Part shown: positions 1 to 64,000 of the stretch, piece by piece | Numbering within the stretch: position 1 is the stretch's first letter | How the letters are laid out: each line of letters starts with the position of its first letter | Origin: an uncultured Candidatus Saccharibacteria bacterium | Lineage (GTDB): Bacteria > Patescibacteriota > Minisyncoccia > RBG-13-40-8-A | NCBI GenBank assembly: GCA_965231075.1 | Contig: OZ246412.1 | Span: forward strand, 385,587 to 449,586 | Direction: 5' to 3' | Length of the DNA stretch: 64,000 nt | Notes under the pieces: generated by a model | Seen by the model: the letters and a program-made list of their open reading frames with translations, nothing else | The model's database searches: none | Told to the model about the DNA's origin: nothing | Program-made: the position numbers and the translations under genes

Positions 1-470
1 AAAAAACTTCCCCGAATATATCTTTGGCCATAGGCAAACAAGATTGATAGAAATCCAACGAAAGTGGAAATTTTTAAAACTTTGTTCCAATCAAGTTCAG
101 TTTTAATTATACTAATCAAAATTAGAAAATAAATCCAAAAGTGGACAAAACTAAATGTCCCGCCCATTCTCTCTAATGACCCCCAAAAACTATTATAGGA
201 ATTTACTCCCGTAAATCCCGTAATAACATATAGAGCGGTAAAGATTGAAAAACTTTTTAAAATCCAATTCCATTTTGGTCGATAGTTTTTATTAGCGATG
301 ATTAAGGGAATATAAAAAATCGCCATAATTTCAACAAGCGATCTGAAAATAATCATTTTGCCAAAATGAAATGGTGATAAATATTGAGAAAATATTATTA
401 GAGGAATAAAAAGCGAAACATAGATTCCCCAACGCAACATTTTTACAAAAAAATCTGAAACAGTTGTCAT
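1..470 (-). CDS. Partial polytopic membrane protein whose 3' end runs off the window start; not in the supplied ORF track because it has no stop in the window
   Basis: I translated the minus strand by hand from ATG (468-470) to position 1 and found no stop. The product is very hydrophobic with several predicted TM helices (MTTVSDFFVKMLRWGIYVSLFIPLIIF...). It lies next to a glycan cluster, so a polymerase/ligase-type role is possible but unproven. Confidence 0.4.
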   Translation of the reverse strand, partial: MTTVSDFFVKMLRWGIYVSLFIPLIIFSQYLSPFHFGKMIIFRSLVEIMAIFYIPLIIANKNYRPKWNWILKSFSIFTALYVITGFTGVNSYNSFWGSLERMGGTFSFVHFWIYFLILISIIKTELDWNKVLKISTFVGFLSILFAYGQRYIRGSF

Positions 471-501
471 GATGAATTAATTATAGTATTCGCAAATACT
501 A

Positions 502-1911
502 TTGTCAATTAAGATAAAAAGAGTTAGAATGAAAACAATTATGAAAACCAAAAAAATAATCCTTCTAATCGGAGACTTGATTATTTTATACGTGTCTTTG
601 GCTATCGCCTTAATGGTTAGGTATGGCAAATTTGATTTTGGTGTTTTTCAAAGTCATTTTGTCCCCTTTTCGATAATCTATTTATTTTGGTTGGTTGTTT
701 TTTATATTCATAACCTTTACGAACTAGACATTGCGAAAAACAACCTCAAGTTTTCAACCGCATTGTTCAGGGCGCTCATTATTGGTGGACTAATTTCGGT
801 TGTCTTCTTCTATGTTGTGCCTGGATTTACAATTAATTCTATTGCCCCAAAAACGATTTTATTTTTAAACATAATTGTTTTTATTTTCTTGTTTTATGGT
901 TGGAGATATTTTTTCAACTTATTGGCAGGCTCAATTAAATCTAAAACCAATGTCGCAATCATTGGATATAACCTGCAAGCGATTGAATTGGCTAAAGAAT
1001 TAATTAAAAACCCGCAACTTGGATACAAATTGAAATTAATCATTAAAGATGGTGAAGCAATCGATCGAACTGATTTGCCAGAAATAAAAATAATCCAAGG
1101 ATTTAAAAATTTACGCGAAACACTACAACAAGAAAAAATTTCTATCGCCGTCGTAACTCCCGAAGTTTACAAGTTTCCAAATTTAATTCAAGATCTTTTT
1201 GAGTGCATAAAATATAAAATTGATTTTGTTAATCTGCCAGAGTTCTATGAAAATATTACTCAAAAAGTGCCATTAACTGCAATTAATGAAATTTGGTTTT
1301 TAGAGAATATTTCTCAAGAAAGAAAGCAGTCTTACGAAACATTTAAAAGAGTTTTTGATTTTTGTTTCGGGGTTTTGCTCTTAATTGTCAGTTTACCTTT
1401 GTGGCCATTAATTGCTATAATTATTAAATTGGAGTCGTCGGGAAAAATATTTTATACTCAAACCAGAATTGGCAAAAGCGGAAAACCATTCGTGATGACA
1501 AAATTTAGATCAATGAAAAAAGACGCCGAAAAAAATGGTCCGCAAATGAGTCCCAAAAACGATAACAGAATAACTAAATTTGGAAACTTTTTAAGAAAAT
1601 CAAGATTTGATGAAATTCCCCAACTTTGGAATATCATTAAAGGAGAAATGAGTTTCGTTGGACCAAGAGCAGAAAGACCAGAGTTTCATCAAGAACTAAA
1701 AGAACGCATTCCCTTTTATCAAGAAAGATATCTGATTAAGCCGGGACTGTCTGGTTGGGCACAGATTAAATATGGTTACGGTTCTTCAGTTGAAGATAAT
1801 TTTGAGAAAGTACAATATGATTTATACTACATTAAACATCGTTCGTTTATTTTTGATTTAGGCATAATTCTTAAAACAATTAACATTATCCTTCGAGGAG
1901 GAGGAAGATAA
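502..1911 (+). CDS. Polyprenyl-phosphate sugar phosphotransferase (bacterial sugar transferase family, WbaP/WcaJ/CpsE-like), the initiating enzyme
   Basis: N-terminal TM helices. The C-terminal catalytic domain carries the family-typical stretch ...KFRSM...DEIPQLWNI.KGEMSFVGPRAERPEF...KPGLSGWAQI. The true start may be an internal Met (MKTIMK). Confidence 0.8.
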   Translation: MSIKIKRVRMKTIMKTKKIILLIGDLIILYVSLAIALMVRYGKFDFGVFQSHFVPFSIIYLFWLVVFYIHNLYELDIAKNNLKFSTALFRALIIGGLISVVFFYVVPGFTINSIAPKTILFLNIIVFIFLFYGWRYFFNLLAGSIKSKTNVAIIGYNLQAIELAKELIKNPQLGYKLKLIIKDGEAIDRTDLPEIKIIQGFKNLRETLQQEKISIAVVTPEVYKFPNLIQDLFECIKYKIDFVNLPEFYENITQKVPLTAINEIWFLENISQERKQSYETFKRVFDFCFGVLLLIVSLPLWPLIAIIIKLESSGKIFYTQTRIGKSGKPFVMTKFRSMKKDAEKNGPQMSPKNDNRITKFGNFLRKSRFDEIPQLWNIIKGEMSFVGPRAERPEFHQELKERIPFYQERYLIKPGLSGWAQIKYGYGSSVEDNFEKVQYDLYYIKHRSFIFDLGIILKTINIILRGGGR

Positions 1912-1914
1912 GGT

Positions 1915-2793
1915 ATGAAAAAACAATTATCAGTCATAGTCCCGGTTTACAATGAAGAAAAAATTGTTAACCAGGTAATAGAAACACTGCAACAAGAATT
2001 GACGAGGATTCCAGAATTAGAATACGAAATTATTGTAATTAACGATGCCTCAACCGACAAAAGCCGTGAGGTGTTAGAGAGAAACGACAATATTAATTTA
2101 ATTAATCATCCATATAATAAGGGATATGGAGCGAGTCTAAAGACAGGAATAAAAGAAGCAAAATTTGAATATTTGTTATTTTTTGATGCAGACAATCAGT
2201 TTCCTGCAAATAAAATAGAAGAGCTTCTTAAATACGTTCCAGATTTTGATATGGTTTCCGGAGCGCGAATTAAAGGATATAAAGGACCAGCATTAAGATT
2301 GCCCGGAAAAAGATTATTAAATCTAATGGCCAATTATTTAACAAAGACTAAAATTCCTGATTTAAATTGTGGATTTAGGGTTGTAAAAAGAAAAGAAATT
2401 TTCAAATTTTTACACCTTTTACCGCAAGGATATTCGCTTTCAACAACAAGCTTGTTGGCCTTTATTAAGGCCGGATTAAATGTTAAATTTGTCCCCATAG
2501 AAATAAAAAAACGAACAGATGGCAAAAGTATGGTTAAGCCAAGAGATGCGTTTAGAACATTTTTACTTATAGCGAGAATTATTTTGCTTTTCTCTCCGTT
2601 TAAAATTTTTTTGCCCATCAATGCAACAATACTCTTGCTTGCTATTGGCTCTGGCATATATGATATCTTTTTCAGGCCACACAATATTACTGATGCTACA
2701 ATACTTTTATTAGTGTCGTCGATCTTAATGTTTTTCTTTTCTCTTGTGGCCGACCAGTTAGCGACAATCAGACGAGAAATTAACCATGATTAA
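1915..2793 (+). CDS. Family 2 glycosyltransferase (Dpm1/GtrB-like, polyprenyl-phosphate sugar synthase type) with C-terminal TM helices
   Basis: N-terminal motif LSVIVPVYNEE, DAD/DxD region (FFDADNQ), and a C-terminal hydrophobic tail. Confidence 0.8.
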   Translation: MKKQLSVIVPVYNEEKIVNQVIETLQQELTRIPELEYEIIVINDASTDKSREVLERNDNINLINHPYNKGYGASLKTGIKEAKFEYLLFFDADNQFPANKIEELLKYVPDFDMVSGARIKGYKGPALRLPGKRLLNLMANYLTKTKIPDLNCGFRVVKRKEIFKFLHLLPQGYSLSTTSLLAFIKAGLNVKFVPIEIKKRTDGKSMVKPRDAFRTFLLIARIILLFSPFKIFLPINATILLLAIGSGIYDIFFRPHNITDATILLLVSSILMFFFSLVADQLATIRREINHD

Positions 2794-3589
2794 TCCCCTT
2801 TGTCAAAAATACGTTTGTCTTACGCTTGATTTGGAAAAAGACTATGGAAGAATAAATGCCTACTATAGTTTTAAAAACATAAAACCATTATTAGAATTGT
2901 TGAAAAAATACAACCAGAAACTAACTGTATTTGCGGCTGGAGAAATTTTAGATAAACAACCAAGTATAATAAATTTGTTCAAAGATTATCTCTGCGAATT
3001 TGAGCTTCACTCATATTCTCATACAGCAAAATCACAGATATCTGCGCTAGACAAAAAACAAGAAATAATAAATGCACAAAAGGCTTATTCGAATTTTTTT
3101 CAAAAATATCCAATGGGTTATCGCGCACCGCAAGGAGTAATATCGGAACAAGAATTAGAATGGTTAAAGAATAATAATTTCAAATACAGCTCAAGCCTAT
3201 TTCCTTCCTGGCGACCGGGATTGTTCAATAATATCCACCAGAAAACAAAGCCACATTTTAAAAGCTGCGGAATTCTAGAAATTCCGTTTTCTGTTGTCCC
3301 AAAACTAAGAATTCCTATAGCATTAAGCTACCAACAGCTTTTGGGTCTGCCTTTGTATAAACTCTGCTATCATCTTTTTGGGTTTCCGAATACAATTATT
3401 TACGATTTTCATTTATATAATCTAAACAAAACTCCGGGCAGAAAAAATTTACCGTTTTATTTGCAATTAACGTATCTTAGAAACTCAAAAAATGGACTTA
3501 AGATTTTGGAAAAATTCATAAAATTTCTACAAAAAAAATCATATCAATCCGTGTTTATGAGTGAAATATATCGTTTATGTCAAAAATAA
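2786..3589 (+). CDS. Polysaccharide deacetylase-like (CE4/NodB-homology) protein
   Basis: HSYSH motif (the second conserved CE4 motif) and a TVFAAGE segment. Divergent, so confidence is moderate. Confidence 0.45.
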   Translation: MINPLCQKYVCLTLDLEKDYGRINAYYSFKNIKPLLELLKKYNQKLTVFAAGEILDKQPSIINLFKDYLCEFELHSYSHTAKSQISALDKKQEIINAQKAYSNFFQKYPMGYRAPQGVISEQELEWLKNNNFKYSSSLFPSWRPGLFNNIHQKTKPHFKSCGILEIPFSVVPKLRIPIALSYQQLLGLPLYKLCYHLFGFPNTIIYDFHLYNLNKTPGRKNLPFYLQLTYLRNSKNGLKILEKFIKFLQKKSYQSVFMSEIYRLCQK

Positions 3590-4368
3590 AAATATTTATC
3601 ATAACCCAGGAAGAATCATTTTACCTTCCCCTTGGATTGACAAAATTAATTGAGGCAAAAAAAGAAAGTATTGTGGGAGCAACCATTCTTCCTCGCTTTA
3701 ATAAAAGGAAGTCTAAGCTTACAATATTCACAGAACTATTTTCACTGTATGGATTTAAATCCTTTGCAATTCAGAGCTTTGAATTCTTTGTTTTTAAACT
3801 TTTAAATGTCCTGACGCCAATTGTGGGTCTAAAAAGATTTTATTCTGTTAAAAAAATCTTCAAACATTTTTCAATCCCAATAATTCAAACCGAAAATATT
3901 AACAACGCCAATTATATTGAAAAACTGAAAGCAGCAAAACCGAATTTAATAATTTCTTTTGCGTGTCCGCAAATATTAAAAAAAGAAATATTATCTGTGC
4001 CCGGACTGGGGTGTATAAATGTCCACGGATCATTGCTTCCAAAATATCGCGGACGAAATATTGGATTCTGGGTTTTATTAAATCAAGAATCAGAAACAGG
4101 GGTAACCGTCCATTATATGAATGAAAAAATTGATGCTGGAGAAATAATTCTGCAAAAGAAAATTCAGGTCGCAGAAAAGGAGACAATTCACACTCTTTAT
4201 ACAAAAATATTACCATTAGAGGGCCTAGCATTGATTGAGACTGTTAATTTAATTGAAAGCAATGCAGTCAATTCATGGACAATTCAAATTAAAAAAGAGG
4301 ATTATTTCTCTGATGCCTCTATTGAGGATATTAAGAAGTTTAGAAAACTGGGAAAAAAATTTAGATAA
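3577..4368 (+). CDS. Formyltransferase-domain protein (Fmt/ArnA-N/PurN fold), probably a sugar N-formyltransferase
   Basis: Formyl_trans_N signature NVHGSLLPKYRGRN followed by VHYMNEKIDAGEII. It sits in a glycan cluster. Confidence 0.7.
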   Translation: MSKIKIFIITQEESFYLPLGLTKLIEAKKESIVGATILPRFNKRKSKLTIFTELFSLYGFKSFAIQSFEFFVFKLLNVLTPIVGLKRFYSVKKIFKHFSIPIIQTENINNANYIEKLKAAKPNLIISFACPQILKKEILSVPGLGCINVHGSLLPKYRGRNIGFWVLLNQESETGVTVHYMNEKIDAGEIILQKKIQVAEKETIHTLYTKILPLEGLALIETVNLIESNAVNSWTIQIKKEDYFSDASIEDIKKFRKLGKKFR

Positions 4369-4374
4369 ACCACA

Positions 4375-5322
4375 ATGAAAAAATTTTTATCCATTTTCAA
4401 CAAATATTCATTCGCATTGGGCATAATTTTGTTTTTGGTTATACTTTCCAAAACCGACATAAAATCAATAGCCGAAAACATAACCCACACCAATCCTTTA
4501 TACTTAATTCTTGCCCTGCTATTAGCGTTTCCGATGTTTACAATAAAAGCATTGTGTTGGAATTACATCAAAAGAAAACAGGGCATAAAATACAGCCTAA
4601 AAGATTCTTTAATAATGTATTGGGGCAGTATGTCTGCGGGGTTTATTACGCCGGGAAGGATCGGAGAATTAACAAAGGCACTGTATTTAAAAAAAGACGG
4701 ATACTCTTTTGGAAAATCGTTCGTGAGTATTTTTTTAGACAGAATCTCGGACCTGTTTTTTCTTGGATTGTTTGTAGCCATTGGCTTATTCGTTTTCTTT
4801 GTTGATGTTACAAAACAAATATATTTTATTTTATTAATTGTATTTTTAATGGCCGTAATTATAATTTTCGCAATTAAAAAAAAATGGTTTAATCGCATCC
4901 TGAAAAGTTTTTTTAGAATTATTATACCGAATAAATATAAAAATTCTTGGAAAATTAATTCTCAAGAATTTCTAAACGATATTAAGACTTACAGCGTCAA
5001 GAATTATTTAATAATATTCCTAATTACCCTATTTTCGTATTCCTTTTATTATTTACAAATGTATATTTTGGCAAAAGAGTGTAATTTAAACATTCCTTTT
5101 CCGTATTTAGCGTTCTCTTTAACCGCAACCGGCTTGATAACGCTTTTACCAATTTCTGTTTCGGGAATAGGAACCCGCGATGCTGCTTTAATTTTATTAT
5201 TTTCTTCTTTTGCTATATCAATAGAACAGGTAATTACTTTTTCTTCGCTGATTCTTTTAACCTCTTTATTTACAATGATTATTGGTATTTTTGCGTGGAT
5301 TATTAAACCGTTTCGTTTTTAG
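4375..5322 (+). CDS. Flippase-like polytopic membrane protein (UPF0104 / lysylphosphatidylglycerol-synthase TM-region-like)
   Basis: About 8 TM segments with the GRIGE motif typical of this flippase-like family. Glycan-cluster context. Confidence 0.45.
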   Translation: MKKFLSIFNKYSFALGIILFLVILSKTDIKSIAENITHTNPLYLILALLLAFPMFTIKALCWNYIKRKQGIKYSLKDSLIMYWGSMSAGFITPGRIGELTKALYLKKDGYSFGKSFVSIFLDRISDLFFLGLFVAIGLFVFFVDVTKQIYFILLIVFLMAVIIIFAIKKKWFNRILKSFFRIIIPNKYKNSWKINSQEFLNDIKTYSVKNYLIIFLITLFSYSFYYLQMYILAKECNLNIPFPYLAFSLTATGLITLLPISVSGIGTRDAALILLFSSFAISIEQVITFSSLILLTSLFTMIIGIFAWIIKPFRF

Positions 5323-6788
5323 TTTTTATTATTGCCTTTAAAATCAGCCTTAAAAAACATCCATCGCACAAAAGTAAAAGCCACAGATAATAGCGTTTTG
5401 ATATCGCTAAGTGTGCGTATTCCGCTTAATAATTTCCAGATCGCTATCGGTCTAAAATACCATTTTTTATAAGCCCTTGATGTGGCTTTTTTTATTTCTT
5501 TGTCAGATATCTCGGGATAACTGACTGCTGTTGAATAATTTTGGTCAAAATCCTCCCATCTTTTAGCAACCAGCCAGTTGTTTTTTAGAGACATTTCATA
5601 AAATTCTGTTCCCGGATAAGGAGTGGCGACAGCGAAATTAACTAAATCCAAATGAAGATTTTTTGATAATTTTATTGTTTCTTCAACCGTTTCTTTGGTT
5701 TCACCCGGCAAACCAATTATAAAATATCCCCACGCCTTAATACCGGCCTTTCGGGTTAATCTAATCGCTTCTTTTGTCTGCTCAATTGCAATCCCCTTAT
5801 TAACCATGTCCAAAACCTTCTGAGATCCGGATTCTATGCCATAACTAATCATTGCGCATCCGGCCTTTTTCATCCAAACCAACATCTCTCCGTCTACTGT
5901 ATCTACGCGACTATTGCAAATCCATCTAAATTTCCAATTTTTGTTGATTATTTCTTTACAAATATCAATCACGATGTCTTTGTTTACGGTGAAAATATCG
6001 GAATGAACGAAAAAATTCTTAACATTTATTTTTTTTAAATGTTCCAGTTCTTTAATAATGCTTTTGGCGGACCTATATCTCACCTGCCTATCCCAATTTA
6101 TCGGCGATCTGCAGAAAACACAACGATAAGGACACCCCCTGCTTGTCATCACAAAAGTATATCTTTTGCCAATAAAAGGAAGGGTGTACTTATCAATCGG
6201 CAAAAGTTCGTGAAGCGGTATAGGCAAGGAATCAAGATCCTTTATAAGTGGTCTTTTCCCCGTAGAAATTATTTTGCCTTTGTCCCTAAAACAAATCCCC
6301 TTGATTTTTGCAAAATCATCTATTGCGATTTTTTGCTCTATTGAATTTATAAGGTCTCTAATTGTTTCTTCTGCTTCTCCAAGAATGGCAAAATCAATAA
6401 AAGAAAAATCTTTCAGTGTCTGCTCCGGCAAAACAGTGACATGCGGACCAACAACAATTGTTGTGGCGCCGATTTTTTTACCGATTTCAGCGGCTTTAAC
6501 GTCATTGTTGATTGTTGAACTAATAACGTTGATCAATAAATAGTCCGGCTGTTTTTGTTGTATTATTCTTTCGAACGCGTTCCAATATATTTTTTCGGCA
6601 ATACAATCCATTATCTCAACCTCAAATCCATTTTCCTTCACAACCGCAGCCAAATAAGCTAAATTGGTCTGGGGCCAAATTGTTTTCTCCATACTGGTTC
6701 TGCCCGAACGATCTATGTCACGAATAATTACCACTCCTTTTTGAGGGGTAGGCGGATTAATAAATAAAATTTTTCTTTTTTCTGTCAT
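5319..6788 (-). CDS. B12-binding radical SAM enzyme (class B rSAM, candidate methyltransferase)
   Basis: N-terminal cobalamin-binding-like Rossmann segment, then radical-SAM cluster motif SRGCPYRCVFC (CxxxCxxC). Confidence 0.8.
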   Translation of the reverse strand: MTEKRKILFINPPTPQKGVVIIRDIDRSGRTSMEKTIWPQTNLAYLAAVVKENGFEVEIMDCIAEKIYWNAFERIIQQKQPDYLLINVISSTINNDVKAAEIGKKIGATTIVVGPHVTVLPEQTLKDFSFIDFAILGEAEETIRDLINSIEQKIAIDDFAKIKGICFRDKGKIISTGKRPLIKDLDSLPIPLHELLPIDKYTLPFIGKRYTFVMTSRGCPYRCVFCRSPINWDRQVRYRSAKSIIKELEHLKKINVKNFFVHSDIFTVNKDIVIDICKEIINKNWKFRWICNSRVDTVDGEMLVWMKKAGCAMISYGIESGSQKVLDMVNKGIAIEQTKEAIRLTRKAGIKAWGYFIIGLPGETKETVEETIKLSKNLHLDLVNFAVATPYPGTEFYEMSLKNNWLVAKRWEDFDQNYSTAVSYPEISDKEIKKATSRAYKKWYFRPIAIWKLLSGIRTLSDIKTLLSVAFTFVRWMFFKADFKGNNKN

Positions 6789-7528
6789 TGTTTTTCGGCT
6801 AATATCATAATTCCGAATGATTGTTTGTTAATTACTGGTATTTTGGATATTAACTCGTCAAATTTAATTAAAGCTGGAATTAAAATCTTTTTCAAGGGTA
6901 AATACTTAAAAACATCCAAAACATCAGGAAATCCCATTAACGGATAGGCCATGTAGCCGAAATAATATTTTTTTATTATTGCCAGCTCCGAACCCATAAT
7001 TTCTATTAATTCTTCTTCCTTAAAATTCTTATGTTCGTCAGAAAAATGTTTATTCTTTTTGTACATTATTTTTCTAGGCAAATCACTTAAAAAAGAATTA
7101 TGTGTATCGGCAAAAATTACCCTTCCTCCGCTTTTTAAAACCCTTTTAATCTCTCTTGCTCCTTGTTTGGGGTCGGACAAATGATGCAGTAAGCTTCTCG
7201 CAATTACAACATCAAAGGTATTATCCGGAAAGGGCAGGTTTTGAGCATCGCCCTGAACCGCTTTTTTCATCCTTGTTCGTGCATACTTTATCATTTTCTC
7301 TGAGATATCTATGCCCGTAACATCATATTTGTTTAAAAATTTTTCTGCAAAATATCCGGTGCCACAGCCGACATCAAGTATTTTTCCGTTTGGCCCAACC
7401 AAATCAATCATCTTCTTAGACCACCAATTTTGATATTTTACAGAATATCCTTTGGTGTATCTTTGTTCTTCGTAATATTTTGCCGCATAATCCTGCGTTT
7501 CTTGTTCTTTTCTATTCTTCATAAGCAC
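6785..7528 (-). CDS. Class I SAM-dependent methyltransferase (Methyltransf_11-like)
   Basis: SAM-binding motif I ILDVGCGTGYF and post-I acidic residue DIS. Confidence 0.8.
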   Translation of the reverse strand: MLMKNRKEQETQDYAAKYYEEQRYTKGYSVKYQNWWSKKMIDLVGPNGKILDVGCGTGYFAEKFLNKYDVTGIDISEKMIKYARTRMKKAVQGDAQNLPFPDNTFDVVIARSLLHHLSDPKQGAREIKRVLKSGGRVIFADTHNSFLSDLPRKIMYKKNKHFSDEHKNFKEEELIEIMGSELAIIKKYYFGYMAYPLMGFPDVLDVFKYLPLKKILIPALIKFDELISKIPVINKQSFGIMILAEKQ

Positions 7529-9098
7529 CTATATTTTTAACATTTGTATTTTTTAAAATTTGCTCCGTTGTATTTTTGTCATAACCAATAATTTTTGTCA
7601 CGCCGAATTGATTAAACGCCCATTGTAATTTTTGCTCTTTAAGTAATTTATCTATGGTGATTGGATCAAAACAAACGCAGCTGACGTCAGTATAATAATT
7701 AATTGTAGAACACGCACATTGGCCAGAAGCAAAAATATCGTTTTTTCTGTTAATGGCAGTATTGTTTTGATTAATAGAATTTATAATACCAAAAACCTGC
7801 TCTGAATTAGAATATAAATAACCTTCGTGAAAAACCCACTTATCGGATTGGATCAGATGCCCTAAAAGGGCTAAAAACAAACCAATAATCAAAAAATATT
7901 TTAAATTATTTTTTAAATTCTGTTTTAAAATAAATTTGCCGATCCAATATATCCCCAATGAGGCCATTAAAAACAAAGGAAACTCAAGTACTACAAAATG
8001 CCCCCAATGATTGCTTTTCATAACGATTAGAAATATATACGTCAAAATAATCATTGAAAAAAACATTTTTAGTAGGTCTTTCTTGTTCTTGTACAAATAA
8101 ATTCCGCCCAAAATCAACAGAAAAACCATAAATGGTCCACCAATTGTTGTCTGACTCAAAAACCCCTTTGGATAAGACACGATTGACGCCCAATACATCA
8201 AAATTTTATTCTTTGTGCTTACCGCGTATCCATATTTTCCTAAAAATTGACTATAATCGTAATTATAGTTGCCGGTATTTTCCACATTATCAATGTACGC
8301 CCCCCTATCAAAAAACCAAGTATACTGGTCCGGAAAAATATGCATATATGACGTGTCTGTTTCCTCTGACCCTAAATAGGTGTTATTAATTGATCCGGTT
8401 TTTATAATCCCTGGGCCCAAATATATACCCCAAAGAATTAAAAGTGGTAAAATAAATACAGCGATTCTTTTAAATGATTTTGTCCGTAAAAATTCATAAA
8501 TCAAAATTGCTATCGGAAGAATAATTACTGAATTTCTGGACAAAGACGCCAAGGCAAACATCAAACCCGATACAAACAACCTCAAATAACCGATTTTTTC
8601 TTTCCAAAGGAGAAATATTAAACCAACACAAATAAACAACACTGACCATTCATAGCTTCCGGCACGAATTGAGTATTGCGAAATTAACGGTGAAAAAATA
8701 TCAATAAAAACAAAAATTCCCGCCGCCCAAACATTAAAAGTTTTATAGACCAACAGAAAGGATAAAACGCTAATTAGACCGTAAATAACCAAAGAGACCC
8801 ATAAAGCAATTTGCTGTTTAAACCCTAAAATATTAAAAATTTTACTATACAAAATCGGCGTTAACTTGTTGCCAATTTTCGAAGGGATTCCATCGGTAAC
8901 GATTTTCTCCGATGACAAAATAACGTTTTTACTATTGTCTAATTTATATTCTCCTGTTAAGCTTAAATTTCTAGCCAGAATTAATCCTTCTGTTTCAAAA
9001 CCAAAAGAAAAACCCTTGTAATATACTGGCCAATAATGGGTCACTACGGAAACAATAAAAATTAAAACACAGATTAAGGCTAAATATTTTTTCTTCAT
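7512..9098 (-). CDS. Large polytopic membrane protein, candidate ArnT/PMT-type (GT-C) glycosyltransferase or glycan polymerase
   Basis: More than 10 hydrophobic segments, a periplasmic-loop-rich architecture and a Cys-rich C-terminus. Glycan-cluster context. Assignment is by architecture only. Confidence 0.35.
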   Translation of the reverse strand: MKKKYLALICVLIFIVSVVTHYWPVYYKGFSFGFETEGLILARNLSLTGEYKLDNSKNVILSSEKIVTDGIPSKIGNKLTPILYSKIFNILGFKQQIALWVSLVIYGLISVLSFLLVYKTFNVWAAGIFVFIDIFSPLISQYSIRAGSYEWSVLFICVGLIFLLWKEKIGYLRLFVSGLMFALASLSRNSVIILPIAILIYEFLRTKSFKRIAVFILPLLILWGIYLGPGIIKTGSINNTYLGSEETDTSYMHIFPDQYTWFFDRGAYIDNVENTGNYNYDYSQFLGKYGYAVSTKNKILMYWASIVSYPKGFLSQTTIGGPFMVFLLILGGIYLYKNKKDLLKMFFSMIILTYIFLIVMKSNHWGHFVVLEFPLFLMASLGIYWIGKFILKQNLKNNLKYFLIIGLFLALLGHLIQSDKWVFHEGYLYSNSEQVFGIINSINQNNTAINRKNDIFASGQCACSTINYYTDVSCVCFDPITIDKLLKEQKLQWAFNQFGVTKIIGYDKNTTEQILKNTNVKNIGAYEE

Positions 9099-10350
9099 GA
9101 TTAAAAAGATTAAAGAATTAGCATATAAATTACTTGTTCGGACTCAAGGCCTTACCGGAACCGACAATGTTTACCTTGCCAAGCAAGGTTCTTGTCTTGT
9201 TATTGGCAACATTATTAATGTTGTTGCCTCTTTTTTGTTAGCAATGGCCTTTGGAAGGTTGTTACCAATAGAGATTTACGGAGATTATCGTTATATTCTT
9301 TCGATAATCATTGTTGTGGGAATTTTTGCCCTACCAGGAATTGACGATGCAATTCTTCAGGCGGTAGCAAATAATTTTGACGGCTCGTTCAAAAAGGGGT
9401 TAAAGGAAAAATTAAAGTGGTCTGTCTTGGGAAGTATCGCGTGTCTAATAATGTCTGGTTATTTTTTCTTTTTTAAAGATAATTTCGACCTAACCATCTC
9501 TCTCATAATCGCCAGTGTATTTTTCCCAGTCCTACAAAGCACAGGATTATATCTTTCATACTTGGGAGGAAAAAAGTTTTTTGGTATTCAAACCACATAT
9601 AATGTGTTAACTCAAATAATTTCTTCTCTTTTTATTATTATAGCATTATTTTTAACAAACAGCCTTATTGTTTTGGTTTTGGTGTATTTTTTATCTTATG
9701 CCGTGCTTGGTGCAACTTTTTTTATTCTCAGCATCAAAAAATTCCCGCCGAATAACAATGTTGATGAAAAATTTATCGGTTTTGGCAAACATCTTAGCTT
9801 GTTTCATATAGTTTCCACTGTCGCTAATCAAATAGATAAAATTTTACTTTTTAATCTTTTGGGCCCAGCACAATTAGCTATTTATAGCTTTGCCTCAATG
9901 CCTACCTCGGAAGCAAATATCTTTCTCAAAAACGTTCGCGCGCTAGCTTTACCAAAATTTTCTACAAAAACCAAAGAAGAAATCAAAAAAACTCTTTTAA
10001 CAAAAATATTCCGTGCTACACTTATAATGGCGTTATTGGTTATCGCCTTTATTCTAATCGCTCCGTTTATCTATAAAATATTGTTTCCACAATATATTGA
10101 CTCAATAAATTATGCGAGACTTCTGTTTTTAATTGTCTTATTTTTCCCATTTTCTCTTATCCCTCTTTATTTTCAAGCACAAATGATGAAAAAGGAGCTT
10201 TATCAATTTGGAATAATTTCCCAAATAATTATTATGACCCTAACAATCGTTCTTGTTCCTGTGTGGGGCGTAATCGGCGCAATAACGGCAAGATTAGCTG
10301 GACAATTTGTCTCTGTAATTCTGTCAATTATACTCTTTAAAAAAAGTTAA
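9097..10350 (+). CDS. MOP-superfamily polysaccharide flippase (Wzx-like polysaccharide biosynthesis protein)
   Basis: About 12 TM helices and a size and organisation typical of Wzx-type O-unit flippases. Confidence 0.55.
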   Translation: MIKKIKELAYKLLVRTQGLTGTDNVYLAKQGSCLVIGNIINVVASFLLAMAFGRLLPIEIYGDYRYILSIIIVVGIFALPGIDDAILQAVANNFDGSFKKGLKEKLKWSVLGSIACLIMSGYFFFFKDNFDLTISLIIASVFFPVLQSTGLYLSYLGGKKFFGIQTTYNVLTQIISSLFIIIALFLTNSLIVLVLVYFLSYAVLGATFFILSIKKFPPNNNVDEKFIGFGKHLSLFHIVSTVANQIDKILLFNLLGPAQLAIYSFASMPTSEANIFLKNVRALALPKFSTKTKEEIKKTLLTKIFRATLIMALLVIAFILIAPFIYKILFPQYIDSINYARLLFLIVLFFPFSLIPLYFQAQMMKKELYQFGIISQIIIMTLTIVLVPVWGVIGAITARLAGQFVSVILSIILFKKS

Positions 10351-11804
10351 GCTTTTTTAATTCTAAGAATAAAATTAATTATCCATCTCTCTGGGACAAG
10401 AGAAAAATAATGTTTTTCCCATCTCCATTTCGCCAGTTTACCGAAAATTTTTGCTAGCCCGAAGAAAAAACCCGAACCATTGGTCTTTTCGATAAAAATA
10501 TAATTAATTAAAAATGCAACATTCATTATAACTCTTTTCTTCTTTCTACTTATCCAGGGCATTCTAACCGTATTAAAATCATAATTCGCCCACTCCTCTA
10601 AGGTTTGTGGTGGTTGCCACCCCTCTCTTATGGCTAAGGCATACAAATCAGTTCCGGGATAAGGAGTAAAAATCCTCCAGGCTGGAATCCTAATCTTTGG
10701 ATCCAGTTTTTTCATTTTGTAGATCAAATCGGTGGTTTTATATAAATCTTCAATTGTCTCGGTTGGAAATCCTGCCATAAAATAATATTTGGAATTTATG
10801 CCCACCGTTTTCAATCTATTTATTGTCTCAAAAACATGATCAAGGGTAATATCTTTATGTATTAAATTTAAAATCTTTTCCGAGCCACTTTCAACACCAA
10901 AAGCCAAAGTTCTAAATCCTGCCCGATAAAGTAATTTTAAATATTTACTATCCATGTTGTTCGCCACATAATTTACCCTACAAGTAGTAAAAATTTCTAC
11001 ATTTAGATTGTTCTCAACAATTAAATTACAGATTTCCCTTGCCCGTTTCACGTCCACAAAAAATTCGTCATCTTCAACGTTGAAAGAATTTATGCCATAT
11101 TTATCAACAAAATACTTTATTTCCCGAAATACGCTTTCTGCAGACTTGCCACGCCATTTTCCTTTATTGAATTCTTTATTATAGCAGAACCCACAACGAT
11201 GTGGACACCCCCTGCTGGTATACAACGCAATATCTCTTGCAGATTTTCCGCTAGCAAAAGATTTTTTTGCAATATAATTCTCAATATCTACCAAATCATA
11301 TGGAACATCAAAAGCTTCGTCTAAATTAATAAAATCTCTCTGTTGAGAAATGATTATTTCGTTATTTTTTTTATAACCAATTCCCTTTATTGAATCTATT
11401 GACGTTTTCCGTTTTAGGGCGTCTATTAACCTCAAAAATGTTTCCTCGCCTTCTCCGATTACAACAAAATCAATATATTGATTTTGCAAGGTTTGCTTTG
11501 GCAACAAGCTAGGATGGACGCCGCCCCAAACTACCGGTATATTGCTGTGTTTTTTTACAAACCCAGACACCTCCAATCCATATAATATTTGTTTTCCTGT
11601 GAGCGCTGAGATGCCAAATGCCACGGGACTGTCTTTAAGGACTTCCATTACAACTTCTTGCCAATTTTTCTCAAGTCTTTGATCAATTATTTTAACGTCA
11701 TACCCATTGTGCGCCAAAGGGGCGGCAACAGACAAAATGCTCATCGGCAAAAGCCCGATAACGCTACTCTCATATTTTGGAAAAAACAATACAATTTTAG
11801 ACAT
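10347..11804 (-). CDS. B12-binding radical SAM enzyme (second paralog)
   Basis: N-terminal B12-binding-like domain, then SRGCPHRCGFC radical-SAM motif. Confidence 0.8.
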   Translation of the reverse strand: MSKIVLFFPKYESSVIGLLPMSILSVAAPLAHNGYDVKIIDQRLEKNWQEVVMEVLKDSPVAFGISALTGKQILYGLEVSGFVKKHSNIPVVWGGVHPSLLPKQTLQNQYIDFVVIGEGEETFLRLIDALKRKTSIDSIKGIGYKKNNEIIISQQRDFINLDEAFDVPYDLVDIENYIAKKSFASGKSARDIALYTSRGCPHRCGFCYNKEFNKGKWRGKSAESVFREIKYFVDKYGINSFNVEDDEFFVDVKRAREICNLIVENNLNVEIFTTCRVNYVANNMDSKYLKLLYRAGFRTLAFGVESGSEKILNLIHKDITLDHVFETINRLKTVGINSKYYFMAGFPTETIEDLYKTTDLIYKMKKLDPKIRIPAWRIFTPYPGTDLYALAIREGWQPPQTLEEWANYDFNTVRMPWISRKKKRVIMNVAFLINYIFIEKTNGSGFFFGLAKIFGKLAKWRWEKHYFSLVPERWIINFILRIKKA

Positions 11805-13017
11805 ATTTTTCGTACCATTTTAATGTTTCTTCGACCTTTTTCTTTAAAGAAAACTTTTCTTTTGCTTGTTCGTATCCAGCTTCTCCGAATTGTCGCATTT
11901 TGATTGGGTTTTGCAATAATTCCCAAGTCCTGTCTTTGATTGCTACAATATTGTTTGGATTTATCAGGTAACCAGTTTGATTGTCTAAAACGACCTCTTT
12001 CGGACCGCCAAAAAAACTACTTATTACCGGTTTCTTGCAAGCCATTGCTTCAAGATTGACAAGATTAAAAGTTTCAAAACATAATGATGGCGAAACAACA
12101 ATATCGGAAGAAAAAATTGCCAATTTTAATTCTTCTTCATCTAGCCAGCCTAAAGAAATTATATTATCGTTTATTTTTAGACTATCTATTTCTTTCTCAA
12201 CGAATTTGTTTGTTCTGTCAATTCCCGCGAACAACAAAACAATATTCTTATCGACGTCTTTTAACAGAGCAATCGTTTCTAAAATTTTAAAAACACCTTT
12301 TTCTATGCTCGGCCTCGCTCCAAAAAATAATACTTTTTTATTTTGTAGGCCGTGCTTTATTTTAAACTTATCAATTTCTGAAAGATTTTCTTTGTATTGG
12401 TCGACATCGATACCGTTATAAATTGTTTCGACATTATTAATTCCATTTAAAATCAAAAGCTCCTTTAGGGAGTCACTAACCGCAAATATTTTATCGACGC
12501 ATTTTAAATATTTTTTAATAAAAACATCTCTAAAGGGATTAAAACGTTTTTTTGCCGATTTTAATTTTTGCCAAAAGGTTATTTTATAAACATCTTTTCC
12601 GTTTCTGGGCATCAATTTTCCGTAATTAATCGACATTACGTCATGAGCGGTTAAAAAAACCGCCTTAGAATATTTTTTTGCTATTTTAAGGGACCTATAA
12701 GAAAGGTGATAATGAATATTGTGTGCATGTACAATGTCTGGATTAATCTTTTTAATTATTTTCTCTACCTTTGTGATTGTTTGCGGATTGATTAATCCTT
12801 TCCACGATCGCCATCTTTCGTGATAACAAGAATAAATTTTAAAGATTTTTAAGCAGCCCAAATCACTCTCCCTTTCTTCGCTTTTTATTCTTGTTGCAGT
12901 AATTATAAAAACCTCATGATTCGTTTTTTGAAGCTCTCGGGCTAAGTTATATACCACGATTCCAGCGCCACCACAAGAATTGGGCGGGAAATCATCATTT
13001 AATAAAACTATTTTCAT
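11797..13017 (-). CDS. GT4-family glycosyltransferase (glycosyl transferase group 1)
   Basis: N-terminal GT-B half (MKIVLLNDDFPPNSCGGAG) and C-terminal E..AMACKKPVISS motif. Confidence 0.8.
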   Translation of the reverse strand: MKIVLLNDDFPPNSCGGAGIVVYNLARELQKTNHEVFIITATRIKSEERESDLGCLKIFKIYSCYHERWRSWKGLINPQTITKVEKIIKKINPDIVHAHNIHYHLSYRSLKIAKKYSKAVFLTAHDVMSINYGKLMPRNGKDVYKITFWQKLKSAKKRFNPFRDVFIKKYLKCVDKIFAVSDSLKELLILNGINNVETIYNGIDVDQYKENLSEIDKFKIKHGLQNKKVLFFGARPSIEKGVFKILETIALLKDVDKNIVLLFAGIDRTNKFVEKEIDSLKINDNIISLGWLDEEELKLAIFSSDIVVSPSLCFETFNLVNLEAMACKKPVISSFFGGPKEVVLDNQTGYLINPNNIVAIKDRTWELLQNPIKMRQFGEAGYEQAKEKFSLKKKVEETLKWYEKYV

Positions 13018-13777
13018 TGTTCTTTATAGCTTCACTATTAGTTAAATATTTTATATTTTCTCGATTGGCTATGTGTCCAAAAATTTCTTCAACCTTATTC
13101 CATAAATTATGTTTTTCAATTTCCCAGGAATGTCCATATAGATGAAAAACTCCGCCATTTTTTAAAACACAACCAAACACATTCTTAACGAGCCTTTTCC
13201 AACCAAAGATTGAGTTTATAGGAAGCTTGAGCTTAATCACCCCTCTCAACACCCTAAATGCCCTGTATATTAAAACTTTAAATTTATATCTTAAACTCCA
13301 ATTTTTGGGCATAGAAAAAATTGGCCCCAAACAAACAGAAACCCCCATCAAAAAAGAATCCGTTATGTTGATCTGAAATAATTTAGTTGTTCTGGCACCA
13401 ATAAATCCTGATTGCTTAATTATTTTTATTGATTCCGACGTACATACTCCGCCGGGAAAGGCAAACACTTGTATCGATTCTTGAATTAAACTTTCTAACC
13501 ATTGTTTGGATCCGATTATCTCTTCTTCAACAGATCTTTGCGCTTTGTTTAAATAAACGTGAGTTAGTGTATGGGCGCCTATTTCTTGGGTTCTAGCAAT
13601 ATCGACTATTTCTTGTTCTGAAAGCAATTTAAGATGTTCGAATTTTTCTACTTCTAATTCAATTTTCTTAGGAATATAAAAAGTTCCCCTTAGGTTGTGT
13701 TTGTTTAAATATTCTAAAATTTTTAAATCTTCTTTTGCGCCATCATCCCAGCTGGTTGTAACAATAATTTTTTTCAT
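12995..13777 (-). CDS. Polysaccharide deacetylase (CE4/NodB homology)
   Basis: TTSWDDG (motif 1, TFDDG-like) and HTLTH (motif 2). Confidence 0.7.
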   Translation of the reverse strand: MKKIIVTTSWDDGAKEDLKILEYLNKHNLRGTFYIPKKIELEVEKFEHLKLLSEQEIVDIARTQEIGAHTLTHVYLNKAQRSVEEEIIGSKQWLESLIQESIQVFAFPGGVCTSESIKIIKQSGFIGARTTKLFQINITDSFLMGVSVCLGPIFSMPKNWSLRYKFKVLIYRAFRVLRGVIKLKLPINSIFGWKRLVKNVFGCVLKNGGVFHLYGHSWEIEKHNLWNKVEEIFGHIANRENIKYLTNSEAIKNNENSFIK

Positions 13778-14385
13778 TTTTGAGCAATTAAATAAACATT
13801 ACTATATACAATTTCACTTTTTGAAAATCTATCTAAAAAAGAAAAAAATTTTTGAACTTTTTCCATCAATCTTCTTTTAAAGATACTATGTTCTTTATAT
13901 GGGTTTAAAAACATAAATTTAAACCATTCTGCGAAAACTGTAAATGTTCGTCCATAAGAATCTATTTCAATAATTTTGAATCCTTGATTTTCAAACAAAA
14001 ATTTTAATCCGTTTACAGTATAACGAAAGTAATCATCTGGATCAGAATGTGAAGGAATTAAAAACGGTGCGGTTAAAACGCAAACCCCCTTCTCCTTTAA
14101 AACTCTGTAAATCTGCCAAACAACAAGTTGCGGATTCTTAACATGTTCTAACATTTGAGTACAAATTATTGTATCAAATTCTTCATTTTCAAATGGCAAA
14201 TCAGCGGCGTCACATACAATATCAATATTTTTACTATAAATTATGTCTGTCGCTATATATTTTTTAGATTTTTTAGTTATTATTGATTTATACTTTCCCT
14301 CGCCAGCTCCCAAGTCTAAAGTTTTTCCAGAAATATAGTTGAGGGAATAAGTAATTACATCTACTGTTTTATTAAATTTTTTCAT
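13774..14385 (-). CDS. Class I SAM-dependent methyltransferase (type 11)
   Basis: LDLGAGEGKY SAM-binding motif and ICTQMLEHV. I placed the start at the internal Met (MKKFNK) to remove the 74-nt overlap with the upstream methyltransferase; the ORF-track start is 14445. Confidence 0.7.
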   Translation of the reverse strand: MKKFNKTVDVITYSLNYISGKTLDLGAGEGKYKSIITKKSKKYIATDIIYSKNIDIVCDAADLPFENEEFDTIICTQMLEHVKNPQLVVWQIYRVLKEKGVCVLTAPFLIPSHSDPDDYFRYTVNGLKFLFENQGFKIIEIDSYGRTFTVFAEWFKFMFLNPYKEHSIFKRRLMEKVQKFFSFLDRFSKSEIVYSNVYLIAQK

Positions 14386-15025
14386 TTTTTTGGGCCAAAA
14401 CACACCAACCAAGAGCGTGTTTATTATTGGCATTATTTTTATCAATTTTATCTAAAAAAATCATAAATTTACCATACCATCTTATTAATGGCCTCAAGAA
14501 GAAAGACCATTCTTTATTATAAAGATTATATCGATCAATTAGGTATCTTATTTTAAGCTGTGCAATAGAAGTAAAAAATCCACCACGTTGATCTATCGCT
14601 ATAATCTCAAATTCTGATTTTTCAAAAATCTCTTTCAGTCCAAACTTAGTAAATCTCCAGAAATCATTCGGCTCATCGTGTAGTTCATTCAAAAGAGATT
14701 CTGTGAAAAGAACGTAACCATTGTCCTTAAGAATTCTATAAAATTCCTTTAAAACAACCACCGGCTCCTTAACGTCACCCAATACCTGGGTACAAACAAT
14801 AGAATCTATTGATTTTTCTTCTATTGGGATTCTTTCTGCAGAAGCAATAATATTTGGATGATTCTCCGAATTTATGTCCAATACAATATACTTGTCATAA
14901 TTAAAAAGAGATGCATATCTTTTAATTTTTCCCCCTCCGACATCTAAAACAACCCCCTTAATATAAGAAGCATATTTTTTAATTTGTTTTTCTAAAAGAC
15001 ATCTATCTGGTTGGAAAATATACAT
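14372..15025 (-). CDS. Class I SAM-dependent methyltransferase (type 11), paralog of the neighbouring gene
   Basis: VLDVGGGK motif I and IVCTQVLGDVKEP. Confidence 0.75.
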   Translation of the reverse strand: MYIFQPDRCLLEKQIKKYASYIKGVVLDVGGGKIKRYASLFNYDKYIVLDINSENHPNIIASAERIPIEEKSIDSIVCTQVLGDVKEPVVVLKEFYRILKDNGYVLFTESLLNELHDEPNDFWRFTKFGLKEIFEKSEFEIIAIDQRGGFFTSIAQLKIRYLIDRYNLYNKEWSFFLRPLIRWYGKFMIFLDKIDKNNANNKHALGWCVLAQKNEKI

Positions 15026-15028
15026 AGG

Positions 15029-16108
15029 TTATTTATAGAAGCTTAGATATTTTTTAATTACGTTGTCCCAGCTCATTTTTTGCGCAAAAATCCTTCCCTC
15101 TTTCCCCATTCCCCGAGCTAAGCCTGAATCATCTAATAGTTTTAAAATAAATTTAGAGGTTGCATTAATGTCGTTCGGAGAAACCAAAAATCCCGTTTTA
15201 TTATTTATAATTGCATCTTCTGCGCCACAATTATAAGTGCCAATGACGGGTTTCCCGCAAGCTCCTGCCTCTAAATACGCCAAACCAAATCCTTCAAAAT
15301 CATTATCATTGATCGTAACTGGCACTAATAAAAATATGTCTGACTGATAATACAATTTAATTAATTCCTCGTCAGATAAATTTTCCAGAAATTCGATATT
15401 TTTTTCTAGCTTCAAGTTTTTTACTAAATCAGAATATATTTTTGGTGGCCTACCGCCAACTATATAGTATTTTATATTGGGATATCTTTTTTTTATTTTA
15501 ACAATCGCCGGTATTGATATGTGGTAACCCTTTCTAGGCTTTAATGCGCCAACACTTAAAATTATTTTTTTAGAACCATTGCCCTCTAACGCGATTACTT
15601 TTTGAAATTTATCATAATCGACACCGAGACTTATAACGTCAATATTGTCTAGCTTAATTCTCTTTAATATTTGGTCTTTGGTAAAATTACTAATACATAA
15701 AATCTTATAAACTCTTTTATATGCCCATTTCGTTAAAATTTTTATTATCGATTTATCCAGCGGTAAAATAGTGTATGTCCCCACGCCCGTGATAATTACT
15801 CTTTTTTTAAGACCAATAACGGTCAAGGCCGCTATCACCCCGTAAGGATAACCGTCTAAAGCATGAATAATATCGCAAGTTTTCACATATTTTCTTGCTC
15901 TAAAAGCGTTTATAAAAATATTTAAAATGTGATTTAAACCGAGCGATTTTTTTAAAATAGGCTTTGCGAGATCGCTATGATCATCTACTTCAGTTAAAAC
16001 AACTAATTCTATCTCTTTGTCTTTTTTAAGAGAATTAATTAATTCCAGGGCGAACCTTCCTTCGCCTCTTTTTTCGTCTAAAGTTTTAGCTAAAAAGCAG
16101 ACTTTCAT
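15029..16108 (-). CDS. GT4-family glycosyltransferase
   Basis: EGFGLAYLEAGACGKPVIGT C-terminal GT4 motif. Confidence 0.8.
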   Translation of the reverse strand: MKVCFLAKTLDEKRGEGRFALELINSLKKDKEIELVVLTEVDDHSDLAKPILKKSLGLNHILNIFINAFRARKYVKTCDIIHALDGYPYGVIAALTVIGLKKRVIITGVGTYTILPLDKSIIKILTKWAYKRVYKILCISNFTKDQILKRIKLDNIDVISLGVDYDKFQKVIALEGNGSKKIILSVGALKPRKGYHISIPAIVKIKKRYPNIKYYIVGGRPPKIYSDLVKNLKLEKNIEFLENLSDEELIKLYYQSDIFLLVPVTINDNDFEGFGLAYLEAGACGKPVIGTYNCGAEDAIINNKTGFLVSPNDINATSKFILKLLDDSGLARGMGKEGRIFAQKMSWDNVIKKYLSFYK

Positions 16109-16110
16109 TT

Positions 16111-17514
16111 TTAAGGTGTAATTCTATAAATTGGCCTTCCTTTTTCTGATTCGCCAATAAATTCGGCACGTTTAAGACAATTAGAATTTTTAATGATAAA
16201 ATCAATAAATTGTTCTGGGGTGTAACTTTTGTAAACCGCCCTCCCCTGAAATTCCTCCGGAAGATACGGTTCAAAGATCAATTCTTTTGTATTGAGTCTT
16301 TTTACGAAATCGATTAAATTAAGATACGTGTCTTCTTGGTCCAAAAAGTGATGAAAAACGCTTAGAGCCAATACGACGTCAAAATTAATTTCTTGATTTT
16401 TTTTATATTCAAATAAATTTTCTGAAATTATCTTAAATTTTTTGTTTTCTATTTCTTTTAATCTTTTTAAAAAATTGACACACATCCGATTTTCTTCTAA
16501 TGCATAACAATCAAATCCTTCGTCTTCAAATCTGTGGCAAAAATATCCTAGATTGGCACCTACATCAAGAAGCGTTCCTTTTTTGGTGACAAGGCCATTT
16601 TCTATTGTTTTAAATCGCTCTTCTCCGTCCCTACGAAATGGAATATCTTGCAATTCCGGATGCGTAAGTGGCTGATAAAGTTGTCCTTTTTGATAATTTT
16701 TAGAAAAGAAAATTAATTCTTTTCTAAAGTCCATCCATTTCTTATGTCGAGTAATAACCACCACTGGAATTTTATCTAAATTCAACAACTTGACAATGGA
16801 AAGTCGATGTCTCCCATCGGCCAACACAAATTGACCGTTTCTATCAATAATTACCGCAATCTCATCTAATGCGCCACTCGATTTACCTATTTTATTTAAC
16901 AGTGTTTTTGGCGGATAGAGTTCCTGTTGTAATTTATAGCCATTGTCTTTAATTTGAGAATATAGCAAGTCTAATTTTTTAAGTCGCGCGTCAAAATCTT
17001 CTTTATTTTTACATTCCCATTTTCTTGTACCGGTAGATATTTGATTCAAAACCCTCTGATAAAACTCCGTATCTCTCCATTCGCCGCCATTCTTAAATCT
17101 GTGCTCAAATGCACGATAAACATCCATGTCTTCAAATTTTGCAACAGACAGGTCCCAGTCACCACTTAAAACCTTGCCATAATTTTGCCATGTCTTAAAT
17201 TTGCCATCCTTGTTTATCAAATAGTGATTTATTCTGTTGGGACTTATCCAAAGGATTTTATCTAAGTTTATAATGTTGTCGTTGTGTTTAATTTTTGTCG
17301 TTAATTTTAAAATTTGTTTTTTAATAATAAATTTTATATCACAAAAAAGGTTCCATCCCAGGGCCAATGGACGACCAATGATTGGCATTTTCTTATTCAA
17401 ATCAAAAATAAAGCTTCTGCTGTTTATGATTAATTTATTTTTTATTTTCTTGATTGATTTCATGTATCTAATAAATATTTTTTGCACCAAACCTGAAACA
17501 CTATTAATGCCCAA
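16111..17514 (-). CDS. Two-domain protein: N-terminal ParB/sulfiredoxin-fold domain fused to a C-terminal FkbM-family SAM methyltransferase
   Basis: ParB/Srx signature ...IAVIIDRNGQFVLADGRHRLSI.... The C-terminal half carries LLDVGANLGYF (FkbM-type motif I). Confidence 0.5.
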   Translation of the reverse strand: MGINSVSGLVQKIFIRYMKSIKKIKNKLIINSRSFIFDLNKKMPIIGRPLALGWNLFCDIKFIIKKQILKLTTKIKHNDNIINLDKILWISPNRINHYLINKDGKFKTWQNYGKVLSGDWDLSVAKFEDMDVYRAFEHRFKNGGEWRDTEFYQRVLNQISTGTRKWECKNKEDFDARLKKLDLLYSQIKDNGYKLQQELYPPKTLLNKIGKSSGALDEIAVIIDRNGQFVLADGRHRLSIVKLLNLDKIPVVVITRHKKWMDFRKELIFFSKNYQKGQLYQPLTHPELQDIPFRRDGEERFKTIENGLVTKKGTLLDVGANLGYFCHRFEDEGFDCYALEENRMCVNFLKRLKEIENKKFKIISENLFEYKKNQEINFDVVLALSVFHHFLDQEDTYLNLIDFVKRLNTKELIFEPYLPEEFQGRAVYKSYTPEQFIDFIIKNSNCLKRAEFIGESEKGRPIYRITP

Positions 17515-19268
17515 ATTAGATTTAAATTGTAACTTTTTTTATCAACATGGTCAATGAACATTCTCTGAATTCCATCGAAATTAAAATACTTTCTGTTGTC
17601 CGAAAAATACTCAGGAGACAAAATTTGTTTGGCTTTTTGATTAAGGCCTTCTCTCAACCATTGCGATGCTGGAGTCATCCAAACTTTTTTCTTGTCTGAA
17701 CTTAAAATATGTTCTGGTAAATATTTTTCCATTGCTTTAATAAAAATTGTCTTGCCTTGGTTTCTGTTAAGCATCTTGTATTTGTTGGGAATTTTTGCAG
17801 ACAGTTCTACTAATTGGTGGTCCAGAATTGGAACTCTTTCCTCTAATCCCATCGCCATCGTCATCTTATCAGAACGCATTAATGATTCGTCTGGTAACCA
17901 CGTTTTAAGATCGGCCAACATAAATTGATTTGTAAATTCTGTTCTCGGGCTTAATTTAAAATATTTTTTCTTAAATAATTTTAAAGTGTTTTTTGTTGAG
18001 TTTATATTTTTGTTTAAAATTTTCCCAAGTTCTTTTTCCTTCTGCGACATAAATTTCAAATAAACCCTGGTTTTCAAAAACGGAAAAAATCTTATAAATT
18101 TATATTTATCCAAAAAATAACCATAATAATATCTTTTGTATCCCCCAAATAATTCATCTCCGCCATCTCCACCCAAAACAACCGCCACCTCTTTTTTTGC
18201 ATATTCCGCCAAAAGCATGGTTGCAATTTGTGTTGGTTCTGCCACGGGTTCGTCCATATGATAAACAATTTTTTCCAAATTATTCAAAATATCTTCACTT
18301 TTAATTATAAGTTCGTGATGCTCGGTATTATAAAGCTTACTTGTTTCTCTGGCCAGTTTTAAATCAGCGTTAAATTTATTGTTTGGATCATTAATATTAA
18401 ACCCGACAGAGAACGTTTTAATTTTAGCATTAGTTAGTTCTTTCGCAATCCCCAAAACACTCGTAGAATCAATTCCCCCGCTTAAAAATACCCCCACCGG
18501 TCTGTCAGAAATAAGTTGTCCTTGAACTGATTTTTTCATTAAATTCTGAATTTTTCCAATAATTTCTTGTTCTGATTCAATCCTTTTTGTATCTGTAACG
18601 TCCCAATATTTATAAGTTTTTGGTTCGAAGTTCGGAGTTCGAAGTGAGGCCCTGAGATAATGTGCCTGTGGAAGCTTAAAAACGCCCTTAAACATCGTTA
18701 ATGGGGCTGGGACGTACATAAGTCGGAAATAATGGTTAAACGCTTCTGGGTCAATTTCTCGCTTAATATCGTGCTCTAAAATTGCTTTAATCTCTGATGA
18801 AAAAATGAACTTGTTGTCATCATTGTAATAATATAATGGTTTCACTCCGACTCTATCTCGTGCTAAAAATAATTCCTTGTTTTTAATATCATAAATTGCG
18901 AACGCAAAAATTCCATTCAATAGTTCTAAACACTTTTCTTTTTTTTCTTCGTATAAGTGTAACACAACCTCCGTATCCGTTTGAGAAATAAATTTATGAC
19001 CATTTTTTTCTAAATCTTTTTTTAGTTCTTGAAAATTATAAATTTCCCCATTAAAAATGATGCACAAACTTTTGTCTTCGTTAAAAAGTGGTTGTTTGCC
19101 GTTTTCAGACAAATCAATAATCGACAATCTTCTGTGCCCCAGGGAAATATTTTCATCAATATAAAAACCTTCTCCATCGGGCCCACGATGCTTTATTTTC
19201 TCATTCATTTTCCGAATTAATGTCCTGCTGTCGTTATTATAATTTATGAAACCGTTTATTCCGCACAT
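17460..19268 (-). CDS. asnB: Asparagine synthase (glutamine-hydrolysing) family amidotransferase
   Basis: N-terminal MCGI nucleophile Cys (class II glutamine amidotransferase), a SGGIDS PP-loop and overall AsnB-like length. Confidence 0.85.
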   Translation of the reverse strand: MCGINGFINYNNDSRTLIRKMNEKIKHRGPDGEGFYIDENISLGHRRLSIIDLSENGKQPLFNEDKSLCIIFNGEIYNFQELKKDLEKNGHKFISQTDTEVVLHLYEEKKEKCLELLNGIFAFAIYDIKNKELFLARDRVGVKPLYYYNDDNKFIFSSEIKAILEHDIKREIDPEAFNHYFRLMYVPAPLTMFKGVFKLPQAHYLRASLRTPNFEPKTYKYWDVTDTKRIESEQEIIGKIQNLMKKSVQGQLISDRPVGVFLSGGIDSTSVLGIAKELTNAKIKTFSVGFNINDPNNKFNADLKLARETSKLYNTEHHELIIKSEDILNNLEKIVYHMDEPVAEPTQIATMLLAEYAKKEVAVVLGGDGGDELFGGYKRYYYGYFLDKYKFIRFFPFLKTRVYLKFMSQKEKELGKILNKNINSTKNTLKLFKKKYFKLSPRTEFTNQFMLADLKTWLPDESLMRSDKMTMAMGLEERVPILDHQLVELSAKIPNKYKMLNRNQGKTIFIKAMEKYLPEHILSSDKKKVWMTPASQWLREGLNQKAKQILSPEYFSDNRKYFNFDGIQRMFIDHVDKKSYNLNLIWALIVFQVWCKKYLLDT

Positions 19269-20410
19269 ATAAATTCAATGATTTTTTTAGCTCGATTGTC
19301 CCACGTGTATTGCTGAACATCTTTATATGCTTGTTCCGATATTGATTTTAATAACTCTGTGTCGTTTAGTGCTTTTTTAATGCTAACTGCCATTGCTTCC
19401 GGATTATCTGATTCGACAAGAATAGAATTTTCGTTATTCAAAATCTCTTTAAACGAGGGAAGATTAGAAGCCACGATCGGATTGCCCGAAGCCATATATT
19501 CAAACATTTTCATTGGCGAAGTATGTTCTTTGGATGTTTCTGAGTTCGTGGTTCCAGTTAAAACTAGGCAATCGGCTGACTTTAAATAGGCAGGAATCAA
19601 AGAATAATCCTTGTGACCCAAAACCAGAACATTTCCCAAATTATTTTTTTCAACAAATTTTTTGAAATTAGATAGATACCATTTAATCCCGCCAACAATA
19701 ACAATTAAAACATTGTCTTCTAAGAATTTTGACGCCATTGCTAGCGTTTCCACGCCCTTCCACTTATATAAATGTCCCGCATAAAGAGCAATTTTTTTAT
19801 TCTGTGGTAATCCTAATTTTTCTCGACACCCCTCTTTGTCCGCAACAACATTAAAATCGTCTAAGTCAATTGCGTCTCCGGCAATCATAATTTTATTTTC
19901 TTTAACTCCCCTCTTCGCCAAATCTTTTTTCAGCCCATCAGTAATAACAATAATTTTTTGAACTCTATTTAGTATAAATTTAAATAAACTCTTGTGAAGT
20001 TGATGCGCCTCTAAAACAATATTGCGTTTAAATAAACAAAGGAAGAATAAACTAAACCTGTCTCGAGAATAAATAATATCTGCTTTTCTGAACAGAGTAT
20101 AAAAAAATGTCGAAATTGCAAAAGAGATTGCTTGAATTAAAAACGAAACTGGCCCCAGATATTTGTTTAGAGGGGTCAAATCGATACAAAATATCTTTTT
20201 GATCTTGAAACTTTTATCAACTCTATAGTATTCAAACGGATCTTTTTTTGATAGTTCAGATATGCCAAATCGTCTTGGAACAATAAGTTCCACCTCCAAC
20301 TTCGAACCTCTAACCTCTATCTCAGAAAACGCTCCGCACATCTTCATTATCTGAAGTCCATGTGCCATTTCGGTCGGTATTCTGATGTTGGCAATATAAA
20401 GTATTTTCAT
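19256..20410 (-). CDS. GT4-family glycosyltransferase
   Basis: C-terminal EYMASGNPIVASNLPS motif. Confidence 0.75.
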   Translation of the reverse strand: MKILYIANIRIPTEMAHGLQIMKMCGAFSEIEVRGSKLEVELIVPRRFGISELSKKDPFEYYRVDKSFKIKKIFCIDLTPLNKYLGPVSFLIQAISFAISTFFYTLFRKADIIYSRDRFSLFFLCLFKRNIVLEAHQLHKSLFKFILNRVQKIIVITDGLKKDLAKRGVKENKIMIAGDAIDLDDFNVVADKEGCREKLGLPQNKKIALYAGHLYKWKGVETLAMASKFLEDNVLIVIVGGIKWYLSNFKKFVEKNNLGNVLVLGHKDYSLIPAYLKSADCLVLTGTTNSETSKEHTSPMKMFEYMASGNPIVASNLPSFKEILNNENSILVESDNPEAMAVSIKKALNDTELLKSISEQAYKDVQQYTWDNRAKKIIEFICAE

Positions 20411-21831
20411 TATTTCTTTAAATAATTAATTCCGGTCTTAATTAATTCCTTTAATTCTCCAACTGATTTGGTTTTTCTTAATTTATTGAATCCCTTTTTA
20501 ATTATATTTCCTCTTATTCCTAATTCTTTGGTCATAATTGCTTTGATCTTTTCTAATTCTGCGCCCGGCCATTCCATATAGAATAAAGACGGATCAGTGC
20601 CGGCAACTTTGTATTTTGGCGATTGATAGGGGCTATTCCAAGAAAAATCTTTCGGCATTAAGCCCTTTTCTTTGGCCATTAATTCTAGTTCTGTTCCCGG
20701 ATAAATAACCGTAAACCCATAAGCAGGATAAGAATTTTTGATTTTGTTTAATTCTTTTATCACATTAATAGTTTGCTTTAAATCGTCGATTGTTTCTTCG
20801 GGTAAATTAACCATAAAATTCGTAACCACCTTCATCCCGATTTCTGAGGACCAACTTACCGCATTCATCACCTGTTCAATGGTGATGTTTTTCTTGATGA
20901 TTTTTAGAATCCTCGGACTACCCGATTCAACCCCAAAACTAATTCTTATACATCCCGCCTTTTTCATTAGTTCCAATAATTCTTTATCAACTGTATTTAC
21001 TCTCGCTCGTGCATACCAAACAATATTTAGATTTCTTTTAATGATTTCGTTACAAATTGCAATCGCGTGATCCCTAACCATGGTGAGAGTATCGTCCCAA
21101 AAATCAAAACCTTTATATCCGTAAGTTTTGTGTAAAAATTCCACTTCATCAATAAACTTTTTAGGATCCATTAATCTCAATCCGCTTCGAGAATTTGCAC
21201 AGTAGACACAATTATTAGGACATCCCCTGGCACTCATTACTCCCACAGAGCGAGTGTTTGTTCCGTCAATTGGCTTATTGTATAGTTTTAAATCAAATAA
21301 ATGCCAGGCTGGCGCGGGTAGGTCGTTAAGATTTTCGATTAAATCAAAATTTGGTCTTTCAATAATTTCATTTTTTTGATTTCTATAAACCAATCCCGAC
21401 ACATTGTTAAAATCGCCTTTGGATTCCAAAATATCCAAAAATTTTACAATCGCTTTTTCGGCTTCGCCTTTTATAATACAATCTATCTCTGGAACTAATT
21501 CTAAGGCATTTTTTGCAGTTAATGAAAAATGTGGTCCTCCCATTAAAACAATAACATTTTTGTTTCTTTTCTTAATTTCTTTGGCCAACTCAATTGCCTT
21601 AAAACGATTATCGGTAATTGCGTGTACACCAATTACGTCGGGCCTTTTCTCTAATATCTTTTCTGCGGTTTGTGAGGCATTAAACCCATAAGTGTGCGCA
21701 TCAAAAATCTCAACTCGATGGTGACTAAATTTTTCGACATACCCAGCAATATAACCGATGCCCAAAAACGGCACGCCCACTCTTTCTAGGTCGCCTTCGG
21801 CTCGAGGTGATGTTGTAAGTATTAGTTTCAT
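20410..21831 (-). CDS. B12-binding radical SAM enzyme (third paralog)
   Basis: N-terminal B12-binding-like domain, then SARGCPNNCVYC. Confidence 0.8.
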   Translation of the reverse strand: MKLILTTSPRAEGDLERVGVPFLGIGYIAGYVEKFSHHRVEIFDAHTYGFNASQTAEKILEKRPDVIGVHAITDNRFKAIELAKEIKKRNKNVIVLMGGPHFSLTAKNALELVPEIDCIIKGEAEKAIVKFLDILESKGDFNNVSGLVYRNQKNEIIERPNFDLIENLNDLPAPAWHLFDLKLYNKPIDGTNTRSVGVMSARGCPNNCVYCANSRSGLRLMDPKKFIDEVEFLHKTYGYKGFDFWDDTLTMVRDHAIAICNEIIKRNLNIVWYARARVNTVDKELLELMKKAGCIRISFGVESGSPRILKIIKKNITIEQVMNAVSWSSEIGMKVVTNFMVNLPEETIDDLKQTINVIKELNKIKNSYPAYGFTVIYPGTELELMAKEKGLMPKDFSWNSPYQSPKYKVAGTDPSLFYMEWPGAELEKIKAIMTKELGIRGNIIKKGFNKLRKTKSVGELKELIKTGINYLKK

Positions 21832-22973
21832 TTAAATAATTCTATAAACTTGTTGATGACATTATCAATTGAATATTCTCTAATCTTCTCTAATTCTTCT
21901 TTTTGAAAAGTCTCATAGGTTTCTGGTTCCGATAAAAGCGACTCTATTTTGTGTGCGAACAATTCTACATCCCCAGATTTGATTAAAAATCTCTGTGCCG
22001 TTTCTGGCGATATTTCTCTCACAGCACCAACATCAGAGGCAACATACGGAACGCCCATTGCCATTGCCTCAAGCAAAACTCGAGGAAATCCTTCTTCCAT
22101 TGATGGCATGATAAAAAGATCTGCTTGATTATAATAATCAATGATTTTTTCATTGGGAACAGCACCAACGACTTCGATATAATTTTCTAAATTATTTTCT
22201 TTTATTTCTTTTAATAATTGTTCCTTGTATGGACCATTGCCGACAACGATAAGTTTAAAGTTAGAAGTTAGATGTTCGAAGTTAATTAAATGTTTTGTAA
22301 TTGGAATAAGCATGTCAGCACCCTTTCTCTTTGAGAGCCAGTGGACAAAAAGAATGTTATAAGTTCGAGATTCGTGGCTTGAAGTTTCAGATTCTTCTAA
22401 CTTTGAACCTCGAGCTTTGAACCTATTTAAATTTATCCAATTTGGCATTACTTTTACGTTTTCTGGTTTTAAATTGTAATGTTCAACATATCCCTGTTTC
22501 ATTGTTTCTCCGCCGGTCACCAAATAATGCGAAAGTCTTAAACTTAATTTGTATCCTATTTTAGAAATATCTTTTTTCTTAAATAACCAATTCATTGCAC
22601 AGTTCCAATAATAAGATCTTCCCTTAAAAATTCTTGAAACGATTCCTGCATTCACTGCTCCGATGTAGGCATAGTGCGTATAAAAAAGATTATAACCTCT
22701 TTTTCTGGCTCTTAAAATCAGCTTCAAATTTTCCAAAATACGAAATGGAATGAACTTAAATTTCTGCACATATGTTTCGGGAATTTTAACCTTAATCGCT
22801 TCAATGTCTTCTTTTTTCCCTCTTTCAATAATCAGAAAAATATCAACTTTTTCCGAAAGTTTTTCTAGAAATTCATAGATATGATAAAAATGACTATCAG
22901 TGTTTTGATTATATTCAGGAAGTATGTAGCAAATACGTTTTTTAGTTTTTGGTTCGAGGTTCGAAGAACTCAT
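21828..22973 (-). CDS. GT4-family glycosyltransferase
   Basis: EGFPRVLLEAMAMGVPYVASDVGAVREI. The first codons (MSSSNLEPKT) are encoded by the GTTCGAR repeat. The start codon overlaps the stop of the upstream gene (ATGA). Confidence 0.75.
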   Translation of the reverse strand: MSSSNLEPKTKKRICYILPEYNQNTDSHFYHIYEFLEKLSEKVDIFLIIERGKKEDIEAIKVKIPETYVQKFKFIPFRILENLKLILRARKRGYNLFYTHYAYIGAVNAGIVSRIFKGRSYYWNCAMNWLFKKKDISKIGYKLSLRLSHYLVTGGETMKQGYVEHYNLKPENVKVMPNWINLNRFKARGSKLEESETSSHESRTYNILFVHWLSKRKGADMLIPITKHLINFEHLTSNFKLIVVGNGPYKEQLLKEIKENNLENYIEVVGAVPNEKIIDYYNQADLFIMPSMEEGFPRVLLEAMAMGVPYVASDVGAVREISPETAQRFLIKSGDVELFAHKIESLLSEPETYETFQKEELEKIREYSIDNVINKFIELFK

Positions 22974-23329
22974 TGTCGTAAATATTTTTTAAGACTTAAT
23001 AATTTAATAAAAATTTTATCTATTTTGTTATTACTCGACTCTATTTCGTTAGAAGAAATATATTTCAAATTCAATGCTATCTTTAGTGCCGTCTTAACCT
23101 CTACGAGGGAACCCAACGATATATCAACGAAACGAGCAAAATCCTTCTTAGTTTTTATGCTTCCTTCTGCGATATTTAATGCGACCGAAATAACTGCTCT
23201 TTTTATTTGTGCGCCCAACACAAACATCTCTTCTTTGGGAAATGTCCTAGTCAAACTATAAACATCTTCAATTAAACTCATAGACAATTGATATACTTCT
23301 AGTTTTTCAAAATTATATTCTTGAGTCAT
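22970..23329 (-). CDS. Four-helix-bundle protein (23S rRNA intervening-sequence protein family; DGR Avd-like fold)
   Basis: Family signature ...LEVYQLSMSLIEDVYSLTRTFPKEE...LGAQIKRAVISVALNIAEGS.... It is flanked by inverted GTTCGAR repeat copies. Confidence 0.7.
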   Translation of the reverse strand: MTQEYNFEKLEVYQLSMSLIEDVYSLTRTFPKEEMFVLGAQIKRAVISVALNIAEGSIKTKKDFARFVDISLGSLVEVKTALKIALNLKYISSNEIESSNNKIDKIFIKLLSLKKYLRQ

Positions 23330-23343
23330 GATCTTATTTTTTT

Positions 23344-25584
23344 TTAATTATCAGAATCAGAACTGCGAACATCGAACTTCGAACTTATCAACCGTTGATA
23401 AGTTAATGCATAATTTTCTATTGCTTTTTTACGTTCAAATTGTTGAACGGTTTGATAGCCATTTTCAGCAATTTTATTTCTTAAATTGTCGTCCTTTAAT
23501 AATAACATTATTTTATTGACAATATCTTCAATTTTCCAATCAACGAAAATACCATTTTCCATGTCCTTAATGATATCGTTCATTATTCCGACCCTACTCG
23601 TTAAAACTGGAATTTTACACGCCATTGCTTCAAGTGTTACCCTGGGACCACCCTCATTGAAAGATAGCATCGCCATCAATCTTGATTGATTATAAATACC
23701 AGCAACATCATTGGTGGTCGGCAACCATCCAGAAAATTCTATGTTGTTTTGTAGGTTATTTTTCTTGATAAATTTTTCTATCTTTGGTTTTAATGGTCCA
23801 TCACCCACGATAATAAGTTTAGGGTTCAGGGTTTTCAATTTAGAATTTGCTATTGCGCGTAGCAATAGAAATATCCCCTTGTTTTTTACTAATCTTCCAG
23901 AAAAAACAATATCATATTTTTTCTCTAAATTAATCGGCTTAAAAATATCTAGATCAATATAGAAAGCGGGAACATACTTTATCTTTTCCTTGTCAATTTT
24001 GAATTTAATTAAAAATTCTGGGACCTGATTTTGATTAATAACCCTAACTGCTCTCGCGTTTTTGGTAAATTTCTTAATAAATATTTTAGTTAAAATTTTG
24101 TAAAACCATTCCTTGCAATTGCCTGCTTTTGGATAGCCGGTTATGTGCATAATTTCTAAAAGATAGGGAGTTTTTATCTTTTTATGCAACCATAAGCCAC
24201 CAACATCATTATAAAATGGCGGATAGGAGTGAATTGTAAATAAATCAAATTTTTGTTGTTTAAAAATTTCTGTTCCTTTTTTTAATACAAACCAGGGTTG
24301 CAAAATTAACGGCAAATTTGACGAATGAATAAACACGTTCCCGAAAATATTATCGATTTTTTGTTCTGTTCGTGGACAAATTATATCAATTCTCTCCCAG
24401 CTTTTTGAAAATTCCTCCAACATATAATAAAATGGCCCATGTTTACCACCTGCCAACGCCCTATCTCCAGTTATCATAAGTAATTTTCGGCCCGAGGCCG
24501 ACCCGCCCTGGGCGGGCATCAACGCTTTAATAGTTTCGTTGATCATTCTTTTTAATTCGAATTGTTTTAATTTTTTATACCCATTTTCAATAAATTTCTT
24601 CCTCAAGTCTTCATCTTTCCATAATCTTAAAATAGCATTCTTTAATTGCTCTTTGTCGTTATATCTCACCAGTAAACCATTAAATTCATTTTCTATTACT
24701 TCCGGATTGCCACAAACACTAGTAGTAATTATTGGCAAACCGCAGGCCATTGCCTCTAAAAGTAAATGTGATAAACCTTCGTATCCCGTGTTTAAGACAA
24801 AAATATCACCACCCTTAAAACGAGCCATTAATTCTTTGTGAGGCATTTTCGTTTCAATAATCAATCTAAAATTTGGGTTTTCTTTTAATAGGTCTGGTAG
24901 AATTTCTTTAAGTGTATCGAAACCCTTCCATGGTTCCGGTCTGCCTGCGGAAATAATTACATCACCTTCTAACTTTTCTGGTGCAACATCTTCTACCCCT
25001 CGAAACGCGTTATAAATGACGATTATTTTATCGGCGTTAATCCCCCACCCAACCACTATTTTCTTTAAATATTCACTAGGAACAATCACTTTGCCAGCAC
25101 TACCAACAACTTTTTTTTGAATTTTTCTTCTTAATTCAGTTTTCCAATCATATTTTTTATTCTGAAACTCGTCAATAAGGTCAATTGTTTCTTGTTTCTT
25201 GTTTCTTGTTTCTTCGTTCTGGTACTGTTCCCATGCGTAATCACCTACAATTTTAATTATAAATTTCTTCTTTAAAATTTTAGAAATTAACATCGCTGGT
25301 AGACCAGCTGACAATGGTCCTTGAGCATAAATAATGTCTGCGTTTTTTGCTAATTTAAACAAATTCTTGAAATAATTAAGATATCGTTTTAATGTATTTT
25401 GTTTTCGCAATATTCTAATTATTCTAAATTTCTCATATTTATCATTTTCCTCGTATTTATCGCCATAACAAATTAAATCAACCTCAATTCCTTGATCGCT
25501 AAATTCCCTCGCAATTAACTGCGAGTATGTTGCCGGTCCACCGCTATCCGGTGGATATATTCCTGATGCAATTACAATTTTCAT
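23344..25584 (-). CDS. Fused tandem GT4 glycosyltransferase (two complete GT-B units)
   Basis: Two C-terminal-type GT4 motifs (LLEAMACGLPIITTS and LEAMACKIPVLTSRVG) plus two N-terminal halves (MKIVIASGIYPPDSGG and a PAQGGSASGRKLLMITGD region). Confidence 0.75.
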   Translation of the reverse strand: MKIVIASGIYPPDSGGPATYSQLIAREFSDQGIEVDLICYGDKYEENDKYEKFRIIRILRKQNTLKRYLNYFKNLFKLAKNADIIYAQGPLSAGLPAMLISKILKKKFIIKIVGDYAWEQYQNEETRNKKQETIDLIDEFQNKKYDWKTELRRKIQKKVVGSAGKVIVPSEYLKKIVVGWGINADKIIVIYNAFRGVEDVAPEKLEGDVIISAGRPEPWKGFDTLKEILPDLLKENPNFRLIIETKMPHKELMARFKGGDIFVLNTGYEGLSHLLLEAMACGLPIITTSVCGNPEVIENEFNGLLVRYNDKEQLKNAILRLWKDEDLRKKFIENGYKKLKQFELKRMINETIKALMPAQGGSASGRKLLMITGDRALAGGKHGPFYYMLEEFSKSWERIDIICPRTEQKIDNIFGNVFIHSSNLPLILQPWFVLKKGTEIFKQQKFDLFTIHSYPPFYNDVGGLWLHKKIKTPYLLEIMHITGYPKAGNCKEWFYKILTKIFIKKFTKNARAVRVINQNQVPEFLIKFKIDKEKIKYVPAFYIDLDIFKPINLEKKYDIVFSGRLVKNKGIFLLLRAIANSKLKTLNPKLIIVGDGPLKPKIEKFIKKNNLQNNIEFSGWLPTTNDVAGIYNQSRLMAMLSFNEGGPRVTLEAMACKIPVLTSRVGIMNDIIKDMENGIFVDWKIEDIVNKIMLLLKDDNLRNKIAENGYQTVQQFERKKAIENYALTYQRLISSKFDVRSSDSDN

Positions 25585-25586
25585 GC

Positions 25587-26120
25587 TTAATTAATCGTTG
25601 TCTCCGTGGTCAATTTTCTTTTGCTCATAAAAGACACTGCTAATTCATAAACTCCAAATAAAATTGCGACATAGAACAGGTCACCCATTAATGTCCCCCT
25701 AAAAAACGGGATCGCCATTGTAAAACATTGACCCAGACCAGCCAGAGTGTGCGGATACCAACTATAAAATGCCCAAACCGCAAAATTAGTAATCACAAAA
25801 AACAATACAGACCCCAAAAGCGTGCTACCAATTATAGTGCCAATATTTTTATGTTTTTTAACAAACAACCCAATTAAACCAACCAGAATAAAACTTAAAT
25901 ATACCCCTGCCATTAATTTAATGTCGTAAAAACCAATAAAATAGTCGCTAATCAGCATCGCTATAATTGGAAACAACAATGCATATTTTTTATTAAGATA
26001 AATTCCTCCAAACAAAGCCATCGCCGTAATTGGGGCAAAATTTGGAAAATGAGGGGCAAATCTCAACGCCACCCCCAAAACCACAAAAATTATAGCTAAC
26101 CACGAAATAGTCTTCTTCAT
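25587..26120 (-). CDS. Small polytopic membrane protein of unknown function
   Basis: About 5 TM helices; no recognisable catalytic motif. Confidence 0.35.
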   Translation of the reverse strand: MKKTISWLAIIFVVLGVALRFAPHFPNFAPITAMALFGGIYLNKKYALLFPIIAMLISDYFIGFYDIKLMAGVYLSFILVGLIGLFVKKHKNIGTIIGSTLLGSVLFFVITNFAVWAFYSWYPHTLAGLGQCFTMAIPFFRGTLMGDLFYVAILFGVYELAVSFMSKRKLTTETTIN

Positions 26121-26178
26121 GTTTTTTACTTATTAATTGTTATTTCTATCTTGATGTTAAGTTTAAAGTGATGTATAA

Positions 26179-27258
26179 TTGTCATTAATAGGTTATATGT
26201 ATTTTACGTTCCCACAATTTAAAAAGTTTCCGATAAAATTGCTTTTCAGAAAATTCTCTGAAAATTTTTTGTTAGAAAAACTGCAAAATATTTTTCCTAA
26301 TTATCACATTATCTTCACGGACTCTGGACGTTCGGCGTTTCAATTGGCAATCGAATCTTTGGGCTTACAGAATACTGAAATGATTCTCCCGGCCTATCTT
26401 TGCGACATCTTTAAACCAATCCTTAAACATTATGATATTAAACCCATACATATAGATACTAACTTGGAAACGTTCCAAATGGAATTATCGGAAATTGATT
26501 CTCAAATCACTCCCAACACTAAATCGATTTTAATCTCTCACACCTACGGACTACCTGTTGACATGGAACAGGTTTCTCGAATTGCCAGAAATTACAATTT
26601 AAAAATCATCGAAGATTGTGCTCATATCGCTCCGCCAGATTCTCCAGAAAAATTCGGCGATGCTTTATTTTTTAGCTTCGCTAAATTATTTCCAGTTATT
26701 AGTGGAGGCATGCTTGTTTCAAAAGAAAATATCAATATTAAACTAGAAAAAACTAAAATTACTTTTCGAAGCGTTATCAAATTTCTAAGACTCTTCCCTT
26801 CCCTAGCTAACCTTTCCGAGATATTTAGGCCCGAGGAAAAATTAATCGAAAATCAACGCTCTGTTCCTAAAAAACCATTAAAAATCTATTTAAATATCAC
26901 AGACTATTGTTTAGAAAGGTTGCCGGAAAAAATTATTCAACGGATTAAAATTGCAAGTTATTTTCAAAAACAATTACAGAAACTTAATTTTAAAGTGCAA
27001 ACATCTGAAAACAATAATTTCACCATACTTTCTGCCCTTGTTCCAGAAAGCGCTGATCGCGACAAATTATTTTACGGCCTAAGAAAACGCGGCATTTTCT
27101 GTGCTAGGATCTGGCGAAATCCTTTATTAAAACAACTACCCAACACCTCTTTAATTTCCAAACAAATTATTAATTTTCCTCTACAGTACTGGTATAAAGA
27201 AAAAGATGTTGATAAAATTATATTCTATATTTTAAAAGAATTGGACTCAAAAGTTTAA
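26179..27258 (+). CDS. DegT/DnrJ/EryC1/StrS-family PLP-dependent sugar aminotransferase
   Basis: IIEDCAHI segment and SFAKLF (PLP-Lys context). Confidence 0.65.
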   Translation: MSLIGYMYFTFPQFKKFPIKLLFRKFSENFLLEKLQNIFPNYHIIFTDSGRSAFQLAIESLGLQNTEMILPAYLCDIFKPILKHYDIKPIHIDTNLETFQMELSEIDSQITPNTKSILISHTYGLPVDMEQVSRIARNYNLKIIEDCAHIAPPDSPEKFGDALFFSFAKLFPVISGGMLVSKENINIKLEKTKITFRSVIKFLRLFPSLANLSEIFRPEEKLIENQRSVPKKPLKIYLNITDYCLERLPEKIIQRIKIASYFQKQLQKLNFKVQTSENNNFTILSALVPESADRDKLFYGLRKRGIFCARIWRNPLLKQLPNTSLISKQIINFPLQYWYKEKDVDKIIFYILKELDSKV

Positions 27259-28222
27259 TTATAAAATTGGGCAACAAAATAAACAGATTTCTTACTCTCG
27301 AAGAACGTAGTTTTTCGGGATTTTTTTCTTTTTTCAAAATGATTATCGGATATTCTTTGCCTCCCCATCCAGATTTAAACGTGAAAAGAGATGAATTTTT
27401 GGGAGTTGCTCCAAGGTCCAAGATAATATCTTGGCCGACTAAGCTTTCTATCTTATTCCAAAGAATGAGATAATTTGCCCCCAGGTTCTTATGTTTTTGA
27501 TCAGAGGCACTTAAAAAATAGTGCACAAAACCTGAATATTCTACAAATAGGCTACCTCCCACGATTTTATCCCTATCAAAGACCAATAAAAGCTCGCTAG
27601 GCGCATTTTTATAGAGAAACTGAATCAGTAACCAGGGATACGGAATTGTCTTTTTGCGCCTTAAATTTGCAACATATAAATTGTAAAACTTTTTTAACTC
27701 TTTTAGATTCTCACATTTTCTAACCACTAAATTTTGGTCTTGGGCGTGTTTAATTTCGTGTCTCAACGTCTTTCTAAAAGAATCCCAAATTTCTTGTGCT
27801 GATTTATTTTTAAAATTCTCAAGCCAATGGGTTGTTAGGTTCGAAGTTCGAGGTTCGAGGTTGTGAGTTATGGGTTCGAGGTTTGAAATTTGAAGTATTT
27901 GTGGGTGAAATTTTACTTTAATTCTCTCGCCAAATTCCTTAAAGACATCTTTTTCAAATTCTTGTAAATTGATTTCGCCGTTTAAAATTAACGGTCCTCC
28001 ATATTCACAGAACGGCAATGAAATAATTTTCTCTTTGTTGAAAATTCTAAATTTAGCTATCGGAAATATTATTTCGGACCCATATAAATAATATTCGAAA
28101 AAAATCCATCTAAACTGTTTCTCTAAAAATTCATGCCAATCGGCATTATGAAAAAAGGTGCTAAATTTTGTTCTATTAAATAATTCTCTATACTGATTTC
28201 TGGTTATTTTTGTAAAATTCAT
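27218..28222 (-). CDS. FemAB/BioF2-like GNAT-fold acyl/aminoacyl transferase (candidate sugar N-acyl or aminoacyl modifier)
   Basis: Weak resemblance to the FemAB / Acetyltransf_6 family; contains a long in-frame GTTCGAR repeat insertion. Start placed at the internal Met (MNFTKITRNQ) rather than the ORF-track start 28255; either way it overlaps the next gene. Confidence 0.35.
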   Translation of the reverse strand: MNFTKITRNQYRELFNRTKFSTFFHNADWHEFLEKQFRWIFFEYYLYGSEIIFPIAKFRIFNKEKIISLPFCEYGGPLILNGEINLQEFEKDVFKEFGERIKVKFHPQILQISNLEPITHNLEPRTSNLTTHWLENFKNKSAQEIWDSFRKTLRHEIKHAQDQNLVVRKCENLKELKKFYNLYVANLRRKKTIPYPWLLIQFLYKNAPSELLLVFDRDKIVGGSLFVEYSGFVHYFLSASDQKHKNLGANYLILWNKIESLVGQDIILDLGATPKNSSLFTFKSGWGGKEYPIIILKKEKNPEKLRSSRVRNLFILLPNFIIKLLSPILLKYRI

Positions 28223-28994
28223 AAATTTGTTCTCCGGACTTAAACTCGTAACCAATTTCTTTTAAAAATTTCATGATTTCATCAAGTTGTTTTATAAAAT
28301 CCTTACCACTATTTTTTGATCCTTTACCTTCAAATTTTACGCCATCCCACGAATGCATGCTTAGACTTATAAAATTCGGCTTTCTAAATTTAAAAATAAA
28401 TTTAAAGAATTTAACACCCAACTTTCTTAACCATGTTCCCACAAAAGGAACACTGAATGGTGCGGGACTTTCCGGTATTTCAAGAATCCCAACACCTCCC
28501 TTCTTTTTATAATTTTTTTCATTTGGCCAATAGGGAACGACTGGCGCTTTTCCCAAATAACCGGCATATGCACCAATTCTCCAGGGATAGCGTGGAAATA
28601 CGCTAGAGTCATAAATAAACCCATATCTTGCCAAAATTGGAAATTGCTTATTGTCGATTACGTTTCTTGGACCCCTGAAACCCTTTGGTGTATCGTTAAA
28701 GACATTTTTATATAGGTTGTAAAAGTTCTTAATTTGTCTTTCTCTTTCTGAAAGATCAATTCTATTTAATTGGTTATGAAAATAATTATGGCAACCAATT
28801 TCAAAATCTTTTGCCCATCTTTTAACTAAATCTGGAGAATATTCCAAAACCTCGCCAGTAACAAAAAGCGTTGCCGGAGCATCATATTTTCTAAAAACGC
28901 TCAAAATATTGTCTAAATTATCAACCCCCTCGAAAGGACGGTCTATTTGATTTTCGCGCTTTTCAACGTCAATTGACAGAAAACAAGTTTTCAT
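28188..28994 (-). CDS. Polysaccharide deacetylase-like (CE4-related) protein
   Basis: HNYFHN (CE4 motif 2-like) and TLFVTGE. Divergent. Confidence 0.45.
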   Translation of the reverse strand: MKTCFLSIDVEKRENQIDRPFEGVDNLDNILSVFRKYDAPATLFVTGEVLEYSPDLVKRWAKDFEIGCHNYFHNQLNRIDLSERERQIKNFYNLYKNVFNDTPKGFRGPRNVIDNKQFPILARYGFIYDSSVFPRYPWRIGAYAGYLGKAPVVPYWPNEKNYKKKGGVGILEIPESPAPFSVPFVGTWLRKLGVKFFKFIFKFRKPNFISLSMHSWDGVKFEGKGSKNSGKDFIKQLDEIMKFLKEIGYEFKSGEQIYEFYKNNQKSV

Positions 28995-30057
28995 ACTGTT
29001 TTATCATTTCACTTAGATTAAATTTTTCGGTAACTGTTTTTTTGGCATTGTTAATTAATTTGTCCTGCAAGTGTTTATCTTTTAATAATTTTTGTACCGC
29101 CTCCACAATTTTTTCTGGTTTGCCAGGTTCAATTAAAATCCCGTTTTCGTTATTTTGAATAATATCTGGCACCGCGCCAACTTTGGTGGCAATAATTGGA
29201 ACCTCCGCTGCCATTGCTTCTAACACAACCCAAGGAAAACCTTCTTTTACAGACGGCAAAACAAAAACATCAAATGCTTTTAAATATTTGTGGGCATTTG
29301 GAATTCCACTTAATATTACAATTTTAAACTCGGATAATTTCTTTTCCGCCTCTCTTAAGTATTTCAGTCCTTTGGCCGGATAATCGTTTGCTATCGTGCC
29401 GACAATTATATCGTTGGAGTTTGGGATTTGATTAGATAAATTAGAATAATTAGAAATTAGGTTAATTAATTTTTGTTTTGCCTCCTCTCTGTCTAGAAAT
29501 TCCATCTTTTCGATATCAATTCCATTGTGAATGGTTAAAATTTCTTTCTTTGGTTTGATGCCCAATTTTATGGCCTGTTGTCTATCTGGTTCGGCATTGT
29601 TAATAATATAATCTTTCCACTTAGCAGAAAATTTCTCGATAAATCTTAGATAATGATTTATTAAAAAACACCTCGGATCATTAAATGACCAACCCCCGAT
29701 TCTGTAAATAATTTTATTTACCTTATTCTTTCCTGCCCAAGCACCTAAAAATCCTGCCTTAGAACTACACAAAAACAGGATATCTGGTTTTTCTTTTTTT
29801 AATAATTTTCTAATCTCAAAAAACCCCAGTAAATCAAAAAAGGGATTAACCGAGCGTCTTAGATTTTTTAATCGCTCTACTTTAATCCCCCGATTAGATA
29901 ATAAATTTAAAAGTCCGTTTTCGTCATCACCTTCTGGTCCAGCACTCACTACAATTTCGTATCTATTAATATTGCTTACAAGCTCATAAATAAAACGCTG
30001 AGCTCCGCCAAACTCAGACTGTGTTACCAAAAACAGGATTTTTTTCCTATTATCCAT
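28969..30057 (-). CDS. GT4-family glycosyltransferase
   Basis: EGFPWVVLEAMAAEVPIIATKVGAVPDII. Confidence 0.8.
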   Translation of the reverse strand: MDNRKKILFLVTQSEFGGAQRFIYELVSNINRYEIVVSAGPEGDDENGLLNLLSNRGIKVERLKNLRRSVNPFFDLLGFFEIRKLLKKEKPDILFLCSSKAGFLGAWAGKNKVNKIIYRIGGWSFNDPRCFLINHYLRFIEKFSAKWKDYIINNAEPDRQQAIKLGIKPKKEILTIHNGIDIEKMEFLDREEAKQKLINLISNYSNLSNQIPNSNDIIVGTIANDYPAKGLKYLREAEKKLSEFKIVILSGIPNAHKYLKAFDVFVLPSVKEGFPWVVLEAMAAEVPIIATKVGAVPDIIQNNENGILIEPGKPEKIVEAVQKLLKDKHLQDKLINNAKKTVTEKFNLSEMIKQYENLFSVN

Positions 30058-30090
30058 TTAATCTAAGTTTAGCAAATTTTAGAGAGAAAA

Positions 30091-31443
30091 TCAATCCCAA
30101 TTGATATTGTCCGGCCCGCCGTATGCACCCATGTCACTTCTATAAATTGTACCGGTTAAGAGTTTGCCATCATTATAATCGGTCCCGGGATGTCCGGTGT
30201 TGATACACGGAGAAACATTGTCCCCATCCCCCCAAACCAAGCGATAGTTTCTTTCTCGTGTATTTACGAATTTTGGGTCACGTGAAATTCCGCCATCACC
30301 CATTCCCACACCACCGAATGAATCAAGTCCGTTGCCATAAATATCGCTATAGCTATTGTTGATTTCTCCACTCTTTAAATATATCCCCGTACTTGTTCCA
30401 CTACCCATATTTGACGAAACGATATTGTTAAAGGTTTTAATTTTAGAATTTTCTACCCAAATACCGTGATGGTTGTCGTCAATTGTGTTATTTCTAATTT
30501 CAGTTGTAAGAGCATATGATAAATTGTCTTTAATAAAAATTCCCCCACCGTCTTTATTGTCCGAGGAACGATTATTGTAAATAATATTATTCAATATTGT
30601 TAATTGGCAATTGTTTTCGGCATAAATTCCCCATTTTGAATCCTTAAAAACAATGTTCTTAATTGTTCCACTAACTTTATTTGTGCCATCACAATAAATT
30701 GCTTTCTGGTCTTTGCTTTGTATTGTGATTTTCTGAATTAAGACATTTTCGGCATCGTTGATTTTTATCGCCGAATCATTGCCCTGGCCATCAATAGTTG
30801 TATATCCTGCTGATTCTCCAATCAGTTTTAGATTTTTATTAATCACCAGATTTTCTTTATATGTTCCTTTGGAAATTGTGATTATGTCGCCATCAATTGA
30901 GGCATTTATCGCTGATTGGATTGTGGAATAATCGGTGGGAACGCGTAAGGTTGCTGGAATTGTTCTAATTGTTGTATCTGTGGGTGGCACTGGCACTTCT
31001 GGGATTTGTGATGACTGATAAATTAAATCTATGCCGTTTATGTAAAAATCTCTTTCAAATGAATTTATTTCATAAATTGCTTCTGTTTTATAACCGAATC
31101 CATTAAAATCTTCGGCGGTTTTTATCCATCGTTTTTCGCCTGTGTCGTCATTAGGATATAATCTATAAACCTTATCGTCTCCAACGGCACGTACTAAGTC
31201 AGAAACTACATATTTGTTTACTTCTTCTTGATTCACGATTTTAATATTTTCCCATTTCAAATGACCATATTGATTAAAAATTTCTGGATTTAAAATAAGG
31301 CGCTTGTACTCGCCCTTAATAATATAAACATCATTAGAATCTAATGTTTTAATTAGATCGCCATCATTAATCGCAGTAATAGCATTTGCCTGCACAATGG
31401 GAGCTAGTAAAAATAATAATATTATTAGTAATAATTTTCTCAT
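30091..31443 (-). CDS. Secreted right-handed parallel beta-helix protein that shares its N-terminal domain with the 1221-aa surface protein
   Basis: Signal peptide MRKLLLIILLFLLAPIVQANA. C-terminal pectate-lyase-like beta-helix repeats (NLKLIGES...IDGQGNDSAIKI...). Start moved to the ATG at 31441-43; the ORF-track start at 31473 is a TTG inside an upstream TTGAAAAT tandem repeat. Confidence 0.6.
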   Translation of the reverse strand: MRKLLLIILLFLLAPIVQANAITAINDGDLIKTLDSNDVYIIKGEYKRLILNPEIFNQYGHLKWENIKIVNQEEVNKYVVSDLVRAVGDDKVYRLYPNDDTGEKRWIKTAEDFNGFGYKTEAIYEINSFERDFYINGIDLIYQSSQIPEVPVPPTDTTIRTIPATLRVPTDYSTIQSAINASIDGDIITISKGTYKENLVINKNLKLIGESAGYTTIDGQGNDSAIKINDAENVLIQKITIQSKDQKAIYCDGTNKVSGTIKNIVFKDSKWGIYAENNCQLTILNNIIYNNRSSDNKDGGGIFIKDNLSYALTTEIRNNTIDDNHHGIWVENSKIKTFNNIVSSNMGSGTSTGIYLKSGEINNSYSDIYGNGLDSFGGVGMGDGGISRDPKFVNTRERNYRLVWGDGDNVSPCINTGHPGTDYNDGKLLTGTIYRSDMGAYGGPDNINWD

Positions 31444-31490
31444 AATTTTCAATTTTGAATTTTCAATTTTCAATGAATTTTCAATTATTT
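31444..31490 (-). repeat. Tandem octamer repeat (TTGAAAAT)x~5 immediately 5' of the start codon
   Basis: Minus strand reads ttgaaaattcattgaaaattgaaaattcaaaattgaaaattATG; no SD sequence. Confidence 0.6.
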
Positions 31491-31526
31491 AATTTTTAAT
31501 ACTAATTATATTTTAGCACAAATAAA

Positions 31527-31560
31527 AGAAAAGCGCCTCACCGAAGTGAAGCGCTTTTCA
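31527..31560 (-). terminator. Rho-independent terminator downstream of the 1221-aa surface-protein gene
   Basis: 13-bp stem (one G-U wobble on the minus-strand transcript), UUCG tetraloop, followed by CUUUUAUUU. Confidence 0.7.
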
Positions 31561-31610
31561 GTTTATCCTATGTCACCATCTACAAGGAAGATGTCATAGG
31601 TCGAAATCGA

Positions 31611-34600
31611 TTACGGGGTTGCTGTACCTCTTAAGACCGTGAAGGTAATTGGCAATGGACCGATATTCTTGATAAGGGCCGGCATACCAAATCTTAATTC
31701 TGGATCACCTTGACCAGAAAGACCTTCTTCGTTTGTGGCATCACCCCAAACGATATCTCTTTCTCCGAAACTCATTGAGCCAGTTGCTAAGCTTCCTCCG
31801 TCGTCATTTCTTAATTGCAAGTAGATTGACTCATCTGTCTTCAAAAAGTCAGTGGTCGCATCTGCTGCAGCTAAGTCGACATGGAATTCTCTGGTAACGC
31901 CTGAAGCAACAGTCACATCTCTTTCTTCAAAGACGAAAGAAACGCTAGTTACGCTTCCGGCTAAGCTACCAAGAGCTTCTCTACTGGCGACAACGTTTTC
32001 GTTCCAGTCATATAAGTAAAGATTAATGGTGGCATCGTCAGTTGTTGACGCGACAACATCAAATCTTAATGCAGCGCTAGCAATATCAGCTTCGGTTCCA
32101 GACGTACCATCAAAGATTACATCACCACCAACAGCGGTAATTGTGAATCTTGCTAGTTCGTTTGTAGCTGTGCTTGATACTTTAGCAAATACTGGCTTAG
32201 AACGAGTAACAAAATGTAGATTAATATCGGTTTCAGCAGCATTGTCTGTGGTGTATGAAGTTAATTGTGAACCAGATTGTGCACCGTAAGCTTTTAACGA
32301 GCTTGTGCTACCATCGATATCAATTAACTTAAATGGTACCTTAGATTTAGCACCTGAACCTCCGTCGTAACCAGCAATGCTGGCCAAAACGGTTACATAA
32401 GTATCGTTGTCTTTTGGTACATAGATTCTGTTGGTTCCTGAGAAGTTGAAAGCTAAGCTTGCTGTTGCACCAAATCCCTGACCCGCGCTAACAGTCCAAT
32501 TGCTTGTTCCGTATTGAGCTTCGGTCTGGTATTTAATTTTCACAGCTGAGAAATTATCTCTGTTGGCAGTATCAGCTTCGCCAGATTCTTGTCCGTCGTT
32601 AAGAAGGACAGAGAATGTTTCAACGTACCAAGCTTCGCTGGTACCTGTAAGCTTAAACTTGCTAACTTCGTTATCGTTGGTACCCATAACCACCAAACTC
32701 TTGTCTGGGGTGTCTGAGGCACCATCAATTGCAAGTGAACCATAAGAAGCAACACCGTAGTTAACAGTAGCTGCTAATGGGTTTGAAGCATCTCCCGTGG
32801 CTTCAACGGTATTACCGTCTTTGTCGATAGCTGAAACATCAGCACTTACATCGACAAGATCGAAGCCAATCCACGTATCGGCAGTGGATGCGCTAGCAGG
32901 TGCAGCTGAAGAAACATCGTTTTTAACTAACAATGTCTTTGAGGTTCCGGCTGGAATTACCCAACTCAAGCCAGTGTAATCAACATTTTCATAATTGGTT
33001 CCACTGGTGAATCCTTTTGCGGATGAACCTGGCACCATTGCGTTCGTGTCTTTATCATAGATATAGACAGTACCAACGGTGTCTTTGACATAATTAGTAT
33101 CAATACCAGCTCCTAATGCTTCGCCAGTATCTTCCGTTGTATAGGCTGTTAACTGAATAGTATTAATGGTAATATCAGACGCCGAACCAGCAGTAAAGAC
33201 AAATCCAACTGCAGTTACCCCTGATTGACCCTTAATGTATACTTTTTCGGTTCCAGCCAAATCATTACCCGATGGACTAGCTGCCAATGAAATTGCTAAA
33301 CTTGACGCAGCAACTGTCATTTCTTCTCCGGCAATATCTCCCGATGGAGCAATTGCGCCATCATCAACAGCATCACTTGTGCCGGCATATTTCATGTAAT
33401 TTACATTGCCTGATGTACCGACCAAGGTAGCATAACTGTAAAGTACAAATTTTACCTTATCAGTTGATGCAATATCTCTGGCCGTGCCAGTGTTTGCTGT
33501 TTTTATGTCAGCTGTAACCTGATAAGTTTTGGTTGTGCCAGCTGTTAGATCGATAGTATCTGTGAAATCTTCATAGATAGCTGCTTGACCTCCACATACG
33601 CTAGCCTGGGTACCATCGTTAAACGATATACCGTCTTTTGGACCAGCAATAACAACTCCACTGTCTTTTTCTTTGATTTTAATATCTTCTAAGTCATTGC
33701 TTGCTCCATATGTTGACGAAGCGTAGGTGTTGTAACCATCTCCACTGGCATCGTGACAAAACATTAACCTTGTTCTTTTGATTGTAATATCAGCAGCTGC
33801 TGACATTGTGAATTCAAGGAAGTTTGTATCAGATGTGGTCGTGCCAACGCTTGTAGCATTTGGTCCAACTTTGGTTAAGGTTAAGTCGCCACCTTTACAG
33901 GTAACAGTTACACCTTCACCATTTGAAGTACTATCAAATCCAGTAATGGTTGCAGTCATACCATAACCGTAGGTTGTACCCTTGGCTAAGATATCTGTAG
34001 CTAATTCCTGGTAAAGAATGATAGTTCTGTCTGGTTTTTGTGCGCCAATGTCAGCGTAGACATAAAATATCTCGCTTTCACCTTTGACGATTTCATAAGG
34101 TGTGTTGAAGACAAAAGCAACATAACCATTTGAACCAATACTTGAAGCAGTTGCAACAACTGTTCCAGTTTGATCTTTAAGTTTAAGATTGGTGATCAAA
34201 GCATTGTCTGCTGTACCGCCATTGAACAACTGGATTCTGGAGATTTTTGCACCTTCAGTTGCAGTTGTTACTTTAAACTGGCTGATTTCTTGCTGTAATG
34301 CGCCAATGGTGACATTTCTTGTGTTTGCACCACTGTGTGCGACAGTTACAGTTCCAGCAGCTGTGCCGCTGACTCCCATGACATTACTCTTTAATGGGAA
34401 AGCACCACCAATTGTTCCATTACCAACGACATCTGAAGCAGATTCGATAGTAAAGTAGTTAACATTACCAGCGGTTGCGCTGATATCAGCTACTAATTCG
34501 AATGTAGCTGGAGCAGTGATTCCTAAATTAATAAAGGTAACTTTGCTTGTTGAGGTGGTAATTGATCTGCCGGCAGTTAAACGAACCCCATCTTTGTAGA

Positions 34601-35276
34601 TATAAAGGTTGTCAAAATCTTCGACAGCACCAGCTCCATCTCGTTTGAATGCGATTTGATTCAAGGTTCCTGTGCCAGTTAAGCTATATTTGGCAAAGGT
34701 AATTCCTTGTGCGGTACTTGGAAGTGTAGCTGCAGCTGGACTATCAGATGCTAGTGAAAGTATCATGTTGCCAGTAACAACTGTACCACCTGTTCCGCAG
34801 ATGCTACCTCCGGTTGTATAGTTACCACCGTCGACAGCATTGATTGTATAAACTGAATCCCAGTCATAGTTCTTGGAAGTAAAGCAAGCTAAATCATCCA
34901 CCCACTGCTTTGTTCCACTGTCTCCATCTGGTGAAAGTTTATAAACTTTTTCGTCGTTTATAACTCTAACCAATGCTGAAGTTGTGAAAGTTTTGATTTC
35001 AGTGGCTGAGATTTTCTTTAGATTGCTCCATTTCAAGTGTCCATAACTAGTGAATACTTGTGGATTCAAGACTAATCTCTTGAACATTTTCGAACCAACG
35101 ACCTTGACGATGAAAACATCATATGGTTGGTATGTGTTTCCGTCTCCGTCAACGAATGTCGTTGTCGAACTCACGATATCACCGTCAATAACAGCTGCAT
35201 TTGCAACTGGCACAATGAATGCACCATACATAGCAATTGTCGAAACGGCTAACGCGATAGATAATAATTTTTTCAT
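31611..35276 (-). CDS. Giant (1221-aa) secreted Thr/Ser/Gly/Ala/Asp-rich surface protein, an S-layer or adhesin candidate
   Basis: Signal peptide MKKLLSIALAVSTIAMYGAFIVPVANA. Low-complexity beta-rich repeats. N-terminal ~110-aa domain homologous to the 30091..31443 protein. Higher GC than its surroundings. Confidence 0.6.
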   Translation of the reverse strand: MKKLLSIALAVSTIAMYGAFIVPVANAAVIDGDIVSSTTTFVDGDGNTYQPYDVFIVKVVGSKMFKRLVLNPQVFTSYGHLKWSNLKKISATEIKTFTTSALVRVINDEKVYKLSPDGDSGTKQWVDDLACFTSKNYDWDSVYTINAVDGGNYTTGGSICGTGGTVVTGNMILSLASDSPAAATLPSTAQGITFAKYSLTGTGTLNQIAFKRDGAGAVEDFDNLYIYKDGVRLTAGRSITTSTSKVTFINLGITAPATFELVADISATAGNVNYFTIESASDVVGNGTIGGAFPLKSNVMGVSGTAAGTVTVAHSGANTRNVTIGALQQEISQFKVTTATEGAKISRIQLFNGGTADNALITNLKLKDQTGTVVATASSIGSNGYVAFVFNTPYEIVKGESEIFYVYADIGAQKPDRTIILYQELATDILAKGTTYGYGMTATITGFDSTSNGEGVTVTCKGGDLTLTKVGPNATSVGTTTSDTNFLEFTMSAAADITIKRTRLMFCHDASGDGYNTYASSTYGASNDLEDIKIKEKDSGVVIAGPKDGISFNDGTQASVCGGQAAIYEDFTDTIDLTAGTTKTYQVTADIKTANTGTARDIASTDKVKFVLYSYATLVGTSGNVNYMKYAGTSDAVDDGAIAPSGDIAGEEMTVAASSLAISLAASPSGNDLAGTEKVYIKGQSGVTAVGFVFTAGSASDITINTIQLTAYTTEDTGEALGAGIDTNYVKDTVGTVYIYDKDTNAMVPGSSAKGFTSGTNYENVDYTGLSWVIPAGTSKTLLVKNDVSSAAPASASTADTWIGFDLVDVSADVSAIDKDGNTVEATGDASNPLAATVNYGVASYGSLAIDGASDTPDKSLVVMGTNDNEVSKFKLTGTSEAWYVETFSVLLNDGQESGEADTANRDNFSAVKIKYQTEAQYGTSNWTVSAGQGFGATASLAFNFSGTNRIYVPKDNDTYVTVLASIAGYDGGSGAKSKVPFKLIDIDGSTSSLKAYGAQSGSQLTSYTTDNAAETDINLHFVTRSKPVFAKVSSTATNELARFTITAVGGDVIFDGTSGTEADIASAALRFDVVASTTDDATINLYLYDWNENVVASREALGSLAGSVTSVSFVFEERDVTVASGVTREFHVDLAAADATTDFLKTDESIYLQLRNDDGGSLATGSMSFGERDIVWGDATNEEGLSGQGDPELRFGMPALIKNIGPLPITFTVLRGTATP

Positions 35277-35370
35277 TTTTTATTTTATTTTTAATTTTTA
35301 TTTTTCGACCTTTGGTTATGCAATCAGCCGCCACCTATAAGATAACGACTGCTTAACATTAAGATAATTT

Positions 35371-36192
35371 TTATTCGCTAATTATTTCTTCAAATTCAAT
35401 TGATTTAGATTCTGTTTCATCTTCGGTGTTGGGAACAATGACGTCTTCTGGTTTAGTTTCTTCTGACTTGGCTTCGTCATTAGCGATGATTTCTTCGGCT
35501 TTTTCTTGGGTTTTGTTAACTTGAATCAATGCCTGATCAATTTCGGTTTTAATCATGTCTTTGCCTTCGGGCATAATATAGGCCAATTGTTCGCCAGTTT
35601 TAATTAAAGTTTCTTTATAGGAGTCGGTTTGTTCGTTTACCAGTTTTGCAACCTCGGCTGCTTTTTGAGAATTTTTATCTTTTAATCTGTCCATATTTTC
35701 TTGGACAGCCACCAATTGTTCGGTAAGGTTTTTGACGGTTTGTTCAATATTATTTTTCTTTTCTGGTTTGTCGGCAATTTGTGCAACTTCATCTATTCTT
35801 TGATTAGCAAATTTTATAGAAAGCCTAGTTTTATTTTCATCGCTGGAAGCAAAACTCATTTGTGTGCTTTCCACTGCAGTTTTTAAACCATATAAAACAT
35901 CTCCCGGTAAACTGTTTTGTGCAGCGCTAATTGCGCCAATTGTTCCCAATGAACTAACAAACACAACTAATGTCAATGCGATTCCGAACGCCGGTCTAGA
36001 AAACCTTAACATACTAAAAATAGGAAAACTCGCAAAAAGCTTTCCTTTTTCTACTATTGTTTCTTTAACCAATCCTGGTTCTTTAGCACAACCTATTTCA
36101 GATAACAAAAAACTTCTCTGACCCTCAAGCCAGGAAGAATTTGGTCTAACTTTCTTCAAATTTTTAAGTTGTTTTACAATGAATTCATCCAT
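35371..36192 (-). CDS. Membrane-anchored anti-sigma-factor-like protein (N-terminal cytoplasmic segment, one TM, C-terminal coiled-coil domain)
   Basis: Immediately downstream of an ECF sigma gene; single TM (AFGIALTLVVFVSSLGTIGAISAA); charged coiled-coil C-terminus. Assignment from context and architecture. Confidence 0.45.
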   Translation of the reverse strand: MDEFIVKQLKNLKKVRPNSSWLEGQRSFLLSEIGCAKEPGLVKETIVEKGKLFASFPIFSMLRFSRPAFGIALTLVVFVSSLGTIGAISAAQNSLPGDVLYGLKTAVESTQMSFASSDENKTRLSIKFANQRIDEVAQIADKPEKKNNIEQTVKNLTEQLVAVQENMDRLKDKNSQKAAEVAKLVNEQTDSYKETLIKTGEQLAYIMPEGKDMIKTEIDQALIQVNKTQEKAEEIIANDEAKSEETKPEDVIVPNTEDETESKSIEFEEIISE

Positions 36193-36303
36193 AGTCTACC
36201 CCTCCCATCGCTCTGGTTTTTCGCTCTACTATATATGACGAATGAAAAGCCGTTTTGTTACACTCTTATTACGGTTTTAATTACATGTGTAATACTAACA
36301 CAT

Positions 36304-36867
36304 TTATGATTCATTGTCAACTTCTGAAAGGTGCTTTTTTAACGATACCAATCCCCTATGAATTAATACTCTAATTGCCCCCGCTGACTTGTCTAAAATC
36401 TTAGCAATTTCGGGAACCGATAACTCATCAATATAATACAAAATTAAAACATCTTGATATTCTTCTTTTATATTGGTTAGAGACTTATGAATCTGATCAG
36501 CAATCTCCTTGGAAGATATCTCGTCCTTGGCGGGTTCTTCGTTTAAAAATATATGGAAATCGTCTCCCATAAATATGTCCTGTGAACTTTTCTTTTTGTA
36601 GTAATCAGCAATTAAATTTCTTGCAACTTTGTATAATAATGCCTGAAAACTTTCTTCAATCGTATTGGCTTTATCGGTTAAATATTCGTAGATCCTCAAA
36701 AAAGATTCTGACGACAAATCTTCTGCTAAAACTTGCGATCTAACTTTGAGGCGAATAAAACGAAAAAGCTTCGTGGCATATAAATCATAAAGCTGGCCAA
36801 AGGCCTCTTTATTGCCCGAAGCGACTTGAGAAAGTAACTCTTTTTCGTTGTCGATTGTTGCACTCAT
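36304..36867 (-). CDS. ECF-type sigma-70 family RNA polymerase sigma factor
   Basis: Region 2 (LYDLYATKLFRFIRLKV) and region 4 HTH (LSVPEIAKILDKSAGAIRVLIHRGLVSLKK). Confidence 0.8.
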   Translation of the reverse strand: MSATIDNEKELLSQVASGNKEAFGQLYDLYATKLFRFIRLKVRSQVLAEDLSSESFLRIYEYLTDKANTIEESFQALLYKVARNLIADYYKKKSSQDIFMGDDFHIFLNEEPAKDEISSKEIADQIHKSLTNIKEEYQDVLILYYIDELSVPEIAKILDKSAGAIRVLIHRGLVSLKKHLSEVDNES

Positions 36868-36898
36868 GTTACAGTTTTAGTATAACATAAAAAAATGA

Positions 36899-36934
36899 GG
36901 GCTAGCAACTCCGCGACCGCGGAGTTGCTAGCCC
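36899..36934 (-). terminator. GC-rich perfect hairpin terminator for the GC-rich small gene
   Basis: gggctagcaactccgcg / cgcggagttgctagccc inverted repeat, followed on the minus strand by CUCAUUUUUUUAUG. Confidence 0.65.
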
Positions 36935-36945
36935 GAAAAAGAGCT

Positions 36946-37254
36946 TCACTTCATGATGAAGGGCCTGGCCTGACTCTTCAGCCAGAACAGATCCTTTGCC
37001 AGGGGGACATCGCCCCCGTCGGCGAGAGCGGTTCGGAACCCGACCACCGAAGACGTATCCTGGCCAACGCCGATGAGCGTGTCGATGATCTTGTCCCGGC
37101 TTCTGGTCGCCAGTTCAAGGATCTCCGCCTTGCTCAGCGTCTTCGAGGCCAAGATCACGTTGTCGACCGCGACGTCCACGGGCTGGGCCCATGGAAACTT
37201 CACGCCCGTCAAATCGATGGTTCCGATACCGACTTCGACTCCGATCTTGTCCAT
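36946..37254 (-). CDS. GC-rich (about 60% GC) 102-aa hypothetical protein with a strong SD; foreign-looking
   Basis: Minus strand reads GAAAGGAGTCCTT ATG GAC AAG ATC..., i.e. SD AAAGGAG about 6 nt before the ATG. The codons are dominated by C/G-ending triplets, unlike the rest of the window. A terminator hairpin follows. The ORF track lists a longer 36946..37269 version. Confidence 0.5.
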   Translation of the reverse strand: MDKIGVEVGIGTIDLTGVKFPWAQPVDVAVDNVILASKTLSKAEILELATRSRDKIIDTLIGVGQDTSSVVGFRTALADGGDVPLAKDLFWLKSQARPFIMK

Positions 37255-37369
37255 AAGGACTCCTTTCAAAAAGTGACTTTAAAATACCCCGTGAAGGATA
37301 TTTTGTTATTTACATTATAGCCCCTAAATAATGTTTTGTCAACCCCGACGCAAAAGGTCGGGGCAAAAA

Positions 37370-56095: not shown

Positions 56096-57854
56096 TAATT
56101 TCTTCCTTTTTTTCTTCGTCGTTGAATGCGGATTGCATCATGTAGAATTTACGATAAATTCCGCTTTTCTTTTTAATCAGAGTTTCATGTTTGCCGCGCT
56201 CAACAATTTGTCCTTTATTAAATACAAAAATCTGATCAGCGTGTCTGATTGTACTCAAACGATGAGCAATAATGAAAGTTGTTCTGCCCTTAATCACGTG
56301 CATCAATGCATCTTGAATTAATTTTTCTGATTCCGAATCAAGATTAGAGGTTGCTTCGTCCAAAATTAAAATCCTTGGATCTTTTAATAATGCCCGAGCA
56401 ATGGCAATTCTCTGTTTTTGCCCCGTAGATAATTTCACCCCTCTTTCACCGACAATTTGCTTGTATTTCTTGGGAAATTTACTAATAAATTCATGGGCAT
56501 TGGCAACAATTGATGCGCGAACAATGTCTCGAATGTTAGCGTGAGGTTTCCCATAGGCAATATTGCTTTTAATGGTATCGTTAAATAATGTAATTTCCTG
56601 CGGAACAATAGCAATGTTTCTTCTCAATGATTCCAGACTAACATTTTCGATATTCTTGCCATCAATTAAAACCCTACCTTTAATTGGCGAATTGTAACGT
56701 GAAATTAAATCCACTAACGTGGTTTTGCCTACTCCACTTGGACCAACTAGAGCAATTGTCTCTCCGGCCTTGATTTTGAAATCAATATTCTTTAAAACCC
56801 TATTCTTCTTTTTCTTATAGGTAAAACTGACGTTTTCAAACGCAACATCCCCCTTAATCTGCTTAAGATCGATTCCGCCAGCATATCTTTCGGTTTTAAC
56901 TCTGGACAATTTTAACGCTCGTTTAATCACGGTGGTTGCGGTTTTAAAGATACGATAATTGTATCCTAAGTGTGCAAATGGCTGAAAAACTAAATTTGTA
57001 TATCCCACAAACATAACCAGTGTTCCTGCTGACAGAAGCCCTGCTCTTAGAAGAAAAATTCCTCCAGCAAAAACTAATACAAAGCCACCACCGACAATTG
57101 TTTGTTGCCAAACATCTAATCTATTCCAGATTTTGACAAGTTGCCAATATTTATCAATTGCTCCAGCGAAATTTTTAACATTTCTCTTTTTTTCTAATTC
57201 TTCGGCAACACTAGATTTGACTACCTGAATATTGCTCATCGCATTATAAACATCACCGTAAGCTCTTTCGTATTTTTTGTTAAGTGCTCTTTGTGATTTC
57301 ATTACTGGTCTGGTCATATAAATTGTAACCACGCCATAGAACAAAACTATTAATAAAATTGCCAAAGAAAGACGCCACTCTACAGAGGTCAAAATAATCA
57401 ATCCGGCAATTGCTTTTAATATCCCGGGGGCCGTTGAGAAGACAATTTCTTCAACCACACGACTAAAATAATCACTGGCACGATTGATCCTTTGAATAAT
57501 TTCACCCATCTTCTTTTCTTTGTGAAAGCTGATCGGTAGACACATCACGTGCGAAACCATATTAATATCAAAATCATTAGAGGCTTTATTGCTGATAATT
57601 ACTGATTTTCTGCCCACATAGCGATCAACCCAGCTGGAAATTAGAGTCAATATCAACCATAGCCCGAGAATCTTAAAAATTAATTCTAGGGTTGTGGCAG
57701 TGTCAGTCGCAATGTCCACCAACTTACCGTAAATATAAGGGATAATCGCACTGAATACCGATGACAATATTGCTAAAAAAATTAAAAAATATACCTTTTT
57801 CTTATATTTTTTAAGGTATTGCCACAAAATTTTTATATCTTTGTCGACTTTCAT
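56088..57854 (-). CDS. ABC exporter, fused permease-ATPase (MsbA/type I exporter-like)
   Basis: Six-TM N-terminal domain; Walker A GPSGVGKTTL, signature LSTGQKQRIAIARAL, Walker B ILILDEATS. Confidence 0.85.
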   Translation of the reverse strand: MKVDKDIKILWQYLKKYKKKVYFLIFLAILSSVFSAIIPYIYGKLVDIATDTATTLELIFKILGLWLILTLISSWVDRYVGRKSVIISNKASNDFDINMVSHVMCLPISFHKEKKMGEIIQRINRASDYFSRVVEEIVFSTAPGILKAIAGLIILTSVEWRLSLAILLIVLFYGVVTIYMTRPVMKSQRALNKKYERAYGDVYNAMSNIQVVKSSVAEELEKKRNVKNFAGAIDKYWQLVKIWNRLDVWQQTIVGGGFVLVFAGGIFLLRAGLLSAGTLVMFVGYTNLVFQPFAHLGYNYRIFKTATTVIKRALKLSRVKTERYAGGIDLKQIKGDVAFENVSFTYKKKKNRVLKNIDFKIKAGETIALVGPSGVGKTTLVDLISRYNSPIKGRVLIDGKNIENVSLESLRRNIAIVPQEITLFNDTIKSNIAYGKPHANIRDIVRASIVANAHEFISKFPKKYKQIVGERGVKLSTGQKQRIAIARALLKDPRILILDEATSNLDSESEKLIQDALMHVIKGRTTFIIAHRLSTIRHADQIFVFNKGQIVERGKHETLIKKKSGIYRKFYMMQSAFNDEEKKEEINA

Positions 57855-57953
57855 GATTTTTCTATTATAGCAGAAATTTATAAATTCGTCAAAATCGGTT
57901 GTTGATAATTAAATAATTGTTTATAATTAGTCTATAATCCATAATTTAAAGTT

Positions 57954-58364
57954 ATGCTCAGAAGACACCGAAGATCGTTAATTATTGCCGTTTCAATTTT
58001 GGTTATTTTAATAATCGGCGGAATTGTTTTACAACTCAGCGGAGTTTTTGCACCACAAAAAATATACGGCCTATCAGGAATAATCACCAAAATGGATAAC
58101 GAAAAGATTGTTATTGATGCCATGATTCCACAAAAAAATGGCATAGCAAAAAACACAACCAAAACAATCATCGTTGATCAGAACACGAAGATTACAACCA
58201 TAAAAATTCCTGTTGGATTAAAAGTTATAAGCGGTCAACCCATTGAATTAACAGAAACCGAAATTAAAATATCTGATTTAAATATTAATGATAAAATTGA
58301 TATTATCGTCGATCCCAGCAATCAGAAAAATCTCCTTGCTAAAACAATAAAATTAGTTCAATAA
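57954..58364 (+). CDS. Hypothetical membrane-anchored protein
   Basis: N-terminal TM (LIIAVSILVILIIGGIVL); followed by a clear terminator. Confidence 0.4.
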   Translation: MLRRHRRSLIIAVSILVILIIGGIVLQLSGVFAPQKIYGLSGIITKMDNEKIVIDAMIPQKNGIAKNTTKTIIVDQNTKITTIKIPVGLKVISGQPIELTETEIKISDLNINDKIDIIVDPSNQKNLLAKTIKLVQ

Positions 58365-58384
58365 AATTAATACAGAAAAATAGA

Positions 58385-58410
58385 AAAATCCTTCGTCAGA
58401 AGGATTTTTT
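58385..58410 (+). terminator. Rho-independent terminator, bidirectional between convergent genes
   Basis: aaaaatccttc gtca gaaggattttt followed by a T-run. Confidence 0.7.
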
Positions 58411-58429
58411 GGTTGTTTCGGATTTTGTT

Positions 58430-58993
58430 TTACTGACAACTGTTTGTATTGGCGCAATTAAAACTAATCCATCCAATTACATCGCTACCCCATGCCCATC
58501 CTTCGAGTTCTAGTGTTGAAGAATTAATCTTAACCTGTGTACCAGTTGATGTCCCCCAACTACCATCGGCTTCGCCTAGCTTAATCCAGCCATCCCAACC
58601 ATTACATGCCCCTGGAGTTTCACAGGCAACTACTCTCGCCCATCCCGCTACTCGATAATTTCCGATTCCATTGCAAGCTTCTGCCGTTATTGGTGAAGGG
58701 GAATCTACGCAGGCGCCGTATAGGGGTGCCTCAGGAAACCCTGATGTTGGAGCAAAATTAATCCAACCCACGATTTCTGACCAAGCATAACCGGAAAAAT
58801 TTCCCGTTGATAAATTAACAGTTACGCCATAATTAGAACTACTACAACTCACATCGGTACAATTTAAACTAATCCAACCAACATTATCTGACCACGCCCA
58901 GCCAGAAATTTTGTCGGTAGCACTCCCGTTAACAACCAGAGTTGCTACAGAAAATACGGTTAGACAAAAGATGAAAATTATAATATTACGCAT
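58430..58993 (-). CDS. Secreted protein with three Trp-rich repeats (GWAWS..VGWISxNC)
   Basis: Signal peptide. Three roughly 45-aa repeats: GWAWSDNVGWISLNC, GYAWSEIVGWINFAP, GWAWGSDVIGWISFNC. Confidence 0.45.
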   Translation of the reverse strand: MRNIIIFIFCLTVFSVATLVVNGSATDKISGWAWSDNVGWISLNCTDVSCSSSNYGVTVNLSTGNFSGYAWSEIVGWINFAPTSGFPEAPLYGACVDSPSPITAEACNGIGNYRVAGWARVVACETPGACNGWDGWIKLGEADGSWGTSTGTQVKINSSTLELEGWAWGSDVIGWISFNCANTNSCQ

Positions 58994-59012
58994 AAATCTA
59001 TGTCAGATAAAA

Positions 59013-59837
59013 TTAATCTTTTTTACAGTAAATCATATTTAAATATGATGGCAAATTGTTGCCTGAACCAGAATTGAAAGCCGAAATATTTACATCGTGA
59101 TGATGCGCCCAACTATAATCTCGACTAGACGAATCTCCATTTTGATAATACCAATCGTCACTTATATACGCTCCCGTGCTTGTGTTTGGAGGATCAATGG
59201 CATGCGTGTGTGTATCTGCTCCGCCTGTGCTTCCATAAGAACTTGCTCCTCGAGCAAATCTTCCGTCTAGTGCAGAAAATCTGGTCCATCCCGCGGGACA
59301 AGTTGTGTCAAACATTGCGATCATGCCCGATGGAATGGTTCCTGTGCTACTACCACTCGGCCAGGAAGTTCTGCAGTCTGTTCCAATACATAATCCTCCA
59401 TCGGCTCTCATTTGTCCAGCAGTATAAACATTTTTATTATTATACGATCTCACCCATGTGCTATCAATCATATACCACCCTCCGCCATAAGTTCCATTAT
59501 ACCAACCGGTTTGTCCATAGGTTCTGTGCCAGCCTGCGCCATCATCAATAACCACACTTCCATCAACTTTTATTCCACCATTAACGCCCAAGATCCCGGT
59601 AATAGTTTGCTCGGTTGATCCAGCGTTTATCGGCACAGCCACGTTTCCACCCGGAGGAGCAACTGTTGGTCCCGTCCAGGCAAAAATAAAATGGATTCCA
59701 AAACCAGTAATTGTTCCTAAAATTAAAACTGAAATTAAAACACTCAATATTGAAAATTCTTTGTTTAAAAATTTATTTAACATATATTTATTTACTCTGC
59801 TAAACCCGCGTAGCGGGATCCCGCCATAGCGAGACAT
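59013..59837 (-). CDS. Secreted phage-tail-collar-domain protein
   Basis: C-terminal IAMFDTTCPAGWTRFSALDGRFARGAS...GGADTHTH fits the tail-collar domain pattern (..f.g..aP.GW..cdGr....LrGRf..G......GG...H.H). N-terminal TM/signal and a G/W/Y-rich region. Confidence 0.55.
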   Translation of the reverse strand: MSRYGGIPLRGFSRVNKYMLNKFLNKEFSILSVLISVLILGTITGFGIHFIFAWTGPTVAPPGGNVAVPINAGSTEQTITGILGVNGGIKVDGSVVIDDGAGWHRTYGQTGWYNGTYGGGWYMIDSTWVRSYNNKNVYTAGQMRADGGLCIGTDCRTSWPSGSSTGTIPSGMIAMFDTTCPAGWTRFSALDGRFARGASSYGSTGGADTHTHAIDPPNTSTGAYISDDWYYQNGDSSSRDYSWAHHHDVNISAFNSGSGNNLPSYLNMIYCKKD

Positions 59838-59865
59838 TTAACAGGGCGAAATTAATTATTATTTT

Positions 59866-61656
59866 TTAAAACGGCTTAATTTCTCTCCACGTCGGCAGAG
59901 GGTAATTTACACGAACTTGTTTGGTTTCGGTACAACTATATCCCACCGAATCTGTGACTCGCAAAATAATCGTTTTCAGTCCCAGGGTTAGATATTTGAT
60001 AATTATGTTTTCTGTGATTGCGCTATCGGGAGTGGCTCCAACCATTGTCCATTGAAATATATCCCCTTTGTCTATCGAACAATCTGATCCAGAAATTGAT
60101 TCATCATAACAGGTTGAGTTGTCGGTTAAATCAATTTTTTCACTTAAATTTGGCAACTTGGGCAAATATGTAAAATCTGTTCCCGGATAAGGATGAAGTG
60201 GAGTTTTAAATGTCGATAAATTATTAACCGCCAAGGAAACGGAAATTTGTGTCGTGCAAGTTGCTGTTGCTCCACTTCTGGTCACTTCGGCTTTAGCTGT
60301 ATATGTTCCTGCTGTTATGTAATTGCAAGCGTTGGTTTTAGTATATGGATTAGTAGAAATTGCTGATGAGGTGTGTTCATAGGTACCATCGTTTGTGCAA
60401 TCCAATTTATAGACAATGTTTCCTGTAGCCGTACCACCAACTGATGTTGTAAAACTAACATCCGTTAGGGGCGCTGTTCCCGCAGACGGATCAGCGACCA
60501 AGGCACAAGAAACGGTAGCATCACTTACAACAACCGTATTCGTGCAACTATTAGTAACTCCTTCTCTAGTCACTTCTGCTTTAACTGTATACGTTCCCGC
60601 TGTCGGATAATCACACAAATCTGCTCTAGTGTAGGGATTAGTAGAAATTGCTGATGAGGTGTGTTCATAGGTACCATCGTTTGTGCAATCCAATTTATAG
60701 ACAATATTTCCTGTAGCCGTACCACTAACTTGTGTCGTTAAATCAACATCGTTTAACGGCGTCATTCCTGAAGAAGGATCAGCTCCAACAGAACAAGAAA
60801 CTGTTGGTGTTGGTGGTGGCCCTACATTTACAACCACACTGTCTGCTGGCCAATCTTTGTTGTCTTGAGGTGTACAATCTATGGTATATGTCTTAGAACT
60901 GGTTAGATTTCCCGTGGTTTCTGTGCCATTTACTGGTCGTGTTCCTGTCCATCCACCAGACACCGTACATCCGGTCATATATGTTGATGTCCAATTTAGA
61001 TCCACTGCTGAACCATATGGAACGGTAATTGGTCCTTCGACATAATTACCTACTCCAGATTGACGAACCTTTAAATTAATCGATGGCGATGGTTTGGTGA
61101 AATTAAATTCTTGAGTCCACTCACGACCTGTTTCATATTTGGCTTTCAAATATAGGGTGTGCCCACTGCCATAAGAAACGTTAGAAATATCGATATGAGA
61201 AGTTTTTAAAAAAGTTGTTGCAATATTGTATACATATGGCAAAAAAGCATTATAAAAACTCGTTTCAGCAACACAATAAAGTGGAGCCGCATCATCAAGT
61301 AAATACCAATCAACGGTTTCCGAATTAGCCGTTGTTCCTCTTATTAAATCTATCCAATTACTATTATCAATATTATATGATAATAATTCTATAGGGTCAG
61401 AAACTGCCATTTGACCATCTCCACCCAATGGAATATTATACACACAATTAACACTGCATTCACCACCAGTAATTTTGCCAGAAACATTCATTATAGTCAA
61501 AGACGAAACCGGAATGGGGTTGGCATCAAGACTAATTATTCCGTTTGAAAAACGATCACATTTTAATGCATTAATCTTGTGTGCCGATGGAACAATTAAA
61601 AAAACAAAAATTAAAATTAAAATATATAATATTTTTAATTTAAAGTTTTTGTTCAT
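59866..61656 (-). CDS. Secreted protein with tandem Ig/PKD-like repeat domains
   Basis: Signal peptide (MNKNFKLKILYILILIFVFLIVPSA). Two tandem roughly 96-aa repeats with nucleotide-identical cores. Start placed at ATG 61654-56, preceded by an extended -10 TGGTATAAT; the ORF-track start is 61755. Confidence 0.5.
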   Translation of the reverse strand: MNKNFKLKILYILILIFVFLIVPSAHKINALKCDRFSNGIISLDANPIPVSSLTIMNVSGKITGGECSVNCVYNIPLGGDGQMAVSDPIELLSYNIDNSNWIDLIRGTTANSETVDWYLLDDAAPLYCVAETSFYNAFLPYVYNIATTFLKTSHIDISNVSYGSGHTLYLKAKYETGREWTQEFNFTKPSPSINLKVRQSGVGNYVEGPITVPYGSAVDLNWTSTYMTGCTVSGGWTGTRPVNGTETTGNLTSSKTYTIDCTPQDNKDWPADSVVVNVGPPPTPTVSCSVGADPSSGMTPLNDVDLTTQVSGTATGNIVYKLDCTNDGTYEHTSSAISTNPYTRADLCDYPTAGTYTVKAEVTREGVTNSCTNTVVVSDATVSCALVADPSAGTAPLTDVSFTTSVGGTATGNIVYKLDCTNDGTYEHTSSAISTNPYTKTNACNYITAGTYTAKAEVTRSGATATCTTQISVSLAVNNLSTFKTPLHPYPGTDFTYLPKLPNLSEKIDLTDNSTCYDESISGSDCSIDKGDIFQWTMVGATPDSAITENIIIKYLTLGLKTIILRVTDSVGYSCTETKQVRVNYPLPTWREIKPF

Positions 61657-61706
61657 ACTTTTTATCATAAACATATTATACCATAAATACAAAAACAAAT
61701 AAAAAC

Positions 61707-61742
61707 GAGGAGTTGCCGTGTTTTTAACACTAACAACTCCTC
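61707..61742 (-). terminator. Terminator hairpin of the GC-rich lipoprotein gene
   Basis: 9-bp stem gaggagttg / caactcctc overlapping the stop codon, followed on the minus strand by GUUUUUAUUUGUUUUUG. Confidence 0.55.
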
Positions 61743-62278
61743 TACTGCTTTTCAAAAACGATCAAGCCCTCATGGGTGATCCAGAAACCGCCCATTTTGC
61801 CGTCGCCCACGACGCCATCGGTCCATTCTCGGATGTCATTAGGGTAGAGAGCAGACAGAGGAATTTCTTTCCTGTCGTACGCTTGACCAGTTTCCCAGTC
61901 CACGGTAGACAAGATAACGATCGTGGCCACCAGATCAGACGTGGAGTCTTGACCATCGTACCGAGCTCCGTCAGCAACGAAAATTTTGTACATCAAGTAG
62001 TCGTTGTTTTCCCAGAGCATGGAGGATAGATTTTCGGAAAAATCATAATCTCCATTTCTGAAAAAGTCAACCTTTCCTAGCTTAGTTTGTTCCTGATAAA
62101 CCAAGCACGGAGGAGTTTTGAATAGCTGGTCCGGACTCTTCACGTCCGTCCGCCTGTACTCCACGAACAGCTTGAACTGCTTTTTGGTGTTGGGATCGCT
62201 GGGGCCAGTGGGAAACACAGAGTCCTGGCAACCCCAAAACACCAACAGCATGAGAATCAGGATCACAATCTTTTTCAC
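61742..62278 (-). CDS. GC-rich (about 50% GC) putative lipoprotein, GTG start
   Basis: Signal peptide with a Cys (MKKIVILILMLLVFWGC). GGAGA 6 nt before the GTG. Codon usage unlike its neighbours. Confidence 0.5.
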   Translation of the reverse strand: MKKIVILILMLLVFWGCQDSVFPTGPSDPNTKKQFKLFVEYRRTDVKSPDQLFKTPPCLVYQEQTKLGKVDFFRNGDYDFSENLSSMLWENNDYLMYKIFVADGARYDGQDSTSDLVATIVILSTVDWETGQAYDRKEIPLSALYPNDIREWTDGVVGDGKMGGFWITHEGLIVFEKQ

Positions 62279-62499
62279 GGTGATTCTCCATCACTCCTCA
62301 CGTTTTGGCGTGGGGTTGCCTCACTCGTAGTGGGCTTGTAAATCATTGGGCTTGATGCCCATTATGTATGTAAAGATACAAATAAATGTACTCGCTCATT
62401 TCGCTCAATTTTTCGCTCAATTCAGCTCTATTTTGTTTTGTTTATAGTATACTCTTAAATAATTGACTTGTCAATGGATATTTGGTAAAATTAAGACAT

Positions 62500-62838
62500 A
62501 TGAAAAGCGAAAATCGAGATAAAAAAACTAAATTTATACCAAAAAGTGCGAAAGAAGAACAGAGAATATTATTAAACGATAATGAATTTTTCGCGCAAAC
62601 AAAAAAATATTTAAAACCATTAATATTGTCATCCATAAATCTATTTGATTTATCGGAAGACGTGGCAACTGAATTGTTTTGGAAAATTACAAACGACATT
62701 CCTATTGCTGCCAGAAGATTTTTGGAGCACAACGAACCACAAAGAAGTTATAGATTCTCAACATATTTTGGTTGGTATATCGGCCAAAAAATAAACAAAA
62801 TAAAAAAATTAAAAAGAAAGGGACCATCAAAGCAGTGA
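62500..62838 (+). CDS. Small sigma-70 region-2-like protein (truncated sigma-factor-like), apparently leaderless
   Basis: RSYRFSTYFGWYIGQKI resembles the sigma-70 region 2.2 consensus (rFSTYa.wWIrqaI), but the protein ends about 15 residues later. -35 TTGACT (62463-68), 17-nt spacer, -10 TAAAAT (62486-91), ATG at 62500. Confidence 0.4.
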   Translation: MKSENRDKKTKFIPKSAKEEQRILLNDNEFFAQTKKYLKPLILSSINLFDLSEDVATELFWKITNDIPIAARRFLEHNEPQRSYRFSTYFGWYIGQKINKIKKLKRKGPSKQ

Positions 62839-62849
62839 TGGTCCTTTTT
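62821..62849 (+). terminator. Bidirectional terminator hairpin overlapping the stop codon
   Basis: ggaccatc aaagcagt gatggtcc followed by ttttt. Confidence 0.6.
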
Positions 62850-62856
62850 CGAGATT

Positions 62857-63063
62857 TCAGTCGTCTTTTTTGCCACCCCTGAACACCGAAAAGATTGCCG
62901 AAAGGATTGAGCCCGTTTCGGAATCGCTCGTCTTGTTGTCGTTTCTTTCGTCGAGATGACCCGAACCGGCCGCATCGTCTCGAGCGTCGTGCCAAGCCTG
63001 ACTTACTTCCCTGGAAGAAGACTTGGTTTCCTTGGCCGTGTCCTTTTCCGTCCATTTGGGCAT
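62857..63063 (-). CDS. GC-rich 68-aa acidic hypothetical protein
   Basis: AAGGAGA 6 nt upstream of ATG (63061-63). Shares a conserved upstream leader with the lipoprotein gene. The ORF track lists a longer 62857..63084 version. Confidence 0.4.
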   Translation of the reverse strand: MPKWTEKDTAKETKSSSREVSQAWHDARDDAAGSGHLDERNDNKTSDSETGSILSAIFSVFRGGKKDD

Positions 63064-63227
63064 CGCAACTCTCCTTTGCCTCACTCGTAGTGGGCTTTGT
63101 CGATCGGGGACCCTACGGGTCCTTATGTATATAAAAGGTACTAATTAAAGTACTCGTTTTTTCTGTATCTTTTTATGCTTATATTATCATCACCAATAAA
63201 TTTCGTGTCAAGGAAAAATGGTGAATT

Positions 63228-64000
63228 TTATGGCGCTACTGTGTTGGACCAGTCCGATATTTGTCCAGCACTATTTTTAGTTCTAACTTTATAATAATAT
63301 AATGTGTCCCAATTAAAATTACCACTGGTCGTATATGACCCTCTTTCTCCGGAATTAATAATTTGACTGTGCCAACCAGTGTTGTCTTCGGGAGAAGAAA
63401 AAGTGCTGTTGTTATCAACTAATACCTGATATTCCGCTTGTGGATTACCCGCTGGGTCGGTATATTTCCAGCTGATTACCGGATGTCTGGAATCATTACA
63501 ATAATAAAAAATATAATCTAACTCGGTCGGTGGAAAAGCTGATCCCGATAAATTGTTTATTTTCACCTTATAATTAACTTTTGTAAAACTTGCCGTAACT
63601 GTAAAACTAGATGTTGGTGTGGTATAAATATTTGTATATTGTCCACCAGCGTCTATGGCATTATCAGTAATTTTTGCGTAATAGCTGTGCCCTCCCGCCG
63701 AATATGGACCGCCCGTATAAGAACAAGTGGTTAGGTTATTACAAGTTTTTATTAAAACATTATCGACATACATTTCTATTTTTTGTACTCCTGACAAATT
63801 ATCTGAGGCCGTAACCGAAAAAGCTACAGTTTGCGAGGTATTGGGACTTGCCGGTAAATGAGAAATTGTTCCCGTGGGTAGGGTTTTGTCAATGCCCACC
63901 CAGTTATATGATGAATTTGATGGCGATTTATTCCCCGTTAAATTATGTTCATCTTCGCCCCATGATTGCCAATAATATTCACCTTCATTTAGTGATAATC
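63228..64000 (-). CDS. Partial secreted Ig-like/fibronectin-like surface protein; the N-terminus lies beyond the window end
   Basis: I translated the reading frame by hand upstream of the ORF-track GTG (63899) and it stays open to position 64000. The product is Thr/Ser/Tyr-rich and beta-strand-like. Confidence 0.45.
   Translation of the reverse strand, partial: LSLNEGEYYWQSWGEDEHNLTGNKSPSNSSYNWVGIDKTLPTGTISHLPASPNTSQTVAFSVTASDNLSGVQKIEMYVDNVLIKTCNNLTTCSYTGGPYSAGGHSYYAKITDNAIDAGGQYTNIYTTPTSSFTVTASFTKVNYKVKINNLSGSAFPPTELDYIFYYCNDSRHPVISWKYTDPAGNPQAEYQVLVDNNSTFSSPEDNTGWHSQIINSGERGSYTTSGNFNWDTLYYYKVRTKNSAGQISDWSNTVAP

Follow-up and report, generated by a model that had tools for sequence, protein, structure and literature searches.

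The 64-kb stretch of DNA analyzed here (the window) carries a glycan island of ∼31 kb with three B12-domain radical-SAM proteins (rSAM1, rSAM2, and rSAM3), each tied to a particular glycosyltransferase. Searches with Pfam and NCBIfam HMMs upheld the gene inventory. The original prediction had described a surface-glycan island with many tailoring enzymes, and this description held: the initiating transferase, one GT2, seven GT4 domains, three CE4 deacetylases, and the formyltransferase, DegT, FemAB-like, and AsnB enzymes that it listed were all matched, as were its two flippase-type proteins (Wzx at 9097..10350 and LPG_synthase_TM at 4375..5322). Two genes were absent from its list, an IVS gene (22970..23329) and a DUF6580 gene (25587..26120).

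The island exceeds the window at the left end, where positions 1..470 (−) hold the start (ATG at 470) of a gene encoding a Wzy_C (O-antigen ligase/polymerase/O-oligosaccharyltransferase family) plus TPR protein, 749 aa long in the 626,281-bp source contig (L001). This arrangement is matched in another locus, L118. At the right, a 460-aa right-handed beta-helix (NosD-like) protein (30091..31473, −; PF13229, 40 bits; PF05048, 35 bits), membrane anchored or secreted (hydrophobic segment at 14-32), forms a conserved island edge, and its ortholog takes the same position in L116. Beyond it lies the gene for a 1221-aa secreted protein rich in Thr, Ala, Gly, and Ser (31611..35276, −), a candidate surface or S-layer protein by its signal peptide and composition; it had no match in Pfam, NCBIfam, or PDB and is a singleton cluster. 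The original prediction had the island directly upstream of this gene, with S-layer glycosylation as a possible target. The gene does adjoin the island, but the beta-helix gene and a strong terminator (31559-31528) stand between. The terminator-like hairpin (31528..31559, −; 14-bp stem followed by a T run) sits just 3′ of the 1221-aa gene, which is its own, terminated transcription unit and a neighbor of the island.

Within these boundaries, the initiating polyprenyl-phosphate glycosyl-1-phosphate transferase (PGT) is encoded at 502..1911 (+; PF02397 [Bac_transf], 222 bits; TIGR03025, 377 bits, exceeding the cut-off of 295.6) and the Wzx-type flippase at 9097..10350 (+; PF01943, 75 bits). The seven GT4 domains are spread over six genes, among them GT4b (15029..16108, −; PF00534, 131.5 bits), GT4e (28969..30057, −; PF00534, 106 bits), and a double GT4 glycosyltransferase (23344..25584, −; PF00534, 236 bits over two stretches). 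CE4b (12995..13777, −; PF01522, 48 bits) has TxxDD and HTxxH motifs. CE4c (28188..28994, −; PF01522, 56 bits) forms a block, syntenic in L116, with a FemAB-like (GNAT-fold) aminoacyl/acyl transferase (27218..28255, −; PF02388, 28.6 bits; PF13480, 27.5 bits; TIGR03019, 76 bits, below cut-off) and a DegT/DnrJ/EryC1-type sugar aminotransferase (26179..27258, +; PF01041, 103 bits; best NCBIfam match ArnB, 59 bits, below cut-off). The three class-I methyltransferases that had been named are firm by HMM: MT11 (6785..7528, −; PF08241, 106 bits), MTb (13774..14445, −; PF08241, 54.5 bits), and MTc (14372..15025, −; PF08241, 41 bits). The ParB/Srx-FkbM fusion proposed at 16111..17514 (−) was not recovered, as this 467-aa soluble protein had no ParBc/Srx or FkbM (Methyltransf_21) match even at an E value of ≤1; its C-terminal part shows a marginal class-I methyltransferase fold (Methyltransf_23, 28.3 bits; gathering score, 27; residues 311-399). 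The N-terminal 300 aa are unassigned; a ParB/Srx-like motif, LADGRHRL, was noted there by eye only. Of the two additional genes, one encodes a four-helix-bundle "23S rRNA IVS"/bAvd-like protein (22970..23329, −; PF05635, 106 bits; TIGR02436, 100 bits) and is a passenger within the operon. The other encodes a small polytopic membrane protein of the DUF6580 family (25587..26120, −; PF20221, 177 bits; 5 to 6 hydrophobic segments), for which nothing was found in PDB, NCBIfam, or the literature.

The class-B domain architecture proposed for all three rSAMs was borne out: sequence profiles agree, and AlphaFold models have B12-rSAM structures as PDB neighbors. In each protein, Pfam recognized a B12-binding domain (60 to 68 bits; gathering score, 32) and a Radical_SAM domain (89 to 103 bits; gathering score, 29.5) with one intact CxxxCxxC motif. 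The individual values for PF02310 and PF04055 are 61 and 101 bits in rSAM1 (5319..6788, −; CPYRCVFC at 219), 60 and 89 bits in rSAM2 (10347..11804, −; CPHRCGFC at 200), and 68 and 103 bits in rSAM3 (20410..21831, −; CPNNCVYC at 204). Pairwise identities of 30 to 31% indicate old paralogs with no recent duplication. None of the three reached a curated family cut-off among the NCBIfam HMMs of characterized families. The top curated matches were HpnJ for rSAM1 (280 bits; cut-off, 577.6; BchE, 236 bits) and BchE for both rSAM2 (174 bits; cut-off, 481) and rSAM3 (204 bits, followed by ApyD at 195 and BzaD at 175, each below its cut-off). HpnJ and BchE are not methylases. The rSAM1 and rSAM3 models (pLDDT of 90.4 and 87.1) resemble every solved B12-rSAM structure, with TM scores of 0.65 to 0.78. 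The best PDB fold for rSAM1 is AprD4 (TM, 0.78/0.84), with QCMT next; the neighbors of rSAM3 are TsrM, OxsB, AprD4, QCMT, CysS, and TokK, at TM scores of ∼0.7.

Do these proteins bind cobalamin? AprD4, the top structural match of rSAM1, is a sugar dehydratase that works without cobalamin, and its case shows that an N-terminal Rossmann domain of this type need not bind the cofactor. The sequence itself cannot tell whether cobalamin is bound, as class-B rSAMs lack a conserved ligand motif (PMC12931638). Neither a cobalamin riboswitch nor a recognizable B12 uptake gene was found within the 64-kb window.

rSAM1 belongs to a cassette whose first member in the window is the GT2 gene (1915..2793, +; PF00535, 108 bits). 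Its product is of the polyprenyl-phosphate-sugar-synthase type, with a GT-A domain and two C-terminal transmembrane helices (217-253 and 261-279). Five of its six best NCBIfam matches are polyprenyl/dolichyl-phosphate sugar synthases (AglJ, PgfS, Dol-P-hexose transferase, ArnC, and PpgS), all below cut-off, and this family resemblance suggests polyprenyl phosphate or another membrane lipid as the acceptor. The GT2 gene overlaps that of CE4a, a deacetylase/deformylase (2786..3589, +; PF01522, 48 bits; HSxxH and RxPxG motifs), which in turn overlaps that of a sugar N-formyltransferase-like enzyme (3577..4368, +; PF00551, 106 bits; NVHGSLLPKYRG motif and HxSLLPxxRG pattern; top NCBIfam match the ArnA N-domain, 129 bits, below cut-off). 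Next come the flippase-like LPG_synthase_TM protein of the HpnL/MprF-TM family (4375..5322, +; PF03706, 164 bits; TIGR00374, 109 bits, exceeding the cut-off of 43; HpnL, 27 bits), rSAM1, MT11, and a polytopic membrane protein with ∼10 to 11 hydrophobic segments (7512..9098, −; start placed at ∼9044 by the gene caller), probably a divergent GT-C enzyme (PMT_2-like). The original call of GT-C/polymerase for this last protein stands in part. It is polytopic and 19 of 45 family members match PMT_2 (best E value, 5.8e−9), but its own PMT_2 score of 21 bits falls below the gathering score of 26.1; the family holds only 190 representatives.

Does this cassette exist outside the island? rSAM1 orthologs occur at 47 to 70% identity or higher across many phyla, and at a threshold of at least 480 bits, we found 25 independent loci other than the window, spanning several phyla. 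A GT2 ortholog lies beside the rSAM1 ortholog in 19 of these (144 to 254 bits), and an MT11 ortholog adjoins it in 21 (20 at ≥124 bits and L118 at 54 bits), making MT11 its constant partner. Wherever one or both partners are missing, the flanking DNA on at least one side is shorter than 1.2 kb. A flippase-like protein adjoins rSAM1 orthologs in at least eight loci (L003, L004, L086, L097, L100, L108, L112, and L118), a CE4 gene lies between GT2 and the methyltransferase in L094 and L099, and homologs of the GT-C-like protein flank rSAM1 or rSAM2 orthologs in L085, L091, L118, and L119. In other phyla, the large membrane proteins that accompany the cassette have no detectable homology to the GT-C-like protein. 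The cassette is also carried by L002 (Margulisiibacteriota); in L003 (Planctomycetota), it stands without further match to island genes within ∼4 kb, and in L004, with only marginal GT4 matches besides. The original prediction assigned the whole island to one glycan pathway; because the cassette of GT2, flippase-like protein, rSAM1, methyltransferase, and GT-C-like protein occurs by itself in other phyla, the island is composite.

rSAM2 and rSAM3 are paired with GT4 genes. The rSAM2 gene overlaps that of GT4a (11797..13017, −; PF00534, 117 bits; PF13439, 93 bits) by 8 bp, and the pair is kept syntenic in L119 and L118. The rSAM3 gene overlaps GT4d (21828..22973, −; PF00534, 132.5 bits; ortholog upstream of rSAM3 in L115 and L116) by 4 bp and GT4c (19256..20410, −; PF00534, 94 bits; ortholog downstream of rSAM3 in L115, L116, and L117) by 1 bp. 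The order GT4d-rSAM3-GT4c is syntenic across L115, L116, and L117, and in L115 and L117 it extends to the AsnB-type glutamine amidotransferase (17460..19268, −; PF00733, 277 bits; TIGR01536, 510 bits, exceeding the cut-off of 267). These overlaps suggest translational coupling and functional pairing. Orthologs were found in Patescibacteria and Nanoarchaeota for rSAM2 (50 to 70% identity) and in Portnoybacteria and Nealsonbacteria for rSAM3 (53 to 89%). The 90% cluster of rSAM3 includes a Candidatus Portnoybacteria member. The rSAM-GT4 pairing recurs in related Patescibacteria islands with one to five such rSAMs, and one related island has a B12-rSAM::class-I-methyltransferase fusion. The three rSAMs, from which an unusually C-methylated polymer had been predicted, are within this range, and other uncultivated lineages carry up to nine.

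What chemistry might these enzymes perform? GenK and GenD1 carry out cobalamin-mediated C-methylation of aminoglycoside sugars, and MoeK5 that of moenomycin; by analogy, such methylation is the most likely outcome for rSAM2 and rSAM3. C-methylation is the most likely chemistry but unproven. The prediction of three C-methylations is weakened: the closest curated (HpnJ and BchE) and structural (AprD4) neighbors are non-methylases, and no cut-off was reached. The predicted N-formylated polymer has lost ground, as the GT2, CE4, and formyltransferase genes, which overlap, would also suit an Arn-type scheme with transient formylation. The rSAM1 cassette (GT2, class-I methyltransferase, B12-rSAM, flippase-like protein, and sometimes CE4 or GT-C) resembles the hopanoid HpnI/J/K/L system and also Arn/Gtr systems. 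HpnJ is the best match of rSAM1, its orthologs, and GT2-adjacent cousins (190 to 305 bits, 45 to 120 bits over the runner-up). By HpnJ and AprD4, rSAM1 partly groups with non-methylating B12-rSAMs, which the original prediction had taken to speak against methylation. This likeness is not decisive, because a published similarity network (PMC9204698) places HpnJ in one cluster with Fom3 and MoeK5, which are methylases. Radical tailoring of lipid-linked sugars is our best reading.

From the observed gene content, pairings, and conservation, we propose a composite cell-envelope glycan island, carried by a Portnoybacteria-like Patescibacteria genome, with two cooperating systems, a model, with its chemistry inferred, to which we give an even chance of being right. 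System A would be the main line of oligosaccharide assembly. Made up of PGT, the seven GT4 domains, Wzx, and the Wzy_C plus TPR protein, it would work at the cytoplasmic face and use polyprenyl diphosphate as the carrier of the growing oligosaccharide. rSAM2 and rSAM3 would each modify, beginning with radical C-H activation, the sugar newly added to the lipid-linked intermediate by the neighboring GT4. AsnB may amidate a uronic acid, the CE4 enzymes may expose amines, DegT and the FemAB-like enzyme may make and acylate an amino sugar, and O- or N-methylation may come from the class-I methyltransferases. System B would be a self-contained cassette of GT2, (CE4a and the formyltransferase), the flippase-like protein, rSAM1, MT11, and the GT-C-like protein. 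Here, GT2 would load polyprenyl phosphate, or a different membrane lipid, with one sugar, probably an amino sugar, which rSAM1 (HpnJ/MoeK5/Fom3-like) and MT11 would tailor in the cytoplasm; CE4a and the formyltransferase may supply Arn-style formyl-on/formyl-off handling in the window genome. The LPG_synthase_TM protein would flip the lipid-linked sugar across the membrane, and the GT-C-like enzyme would transfer it outside the membrane, decorating a glycan or surface protein.

The island falls short of proving three C-methylations and points to sugar chemistry that is not yet known, in an rSAM-glycosyltransferase layout that has never been studied before and that recurs in many uncultivated microbes.

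By ORF listing and Pfam/NCBIfam scans, nearly all of the genes that the original prediction assigned to the glycan island were recovered at their predicted positions. The PGT encoded at 502-1911 passes the TIGR03025 cut-off (377 versus 295.6 bits). It is followed by a single-copy GT2 gene (1915-2793), an LPG_synthase_TM flippase-like protein (4375-5322) and Wzx (9097-10350; PF01943, 75 bits). The island, with a GC content of ∼33%, further contains seven GT4 domains in six genes, three CE4 enzymes, three clear class-I methyltransferases, a formyltransferase with an intact HxSLLPxxRG motif (3577-4368), DegT, a FemAB-like protein and an AsnB above the TIGR01536 cut-off. The three B12-domain radical SAM proteins were likewise confirmed: rSAM1 (5319-6788), rSAM2 (10347-11804) and rSAM3 (20410-21831), all on the minus strand, each carry PF02310, PF04055 and one CxxxCxxC motif. 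To the left, the island extends beyond the window to a 749-aa Wzy_C+TPR gene, whose product could be a polymerase/ligase or a PglL-like O-oligosaccharyltransferase. The source locus (L001) therefore unites, as expected for Wzx/Wzy-type lipid-linked assembly, a PGT, Wzx, a Wzy_C-family protein (the Wzy_C+TPR protein) and the seven GT4 domains.

One predicted annotation did not hold up. The 467-aa protein at 16111-17514 had been read as a ParB/Srx-FkbM fusion, but neither ParBc/Srx nor FkbM (Methyltransf_21) was reported even at E≤1. The only domain matches were to Methyltransf_23/12/11 over residues 311-401, a marginal class-I methyltransferase match, and the ParB-like “DGRHR” motif is a by-eye observation only. 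A PDB sequence search with this protein gave no significant match; a WbdD match (E = 0.4) in the PDB sequence searches was set aside. The GT-C candidate (7512-9098) is a polytopic protein with ∼10 to 11 TM segments that scored 21 bits against PMT_2 (gathering score, 26.1). Within its small family, PMT_2 matched 19 of 45 members (best E, 5.8e-9), and PDB searches with the single sequence or with 5- and 45-member profiles returned no significant match.

Does the island encode a single linear glycan pathway, as originally proposed? Comparison across genomes indicates that it is composite. The GT2, the flippase-like protein, rSAM1, the methyltransferase MT11 (6785-7528) and the GT-C candidate form a cassette that is an independent unit and occurs without the GT4 island. 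Orthologs of rSAM1, taken from a metagenome scan and from contig look-ups of the encoding genes, are 47 to 70% identical and come from Patescibacteria, Omnitrophota, Margulisiibacteriota, Planctomycetota, Acidobacteriota, Sumerlaeota and Micrarchaeota. We collected 25 loci besides the source contig with an rSAM1 ortholog of at least 480 bits. A GT2 ortholog is present in 19 of them and an MT11 ortholog (at least 124 bits) in 20, with a weaker one in L118; in every locus without a GT2 or MT11 partner, the flanking DNA on one or both sides is shorter than 1.2 kb. At least eight loci contain the flippase-like protein, GT-C candidate homologs were found in four (L085, L091, L118 and L119), and a CE4 gene lies between the GT2 and methyltransferase genes in two (L094 and L099). 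In the planctomycetotal locus L003, the cassette has no other island-gene matches nearby, and in L004 it is flanked by marginal GT4 matches only.

The patescibacterial locus L118 has the same gene order as the window: Wzy_C/TPR, PGT, GT2, flippase-like protein, rSAM1, methyltransferase, GT-C, rSAM2 and GT4. Because L118 lacks both CE4a (2786-3589) and the formyltransferase, these two genes represent an insertion into the cassette in the window. L118 also has a small ferredoxin gene (17040-17408) between its cassette GT2 and PGT, a possible electron donor to the rSAMs; we saw no counterpart in the window. The cassette GT2 combines a GT-A domain with two C-terminal TM helices, which is the architecture of polyprenyl-phosphate sugar synthases, and five of its six best NCBIfam matches (AglJ, PgfS, Dol-P-hexose transferase, ArnC and PpgS, all below cut-off) are of this kind.

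The other two rSAMs keep company with GT4 genes. Portnoybacteria, Nealsonbacteria and other Patescibacteria have many orthologs of rSAM3 (53 to 89% identity), the close relatives being annotated as Candidatus Portnoybacteria or Patescibacteria; those of rSAM2 (50 to 70%) come from Patescibacteria and Nanoarchaeota. On several contigs, to judge from their matching lengths in the three ortholog searches, two or three of the window rSAMs have orthologs together; L118 confirms this directly. The arrangement GT4d-rSAM3-GT4c(-AsnB), with GT4d at 21828-22973 and GT4c at 19256-20410, is syntenic in L115, L116 and L117, and GT4a-rSAM2, with GT4a at 11797-13017, is syntenic in L119 and L118. In the window, the rSAM2 and rSAM3 genes overlap GT4 genes by 1 to 8 bp. 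Related islands hold one (L116), two (L118), three (L117 and L119) or five (L115) rSAM genes. In L119, we also observed a 749-aa fusion of a B12-rSAM to a class-I methyltransferase (14418-14538, in a gene leaving the locus) and an ABC2/Wzt_C ABC exporter, not Wzx (4531-6619).

In more distant lineages, up to nine B12-rSAM paralogs are arrayed in tandem over ∼19 kb beside GT2, GT4, methyltransferase, DegT and AsnB genes, as in L023 (an unclassified bacterial MAG), L038 to L041 (Bathyarchaeia) and L021 (Aenigmatarchaeota). Such arrays also appeared in a profile search of genome contigs with the rSAM1 alignment, in which the relatives among the matches listed were 30 to 43% identical. The gene set of L021 is very like that of the window: DegT, GT2, two rSAMs, flippase-like protein, AsnB, methyltransferase, GT4, rSAM and GT4.

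Taken together, we read the island as a Wzx/Wzy-type assembly line plus a separate cassette, both with rSAM tailoring, a reading to which we give about even odds. Within the assembly line, each of rSAM2 and rSAM3 would tailor the residues that its GT4 partners add to the lipid-linked intermediate. The cassette would make, tailor, flip and transfer one modified sugar from a lipid-phosphate carrier.

Several further genes bear on the tailoring of the polymer. GT4e (28969-30057), CE4c, the FemAB-like protein, DegT and a beta-helix protein are encoded in a block with conserved synteny in L116, and the inferred product of this block is an N-acylated amino sugar. For AsnB, amidation of a uronic acid is the most plausible role, since MoeF5 and WbpS are precedents for such amidation by AsnB-type enzymes. 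Within the GT4 operon lies a 119-aa four-helix-bundle “23S rRNA intervening-sequence”/bAvd-like gene (22970-23329, minus strand; PF05635, 106 bits); PDDEXK_3, which is also an “IVS-protein” family, supplies the N-terminal domain of one GT4 in the related island L116. Two 37-nt stretches built of GTTCGA(A/G)G units form an inverted repeat with 84% complementarity. One (23357-23393) falls in the 3′-terminal part of the double-GT4 gene; the other (27830-27866) lies in the FemAB-like gene and there codes for a repeated “NLEP” peptide.

The rSAM proteins themselves have the expected class-B architecture. In all three, PF04055 scored 89 to 103 bits (gathering score, 29.5), and PF02310, N-terminal to the TIM-barrel core, scored 60 to 68 bits (gathering score, 32.1). 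The CxxxCxxC motif starts at residue 219 in rSAM1, 200 in rSAM2 and 204 in rSAM3, and ortholog alignments of rSAM1 and rSAM3 show no substitution of its cysteines. Since the three proteins share only 30 to 31% pairwise identity, their sequences point to ancient paralogs. Beyond this motif, C62, C277 and C311 are invariant in the rSAM1 family (alignment A1), the equivalents C260 and C294 are invariant in the rSAM3 family (alignment A4), and C259 is present in rSAM2; a role in an auxiliary cluster or as an H-atom donor is a candidate for these residues.

The AF2 models for rSAM1 and for rSAM3 can be superposed on TsrM, OxsB, QCMT, CysS and TokK at TM scores of 0.64 to 0.73. For rSAM1 (pLDDT, 90.4), the closest PDB fold is AprD4 (TM, 0.78/0.84), followed by QCMT, TsrM, OxsB, CysS and TokK, and AprD4 is also its best PDB sequence match (112 bits). 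For rSAM3 (pLDDT, 87.1), solved B12-rSAMs and AprD4 match about equally (TM, ∼0.7), with AprD4 in the top three; the model confirms the B12-rSAM fold rather than any one function. The identity of PDB entry 9CCB, among the rSAM fold matches, was taken from PMC12931638.

The original prediction of three C-methylations fared unevenly: all three proteins have the class-B architecture, but no curated methylase model scored above its cut-off, and the best family matches are to non-methylases. Scores for rSAM1, rSAM2 and rSAM3 were 168, 111 and 98 bits against QCMT (TIGR04014; cut-off, 360), 96, 70 and 106 bits against HpnR (cut-off, 650), 93, 59 and 72 bits against KedN5 (cut-off, 700), and 91, 102 and 139 bits against the RiPP C-methyltransferase model (TIGR03975; cut-off, 282). 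No GenK, Fom3 or MoeK5 model of the curated family library reported a match to any of the three. The best curated match of rSAM1 was HpnJ (TIGR03471), at full length and 280 bits, which misses the cut-off of 577.6; its orthologs scored 241 to 248 bits and GT2-adjacent cousins ∼190 to 305 bits, 45 to 120 above the runner-up. This HpnJ-first ranking is common to distant GT2-adjacent rSAMs of Chloroflexota, Acidobacteriota and DPANN archaea.

Against BchE (TIGR02026; cut-off, 481), rSAM1, rSAM2 and rSAM3 scored 236, 174 and 204 bits; the island holds no tetrapyrrole genes. For rSAM2 and rSAM3, BchE ranked first with ApyD, BzaD, HpnJ and others close behind, a pattern that amounts to no family assignment from sequence. 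The AprD4 family model (NF033070; cut-off, 500) gave 126, 68 and 90 bits, so that the strong resemblance to AprD4 is in fold only. RiPP maturation, prompted by the ApyD and TIGR03975 matches, was ruled out by context, as we saw glycan genes only and no precursor or protease genes.

C-methylation is nevertheless the single likeliest chemistry of these enzymes, because most class-B enzymes are methylases; HpnJ-like ring contraction and AprD4-like dehydration are live alternatives, especially for rSAM1. HpnJ has been proposed to contract the ring of hopanoid-linked glucosamine to a cyclitol ether, with genetic support and no demonstration in vitro, and works with HpnI (a GT2), HpnK (a deacetylase) and HpnL, of the LPG_synthase_TM family (PMC13459092, PMC9204698). 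In a published similarity network (PMC9204698), HpnJ stayed in one group with Fom3 and MoeK5, both methylases, even under a stringent threshold, and for this reason the HpnJ-likeness of rSAM1 does not decide between rearrangement and methylation.

How closely does the cassette resemble known systems? HpnI/K/J/L cluster the same four activities, and there too a lipid-linked (amino)hexose is tailored by a radical enzyme. HpnL and the flippase-like protein belong to the same Pfam family, with a score of 27 bits against an HpnL cut-off of 196. Unlike the Hpn module, the cassette uses a CE4 rather than a YdjC-type deacetylase, always has an extra class-I methyltransferase, contains a GT2 that resembles Pol-P-sugar synthases with no HpnI match, and in Patescibacteria has a GT-C-like transferase attached. 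No hopanoid genes (shc, hpnH, hpnG, hpnI or hpnK) were found among the 40 window proteins scanned.

The Arn (PmrHFIJKLM) and Gtr/CsbB-YfhO/PpgS-type systems share with the cassette a Pol-P-sugar-synthase-type GT2 with C-terminal TM helices. In the Arn comparison, the best matches of the formyltransferase and of DegT are the ArnA N-domain and ArnB, a CE4 gene adjoins as ArnD does, and the flippase-like protein is accompanied by a PMT_2-type GT-C candidate, as would correspond to ArnT. Equivalog cut-offs were missed for ArnC (56.5 versus 529 bits), ArnA (129 versus 777) and ArnB (59 versus 631), and none of the island CE4s, CE4a included, matched ArnD. The island further differs in having no ArnA decarboxylase domain and no ArnE/F, a flippase candidate of another family, an added B12-rSAM and methyltransferase, and an acceptor that is not lipid A in the usual sense. 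The mutually overlapping GT2, CE4a and formyltransferase genes, with DegT and the PMT_2-type GT-C candidate, may be said to cover every Arn-pathway activity, as a functional analogy only. By the same analogy, formylation could be a passing step, as in Arn, that leaves no formyl group in the final polymer.

Sugar carbons in glycosides or in lipid-linked saccharides are also targets of other radical enzymes, such as GenK, GenD1 and Fms7 (aminoglycosides), MoeK5 (moenomycin) and AprD4. MoeK5 C-methylates a sugar on a lipid-phosphoglycerate carrier, beside the AsnB-type amidotransferases MoeF5/MoeH5. AprD4 is a dehydratase of paromamine (a sugar 1,2-diol) with a Rossmann domain but no cobalamin. 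These enzymes belong to actinomycete secondary metabolism, whereas the setting here is primary envelope-glycan assembly in CPR bacteria (class-B sugar rSAM enzymes are listed in PMC9204698 and PMC12931638). Wzx/Wzy or PglL-type clusters, for example the S-layer glycan cluster slg, likewise combine PGT, Wzx, a Wzy_C-family protein, many GT4s and CE4, methyltransferase, AsnB and DegT tailoring. The island differs from them in its B12-rSAM genes interleaved with glycosyltransferases and in a Wzy_C protein with C-terminal TPR repeats; in the literature searched, we found no B12-rSAMs in characterized capsule, O-antigen, S-layer or CPR glycan clusters.

Do the three rSAMs bind cobalamin? Class-B rSAMs have no conserved cobalamin ligand motif, the cofactor being bound base-off with variable lower-face residues (PMC12931638). 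Because of this, and because AprD4 has the same fold without cobalamin, binding by rSAM1 to rSAM3 cannot be read from sequence. In rSAM3, “DAHTYG” (residues 44 to 49), of which D44 and H46 are invariant in 25 orthologs (alignment A4), was considered as a classical DxHxxG motif and rejected. In the AF2 model, it follows beta2 (E39-44), whereas MetH-type B12 domains have the motif after beta1, so it is probably not a MetH-type His-on motif. An Rfam scan of the whole window returned no matches and hence no cobalamin riboswitch. The island also contains a DUF6580 protein (25587-26120, minus strand) of 177 aa with five to six hydrophobic segments, for which we found no significant PDB or NCBIfam match and nothing relevant in the literature searched. 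It has the size and shape of an ECF-type S-component; that it takes up a vitamin is only a guess.

One alternative to the assembly line plus cassette is the original proposal of a single linear pathway with three cobalamin-dependent C-methyltransferases, whose C-methylated, N-formylated and amidated polymer glycosylates the 1221-aa secreted protein encoded beside the island. Most characterized class-B rSAMs are indeed methylases (PMC9204698, PMC12931638), and B12 and rSAM domains occur in all three proteins. The intact formyltransferase motif, the presence of AsnB, the secretion and 21% Ser+Thr content of the 1221-aa protein, and a Wzy_C+TPR protein that could act like PglL also agree with it. 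We nonetheless consider this model unlikely: the rSAM1 cassette is found independently of the GT4 island, the best family matches of the rSAMs are non-methylases, the overlapping GT2, CE4 and formyltransferase genes also fit transient formylation, and the 1221-aa gene, a transcription unit of its own that ends in a terminator, is tied to the island by adjacency only.

Two further alternatives concern the chemistry of the cassette and of the rSAMs. The cassette could make a membrane glycolipid head group, in which the GT2 glycosylates a lipid, the deacetylase frees an amine, rSAM1 contracts the pyranose to a carbocycle (cyclitol), MT11 methylates, and the LPG_synthase_TM protein flips the product outward. 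Ring contraction has precedents in HpnJ, proposed for the bacteriohopanetetrol cyclitol ether, and Cds, for calditol (PMC13459092). No curated model outscores HpnJ for rSAM1, its orthologs or its GT2-adjacent cousins, the set of GT2, deacetylase, B12-rSAM and LPG_synthase_TM mirrors HpnI/K/J/L down to an HpnL model match, and the L003 and L004 cassettes stand without PGT, Wzx or GT4 genes (apart from the marginal GT4 matches in L004). The scores, however, are far under the HpnJ cut-off, HpnJ activity itself was never shown in vitro (PMC13459092), the GT2 resembles Pol-P-sugar synthases and not HpnI, the GT-C-like transferase of the patescibacterial cassette implies a donor role, and hopanoid genes are absent among the 40 proteins scanned; a glycolipid product thus seems rather improbable to us. 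We consider it slightly less probable still that some or all of the rSAMs are cobalamin free, with a structural Rossmann domain, and carry out AprD4-type 1,2-diol dehydration to deoxy sugars, epimerization or oxidation. The rank of AprD4 among the matches of rSAM1, by sequence and fold, and of rSAM3 would fit such a role, as would the missing riboswitch. To our knowledge, moreover, Patescibacteria are generally not cobalamin producers. Yet the AprD4 family model gave 68 to 126 bits against its cut-off of 500, PF02310 is well over the gathering score in all three proteins, the cobalamin enzymes QCMT, TsrM, OxsB, CysS and TokK match almost equally well, and no AprD3-like partner reductase was recognized in the island.

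The 1221-aa protein (31611-35276, minus strand), a candidate surface/S-layer protein, carries a signal peptide and has a high content of Thr, Ala, Gly and Ser; no homologs were detected in Pfam, NCBIfam or PDB, and it forms a singleton cluster. Its gene lies 5′ of the island and is followed by a terminator with a 14-bp stem (31559-31528). Since adjacency is the sole link between this gene and the island, S-layer glycosylation by the island is only possible. Directly 5′ of the gene, on the minus strand, are a DUF5667 single-TM protein (35371-36192) and an ECF sigma factor (36304-36867), which may be an anti-sigma/sigma pair that controls it; promoter-like sites between 25000 and 37000 were no more frequent than in shuffled sequence. 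Farther along, also on the minus strand, are a 1049-aa surface protein with beta-helix and lamin-tail domains (37370-40519), ClpB (42017-44650) and type IV pilus genes (48655-55725). Of the latter, PilB (51412-53148) and PilM (54634-55725) were confirmed, and the ORFs beside them down to 48655 are only guessed to be PilT/PilC. With its type IV pilus genes, ClpB, ECF sigma factor with DUF5667 protein, and large beta-helix surface proteins, the remainder of the window fits a CPR genome.

Cobalamin-dependent rSAMs are among the largest and least characterized enzyme groups, and nearly all the sugar reactions known for them belong to the biosynthesis of antibiotics. Here, three distinct, well-conserved and uncharacterized rSAM subfamilies sit within envelope-glycan assembly lines, and the particular glycosyltransferase beside each gives concrete substrate hypotheses. 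The components are of known kinds; it is the arrangement and the three enzyme subfamilies that are uncharacterized. For the rSAM1 subfamily, a compact cassette of four to six genes spread over phyla makes reconstitution feasible. We tentatively suggest, as a possibility well short of an even chance, that B12-domain rSAMs, each paired with a specific glycosyltransferase, are routine in the envelope-glycan and lipid-sugar tailoring of CPR, DPANN and other uncultivated anaerobes, and that the GT2-methyltransferase-B12-rSAM-flippase cassette is an unrecognized, widespread cousin of the HpnI/J/K/L pathway that makes a C-methylated or ring-rearranged lipid-carried sugar. If this is true, envelope building in B12-auxotrophic ultrasmall cells would be tied to cobalamin scavenged from hosts or neighbors. 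Were the enzymes cobalamin free, AprD4-type chemistry would be extended instead. If they are active with cobalamin, CPR and DPANN surface polymers would hold C-methylated, deoxygenated or carbocyclic sugars so far undescribed in any cell-surface polymer, and envelope synthesis would need an externally supplied vitamin, which bears on the symbiotic lifestyle of these organisms.

What the first reader, a model, noticed from the sequence alone, without database searches (positions are those of the whole stretch)
18622..27895. Dispersed in-frame heptamer repeat family (GTTCGAR)n inside six different coding sequences
Short tandem arrays of the heptamer GTTCGAA/GTTCGAG (2-4 units, some degenerate) occur at:
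- 18622-18644 (asnB)
- 20293-20317 (GT4)
- 22362-22424 (GT4, degenerate)
- 22951-22966 (first codons of a GT4)
- 23360-23386 (last codons of the tandem GT4)
- 27838-27895 (FemAB-like gene)
The host genes are unrelated and the positions are non-homologous. In every case the array is translated in frame into a hydrophilic peptide: NLEPKT / NFEPKT / NLEPRTSNL when read as TCGAACC, or EVRGSKLEV / SSKFDVRSS when read as GGTTCGA. This is an inserted element tolerated in both orientations, not a shared protein motif. All copies lie in the glycan island. The heptamer unit is not a multiple of three, so gain or loss of one unit would shift the frame.
Basis: seen in the sequence. Interest (0 to 1): 0.7.

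Follow-up and report, generated by a model that had tools for sequence, protein, structure and literature searches.

The report
Heptamer-repeat foldback element inside glycan genes
The GTTCGAR repeats are real: they are the arms and leftovers of a small selfish insertion built like the intervening sequences of 23S rRNA (a four-helix-bundle gene between inverted 7-base repeat arrays), here sitting in tolerant loops and gene junctions of a sugar-chain operon in a candidate-phyla-radiation bacterium.

Summary
(GTTCGAR)2 with up to 2 mismatches occurs 17 times against 1.1 expected, and every match lies between 18.6 and 27.9 kb. The arrays sit in five genes, not six.

Two arrays in inverted orientation (22951-22966 and 23357-23386) flank a 119-aa PF05635/TIGR02436 gene (22970-23329, minus strand). 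[quoted passage not shown] A second inverted pair without a gene forms a 69-nt in-frame hairpin at 22356-22424. The remaining arrays are single arms.

In 58 unrelated metagenomic PF05635 genes, 54 have a tandem array in at least one flank. The period is mostly 7 or 14, and the two flanks are usually inverted copies of each other. Syntenic operons of related CPR genomes carry PF05635 or GxxExxY cassettes with other repeat units at other junctions, and the matching empty sites have no arrays.

The encoded peptides lie in hypervariable loops or termini with low pLDDT.

The cross-phylum spread of GTTCGAR is not special, because scrambled heptamers are about as common.

Verdict: a foldback, IVS-like selfish element family with gene-less derivatives that are tolerated in frame. 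I found no evidence for phase variation. The way the element moves is unknown.

The parts
22951..23386 (-). Complete foldback element: 5' arm, PF05635 gene, 3' arm. It is inserted at the junction of the tandem GT4 gene and GT4-381.
   Evidence: The junction is uninterrupted in L121 and L125, where the two genes overlap by 38 nt.
23357..23386 (-). 5' arm, (GTTCGAA GTTCGAT GTTCGCA GTTCTGA) on the sense strand. It encodes the last residues (SSKFDVRSS, then DSDN and the stop codon) of the 746-aa tandem GT4.
   Evidence: Orthologs end in ...LLHTS.
22970..23329 (-). Gene for a 119-aa four-helix-bundle protein (PF05635 23S_rRNA_IVP; TIGR02436; distant match to Avd; PDB 2GSC relative).
   Evidence: E = 1.3e-30; TIGR02436, E = 9.6e-29; 2gsc, E = 2e-21.
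22951..22969 (-). 3' arm, (TTCGAAC CTCGAAC C) on the sense strand. It overlaps the ATGA stop/start and encodes the N-terminal extension MSSSNLEPK of GT4-381.
   Evidence: the 7-aa extension is absent from 23 orthologs; residues 1-9 have pLDDT below 50.
22356..22424 (-). Gene-less foldback (G-type arm, loop, C-type arm), 69 nt, in frame in the interdomain linker of GT4-381 (aa 184-206).
   Evidence: hairpin -19.3 kcal/mol, z = -3.4; hypervariable linker; same element at the same site in L207; coil, pLDDT about 53.
22258..22284 (-). Degenerate C-type array (INFEHLTSNF, GT4-381 aa 230-239). It is old or coincidental, being shared by four orthologs with synonymous changes.
20293..20321 (-). Solitary G-type array in GT4-384 (aa 30-40, EIEVRGSKLEV), at a loop where L125 is 5 aa shorter and L121 carries an unrelated 36-aa palindromic insertion.
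18622..18644 (-). Solitary C-type array in asnB, in the interdomain region (aa 209-216). L121 has a perfect (TTGGAAA)x4 of the same length at this site, and L125 has CTTGAAA CTCAAAA plus a GC-rich palindrome.
27838..27895 (-). Solitary C-type array of 8-9 units in the FemAB-like gene (aa 121-140). It is 11 aa longer than in the L121 and L125 orthologs.

Best explanation
The GTTCGAR arrays are the arms, paired or solitary, of one family of foldback insertion elements built from tandem heptamers.

The full copy (22951-23386) has this layout: (GTTCGAR)n, then a 119-aa PF05635 four-helix-bundle gene, then (YTCGAAC)n. This is the architecture described for the 23S rRNA intervening sequence of Coxiella, where the S23p ORF sits inside a stem made of heptamer repeats. 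Here the element lies between two glycosyltransferase genes.

The other seven arrays, within 4.5 kb of the full copy, are gene-less derivatives: one foldback hairpin and several solitary arms.

The arrays persist inside coding sequence for three reasons.
- The genome has almost no intergenic space.
- The unit has no stop codon in any frame.
- Only copies that add a multiple of three bases to a tolerant surface loop, linker or gene end survive selection.

What is shown:
- The architecture of the element.
- The insertion polymorphism between related genomes.
- The loop or terminal location of the encoded peptides.
- The remodelling of two gene ends. The element supplies the C-terminus and stop codon of the upstream GT4 gene, and the start codon and N-terminus of the downstream one.

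What is inferred:
- Solitary arrays derive from elements rather than arising on the spot.
- Spread is local, from the gene-bearing copy.
- The elements are selfish or neutral for the host enzymes.

The molecular mechanism of movement is unknown. No transposase, integrase or reverse transcriptase is encoded nearby.
For: - Inverted arrays flank the PF05635 gene and close a terminal stem.
- The same layout with GTTCGRG arms occurs in a Thermomicrobiales MAG, L060.
- Among 120 genome loci with (GTTCGAR)3, about 25 close inverted pairs are ordered G-arm then C-arm, against 1 in the opposite order.
- In 58 non-redundant metagenomic PF05635 genes, 54 have a tandem array in at least one flank and 32 in both. 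The periods are 7 (38 flanks) and 14 (11), then 8 (13).
- The flank pair of a single gene is inverted-complementary (score 12 or more) in 28 of 58 genes, against 1 of 169 mismatched pairs and 1 of 58 gene-body controls (score 10 or more: 33 of 58, 8 of 169 and 3 of 58).
- The 5' arm has G over C in 29 cases against 4.
- Syntenic CPR operons carry PF05635 or GxxExxY cassettes with other units (TTAGGGA, ATTGAAA, ATTCGGAT) at other junctions. The matching empty sites in the window and L125 lack any array.
- Gene-less arrays of the same family lie near each gene-bearing copy: window GTTCGAR, L121 TTAGGGA, L121 ATTGRAA.
- The window arrays fall at hypervariable loops or termini.
- The linker foldback shared with L207 has diverged at 11 of 23 residues, while the whole protein is 78% identical.
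- Near-identical GTTCGAR hairpins occur at different loci in Nitrospira MAGs.
- In the Coxiella IVS, an S23p ORF lies inside a 28-bp inverted-repeat stem; (GACAGAT)x3-4 tandem repeats lie at its 5' end, the RNase III site falls at the first repeat, and copy number varies between strains (PMC4990558).
Against: - Most heptamer arrays are not next to a PF05635 gene. Only 3 of 121 sequences with GTTCGAR arrays have one, and none of 97 viral loci with arrays do.
- Scrambled heptamers form arrays about as often as GTTCGAR: 11, 51 and 11 viral hits against 24. Arrays can therefore arise without this gene.
- I found no target-site duplication around the hairpin copies.
- At the asnB site all three genomes have an array of a different unit, and two of them have identical length. 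That looks more like turnover or conversion in place than independent insertion.
- Stem mismatches show no excess of G-U over A-C (35 against 38), so an RNA stem is not demonstrably under selection.
- Only 64 kb of the source genome could be examined.
Confidence: 0.62

Rival explanations
1. The arrays are ordinary heptanucleotide simple-sequence repeats. They arise and turn over in place by replication slippage at sites under weak constraint. The PF05635 gene merely tends to sit in, or insert into, such arrays.
For: - Heptanucleotide repeats are reported as the commonest long simple-sequence-repeat class in prokaryotes, and TAACTGA arrays occur across phyla with no known vehicle (PMC4679880).
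- Scrambled heptamers are as frequent as GTTCGAR in viral contigs.
- The asnB site carries arrays of different units but equal length in the window and L121, including a perfect (TTGGAAA)x4.
- Most arrays have no gene nearby.
Against: - Eight arrays of one unit family clustered within 9.3 kb around a gene flanked by that same unit cannot each have arisen independently.
- Empty junctions in sister genomes lack arrays altogether.
- The strict inverted pairing and G-then-C polarity are not predicted by slippage.
- Near-identical hairpins are dispersed within Nitrospira genomes.
Confidence: 0.2
2. The arrays are contingency (phase-variation) tracts. Gain or loss of a 7-nt unit switches glycan-modifying genes on and off.
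For: - The unit is not a multiple of three.
- The host genes are glycosyltransferases and related enzymes, a classic setting for phase variation (general knowledge).
- A perfect (GAAACAA)x4.3 tract also lies in frame at 25185-25214.
Against: - GTTCGAR tracts are short (2-4 good units) and degenerate (80-89% matches), which makes slippage unlikely.
- All host ORFs are intact.
- Four strains at 98-99% identity show no unit-number change in their in-frame arrays. The only array indel is a 48-nt block next to a PF05635 gene.
- The window and L207 keep the same foldback length despite heavy substitution.
Confidence: 0.06
3. The arrays are cis-acting binding sites on RNA or DNA for the pentameric PF05635 protein, one heptamer per subunit. 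The same-family arrays in the operon then form a small post-transcriptional or processing regulon. The paired arms would form RNase III stems, as in rRNA intervening sequences.
For: - Arms typically have about 4 units (median 3.7 copies).
- The PDB relative 2GSC is deposited with five chains. Its pentameric toroid and the pentameric nucleic-acid binding of Avd are reported in the literature (the toroid in PMC4990558; Avd from general knowledge).
- The Coxiella IVS stem is cut by RNase III.
- Same-family arrays cluster around the gene.
Against: - Stems show no strand asymmetry of G-U pairs.
- Solitary arrays in the window do not fold.
- No binding data exist.
- Most arrays in other genomes lack the gene.
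Confidence: 0.1
4. The peptides NLEPRTS and VRGSKLE are a conserved functional protein motif shared by the glycan enzymes.
For: INFEHLTSNF is conserved in four orthologs with synonymous changes.
Against: - The other segments are absent or replaced in orthologs.
- They lie in low-confidence coil.
- They occur in both orientations, giving unrelated peptides.
- The similarity is at the DNA level.
Confidence: 0.02

Closest known systems
23S rRNA intervening sequences carrying an S23p (PF05635) ORF, as in Coxiella burnetii and Leptospira
   Same: - The protein family is the same.
- The ORF lies between terminal inverted repeats that form a stem.
- In Coxiella tandem heptamers (GACAGAT x3-4) lie at the 5' end of the IVS where the 28-bp stem is cut, and their number varies between strains (PMC4990558).
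- The element is about 430 bp, against 428 nt in Coxiella.
   Different: - The window element lies between two protein-coding genes of a glycan operon, not in helix 9, 25 or 45 of 23S rRNA.
- Its arms are translated as part of the neighbouring genes.
- Gene-less arms and hairpins of the same family sit inside ORFs.
- RNase III excision is untested and would cut the operon mRNA.
Heptanucleotide tandem repeat families: cyanobacterial STRR sequences, and the TAACTGA repeats of Beggiatoaceae, Cyanobacteria and Bacteroidetes
   Same: - They are short tandem arrays of a 7-nt unit.
- They are multi-copy within a genome and phylogenetically scattered.
- They often abut start codons.
- They are occasionally translated inside ORFs in the stop-free orientation (PMC4679880).
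   Different: - Those arrays are described as mainly intergenic direct repeats, with only one inverted set reported and no associated gene.
- Here the arrays are mostly intragenic.
- Here they are organised as inverted arms around a PF05635 gene or as foldbacks.
Rickettsia palindromic elements (RPE), from general knowledge
   Same: They are selfish repeats inserted in frame into unrelated protein-coding genes at structurally tolerant positions, adding hydrophilic peptide segments.
   Different: - RPEs are 100-150 bp complex palindromes with a conserved sequence.
- They are not tandem heptamers.
- They have no associated gene-bearing master copy.
REP/BIME elements with RAYT genes (REPINs), and eukaryotic Foldback transposons, from general knowledge
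   Same: - A small gene is flanked by inverted copies of a short repeat that is also dispersed without the gene.
- Foldback elements have terminal inverted repeats built from tandem subrepeats of variable number.
   Different: - PF05635 has no recognised transposase or nuclease fold.
- No target-site duplications are seen.
- The repeats are tandem 7-mers rather than a single palindrome.

Membership tests
IVS-type element (S23p ORF inside an inverted-repeat stem) | Encodes a PF05635 / TIGR02436 four-helix-bundle protein | tested here: met
IVS-type element (S23p ORF inside an inverted-repeat stem) | Terminal inverted repeats that pair to close the element | tested here: met
   the terminal stem GUUCGAAGUUCGA / UCGAACCUCGAAC appears in both the MFE and centroid folds. 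The arms are visible.
IVS-type element (S23p ORF inside an inverted-repeat stem) | Located in a 23S (or 16S) rRNA helix | tested here: not met
   There is no rRNA in the window. The element lies between two GT4 genes.
IVS-type element (S23p ORF inside an inverted-repeat stem) | Excised from the transcript by RNase III | not testable with these tools
   This needs RNA-end mapping or an in vitro RNase III assay.
Heptanucleotide simple-sequence repeats / STRR-like repeats | Tandem 7-nt units, multi-copy and dispersed | tested here: met
Heptanucleotide simple-sequence repeats / STRR-like repeats | Predominantly intergenic location | tested here: not met
   All eight arrays lie within ORFs or overlap ORF ends.
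Phase-variable contingency tract | Long, near-perfect tract prone to slippage | tested here: not met
   The tracts have 2-4 good units at 80-89% matches.
Phase-variable contingency tract | Unit-number polymorphism between close strains or within a population | tested here: inconclusive
   No change was seen in the in-frame arrays of four related contigs, L121-L124. No strain or read data were available for the window genome itself.
Classical DNA transposon / MITE | Terminal inverted repeats plus target-site duplication | tested here: inconclusive
   Inverted arms are present. No clear duplication is seen at the hairpin copies. At junction A the overlapping gene ends appear partly duplicated, but the boundaries are ambiguous.
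Classical DNA transposon / MITE | Cognate transposase encoded in a master copy | tested here: not met
   The only ORF in the element is PF05635. No transposase, integrase or reverse transcriptase appeared among the ORFs scanned, all those between 16.1 and 41.9 kb plus seven others; ORFs at 1.9-16.1 kb and most small ORFs beyond 44.7 kb were not scanned.
Diversity-generating retroelement | Reverse transcriptase with a template/variable repeat pair next to Avd | tested here: not met
   The match to Avd is weak and below cutoff (31 bits against 80). No RT appeared among the ORFs scanned.
Rickettsia palindromic element-like in-frame insertion | Palindromic repeat inserted in frame in unrelated ORFs at tolerant sites | tested here: met
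   The foldback at 22356-22424 is in frame in a linker. The other copies are single arms, so the resemblance is functional and does not imply homology.

The most novel reading that the evidence does not exclude
PF05635 "IVS proteins" may be the trans-acting partner of heptamer arrays in general.

Under this reading, a pentameric four-helix-bundle ring recognises about 4-5 tandem heptamers. It would promote the formation, copying or maintenance of same-unit arrays near its own gene, with a fixed G-rich-arm-first polarity. The gene would therefore seed the local family of arrays, including those written into neighbouring ORFs.

This would give a function to a large orphan protein family. It would also give a mechanism for rRNA intervening sequences and part of an explanation for the excess of heptanucleotide repeats in prokaryotes.
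Probability: 0.15. Interest if true: 0.85.

Novelty: new variant of a known kind. Interest (0 to 1): 0.6.

Why it matters
Three phenomena have been described separately and are each unexplained:
- rRNA intervening sequences that carry an S23p ORF;
- the excess of heptanucleotide tandem repeats in prokaryotes;
- in-frame selfish repeats in coding genes.

In this operon they appear as one object. If the link holds genome-wide, PF05635 genes would mark a widespread class of foldback cassettes that remodel gene ends, fuse or split ORFs, and add disordered loops to enzymes in streamlined genomes.

The link also offers a tractable experiment, binding of the protein to its cognate array, for a protein family with a solved structure and no known function.

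Papers in the searchable library describe the pieces but not this link. That library is incomplete, so I cannot rule out that the link has been published.

Tried and rejected
- **Rfam scan of the window:** nothing reached threshold.
- **Cross-phylum hits as horizontal transfer.** I first read the 120+ cross-phylum genome hits for (GTTCGAR)3 as evidence that one element had been transferred horizontally. Control scans with three scrambled heptamers gave similar counts in viral contigs, so I dropped that inference.
- **Arrays as markers of PF05635 genes.** I tested whether GTTCGAR arrays generally mark PF05635 genes. Only 3 of 121 sequences have one. The association runs from gene to arrays, not from arrays to gene.
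- **RNA-level selection on stems.** I compared G-U with A-C mismatches and found no asymmetry.
- **Solitary arrays as hairpins.** I folded them on their own and they do not fold.
- **Source contig beyond the window.** The exact-match lookup found no record.
- **GxxExxY relatives in viral contigs:** none found. The first attempt with a six-sequence PF05635 alignment was too divergent for locus search.
- **T-loop resemblance.** GTTCGAR resembles the tRNA T-loop consensus. I noted this but have no supporting evidence.
- **Long-range pairing.** I considered pairing between the solitary G-array at 20.3 kb and the C-array at 18.6 kb but did not pursue it.


Full report
**1. The observation**

The six arrays are at the stated coordinates. 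(GTTCGAR)2 with up to two mismatches matches 17 times against 1.13 expected from dinucleotide-preserving shuffles, with a maximum of 5. The single heptamer is not enriched (17 against 13.7), so the tandem arrangement is what is unusual. Tandem Repeats Finder independently reports period-7 arrays at 18623, 20292, 22258, 23360 and 27837. Every match lies between 18.6 and 27.9 kb of the 64-kb window, and all but one chance-level hit (19544) fall in one of the arrays. If eight arrays were placed at random, that clustering would have a probability of about 1e-6.

All host genes are on the minus strand:
- asnB, 17460-19268;
- a GT4 of 384 aa, 19256-20410;
- a GT4 of 381 aa, 21828-22973;
- a 746-aa tandem GT4, 23344-25584;
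- a FemAB-like gene, 27218-28255.

The quoted peptides are correct. Two of the listed sites lie in the same ORF, so five genes are involved rather than six. That ORF also holds a seventh, degenerate array at 22258-22284.

Because 7 and 3 share no factor, a heptamer array encodes the same cyclic seven-residue peptide in every frame. The peptide is F/L-E-L/P-R-T-S-N in one orientation and V-R-S/G-S-K-F/L-E in the other. The unit has no stop codon in any of the six frames. Only the total added length has to be a multiple of three.

**2.

A 119-aa ORF lies at 22970-23329 on the minus strand, between the arrays at 22951-22966 and 23357-23386. [quoted passage not shown] It has a weak match to the DGR protein Avd and a solved relative, PDB 2GSC.

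On the gene's sense strand the order is:
1. (GTTCGAA GTTCGAT GTTCGCA GTTCTGA);
2. a 30-nt A-rich spacer;
3. the gene;
4. (TTCGAAC CTCGAAC C).

The two arrays are therefore inverted, and they close the predicted fold of the 466-nt region.

The upstream arm supplies the last residues and the stop codon of the tandem GT4 (…ISSKFDVRSSDSDN*). The stop codon of the PF05635 gene overlaps the start codon of GT4-381 (ATGA). The downstream arm supplies the first residues of GT4-381 (MSSSNLEPK).

The array at 22356-22424 is also an inverted pair, with a G-type arm, a 21-nt loop and a C-type arm. It folds at -19.3 kcal/mol (z = -3.4) and is read through in frame. The remaining arrays are solitary arms and do not fold on their own.

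**3. Comparison with orthologs**

The organism is a candidate-phyla-radiation (Patescibacteria/Paceibacteria-like) bacterium. This follows from the source names of the closest GT4 homologs and a 626-kb contig.

*GT4-381, aligned with 23 orthologs:*
- The N-terminal SSNLEPK is a 7-aa extension unique to the window.
- Residues 184-206 fall in a linker that varies in both length and sequence in all orthologs.
- Residues 230-239 (INFEHLTSNF) are shared by four orthologs with synonymous differences, so that segment is old or only coincidentally array-like.

*AlphaFold model of GT4-381 (mean pLDDT 85.5):*
- Residues 1-9 have pLDDT below 50.
- The linker is coil with pLDDT about 53.
- Residues 230-239 are in a loop.

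*The closest relative, L207 (78% identical protein):*
- It keeps a GTTCGAR foldback of identical length at the linker site.
- 11 of its 23 residues there differ from the window, which is faster divergence than in the rest of the protein.

*The other host genes, compared with two syntenic genomes, L121 and L125:*
- The FemAB array is 11 aa longer than in the orthologs.
- The GT4-384 array is 5 aa longer than in L125. L121 has an unrelated 36-aa palindromic insertion at that point.
- The asnB array occupies a site where L121 has a perfect (TTGGAAA)x4 of the same length. L125 has CTTGAAA CTCAAAA plus a GC-rich palindrome there.

The peptides are therefore not conserved protein sequence. However, at least the asnB site has carried some array since before these genomes diverged.

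**4. Insertion polymorphism in syntenic operons**

Lookups of P0003 and P0005 returned the same glycan operon from related genomes. These operons carry PF05635 genes at other junctions:
- between the radical-SAM gene and GT4, and between GT4 and asnB, in L121;
- between a GT4 and the deacetylase in L125.

A GxxExxY/PDDEXK_3 gene lies between GT4-381 and the radical-SAM gene in L121 and L207.

Each cassette has its own flanking repeats:
- (TTAGGGA)n and (TCCCTAA)n;
- (TTTCAAT)n and (ATTGAAA/ATTGATA)n;
- inverted ATTCGGAT-type repeats;
- in one case, a direct repeat of 18 nt.

At the corresponding junctions the window and L125 have tightly abutting or overlapping genes and no array. Conversely, the window's element sits where L121 and L125 have a 38-nt gene overlap. 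L125 has a gene-less foldback of yet another unit at the GT4/asnB junction.

Gene-less arrays of the same unit as a local cassette occur nearby inside ORFs. An in-frame TTAGGGA-family foldback (FSSLGVSDPIPNPQSLIPN) lies 0.8 kb from the TTAGGGA-flanked gene in L121. Five ATTGRAA arrays lie around the other gene.

**5. Generality of the gene-array link**

A metagenome scan returned 80 loci with PF05635 genes. Of these, 58 are non-redundant genes with usable flanks.

- *Arrays in the flanks.* TRF finds a tandem array in at least one 140-nt flank of 54 genes and in both flanks of 32. The best periods per flank are 7 (38 flanks), 14 (11), 8 (13), 16 (4), 9 (6) and 15 (4), with eight others.
- *Inverted pairing.* The upstream flank matches the reverse complement of its own downstream flank with a score of 12 or more in 28 of 58 genes. 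The same score is reached in 1 of 169 mismatched gene pairs. At a score of 10 or more, the counts are 33 of 58 against 3 of 58 for gene-body controls.
- *Polarity.* The 5' arm has more G than C in 29 elements against 4. Among loci with GTTCGAR arrays, close inverted pairs are ordered G-arm then C-arm about 25 times against 1. This polarity is the same on both strands, so it is a property of the element and not of transcription direction.
- *Stem mismatches.* There is no excess of G-U over A-C (35 against 38). Selection on a sense-strand RNA stem is therefore not demonstrated.

The published description of the Coxiella 23S IVS fits the same plan. An S23p ORF sits inside a 28-bp inverted-repeat stem; three or four GACAGAT heptamers lie at the 5' end of the IVS, and their number varies between strains. 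RNase III cuts the stem (PMC4990558). PF05635 ORFs have also been reported in CPR rRNA insertions (PMC11270868).

**6. Limits on the interpretation**

The pattern (GTTCGAR)3 hits more than 120 contigs from very diverse phyla and 24 viral contigs. Three scrambled heptamers of the same composition hit 11, 51 and 11 viral contigs. Heptamer arrays of any unit are common, and the wide distribution of this unit does not by itself show horizontal transfer.

Only 3 of 121 sequences with GTTCGAR arrays contain a PF05635 ORF:
- two are flanked by the arrays, namely the window and L060;
- the third (L027) is flanked by a different inverted repeat.

None of 97 viral array loci contains a PF05635 ORF. One GTTCGAR pair flanks an unrelated small secreted-protein gene (L070). 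PF05635 genes are thus nearly always embedded in arrays, but most arrays have no such gene.

Near-identical GTTCGAR hairpins at different loci in Nitrospira MAGs show that gene-less foldbacks multiply within genomes. I found no target-site duplications.

Heptanucleotide direct repeats that are scattered across phyla, placed next to start codons and occasionally translated have been described before, with no mechanism (PMC4679880).

**7. Phase variation**

The arithmetic is right: adding or removing one unit shifts the frame. But the GTTCGAR tracts have only 2-4 good units at 80-89% matches. Four contigs of one relative at 98-99% identity differ in arrays only by a 48-nt block beside a PF05635 gene. 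Their in-frame arrays, including a perfect (TTGGAAA)x4, are unchanged. I rate this explanation as unlikely. It is not excluded, because no read data for the window genome were available.

**8. Conclusion**

The best-supported reading is a foldback element family made of heptamer arrays.
- The complete member (22951-23386) carries a PF05635 gene and has the architecture of an rRNA intervening sequence, but sits in a protein-coding operon.
- The gene-less members and solitary arms are tolerated in frame at loops and gene ends.

The element has visibly remodelled two gene termini. How it moves is unknown. No transposase, integrase or reverse transcriptase was found among the window ORFs scanned, which include every ORF between 16.1 and 41.9 kb. 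The fixed G-first polarity and the local clustering of same-unit arrays around each gene-bearing copy are the main unexplained clues.

I did not find the link between PF05635 genes and inverted heptamer arrays outside rRNA in the searchable literature, and that library is incomplete. I classify the finding as a new variant of known kinds: the IVS with an S23p ORF, heptanucleotide repeat families, and in-frame selfish repeats.

Noticed in passing
window 25185-25214: A perfect (GAAACAA)x4.3 heptamer array on the sense (minus) strand, in frame in the tandem GT4 (ETRNKKQET). At the same loop L121 has a different heptamer array and L125 has none. It is the most slippage-prone tract in the window.
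   Followed up: partly
window 31444-31500: An (ATTGAAA)n array on the sense strand that ends immediately upstream of the ATG of the NosD-like gene (30091-31473). L121 has the same unit family at the same junction and around one of its PF05635 genes.
   Followed up: partly
window 24484-24516: A 33-nt insert of 79% GC in a 33% GC genome, made of two mini-hairpins (CCCGCCCAGGGCGGG and TCGGCCTCGGGCCGA). It joins two GT4 genes, which are separate in L121 and L125, into one 746-aa ORF (PAQGGSASGRK). Similar GC-rich segments (QPKAGPPRAEK, SAGRQGPKPK, DPSTGSGQA) occupy variable loops of orthologs, which suggests a second family of in-frame palindromic insertions.
   Followed up: partly
L121 11080-11670; L207 1150-1770: A GxxExxY / PDDEXK_3 (PF13366, TIGR04256) gene cassette flanked by inverted ATTCGGAT-type repeats lies between GT4-381 and the radical-SAM gene. 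Its upstream arm supplies the C-terminal SESTN of the GT4. This is a second small-gene family using the same cassette layout.
   Followed up: partly
L125 3858-4400; L121 and L208 GT4 linkers: A repeat family CAAGCGAAGCGATC (peptides KRSDQ and QAKRS) flanks the L125 PF05635 gene as direct repeats. It also occupies the GT4 linker in L121 and L208.
   Followed up: no
window arrays generally: GTTCGAR equals the tRNA T-loop consensus (G53 T54 Psi55 C56 R57 A58). I know of no reason for this, and the window has no tRNA gene.
   Followed up: no
L066 3650-3990: A Cloacimonadales ORF of about 2100 aa contains four higher-order repeats of about 60 nt. Each holds (GTTCGAA)4 and is translated as SSLRTSNFELRTSYD. 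Heptamer arrays can therefore be built into larger protein repeats.
   Followed up: no
L018, L027, L036, L056, L095, L110: Nitrospira and Nitrospiraceae MAGs carry near-identical GTTCGAR hairpins (3 units, a 4-8 nt loop, 4 units). The hairpins have a GC-rich outer inverted segment (GACGGGCG ... CGCCCGTC) and sit at different loci. This looks like a REP-like dispersed element.
   Followed up: partly
window 62392-62434: A 21-nt unit repeated twice (TCGCTCAATT...) in an apparent intergenic region.
   Followed up: no
window 41271-41927: A 218-aa protein with a PaaX central Cas2-like domain lies next to ClpB and type IV pilus genes. The window as a whole is a typical CPR gene set of pilus, ECF sigma factor and large beta-helix surface proteins.
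   Followed up: no

Follow-up and report, generated by a model that had tools for sequence, protein, structure and literature searches.

A PF05635 gene between inverted heptamer arrays at the junction of two glycosyltransferase genes: a probable cassette of the 23S rRNA intervening-sequence type

Results

The locus and its four-helix-bundle gene

The window, as the whole stretch of 64 kb analysed here is called, contains a glycosylation cluster in which a 119-aa four-helix-bundle gene (22970..23329) is placed between two GT4 glycosyltransferase genes. Upstream lies a tandem GT4 of 746 aa (23344..25584) and downstream a GT4 of 381 aa (21828..22973), both assigned by profile search; the neighbours of the small gene are thus GT4 genes and not a reverse transcriptase. 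Coordinates are those of the window, and all features are on the minus strand unless stated otherwise. In profile searches, the 119-aa ORF scored 106.2 bits against PF05635 (cut-off 33.8) and 99.8 bits against TIGR02436 (cut-off 24), and the best PDB match of its product was 2gsc (XCC0516; E = 2e-21). It carries the motif G/QxxRxxxSxxxNIAEG of the family alignment, where Q41, R44, S48, N52, A54, E55 and G56 are invariant or near-invariant across the aligned members. By its sequence, the gene is a member of the PF05635/TIGR02436 (23S rRNA IVS protein, S23p) family. The profile and PDB matches bear out the original prediction of a four-helix-bundle gene at this junction. It had assigned the gene to the family of both 23S IVS proteins and Avd proteins of diversity-generating retroelements (DGRs), of which only the former assignment stands. 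Identity with DGR Avd was rejected, the scores lying below both Avd cut-offs (31 against 80 for NF033474, 29.9 against 40 for PF22296).

Alignment of the DNA of filled and empty junctions (from the relatives L002 and L089, see below) delimits an insert of ~454 nt at 22938..23391, which consists of a 5' arm, a spacer, the four-helix-bundle ORF and a 3' arm. The host sequence on either side ends at 23392 (...TATCAACGG) and starts at 22937 (CGTATTTGCTACAT). The 5' arm (23360..23391) is an array of sense-strand GTT-type heptamers, (GTTGATA)(AGTTCGA)(AGTTCGA)(TGTTCGC)(AGTTCTG), reported by TRF with period 7 and 3.9 copies, and codes for a new C-terminal tail of the tandem GT4, SSKFDVRSS... The TAA stop of this 746-aa protein (23344..23346) also lies in insert DNA and is separated from the cassette ATG by an A-rich spacer of 14 nt (23330..23343). 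At the other end, the TGA of the cassette gene overlaps the new ATG of the 381-aa GT4 (22971..22973; ATGA), whose orthologs start ~10 codons later in the alignment. The 3' arm (22938..22969), identified from the inverted repeat and the junction alignment, is an AAC-type array on the sense strand, (GAGTTCT)(TCGAACC)(TCGAACC)(AAAAACT), and codes for SSSNLEPKTKK, the new N-terminus of the downstream protein.

The inverted heptamer arrays at both flanks, predicted from the letters alone, are present at 22951-22966 (ggttcgaggttcgaag) and 23360-23386 (gaactgcgaacatcgaacttcgaactt). Translation confirmed that the right copy encodes the tail of the tandem GT4 (...SSKFDVRSSDSDN*) and the left copy MSSSNLEPKT, and the predicted ATGA overlap of cassette stop and GT4 start is real. 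The two arms form a 13-nt inverted repeat, 92% complementary, with 407 nt between its halves. When the two 120-nt flanks were compared in inverted orientation, the pairing score was 21 (p = 0.02 against shuffles), which is modest taken alone. Since the heptamer unit is the palindrome TTCGAA plus one base, the orientation of an array can be told from a small number of bases only; here it is settled by the degenerate outer units, ATGTTCG and CAGTTCT.

Two further features are found near the left boundary of the insert. A perfect palindrome of 11 + 11 nt, AACTTATCAAC g GTTGATAAGTT, which has no strand of its own, spans the boundary (23382..23404); its outer half belongs to the host coding sequence, and its inner half coincides with the unit that opens the 5' arm. 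At 23403..23411, ATG CAT TAA is what remains of the start that the downstream GT4 had ancestrally, the homologous ATG in L002 and L089 opening MQ(N/K).IK.CYILP.

Insertion between the glycosyltransferase genes

The Patescibacteria MAG L002 is syntenic with the window at 65-75% aa identity. At the homologous junction in L002, and likewise in L089, the two GT4 genes overlap by 38-44 nt, and both the four-helix-bundle gene and the arrays are missing. The empty junctions that should exist in relatives if the gene had been inserted were thus found. The termini differ as well: among 60 aligned orthologs, the N-terminus MSSSNLEPKT occurs in the window protein only and nearly all have M[QR]KxIK[IL]CYILP, while the upstream tail is missing from relatives. 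Taken together, the empty sites and the N-terminus private to the window indicate that the ~454 nt were inserted in this lineage and that both gene ends were rebuilt. By these comparisons, the insertion hit the 38-44-nt overlap of the two GT4 genes, and cost the downstream gene its former start and the upstream gene its former end. Both genes stay open because the upstream frame continues across the 5' arm until it meets a stop of the insert, and because the new ATG reads via the 3' arm into the old frame. The proposal of a small cassette bounded by inverted repeats that rebuilt the GT4 termini on insertion is thereby supported.

Comparison of the window with L002 yielded four filled/empty junctions in this one syntenic cluster, and each time the extra DNA consists of array, gene and array. 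L089 differs from the window by its further empty site at the same junction, and the window lacks, at an ATGA junction, a PDDEXK_3 cassette that L002 and L088 have in common. These alignments show that cassettes of this kind come and go among related genomes, both at junctions between genes and at surface loops, within this one cluster. The prediction of a mobile element is borne out in part: gain or loss between genomes was observed, but neither a mechanism nor a target duplication nor a second copy of the cargo was found in this genome. The 64 kb contain one cargo copy, and the window cassette carries no transposase, its only ORF being the four-helix-bundle gene. As to the target site, only a possible AACG is seen on both sides, the empty sites being 65-78% identical and too diverged to tell.

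Heptamer arrays elsewhere in the glycosylation cluster

The double heptamer GTTCGARGTTCGAR (at most one mismatch) occurs nine times in the window, where 0.05 occurrences are expected. There are seven arrays of the GTTCGAR family within 11 kb, five of them beyond the cassette and all five inside neighbouring coding sequences of the glycosylation cluster; the rest of the 64 kb window contains none. The 381-aa GT4 harbours a cargo-less inverted pair in-frame in its inter-domain linker (22352..22425; fold -19.3 kcal/mol, z = -3.5), an intact version of which is found in L088, and a solo AAC-type array (22258..22290; ..NFEHLTSNFKL..). A solo GTT-type array (20292..20320; EVRGSKLEVE) lies in a 384-aa GT, in a loop where L002 has a different insert of 138 nt. 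The asparagine synthase gene contains another solo array (18623..18645; LRTPNFEP), and a FemAB-like gene contains an AAC-type array of ~9 units (27833..27894; SNLEPITHNLEPRTSNL), which amounts to an 11-aa insertion relative to L002.

Given these five other sites, the GTTCGAR repeat is not private to the cassette; in this point the original reading needs correction, as the unit also stands alone in neighbouring genes. By the same token, coincidence may have some part in the presence of two arrays around one gene. With a match of 80-89% over 3-4 units, the GTTCGAR arrays are imperfect, and they represent in-frame indels relative to orthologs. A second sample, L001, is 100% identical to the window, arrays included. 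The tandem GT4 also contains a perfect (GAAACAA)x4.3 array at 25185-25214.

Flanks of PF05635 genes in other genomes

Eighty metagenome loci were chosen by similarity to the window's protein, with a few near-duplicates among them. We compared the flanks of 75 homologous genes with those of 148 neighbouring control genes. When one flank was aligned with the reverse complement of the other, the family genes reached a mean score of 28.7, compared with 18.6 in direct orientation, 15.0 for shuffles and 16.0 for the control genes (family against controls, Mann-Whitney p = 1e-18). The score of 26 that was used as cut for an inverted repeat was reached by 57% of the family genes, but by only 2.7% of the controls, and of the four outliers among the latter, three belong to PF05635 or PF13366. 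At the level of single genes, p was at most 0.01 in 67%, and about a third of the 75 family members lack a significant inverted repeat in this comparison. Arrays of at least three units were present at 46 of 47 loci, as opposed to 12.6% of control genes; the GC content of the loci ranges from 32 to 69%. The period of the arms is 7 in 24 elements, 8 in 12 and 9 in one; their median length is 27 nt, and C makes up 6% of the 5' arm. GTT is contained in 47 of 63 consensus units (75%), for which the window's GTTCGAA is typical. In the window cassette, either strand begins with GTT-core heptamers and ends with their complement.

Other family genes had been expected within the same inverted repeats. 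Inverted arrays are indeed commoner around them than around controls, but the units differ, even within one genome; the L002 cassettes, for example, use TTAGGGA and CAATTTT. Cultured cyanobacterial plasmids served as an independent set, in which five of eight copies have inverted heptamer arrays, two have direct arrays and one has none. An example from Nostoc edaphicum is (GGGAGTA)n/(TCCCTAC)n between RNR beta and alpha. With the empty sites and the excess of inverted arrays over controls, the suggestion that the family has a small element of its own to ride on has gained support.

The arms occur with and without cargo. In L090 and L091, identical arms occupy the same spot in a GT4 linker, and the apex is either a 381-nt PDDEXK_3 ORF or just 'CAT'; in L002, a cargo-less pair (9160-9250) splits the tandem GT4. 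Cassettes of similar build contain PDDEXK_3 (GxxExxY, PF13366) genes, with arms of another type. Arms and cargo family go together: GTT-core 7-8-mers accompany PF05635, and the arms around PF13366 are 9-10-mers of the CACAGA or CCGAAT type. At L079, both cargo families are present 1.4 kb apart, with different arms, and further PDDEXK_3 examples agree.

Folding of the element

Both the MFE and the centroid fold of the window element contain an arm-arm stem that closes off the ORF. The terminal inverted repeats are weak here (13-nt core, 92%) and strong in most relatives. The fold of the whole window element is no better than that of shuffles (z = -0.98). Where the arms mismatch, G:U-compatible changes are not in excess on the sense strand (38 against 32), so pairing at the RNA level is not supported by that test. 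We note that RNase III cutting of an arm stem would sever both flanking coding sequences, which would be awkward for the host.

Discussion

We consider it likely that window positions 22938-23391 are a small cassette of the IVS type, that is, a PF05635 gene of ~120 aa between inverted arrays of short repeats, located in a protein-coding operon. The arms may pair in the transcript, and possibly in single-stranded DNA too, into a stem closing off the ORF, by analogy with the rRNA IVS that are cut by RNase III. The arm repeats of a cassette may be recognised by the protein that it encodes. Nearby solo arrays and pairs lacking cargo could be derivatives or relics of such elements that persist only where the gene tolerates an in-frame insert.

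On a different view, the arrays are simple-sequence repeats made by slippage (STRR-like) and spread over this gene cluster wherever additional residues are tolerated, and two of them happen to flank a small gene that came, or had always been there, independently; there would then be no cassette. At least five more arrays of the unit lie inside neighbouring coding sequences, the inverted pairing extends over only 13 nt (p = 0.02), the unit comes close to a palindrome, and orphan heptamer repeats are known from Xanthomonas, Nostoc, Geobacter and Beggiatoaceae. Still, the empty sites lack gene and arrays together, adjacent arrays (46/47 against 12.6%) and inverted pairing (57% against 2.7%) are far commoner in the family than in controls, and three L002 cassettes each have their own matched arm pair, which makes this explanation improbable. 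We regard it as very unlikely that the arrays are phase-variation switches, in which the heptamer copy number would shift GT frames in a surface-glycan cluster and the four-helix-bundle gene would be incidental. A unit length that is no multiple of three, the location in GT and cell-wall genes and the perfect GAAACAA array would fit such switches. Against this, the GTTCGAR arrays are imperfect, correspond to in-frame indels and are identical in the second sample, and the same architecture flanks the family in non-surface operons, e.g. at RNR and cas genes.

Two scenarios concern the history of the gene. It might be ancestral here and have been precisely deleted from L002, L089 and other relatives, leaving the window as the original state; inverted repeats can promote precise deletion, and the absence from the window of the PDDEXK_3 cassette of L002 and L088 may be such a loss. 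In the empty state, however, the frames overlap and the ATG of the downstream gene lies within the upstream one, an arrangement that a deletion would have to restore exactly. The dead relic ATG CAT TAA kept in the window and the canonical N-terminus of nearly all 60 aligned orthologs, none of which has the window's extension, also make the ancestral state a poor candidate. The least probable scenario, and one we hardly credit, is an Avd accessory gene left over from a decayed DGR. PF05635 is distantly homologous to Avd, but both Avd scores are below cut-off, the top PDB match is XCC0516 and not bAvd, a template/variable repeat pair was not seen, and a crude motif scan found no ORF with an RT-type YxDD motif in the 64 kb window.

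The IVS-type cassette of the window belongs to a class of tiny gene cassettes that share the build of 23S rRNA intervening sequences and, though widespread, have barely been described. More tentatively, PF05635 and PF13366 proteins might be the dedicated partners of a large, unrecognised class of miniature mobile cassettes that invade rRNA helices, operon junctions and, in-frame, coding sequences. Their ends would be inverted tandem arrays of 7-10-nt units recognised by the protein, one unit per oligomer subunit, and the orphan heptamers of bacteria, a long-standing puzzle (cyanobacterial STRR, the Xanthomonas GGGAATC pairs and others), would be cargo-less derivatives.

Comparison with known systems

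The closest counterparts are the 23S rRNA IVS of the Leptospira, Coxiella, Brucella and Xanthomonas type, which share the S23p/PF05635 family, a size of ~430-450 nt and terminal inverted repeats able to form a stem around the ORF, and whose selfish or mobile nature has long been suspected. In the Coxiella IVS, RNase III cuts a terminal inverted-repeat stem of 28 bp, and tandem heptamers (GACAGAT) immediately precede the S23p ORF (PMC4990558). Excision by RNase III has been demonstrated for rRNA IVS elements. The window cassette differs from them in lying between, and overlapping, two protein-coding genes, with arms translated as their parts, and in that such arms are tandem GTT-core heptamers, a regularity that we have not found described in the literature. 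No rRNA or other Rfam family was detected in the 64 kb window, and the cassette is not in 23S helix 9, 25 or 45.

23S_rRNA_IVP genes wedged into operons have been reported from cas loci, e.g. cmr2|cmr3 and cas6|cas4 (PMC3936711), and we recovered such cas-type intercalations of PF05635 genes in cyanobacterial plasmids. Insertion sequences are likewise known from the rRNA of CPR bacteria (bioRxiv 10.1101/2024.02.27.582315). In both reports the gene is seen as a possible functional partner of its neighbours and flanking inverted arrays are not described; in the present survey, by contrast, the constant feature is the flanks and not the neighbours.

Orphan heptamers include GGGAATC in Xanthomonas with 70-75 convergent pairs (PMC4692102), GGACCGG in Geobacter (PMC2700814), TAACTGA in Beggiatoaceae (PMC4679880) and the cyanobacterial STRR, GGGGA(T/C)T. 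Our arrays resemble them in having period 7 and 3-6 units, in lying between and within genes, and often in forming convergent pairs. The window contains dispersed 7-nt tandem arrays as in STRR, and the cargo-less L002 pair, (CCCCAAT)n, has the same unit as the Nostoc repeat. Orphan heptamers have been described without an associated gene or a proposed origin, whereas here such arrays are both ends of a gene cassette.

As with MITEs and their autonomous parents, or REPIN/RAYT (PMC3116915), forms with and without cargo have termini in common (L090/L091; the window cassette and the linker pair), and, as with MITEs, the window cassette has terminal inverted repeats and differs in presence between relatives. 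In contrast to both, window-type cassettes carry no transposase or RAYT, no target-site duplication was identified at 65-78% identity, and the termini consist of tandem arrays that differ in their unit from copy to copy within a genome. Rickettsia palindromic elements, short repeats that form hairpins, occur as translated in-frame insertions in protein-coding genes; they are single palindromic units of 100-150 nt, with neither tandem substructure nor cargo gene. The arms described here are likewise in-frame in coding sequences and translated, but, unlike those elements, they have a tandem substructure and enclose a cargo gene.

The four-helix-bundle gene and its arms

The 119-aa product of the four-helix-bundle ORF (22970..23329, minus strand) is a member of the S23p family PF05635 (23S rRNA-intervening sequence protein), which it matched in a profile search with 106 bits (cut-off 33.8); TIGR02436 ("four helix bundle protein") was matched with 99.8 bits. 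Its nearest solved relative is Xanthomonas XCC0516 (PDB 2gsc, E = 2e-21). The Avd identity put forward in the original prediction had to be given up. Scores of 31 for NF033474 (cut-off 80) and 29.9 for PF22296 (cut-off 40) are under the cut-offs of both models of this accessory protein of diversity-generating retroelements, and no reverse transcriptase was seen in the 64 kb. An Rfam search of the cassette region and of the whole 64-kb window gave no matches.

All genes of the region are on the minus strand. The upstream neighbour is a tandem GT4 glycosyltransferase of 746 aa (23344..25584, minus), and the downstream one a GT4 of 381 aa (21828..22973, minus) whose ATG overlaps the TGA of the cassette gene. 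Written in the sense direction, the 5' flank is (GTTGATA)(AGTTCGA)(AGTTCGA)(TGTTCGC)(AGTTCTG) and the 3' flank (GAGTTCT)(TCGAACC)(TCGAACC). These sequences agree with those first reported, and they do pair in inverted orientation (13 nt, 92% complementary, 407 nt apart).

The GTTCGAR unit is not specific to the cassette, since further arrays are located inside neighbouring coding sequences. In the window there are 9 copies of the double heptamer GTTCGARGTTCGAR (0.05 expected), all of them within 18.6-27.9 kb. With Tandem Repeats Finder, supplemented by a less stringent search, arrays of this heptamer family were located at 18623-18645, 20292-20320, 22258-22284, 22352-22425, 22946-22966, 23360-23386 and 27833-27894. 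They are confined to coding sequences of a single glycosylation cluster (asparagine synthase, GT, radical SAM, GT4, tandem GT4, DegT and FemAB-like genes). The window copy is a weak individual case of a strong general pattern. In a perfect 11+11-nt palindrome at 23382-23404, the outer half is host coding sequence and the inner half is the first arm unit, and in L002, a syntenic Patescibacteria MAG, host codons line up with the (TTAGGGA)-like units at the outer edge. These two matches hint that arms may be seeded from, or may target, arm-like host sequence.

Other repeats were noticed in the window. The array (GAAACAA)x4.3 (25185-25214, sense strand) is situated inside the tandem GT4 and encodes EETRNKKQET; because it is perfect, no other array in the window is as prone to slippage, and it may act as a frameshift switch. 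A solo array of about 8 (TTGAAAA) units (31444-31500) is situated in the 5' leader, directly before the ATG (MRKLLLII...) of a gene ending at 30091, and is preceded by a terminator-like hairpin (~31535-31565). The array unit is complementary to AATTTTC, an arm of an L002 cassette. At 44700-55750 there is a type IV pilus/pseudopilin cluster, in which several small ORFs have GFTLIELLV-type prepilin N-termini; we take the adjoining ORFs to be the assembly ATPase and platform genes. Such a cluster is typical of Patescibacteria, and this one is unconnected with the cassette.

Empty sites and rebuilt gene termini

In L002, the ortholog of the second half of the tandem GT4 ends with ...YQTLLHTS*, and the downstream GT4 begins with MQNNIKLCYILPDY, its ATG being located 38 nt inside the upstream gene. 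A second relative, L089, shows a likewise overlapping arrangement (44 nt; downstream start MQKPIKICYILP), and its upstream GT has 64% identity to residues 367-735 of the window tandem GT4. At the GT4/GT4 junction, the four-helix-bundle gene and the arrays are absent in both L002 and L089. DNA alignment to the two relatives delimits the extra window segment to 22938-23391 (454 nt). A dead ancestral start persists in the window as ATG CAT TAA (23411-23403). Nearly all of the 60 aligned downstream-GT4 orthologs start with M[QR]KxIK[IL]CYILP, and MSSSNLEPKT is found in the window protein only. Because of the empty sites, the relic ATG and this unique N-terminus, we read the cassette as an insertion in the lineage of the window, with both gene termini replaced by insert-encoded sequence, namely the stop of the tandem GT4 (23344-23346, minus) and the start of the 381-aa GT4 (22971-22973, minus). 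The original prediction had proposed such an insertion with rebuilt termini and had suggested looking for an empty site in related genomes, which is what L002 and L089 provide.

Set against the L002 orthologs, several arrays match residues that were added in frame. The 381-aa GT4 has 7 aa more at its N-terminus, the tandem GT4 10 aa more at its C-terminus and the FemAB-like protein 11 aa more; further such residues are found in a variable loop of the 384-aa GT and in the inter-domain linker of the 381-aa GT4. L002 bears its own short-repeat inserts at the same and at other sites, with units differing from those of the window. A second sample, L001, is 100% identical to the window over 12.4 kb and is thus uninformative on polymorphism.

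At three further junctions, which are tight overlaps in the window, L002 also carries extra small genes. Two belong to PF05635: one at 13590-13970, between the radical SAM gene and a GT, with (TTAGGGA)n arms and their complement, and one at 15381-15758, between a GT and asparagine synthase, with (CAATTTT)n / (AAAATTG)n arms. The third is a PF13366 (PDDEXK_3, GxxExxY family) gene at 11664-12059, between GT4 and the radical SAM gene, with TATCCGAATCTACAAAT-type / ATTCGTTGATTCGGATA-type arms. Each of the three is placed between its own inverted arrays, and in DNA alignments the arrays are the first and last part of the extra DNA at every filled/empty junction. The radical SAM gene takes its tail and stop from the (TTAGGGA)n array, and the GT4 its "ILSESTN*" from the PDDEXK_3 arm. 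The second four-helix-bundle gene of L002 is followed by a 45-nt tandem repeat in three copies (15755-15900), each with the arm motif AAAATTGATAATTG.

The PDDEXK_3 cassette and its arms are common to L002 (11500-12125) and the closest relative, L088 (1140-1760; 78% aa identity), with 83% nucleotide identity as compared to 75% for the flanking GT4. The window is without this cassette and has a clean ATGA junction there. Tighter constraint, a recent transfer into this same site, or a precise loss from the window could account for the pattern. The L088 contig ends within a ATTCGTAGATTCGAAT-type arm (1-35), 35 nt upstream of the GT4 start, and the junction filled in the window therefore appears to hold a different cassette in L088. 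Arms of this type would seem to break short-read assemblies; many homologs are found on 1-2 kb contigs. In a further organism, another cassette is sited between GT2 and GT4 (locus P0011).

Survey of PF05635 genes

The survey set comprised 80 metagenome loci with relatives of the window protein (37-56% identity), plus L002 and a further locus, L086; the loci were thus picked by similarity to a single protein. The few near-duplicates were removed for the statistics on arm structure and units and kept in the pairing scores and their comparison with controls. To obtain the pairing score, the 120-nt upstream flank was locally aligned to the reverse complement of the downstream flank. For the 75 genes with enough flank the mean score was 28.7, compared to 18.6 in direct orientation, 15.0 for shuffles and 16.0 for 148 neighbouring control genes from the same loci; against shuffles, 67% of the 75 reached p <= 0.01. 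A score of 26 was reached by 57% of the family and 2.7% of the controls (Mann-Whitney p = 1e-18), and three of the four outlying controls themselves belong to PF05635 or PF13366.

An array of at least three units adjoins the gene in 46 of 47 loci, as compared to 12.6% of control genes. Among 41 non-redundant elements, the arm period is 7 in 24, 8 in 12 and 9 in one, with a median arm of 27 nt. GTT is present in 47 of 63 consensus units, for which the consensus is GTT[G/A/C][A/T][T/G][G/A]; the GTTCGAA of the window is typical. On each strand, the 5' arm is poor in C (6%), and the GC content of the loci ranges from 32 to 69%.

As an independent set, we used 8 copies on annotated plasmids of cultured cyanobacteria. 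Inverted heptamer arrays were found in five, direct arrays in two and no arrays in one. Cassettes with inverted arrays are located between the RNR beta and alpha genes of Nostoc edaphicum ((GGGAGTA)n/(TCCCTAC)n), between cas6 and cas4 of Anabaena sp. 90, and between cmr2 and cmr3 of Picosynechococcus. The direct-array exceptions are Pseudanabaena galeata plasmid pPg_01 (L098, 580-1170) and Nostoc PCC 7120 gamma (L097), where long direct arrays flank the four-helix-bundle gene, (AAAGCTA)x14 upstream and (AAAGCCA)n downstream; a stem model does not explain them.

We also considered that the cassette might be an illusion, made of two of the many dispersed arrays that happen to flank a gene. This reading was dropped in view of the three L002 genes with matched inverted arrays, and it is also countered by the survey of 75 loci with 148 controls. 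PF05635 genes are associated with inverted tandem arrays across the family, which supports the earlier proposal that the family rides on its own small element.

Arm type and cargo family

Locus L079 holds both kinds of cassette 1.4 kb apart, the PF05635 one bounded by (GGTTATT)n/(AATAACC)n and the PF13366 one by CACAGAT-type/ATCTGTG-type arms. PDDEXK_3 genes have units of 9-10 nt, with CACAGA, CACGGA or CCGAAT cores upstream and the complements downstream; this pattern is seen in Bacteroides finegoldii (between radA and an FAD protein), Bernardetia, Treponema and CPR loci. Two other PDDEXK_3 genes have direct repeats instead. In this small sample, the pattern argues that each protein family may co-evolve with its own arm kind. 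As arm kind tracks cargo family, the protein probably recognises the repeats.

Arms without cargo

The GT4 linker of L088 contains a clean inverted pair without cargo, (AAGTTCA)(AAGTTCG)(AAGTTGA) - AATTT - (AACCTCG)x3, of which window 22352-22425 is a degenerate homolog (fold z = -3.5). At 9160-9250 of L002, a cargo-less TATCCGAATCTACAAAT / ATTCGTTGATTCGGATA pair (PDDEXK_3-type arms) cuts the tandem GT4 into two ORFs, providing ILSESTN* and a new ATG; in the window, the halves are fused via a different linker, ALMPAQGGSASGR. Two further GT4 orthologs, L090 (70-1659) and L091 (266-1462), share both the arms and their position in the inter-domain linker. As read from the sequence, L090 carries a 381-nt PDDEXK_3 ORF in-frame at the arm apex, yielding a 529-aa fusion ORF, and L091 has just "CAT" between the arms. 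Cargo and arms are separable.

A translated motif, RR.TQIESRQVGNTQINAE.QRESAY...RVSA, recurs in L002 (14088-14225) and in a linker of locus P0145. It is a mark of cargo-less PDDEXK_3-type arm pairs, in-frame in different glycosyltransferases of different genomes.

Possible mechanism

The comparisons establish the anatomy of the cassette, its presence or absence between relatives, the rebuilt termini and the cargo-less forms; the arms presumably pair. For the window element, the MFE and centroid RNA folds both close the ORF via an arm-arm stem, and the energy of the whole-element fold is no better than that of shuffles (z = -0.98). Arm mismatches have no G:U bias (38 G:U vs 32 A:C), which is neutral on an RNA stem and counts against a purely RNA-level role. 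A cut in this stem would also break the coding sequences on either side, a further point against such a role. The family genes are co-oriented with their neighbours in 73-79% of cases; such a share looks ordinary for neighbouring genes in bacteria and gives no hint of insertion by way of RNA.

The cassette has no transposase, the 64-kb window holds one cargo copy, and no target-site duplication is recognisable against empty sites that are too diverged to read one. Overall, the observation is confirmed and its interpretation supported, with corrections on GTTCGAR specificity, Avd identity and mobility mechanism.

Relation to known systems

Among small bacterial genes that still lack an explanation, those of the S23p and GxxExxY families are some of the most common. 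They recur wedged in unrelated operons, inviting wrong guilt-by-association annotation (e.g. "cas-associated"). Tandem repeats of heptamers are a puzzle of their own, likewise without an explanation. Should genes and repeats belong to a single kind of element, one could explain, and put to a direct test, how the genes are distributed, where the repeats come from, and how CPR glycosylation clusters acquire in-frame insertions and some of their split or fused genes. In the window, the cassette reading explains the odd termini of the two glycosyltransferases and several low-complexity loops in the neighbours; most of the value is in the generalisation beyond this copy.

Parts of the pattern have been described before. 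Genes for 23S_rRNA_IVP have been reported wedged into cas loci (PMC3936711) and in CPR rRNA insertions (bioRxiv 10.1101/2024.02.27.582315), and orphan heptamer repeats, often as convergent pairs, in Xanthomonas and Nostoc (PMC4692102), in Geobacter (PMC2700814) and in Beggiatoaceae (PMC4679880). In the literature searched, we found no paper linking PF05635 genes outside rRNA with inverted tandem arrays, though an earlier description may exist, and none joining rRNA IVS, wedged IVP genes and orphan heptamers. The 23S rRNA IVS with an ORF has terminal inverted repeats, and its mobility has long been suspected (PMC4990558 and references therein); RNase III cuts its stem, and the ORF has tandem heptamers in front of it (PMC4990558). 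The window element has the same build but is located outside rRNA, and so is strictly speaking no 23S IVS; if genes and repeats do belong to one kind of element, it would be the 23S rRNA IVS generalised to any transcript.

Follow-up and report, generated by a model that had tools for sequence, protein, structure and literature searches.

Introduction

Hypervariable loci that are under balancing or diversifying selection and lie between conserved flanks include comC and blpC of Streptococcus and comQXP of Bacillus. In such pherotype loci the divergence peaks in one short gene with an adjacent regulator gene, the flanks are near-identical between strains, and the neighbours have a far lower dS than the variable gene. 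Horizontally acquired ORFan islets of atypical GC content stand out in other ways, namely by an abrupt compositional contrast, by signals of their own and by the lack of an annotated family. The locus described here resembles both. It belongs to the Patescibacteria (candidate phyla radiation), a very large and mostly uncultured group of ultra-small bacteria in which envelope regulation and the dealings with hosts and phages are little understood.

In the present study, we analysed a small GC-rich gene within a stretch of 64 kb of AT-rich DNA, hereafter referred to as the window. Previously, the letters of this DNA had been inspected without database searches (the sequence-only reading), and the gene had been taken for a probable cassette acquired from a high-GC donor. 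The gene is real, and our findings make it likely that it is instead a resident one: an extreme allele of a hypervariable family of Patescibacteria that occupies a fixed slot before an ECF sigma operon of the stress type and is swapped by recombination.

Results

Composition and coding capacity of the GC-rich island

The small gene is read from the minus strand (36946-37254) and its translation, MDKIGVEV...PFIMK, comprises 102 aa. Its GC content is 59.5%, compared to 34.9% for the 64-kb window, and the most GC-rich 300-nt stretch of the window, which is unique, is found at position 36909 (61.7% GC, more than 5 SD above the mean). The GC contents at the three codon positions (GC1/GC2/GC3) are 0.57/0.41/0.81. 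Given a GC3 of 0.305 ± 0.053 (mean, SD) for the 55 other ORFs of the window, this corresponds to a z-score of 9.4. The codon choice is the inverse of that of the genome, with ATC used for 9 of 9 Ile, AAG for 8 of 8 Lys and CTG for 5 of 10 Leu residues. Ordinary codon adaptation does not explain this composition, because the native genes that are expected to be well expressed, those for ClpB and the pilins, have a GC3 of only 0.27-0.28. The abruptly GC-rich minus-strand gene of about 60% GC and the bias towards codons ending in C or G, both reported by the sequence-only reading, were thus borne out. The GC jump that it described is real as well, but its value of 30% GC for the surroundings was too low. 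It had also considered that native, highly expressed genes might share the codon usage of the small gene, which is not the case for ClpB and the pilins.

ORFs are open on both strands across the island. The only close homologue among 5.8 billion proteins, P0001, is 87% identical and is encoded on a contig of 942 nt, L001 (k141_1275616 of ENA ERZ27249449). The differences between the ORFs of the window and L001 fall 7/12/24 at codon positions 1/2/3 of the minus-strand frame, with a dN/dS of 0.15 and a dS of 0.47. Counted in the frame of the ORF on the plus strand (36895-37320), these differences become 24/12/7, and this ORF is therefore noise, as had been suspected. The view that the minus strand holds a genuine protein-coding gene is supported by the dN/dS and by a confident AlphaFold2 (AF2) model.

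Promoter, Shine-Dalgarno sequence (SD), ORF and terminator form a self-contained unit (Table 1). The promoter, which is absent from the sequence-only reading, is one of three perfect matches to the sigma-70 consensus in 64 kb, and it is nearly identical in L001 and in a second related locus, L089. The stem-loop in the 59-nt leader is retained in L001, where it shows one compensatory change and two wobble changes, and in L089, where its sequence differs, and it may stabilise the mRNA. The motif AAGGAG is present at 1 of the 56 ORF starts of the window, which is that of the small gene. 50 of these 56 starts lack even a 4-nt SD core, and many are located 6-12 nt behind a -10 box; the strong SD of the small gene sits in an otherwise almost SD-less genome. 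The terminator (36934-36899) has 16 pairs, 11 of which are G-C, and a 4-nt loop, followed by TCATTTTTTT, and its stem in L001 carries compensatory changes with respect to the window. Hence, the cassette with signals of its own and the canonical AAAGGAG, rare elsewhere, had been read correctly from the letters, as had the perfect GC hairpin with its U-run, apart from the length of the stem (16 bp, not 15). Altogether, the consensus promoter, the 5' stem-loop, the SD, the structured GC-rich ORF and the terminator would make up a unit built for strong and stable expression.

A further GC hairpin, with CCCCGAC arms, has one copy in the window and none in 100 shuffles. A near-identical hairpin is found 3' of the terminator in L001 and a compensated version downstream in L002-L004, and the hairpin is missing from L089. 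REP-like spread of this hairpin was not found.

Table 1. Features of the small gene and of the sigma operon in the window.
Feature	Position	Strand	Remarks
GC hairpin CCCCGAC-CTTTTGC-GTCGGGG (minus strand)	37343..37363	-	between the stop codon (37370) of the 1049-aa gene and the -35 box
Sigma-70 consensus promoter of the small gene, TTGACA-17 nt-TATAAT	37314..37342	-	12/12 match
5'-proximal stem-loop of the 59-nt leader	37281..37304	-	predicted
Shine-Dalgarno sequence AAAGGAG	37260..37266	-	5 nt before the ATG
Small gene, 102-aa protein, allele of a new hypervariable family	36946..37254	-	dN/dS 0.15, GC3 0.81, AF2
Intrinsic terminator, 16-bp stem, 4-nt loop, T-run	36889..36934	-	compensatory changes in L001
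Putative ECF sigma promoter, -35 TTGCTA, -10 TATACT	36879..36908	-	9/12 match with TG; inferred
ECF sigma factor gene, conserved downstream partner	36304..36867	-	Pfam Sigma70_r2, r4_2, ECF
DUF5667 single-pass membrane protein, presumed anti-sigma factor	35371..36192	-	Pfam PF18915
1221-aa secreted protein, third operon gene	31611..35276	-	no Pfam match; syntenic 1207-1230-aa genes in relatives

The composition steps are abrupt at both ends of the island, which, together with the open frames on both strands, would also be seen if the island were an artefact, be it an assembly chimera, contaminating GC-rich reads or a structured non-coding RNA mistaken for a gene. However, an assembly chimera is very unlikely, because the independently assembled L001 joins the same AT-rich promoter and SD to the same GC-rich ORF and terminator, with the same junctions. 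Moreover, the same architecture recurs across 43 loci, and the junctions fall on the start codon and the terminator. The dN/dS and the confident model argue against a non-coding RNA, and no match was found in Rfam (the region at E-values up to 10, the whole window at gathering thresholds) or in a scan for tRNA and tmRNA. An artefact of any of these kinds is therefore hardly credible.

A fixed slot before an ECF sigma operon

The small gene is flanked by the gene for an LTD/beta-helix protein upstream and the ECF sigma factor gene downstream, which agrees with the placement between a secreted-protein gene and an ECF sigma gene in the sequence-only reading. The downstream genes have the typical context of an ECF sigma/anti-sigma pair, that is a protein with sigma regions 2 and 4 followed by a single-pass membrane protein, the hydrophobic segment of which can be read directly from the sequence. 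Based on its position and topology, this DUF5667 protein is presumed to be the anti-sigma factor. In the literature that was searched, DUF5667 is not mentioned and nothing relevant was found on ECF modules of Patescibacteria or on such a locus. The 3' arm of the terminator of the small gene contains the -35 box of the putative sigma promoter (TTGCTA), and the -10 box (TATACT) ends 11 nt before the sigma ATG, so the sigma mRNA is predicted to be leaderless. This arrangement of sigma promoter and terminator is conserved in relatives. Since the terminator contains the sigma -35 box, heavy transcription of the small gene could modulate the expression of sigma.

To find the loci of relatives, the sigma protein of the window was used as query against GTDB genomes and JGI metagenomes. 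This yielded about 55 metagenomic loci with sigma proteins that are 63-90% identical to that of the window. In nearly all of these loci (sigma at least 63% identical) an ORF of 85-130 aa ends 70-150 nt before sigma, which means that the slot of close relatives is occupied rather than empty. In L102 and L114 the ORF picked upstream of sigma was the end of ClpB, and the small gene was not identified there. All homologues with enough context show the gene order of the window, with sigma followed by DUF5667 and a giant protein of 1207-1230 aa, which we regard as a surface protein. P0007, P0008, P0009 and P0017 are all encoded directly upstream of sigma, DUF5667 and a gene of about 1220 aa, and the gene downstream of P0005 is a sigma homologue that is 69% identical to that of the window. 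Whether related genomes carry the gene, a question raised by the sequence-only reading, is thus answered by about 43 related metagenomic loci with an 85-130-aa gene in the slot.

The expression signals are common to the family. A promoter match of at least 10/12 is present in 35 of 45 unique alleles, and a hairpin of -15 kcal/mol or stronger is present 3' of the ORF in all 45. An SD core is found before 32 of the 43 small genes, compared to 3 of 43 sigma genes. As judged from sequence relationships, the host clade belongs to the Patescibacteria. The closest sigma representatives come from a 'Patescibacteria group bacterium', a Candidatus Portnoybacteria MAG and a contig in a Phycisphaerae MAG, which is likely to be mis-binned.

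Hypervariability of the slot and exchange of alleles

The relatives show 73-83% nucleotide identity to the window over ClpB, the 1049-aa gene, the promoter and leader (37345-37261) and from about 36940-36895 onward, whereas the stretch from 37260 to 36940 matches L001 alone. Because the ORF alone lacks nucleotide similarity where the flanks of the relatives align, the allele of the window appears to have been brought in by replacement. Indeed, the ORF and the terminator of the window are replaced relative to L089, the sigma protein of which is about 90% identical.

A comparison of 861 locus pairs revealed that the identity of the small proteins is almost uncoupled from that of the sigma proteins. 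The median identity of the small proteins is 32% in pairs with 85-95% identical sigma proteins, and small proteins down to 19-43% identical are found in pairs where sigma is 95-100% identical. In the pair L128/L129 the flanks are about 100% identical and the ORFs 40-60%, with a dS of 1.44 for the small gene versus 0.11 for sigma. This pattern is beyond what point mutation would produce, and we therefore conclude that divergent alleles have been exchanged through conserved flanks. A divergence peak that is confined to the gene is seen in L128/L129, L098/L103, L089/L091, L113/L123 and window/L089. In pairs of the same allele type, the dS of the small gene matches that of sigma, but its dN is 10-20 times higher (omega of 0.3-0.4 versus 0.02-0.04), which indicates that the small protein itself evolves fast. 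No co-varying partner was found, as sigma and DUF5667 stay conserved across allele switches. The contig prefix Ga0315286 is common to L119 and L128, and the prefixes of many further alleles are closely numbered (Ga03152xx); judging from these prefixes, we take the Ga0315286 contigs to represent one sample and the Ga03152xx contigs to represent one study.

The alignments thus identify the slot as hypervariable and the island as an allele that appears to have been exchanged within the clade. Divergent alleles would persist within the clade, with homologous recombination in the conserved flanks exchanging one for another, and this would explain why the ORF of the window, with its terminator, is unrelated at the DNA level to those of near relatives.

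Two other sources of cassette-like variation were considered and rejected. A variable target of a diversity-generating retroelement (DGR), or a silent cassette, does not fit since the window holds no second copy and since the differences between alleles include indels and concern all bases. An integron gene cassette does not fit since the unit has its own 12/12 promoter and since its 3' hairpin, a perfect one followed by a T-run, is a terminator rather than an imperfect attC.

An unannotated family with a confident predicted fold

One exhaustive phmmer run and two profile searches recovered only a handful of unannotated proteins of 90-117 aa. Single linkage of BLAST matches joins 31 unique slot proteins, including that of the window, and leaves a few small clusters unlinked. 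Several slot occupants (clusters 1-13) show no demonstrable homology to the protein of the window. The phmmer matches to the giant repeat proteins P0002-P0004 were rejected as spurious, representing summed weak repeats ('HRDKIIDALV' 13 times). No meaningful match for the protein or the family was obtained in Pfam, NCBIfam, PHROGs or PADLOC, and a sequence-profile search of the PDB with the small protein gave nothing. Likewise, tblastn detected no homologue in GenBank phages or PLSDB plasmids, scans of viral contigs by protein and by promoter pattern were negative, and the libraries of 5.8 billion and 1.84 billion proteins contained no homologue outside one clade of Patescibacteria. The family is therefore restricted to Patescibacteria, unannotated and previously undescribed, and the allele of the window is the most GC-rich one found.

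With an alignment of 17 sequences, AF2 produced a model with a pLDDT of 89.5 and a pTM of 0.80; the model obtained with two sequences only (pLDDT of 40) was discarded. The predicted fold belongs to the ββααββ α/β class: three short strands are followed by two helices, a long one at 42-65 and another at 70-79, and by three strands at the C-terminus. The best-conserved residues lie at 72-93 (G72, R74, L77, G80, G81, L85, D88, W91 and K93), and the C-terminal motif G-x-R-x2-L-x2-GG-x-I/V-x-L...W-x-K/P is better conserved than the N-terminal sheet. A signal peptide or a membrane segment was not detected in the 102-aa protein, which we take to be a cytoplasmic alpha/beta protein.

Foldseek found no significant match among PDB and viral structures. 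The small protein may resemble the SPFH/Band-7 proteins (stomatin, HflK/C, QmcA) and the periplasmic domain of FliL, at the level of the fold only. As regards membership in SPFH/Band-7, there is no match to PF01145 and no sequence match in the PDB, no hydrophobic stretch of about 18 residues, and no C-terminal coiled coil, the model ending in a beta-strand. To the T-fold proteins (6-pyruvoyl-tetrahydropterin synthase, dihydroneopterin aldolase, FolX and QueF-like proteins), which have a beta-beta-alpha-alpha-beta-beta core, there is no sequence similarity, conserved catalytic residues are not evident, and hypervariability is the opposite of what would be expected for an enzyme. Because any resemblance is at the fold level only, we did not file the protein under SPFH/Band-7 or T-fold.

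Origin of the GC-rich allele

The sequence-only reading had interpreted the composition as the result of a recent acquisition from a distant high-GC organism, possibly a GC-rich host of the bacterium if it lives as an episymbiont; an actinobacterium would be an example of such a host. The GC contents and codon choices are indeed typical of high-GC bacteria, and the SD-led translation is exceptional in a genome otherwise hardly using SDs. However, no homologue was found outside the one clade of Patescibacteria in any library searched, relatives carry a small gene in the same slot with conserved synteny to the ECF operon, and the promoter and leader are AT-rich, of native type and common to relatives. 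In the window, the island is bordered by neither mobility genes nor att-like repeats, and no repeats of the island were found. A Y1 transposase gene is located beside the slot in L002 and L005, and the window slot has the one odd CCCCGAC hairpin.

The GC elevation is moreover a property of the family. Over 43 unique loci, the mean GC3 is 0.514 for the small gene and 0.375 for the adjacent sigma gene, and the value of the small gene is the higher one in 40 of the 43 loci (Wilcoxon p = 6e-8). The elevation is limited to the exchanged segment and is not seen in the conserved flanks. Since it is family-wide, a one-off capture from a foreign high-GC genome fails as an explanation. A high-GC source is also not apparent among the more than 60 related loci that were retrieved through their similar sigma genes, all of which have a background GC of at most 0.44. 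A distant donor is thus highly improbable.

The family trait alone does not account for the extreme GC3 of the window (0.81) and L001 (0.76), which are outliers within the family, the next allele having 0.67. These two could derive from a xenologous import from a member of the clade with a GC content of about 50-60%, which would have replaced the resident allele with its GC3 of 0.8 still undecayed. In line with this idea, the 420 nt upstream in L001 are 51% GC, the ORF and terminator are replaced relative to L089 as described above, and the CCCCGAC hairpin travels with this group of alleles. However, the promoter and leader of L001 have a GC content of only 35% and hardly differ from their counterparts in the window and L089, for which reason L001 looks like a close AT-rich relative, and the more than 60 loci include none with a background GC above 0.44. 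In addition, the dS of 0.47 between the window and L001, both of which still have a GC3 of at least 0.76, implies a long persistence, and other alleles in AT-rich genomes are GC-elevated as well. We consider such an import rather unlikely, although less so than a distant donor. The polarised synonymous changes (40 GC>AT versus 33 AT>GC) speak neither for nor against amelioration.

mRNA structure and possible causes of the GC enrichment

A resident hypervariable allele is compatible with selection at the RNA level, a reading that addresses the cause of the GC enrichment: a long-lived, structured mRNA or a regulatory RNA would drive the GC content up and force the use of an SD. The mRNA of the small gene folds better than dinucleotide shuffles (z = -4.2), and in 11 of 14 alleles the folding surpasses that of synonymous-codon shuffles by 2.4-7.8 SD, the other three being without excess structure. 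Seven ordinary genes from the window, a small control set, had a mean z-score of -0.7 against synonymous-codon shuffles (Mann-Whitney p = 0.006 versus the alleles). The conserved 5' stem-loop also favours selection on the RNA, as does the finding that the other GC-elevated genes of the window are SD-led too, one of them being over-structured. Where translation otherwise starts on mRNAs that are leaderless or without structure, an mRNA that is both GC-rich and structured would depend on an SD, and GC richness and SD use may thus be mechanistically linked.

With RNAalifold, no broken pair was seen between the window and L001, but this method picks compatible pairs by construction. In a permutation test that kept the substitution spectrum, the synonymous changes that separate the window from L001 preserved structure no better than permuted changes did (z of about 0). 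Thus, generic structuredness of the mRNA is supported and a specific conserved fold of the ORF is not. The lack of structure-aware substitutions speaks against RNA-level selection, and so does the fact that GC1 and GC2 are raised as well, which stability alone would not require. With these points in mind, we regard RNA-level selection as a possible but tentative explanation.

The local rise in GC3 might also be due to GC-biased gene conversion, with the slot as a hot spot of recombination. Recombination demonstrably targets the slot, and the elevation is limited to the exchanged segment. However, heteroduplex would be expected in the conserved flanks, which show no GC elevation. To our knowledge, the effects of GC-biased conversion generally reported for bacteria are far below the GC3 differences of +0.14 to +0.5 observed here, and we consider this cause unlikely.

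Altogether, we infer that the enrichment in GC characterises the gene family as such and was brought about by mRNA selection or biased conversion, and not the signature of a foreign donor. For the allele of the window and L001, a GC-richer member of the clade is a candidate next to these two. The 'very unusual selective regime' that the sequence-only reading had named as its second option is closer to the data and may apply.

Discussion

The present analysis favours a resident gene of a hypervariable slot family, the alleles of which are swapped between conserved flanks. Hypervariation that is limited to one ORF, while the ECF sigma operon beside it is conserved, identifies this ORF as being under strong diversifying pressure, which may come from phages, hosts or competitors. 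Within the ECF sigma envelope module, the small protein might act as an accessory or sensor factor that differs from strain to strain. The N-terminal sheet, which is variable, would then recognise a variable input, such as a phage, host or competitor, and the better-conserved C-terminal motif would contact a conserved partner. Against a role as accessory factor, it should be noted that neither sigma nor DUF5667 co-varies with the small protein.

A more far-reaching view, to which we attach little probability, is that these Patescibacteria possess a special class of genes that are SD-led, GC-rich, over-structured, hypervariable and independently transcribed, the nucleic-acid composition itself being a selected trait. 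Such a class would contrast with the rest of the genome, which is almost SD-less and often leaderless. If this view were true, the gene or its mRNA may be tuned for, or delivered to, a GC-rich host cell, or the transcript may be a dual-function RNA, and the slot would represent an undescribed kind of strain-specific interface between symbiont and host (or against phages).

Irrespective of its function, the resident slot gene that we favour has implications for the detection of horizontal gene transfer. Any compositional method would classify a GC jump of 25 points with inverted codon choice as foreign, and the 'foreign' island would here be a resident, clade-specific gene slot. The locus further yields an unannotated protein family with a confident predicted fold, and its link between GC-rich coding, SD use and mRNA structure bears on the coexistence of different modes of translation initiation.

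In comparison with ORFan islets, the slot differs in that it is nearly always occupied and syntenic, has a native-type promoter common to relatives, and has no detectable outside donor. With the pherotype loci it shares the pattern of divergence, but its product, about 100 aa long, is a folded protein that lacks a signal or leader peptide, and no precursor of a peptide. Also, there is no co-varying receptor, sigma and DUF5667 being conserved, and the alleles are compositionally odd. The small accessory proteins of ECF sigma/anti-sigma modules, among them anti-anti-sigma factors and microproteins that set off the proteolysis of anti-sigma factors (e.g. PMC12780092), are likewise encoded by a separate small gene in an adjacent position. 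To these proteins the slot protein has no homology, and the known accessory factors are conserved with their partners, whereas the slot protein is hypervariable. By analogy, the pattern of hypervariation thus seems to be of a known kind, resembling that of balanced hypervariable loci. What appear to be new are the combination of hypervariability with an inverse composition, the exclusive use of an SD in an SD-poor genome, and the position before a Patescibacteria ECF operon.

Translation initiation and the promoter of the sigma factor gene

The four-nucleotide Shine-Dalgarno (SD) core is missing at 50 of the 56 ORF starts in the window, a survey that covered all of its ORFs, and the genome is almost devoid of SD sites. 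Many of these starts are preceded at a distance of 6-12 nt by a TATAAT-like box, which suggests that leaderless or otherwise SD-independent initiation is widespread in this genome. The gene for the ECF sigma factor is one of the examples. Its -10 box, TATACT, ends 11 nt ahead of the ATG, so that its mRNA appears to be leaderless, and a CTGTAAY sequence is conserved immediately 5' of the sigma ATG in relatives. The -35 box, TTGCTA, is contained in the 3' arm of the terminator of the small GC-rich gene upstream. This arrangement suggests transcriptional coupling or interference between the two genes.

Coordinates of features in the window and in related loci (L001, contig with the closest homologue of the small gene; L002 and L005, related loci).
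Feature	Position	Strand	Remarks
Predicted promoter of the ECF sigma gene	36879-36908	-	gene start 36867
Example ORF starts, initiation survey	41146, 55725, 57854, 36867, 44650		
Interval between ClpB and the small-gene promoter	37370-41927		PaaX-like gene; 203-aa gene; gene for 1049-aa LTD/beta-helix protein
Hairpin CCCCGAC...GTCGGGG	37343-37363; L001 921-942; L002 2154-2171		
Y1 transposase gene	L002 945-1637; L005 872-1564		IS200/RAYT-type
Second small ORF, about 62 aa	L001 233-421		GTG start, AAAGGAG SD, 45% GC, own terminator
Lipoprotein-like gene, 178 aa	61742-62278	-	GC3 0.615
ORF, 68 aa	62857-63063	-	GC3 0.61
Leaders of the 178-aa and 68-aa genes	62316-62335; 63076-63095	-	both carry GCCCACTACGAGTGAGGCAA

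Surroundings of the small gene in the window and in related loci

ClpB lies directly ahead of the small-gene promoter in several of the relatives compared (L091, L092, L094, L002 and L012); in the window, about 4.6 kb separate the two. Of the genes in this interval, the 203-aa gene has a perfect consensus promoter and is leaderless by appearance, and the LTD/beta-helix gene is also present in L089, a relative with a closely similar sigma factor. A Y1 transposase gene directly adjoins the small-gene position in L002 and L005. In the more distant loci L137-L140, the small gene is replaced directly ahead of the sigma gene by a 237-aa ORF, in which an HUH-like motif (NHYHLL) was read by eye. A role of such genes in local rearrangement is possible.

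The GC-rich CCCCGAC hairpin is located upstream of the small-gene promoter in the window, and downstream of the terminator in L001 and L002-L004, the copy in L002-L004 showing a compensatory stem change. In the window, and likewise in L002-L004, the hairpin is immediately adjacent to a -35 box; the L001 contig ends within the hairpin, so that this contact is not visible there. The element could be a hairpin that insulates the promoter, or a sign that a cassette has been permuted. Upstream of its small-gene homologue, L001 holds the second small ORF and the end of a gene with 59% GC; Pfam had no match for either.

One further locus with a Patescibacteria-type organization, its sigma factor 79% identical, is found on a 5.9-kb contig (L009, JAOUFU010000290.1) in a 'Phycisphaerae bacterium' MAG. 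In our scans its length, the position of the match and the identity were the same as for L096, a contig from JGI, and L009 is therefore probably mis-binned.

Other GC-elevated genes and their leaders

Besides the small gene, two further genes in the window are GC-elevated. The mRNA of the lipoprotein-like gene is also over-structured relative to synonymous-codon shuffles (z -3.6), and the 68-aa ORF has its own promoter-like element, an AAAGGAG SD and a terminator. Common to both leaders is the 20-nt motif GCCCACTACGAGTGAGGCAA, located 3' of a small hairpin in each. The motif was found in 0 of the 171 loci retrieved, and neither leader matched an Rfam family; it may represent a cis-regulatory leader of an undescribed type.

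Follow-up and report, generated by a model that had tools for sequence, protein, structure and literature searches.

The window analysed here is a stretch of 64,000 nucleotides of a Candidatus Saccharibacteria contig (OZ246412.1), which is AT-rich, at ~33-35% GC. Two GC-rich genes lie close to its end on the minus strand, one encoding a lipoprotein and the other a small acidic protein, and between their upstream regions a sigma-like gene runs on the plus strand, convergent with the small-protein gene. The surroundings of these cassettes consist of cellular genes, including the tRNA synthetase genes alaS and pheT as well as pilus and surface-protein genes. Each of the two GC-rich genes is preceded by a copy of the same promoter and leader module, referred to as copy A for the lipoprotein gene and copy B for the small-protein gene. 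This module is real, is not the product of chance, has not been described before and has a very narrow distribution. The features of the locus, together with three further copies of the module found outside the window (C, D and E), are listed in Table 1.

Table 1. Genes, promoters and leader elements at the locus, with the copies of the module found elsewhere; positions are those of the window unless a contig is named (P0 to P3, hairpins; SD, Shine-Dalgarno sequence)
Feature	Position	Strand	Description
Terminator hairpin of lipoprotein cassette	61707..61742	-	homologous to the hairpin after the L001 homolog
GC-rich lipoprotein gene	61742..62278	-	178 aa, GTG start, GC 0.484, GC3 0.615
Copy A, hairpin at SD	62280..62294	-	GUGAU-GGAGA-AUCAC, SD GGAG in the loop; conserved in L013 and L001
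Copy A, P3	62296..62315	-	CC-CACG-ccaaaa-CGUG-(A)-GG; second hairpin of P2-like architecture, beside the SD
Copy A, P2	62316..62337	-	predicted fold GCC-CACU-acg-AGUG-(A)-GGC, hairpin with bulged A
Copy A, P1	62347..62361	-	TGGGC-ATCAA-GCCCA, directly 3' of ...ATACATAA
Copy A, CATACATAA motif	62362..62370	-	junction of AT-rich and GC-rich leader parts
Copy A, P0	62375..62392	-	AGTAC-ATTTATTT-GTATC, possible small hairpin or direct repeat; 5' part of the block
Copy A, tandem repeats	62392..62420	-	three (TT)GAGCGAAA-type repeats; AT-rich 5' part of the leader
Copy A, promoter	62446..62474	-	TTGACA-17-TATACT, sigma-70-type, 11/12 consensus positions
Sigma-like gene between A and B	62500..62838	+	112-aa stand-alone protein resembling sigma-70 region 2.3/2.4
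Terminator hairpin	62821..62844		common to the convergent small-protein and sigma-like genes
GC-rich small-protein gene	62857..63063	-	68-aa acidic protein, pI 5.3, GC 0.531, GC3 0.609
Copy B, Shine-Dalgarno	63069..63075	-	AGGAGAG
Copy B, P2	63076..63097	-	ends directly at the SD
Copy B, P1	63108..63122	-	GGACCC-GTA-GGGTCC, directly 3' of ...ATACATAA
Copy B, TATACATAA motif	63123..63131	-	
Copy B, P0	63138..63154	-	AGTAC-TTTAATT-AGTAC
Copy B, promoter	63183..63211	-	TTGACA-17-GATAAT, sigma-70-type
Copy C	L006, 5527-5680		~3.5 kb past the window end, same genome; precedes the gene of a 400-aa signal-peptide protein
Copy D	L013		another metagenome; leader of an ortholog of the lipoprotein cassette, 22-mer 22/22 identical
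Copy E	L014		ortholog of C

The lipoprotein reading frame has GGAGAA 6 nt upstream of its start and carries a signal peptide and lipobox (MKKIVILILMLLVFWGC). Its GTG start, which had been proposed from the sequence, is upheld by the homologs in L013 and L001, both of which have ATG at the same position, and is favoured over the shorter public annotation (P0001, 169 aa); the ribosome-binding site and the terminator hairpin are likewise common to the window gene and L001. The small protein represents a real gene family, recognised by the invariant motif VS.AWHDARDDAA, and its gene is missing from the public gene calls. None of the cassette proteins falls into a Pfam or NCBIfam family, and only two or three homologs of each were found among 5.8 billion proteins. 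Because homologs are so few, structure prediction was poor, and the AlphaFold models, with pLDDT 39.6 for the lipoprotein and 31.5 for the copy C protein, were unsuitable for a fold search.

The two upstream regions in the window can be aligned over ~90 nt as one homologous module, as the sequence-only reading had maintained, and the positions that it gave for the conserved block, the hairpins, the ribosome-binding sites and the start codons all proved correct. A near-consensus promoter of the form TTGAC(A/G)-17-TATAAT, -TATACT or -GATAAT (11-12 of 12 positions) stands 25-65 nt upstream of the block in all five copies, and in copy A it lies back-to-back with the promoter of the sigma-like gene in a TTGACTTGTCAA palindrome. 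When both strands of the whole window are counted, sites matching at least 11 of 12 positions number 10, where 3.6 would be expected; the remaining eight of them precede leaders of only ~10-60 nt, and the 90-230 nt leader of the module is unusually long for this genome. The block at 62362-62394 and 63123-63156 had been regarded as the likely promoter, a role that now appears unlikely, given the better sigma-70 promoter upstream in every copy and the variable spacing within the block. For these two reasons the block is read here as part of the 5' leader, and the block, hairpin P1 and the 22-mer are most likely all parts of a leader of 90-230 nt.

The order of elements 3' of the promoter is 0-3 GAGCGAAA-type repeats, P0, TTTAC with ATACATAA, P1 (in A-D), a linker with P2 (in A, B and D), and the Shine-Dalgarno sequence. 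The GAGCGAAA-type motif is present in one or two copies in C, D and E; it also occurs once at the ECF sigma operon at 36226. P0 (AGTAC-loop-GTAC(T)) has conserved arms and a loop of 4 or 8 nt, with no covariation, and such kept arms around a variable loop would be more in keeping with a hairpin in RNA than with a dimeric DNA operator of fixed spacing. In copy D, ~100 nt flanked by CCCTGCA/TGCAGGG are inserted between P0 and the ATAA motif.

The two hairpins that follow differ in the manner of their conservation. P1 is 15 nt long and keeps the same register in A-D with four different sequences, which extends to four versions the structure-preserving change first seen in the two window copies: 5 of its 6 pairs are changed on both sides. 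Across these copies 95.8% of cells are paired, a value that none of 500 shuffles equalled, and pairing drops to 17-54% once the 3' arm is slid. In L003 and L025, leaders of the small-protein gene that are unrelated to this one likewise contain small GC-rich hairpins of 6-3-6 form, and P1-like hairpins may be generic. P2, by comparison, corresponds to the 22-nt identical element AAGCCCACTACGAGTGAGGCAA reported earlier, whose two occurrences, at 62316-62337 and 63076-63097 on the minus strand, are the only matches in the window even when 3 mismatches are allowed (0 expected, none in 100 shuffles). It is identical at 22 of 22 positions in A, B and D, that is, in two genomes, without covariation, while the linker and the downstream sequence diverge. 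This pattern indicates that the 22-mer is under constraint, and invariance between differing flanks points to sequence-specific recognition rather than to shape alone. The predicted fold of P2 has a free energy of -8.2 kcal/mol (z -3.4), and for the P1-P2 segments of A, B and D two independent hairpins are predicted (z -3.2 to -4.1). A leader peptide was rejected since the 18-codon open reading frame in A has no counterpart in B-E, and a terminator or attenuator was rejected since U-tracts are missing.

The additional copies were obtained from fetched contigs of cassette-protein homologs and by scanning metagenomes with an 18-nt core, and they bring the total to five, beyond the two copies in the window. 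The contig of copy D (L013) is AT-rich and syntenic with the window, with the lipoprotein gene followed by a large surface protein of the same type. Several copies lack individual elements: P2 is absent from C and E, and P1 is absent from E through a 19-nt deletion. The ortholog of the copy B gene in L003 has the same gene order with a largely different leader, without P0, ATACATAA and P2, which implies that the module can be gained or lost independently of the gene. These losses further imply that no single element is indispensable. An end in L003 that combines TATACATAA with GC-rich sequence was considered as a sixth leader and rejected, as it corresponds to the 3' end of a C-type gene read in antisense.

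The wider search for which the sequence-only reading had called thus added copies C, D and E, and it yielded none more in ~250 kb of related sequence or in IMG/VR. The exact 22-mer had no match in genome contigs or viral contigs, and of the seven matches of the 18-mer in metagenome contigs one was a true copy (L013) and six were chance matches within GC-rich coding sequence. The degenerate P0...ATACATAA pattern gave 94 matches in IMG/VR, none with other leader features. A covariance model, also suggested earlier, was built from P1, the linker and P2 (R1); it recovered only its three training copies in 247 kb comprising the window and related loci, and only training copies in the window with filters off. 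The leader was likewise absent from 10 Patescibacteria MAG loci around relatives of the sigma-like gene, and an additional 4.3 kb of the same genome contained no further cassette. The resulting sample, 3-5 copies from ~3 genomes, is below what statistics of the R-scape type require. Rfam 15 gave no match at the gathering threshold in the whole window, and an E-value threshold over 61700-63300 returned chance-level matches only (E at least 2, at most 20 bits against cut-offs of 40-376), none of them on the leader.

The genes behind the leader share an unusual composition. Both window genes are compositionally foreign, as had been stated, with GC3 of 0.615 and 0.609 against 0.23-0.34 for the native genes around them. 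When the question of whether the downstream genes are always GC-rich was extended to the other copies, all five leader-bearing genes turned out to be GC-rich orphans with GC3 of 0.51-0.62 (0.55 for the copy C gene). A gene at 36946-37254, previously grouped with them as a third cassette, is indeed GC-rich (GC 0.595, GC3 0.81), but it has a perfect TTGACA-17-TATAAT promoter only and no shared leader, and it stands outside the leader-bearing set.

Homologs without the leader are found on GC-richer contigs that do not look like CPR sequence (L001, 47% GC; L004, 51%; L015-17, 50-56%), which would agree with acquisition from GC-richer bacteria. Such acquisition has been described for Patescibacteria (PMC12455944). 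The CPR side would then have supplied, or retained, the promoter and leader of native style. For the small protein, the idea of a simply recent acquisition is not borne out: in distant Patescibacteria, too, its gene is conserved beside the sigma-like gene and is GC-elevated, even in a genome of 26% GC, so that its composition is not simply a sign of recent arrival.

Taken together, these observations are best explained, with a probability of about 0.5, by a lineage-specific promoter with a long 5' untranslated leader carrying cis-acting RNA hairpins, placed before several GC-rich, foreign-looking genes of exported or small proteins and duplicated or recombined within one narrow group of AT-rich genomes of Patescibacteria type. 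The leader is accordingly proposed as a candidate cis-regulatory RNA rather than a promoter, and action as RNA is favoured over a DNA operator because of the variable loop lengths and the compensatory changes. Transcription would start at the near-consensus sigma-70 promoter, and the GAGCGAAA repeats, AGTAC...GTAC, ATACATAA, P1 and P2 would all be transcribed. P1 appears to be selected for shape only and would most likely act as a determinant of mRNA processing or stability beside the AU-rich ATACATAA. P2 appears to be selected for its exact sequence and, with its degenerate twin P3 in copy A, would most likely be the site at which a putative trans-acting protein or RNA docks to set translation or stability; P2 of copy B abuts the ribosome-binding site.

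An unlikely alternative, essentially the view taken in the sequence-only reading, makes the block a further promoter of specialised type that needs an activator or an alternative sigma factor. The GAGCGAAA motifs would then be activator sites, AGTAC and ATACATAA would be -35-like and -10-like elements, and transcripts would begin at P1, acting as a 5'-terminal stabiliser. As expected of a second promoter, AGTAC and the end of ATACATAA stay almost equally far apart despite internal rearrangements (31 nt in A and E, 32 nt in B, 35 nt in C), although the spacing in C is 3-4 nt off and D has ~100 nt inside the block, with P1 and P2 nevertheless kept. The direct GAGCGAAA repeats of copy A have a period of 10-12 nt, and in E the Shine-Dalgarno sequence follows directly 3' of the block, which would give a short leader like that of most genes here. 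A gene for a sigma region-2-only protein sits between A and B; however, this family is widespread in Patescibacteria and the block was not found beside it elsewhere. In addition, the ATACATAA elements have no hexamer in common that carries the A at -11 and the T at -7, both near-invariant, a start 6-7 nt after any -10-like hexamer would fall within P1 and cut its 5' arm, and the upstream sigma-70 promoter, otherwise purposeless, is kept in all copies.

Somewhat less probable is the explanation that the shared sequences are a scar of arrival or copying without a regulatory role, left by local duplication, by gene conversion of promoter regions or by the ends of a hairpin-using mobile element, such as a passenger element of the IS200/IS605 type. 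The GC-rich sequence begins exactly after ATA(A) in all copies, TTTATGTATAT, the reverse complement, stands right after the stop codon in C-type cassettes and is missing in the GC-rich homolog, and the module is modular in that single elements can be lost. An IS200-like Y1 transposase fragment adjoins the lipoprotein homolog in L001/L002; the only Y1_Tnp fragment is on the non-CPR contig L002. Neutral decay, on the other hand, cannot produce 22/22 identity in three copies from two genomes beside a compensated and almost fully changed hairpin; there is no transposase and no target duplication, A, B and D have no 3' inverted repeat, and hairpins of 5-6 bp are far shorter than known element ends. 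It is quite improbable that a transcription factor uses the 22-mer, perhaps along with the GTAC repeats, as a DNA operator and so blocks or modulates transcription 3' of the promoter. The sequence of the 22-mer forms an imperfect palindrome (GCCCACT-acg-AGTG-a-GGC) and, as operators are, is invariant rather than covarying, but its half-sites differ by an inserted base, it lies at a variable distance of 85 to ~230 nt downstream of the promoter, the GTAC arms shift spacing by 4 bp, which would rotate the half-sites, and the neighbouring P1 evolves as a paired structure that is meaningless in duplex DNA. A long shot, finally, is that the module serves as a portable 'domestication adaptor', with the CPR lineage repeatedly placing a native promoter and leader before genes taken from GC-richer neighbours or hosts. 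The insertion junction would then be marked by ATACATAA, which flanks C-type cassettes as an inverted pair, and the hairpins, together with the boxA-like GUACUUUUA repeats, would shield poorly adapted transcripts of foreign origin against decay or early termination; if true, this would amount to a dedicated xenogene expression system in an ultra-small genome.

To our knowledge, next to nothing is known of how Patescibacteria (CPR) regulate their genes, and recognisable regulators are very few in them. If real, the structured leader common to these acquired genes of surface or exported proteins would be among the first candidate cis-regulatory RNAs specific to this group and would offer a handle on how episymbionts express genes taken from other bacteria, a value limited by the tiny copy number and by the unassigned function of the regulated proteins.

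Several known systems resemble the proposed RNA leader in part. Riboswitches, known from many representatives, have a conserved aptamer of several helices in which junction or loop nucleotides are invariant; here, P0, P1 and P2 are separate simple hairpins without a junction, present in 3-5 copies, and no expression platform, be it an alternative terminator or a helix that sequesters the Shine-Dalgarno sequence, was recognised, as no U-tract follows P1 or P2 and the Shine-Dalgarno sequence is predicted to be unpaired or to lie in a loop. Other hairpins act as translational operators through a specific RNA-binding protein that represses or activates on binding, among them the MS2/R17 coat-protein operator and the operators of ribosomal-protein mRNAs. 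P2 is like them in being short, with a single bulged A and a fixed sequence, and in lying by the ribosome-binding site in B (as its twin P3 does in A); it differs in standing 40-50 nt from the Shine-Dalgarno sequence in A and D and in having no sequence similarity to them, and its binding protein is only putative. The 5' UTR hairpins for stabilisation or processing include those of the ompA, aprE and ermC leaders and the RNase Y sites defined by a downstream hairpin; a stabiliser of the 5'-terminal kind stands only a few nucleotides from the mature 5' end. P1 recalls these through its position directly after an AU-rich stretch and its free sequence with kept pairing, whereas the predicted primary start lies 60-200 nt upstream of P1, so that a processing step has to be assumed.

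Systems of mobile genes provide further comparisons. The attC sites of integrons are imperfect inverted repeats of ~55-140 nt that lie 3' of the cassette reading frame and carry R''/L''-L'/R' core sites (GTTRRRY), with an integrase and attI nearby. Foreign-looking single genes in a row and a folded element with pairing conserved over sequence are common to integron cassettes and the present case, but here the folded element measures 15 nt, lies on the 5' side of the gene and has no GTTRRRY core, each gene has its own promoter, and the neighbouring genes that were examined yielded no integrase domain. Elements of the IS200/IS605 type (Y1 HUH) have subterminal hairpins at both ends and a fixed target tetranucleotide at the left junction, with TnpA nearby or elsewhere. 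In 4 of 5 copies a left-junction hairpin follows ATAA, and terminator hairpins stand on the right, a pattern that any gene with a leader hairpin and a terminator would show. Phage morons are self-contained units of promoter, gene and terminator with atypical composition, and each cassette likewise comes with a strong promoter and a terminator of its own and differs from its neighbours in base composition; morons, however, have no common leader, and the cassettes lie among cellular genes rather than in a prophage, with only chance matches to the leader pattern in IMG/VR.

Variable surface lipoprotein genes of Mycoplasma (vlp/vsp type) have conserved 5' regions, with a slippage-prone promoter tract that switches expression and several paralogous genes in each genome. 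Unlike these genes, the present ones have no homopolymer or short-repeat tract for phase variation in the promoter, where no homopolymer lies between -35 and -10, one lipoprotein copy per genome was seen (only one in ~76 kb), and the leader also serves a non-lipoprotein gene (B). The likeness lies in a conserved promoter, 5' UTR and signal peptide joined to a divergent mature region: between A and D the DNA of the promoter-leader and of the signal peptide is conserved, while the mature proteins are ~32% identical over part of their length. Both cases, moreover, concern surface proteins in small wall-less or reduced genomes.

A gene for a sigma-like protein is located between the two leader-bearing cassettes of the window, and its product is, as judged by sequence similarity, a putative stand-alone sigma region-2 protein. 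It belongs to a family of proteins of approximately 100 aa, represented by 103 cluster representatives that are mostly from Patescibacteria. Its members show a single detectable resemblance, to primary sigma factors in region 2.3/2.4 (profile E 3e-4), where YKFSTYFTWYI aligns with FKFSTYATWWIRQ. The top PDB matches of the family are all SigA, RpoD, or RpoS. Such a protein is reminiscent of RsoA, part of the split sigma factor SigO-RsoA in B. subtilis (PMC8103513). At window 62463-62474, the promoters of the lipoprotein gene (-) and the sigma-like gene (+) have their -35 elements back-to-back, and these together make up the palindrome TTGACTTGTCAA.

The association of the small VS.AWHDARDDAA protein gene with the sigma-like gene is conserved in distant Patescibacteria, which suggests that the two proteins form a functional pair. 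At every locus, the small-protein gene is elevated in GC, including 45% GC within a genome of 26% GC, and each copy has a 6-3-6 hairpin in its leader, differing from copy to copy. The public gene set likely contains two problems in this region: this gene is missing from the calls, and the lipoprotein (61742-62278, -) is called as 169 aa, 9 codons short, so that the signal peptide loses its charged start.

Coordinates of genes, gene pairs, and repeat sites (L-numbers denote other contigs)
Feature	Contig	Position	Strand	Remarks
Sigma-like gene	window	62500-62838	+	112 aa, between two cassettes
Small VS.AWHDARDDAA protein gene	window	62857-63063	-	adjoins sigma-like gene
Small-protein/sigma-like pair	L003	241-447/460-780
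Small-protein/sigma-like pair	L025	2460-2648/2838-3128
Small-protein/sigma-like pair	L026
Small-protein/sigma-like pair	L005
GC-rich gene	window	36946-37254	-	GC 0.595, GC3 0.81 (region 36834-37345)
TTTATGTATA/ATATACATAAA sites	L006	5620-5640, 6885-6905
TTTATGTATA/ATATACATAAA sites	L014	135-150, 1347-1362
TTTATGTATA/ATATACATAAA site	L003	1180-1195

In the C-type cassettes (of the kind behind leader copy C), TTTATGTATA(T) stands directly 3' of the stop codon and matches, over 10-13 nt, the reverse complement of ATATACATAAA in the leader; the homolog of high GC in contig L015 does not have it. The pair could represent an inverted repeat on the two sides of the GC-rich insert, or it may allow the 5' and 3' UTRs to pair.

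The GC-rich gene at 36946 lacks both a family match and the shared leader; its promoter, TTGACA-17-TATAAT at 37342, is perfect, and its terminator (36895-36930) is long and rich in GC. An ECF sigma factor gene (36304-36867) follows directly downstream. Between this ECF gene and the next gene (273 aa), GAGCGAAAAACCAGAGCGA (36205-36230, -) resembles the leader's GAGCGAAA repeats.

Leader copy D is split between P0 and the ATAA motif by an insertion of about 100 nt (L013 1809-1905), possibly a miniature element, with the inverted heptamers CCCTGCA/TGCAGGG flanking it. The lipoprotein homolog on the contig of 47% GC appears frameshifted, and approximately 460 nt from it lies a piece of the C-terminal part of an IS200-like Y1 transposase (L002 9-200, -; L001 about 1670-1860; Pfam Y1_Tnp, E 2e-5). 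In the same genome, approximately 10-14 kb past the window end, a radical-SAM gene adjoins the gene of a large protein with a faint match to the lanthipeptide-dehydratase N-terminal region (L122 345-4451), which may constitute a peptide-modification cluster.
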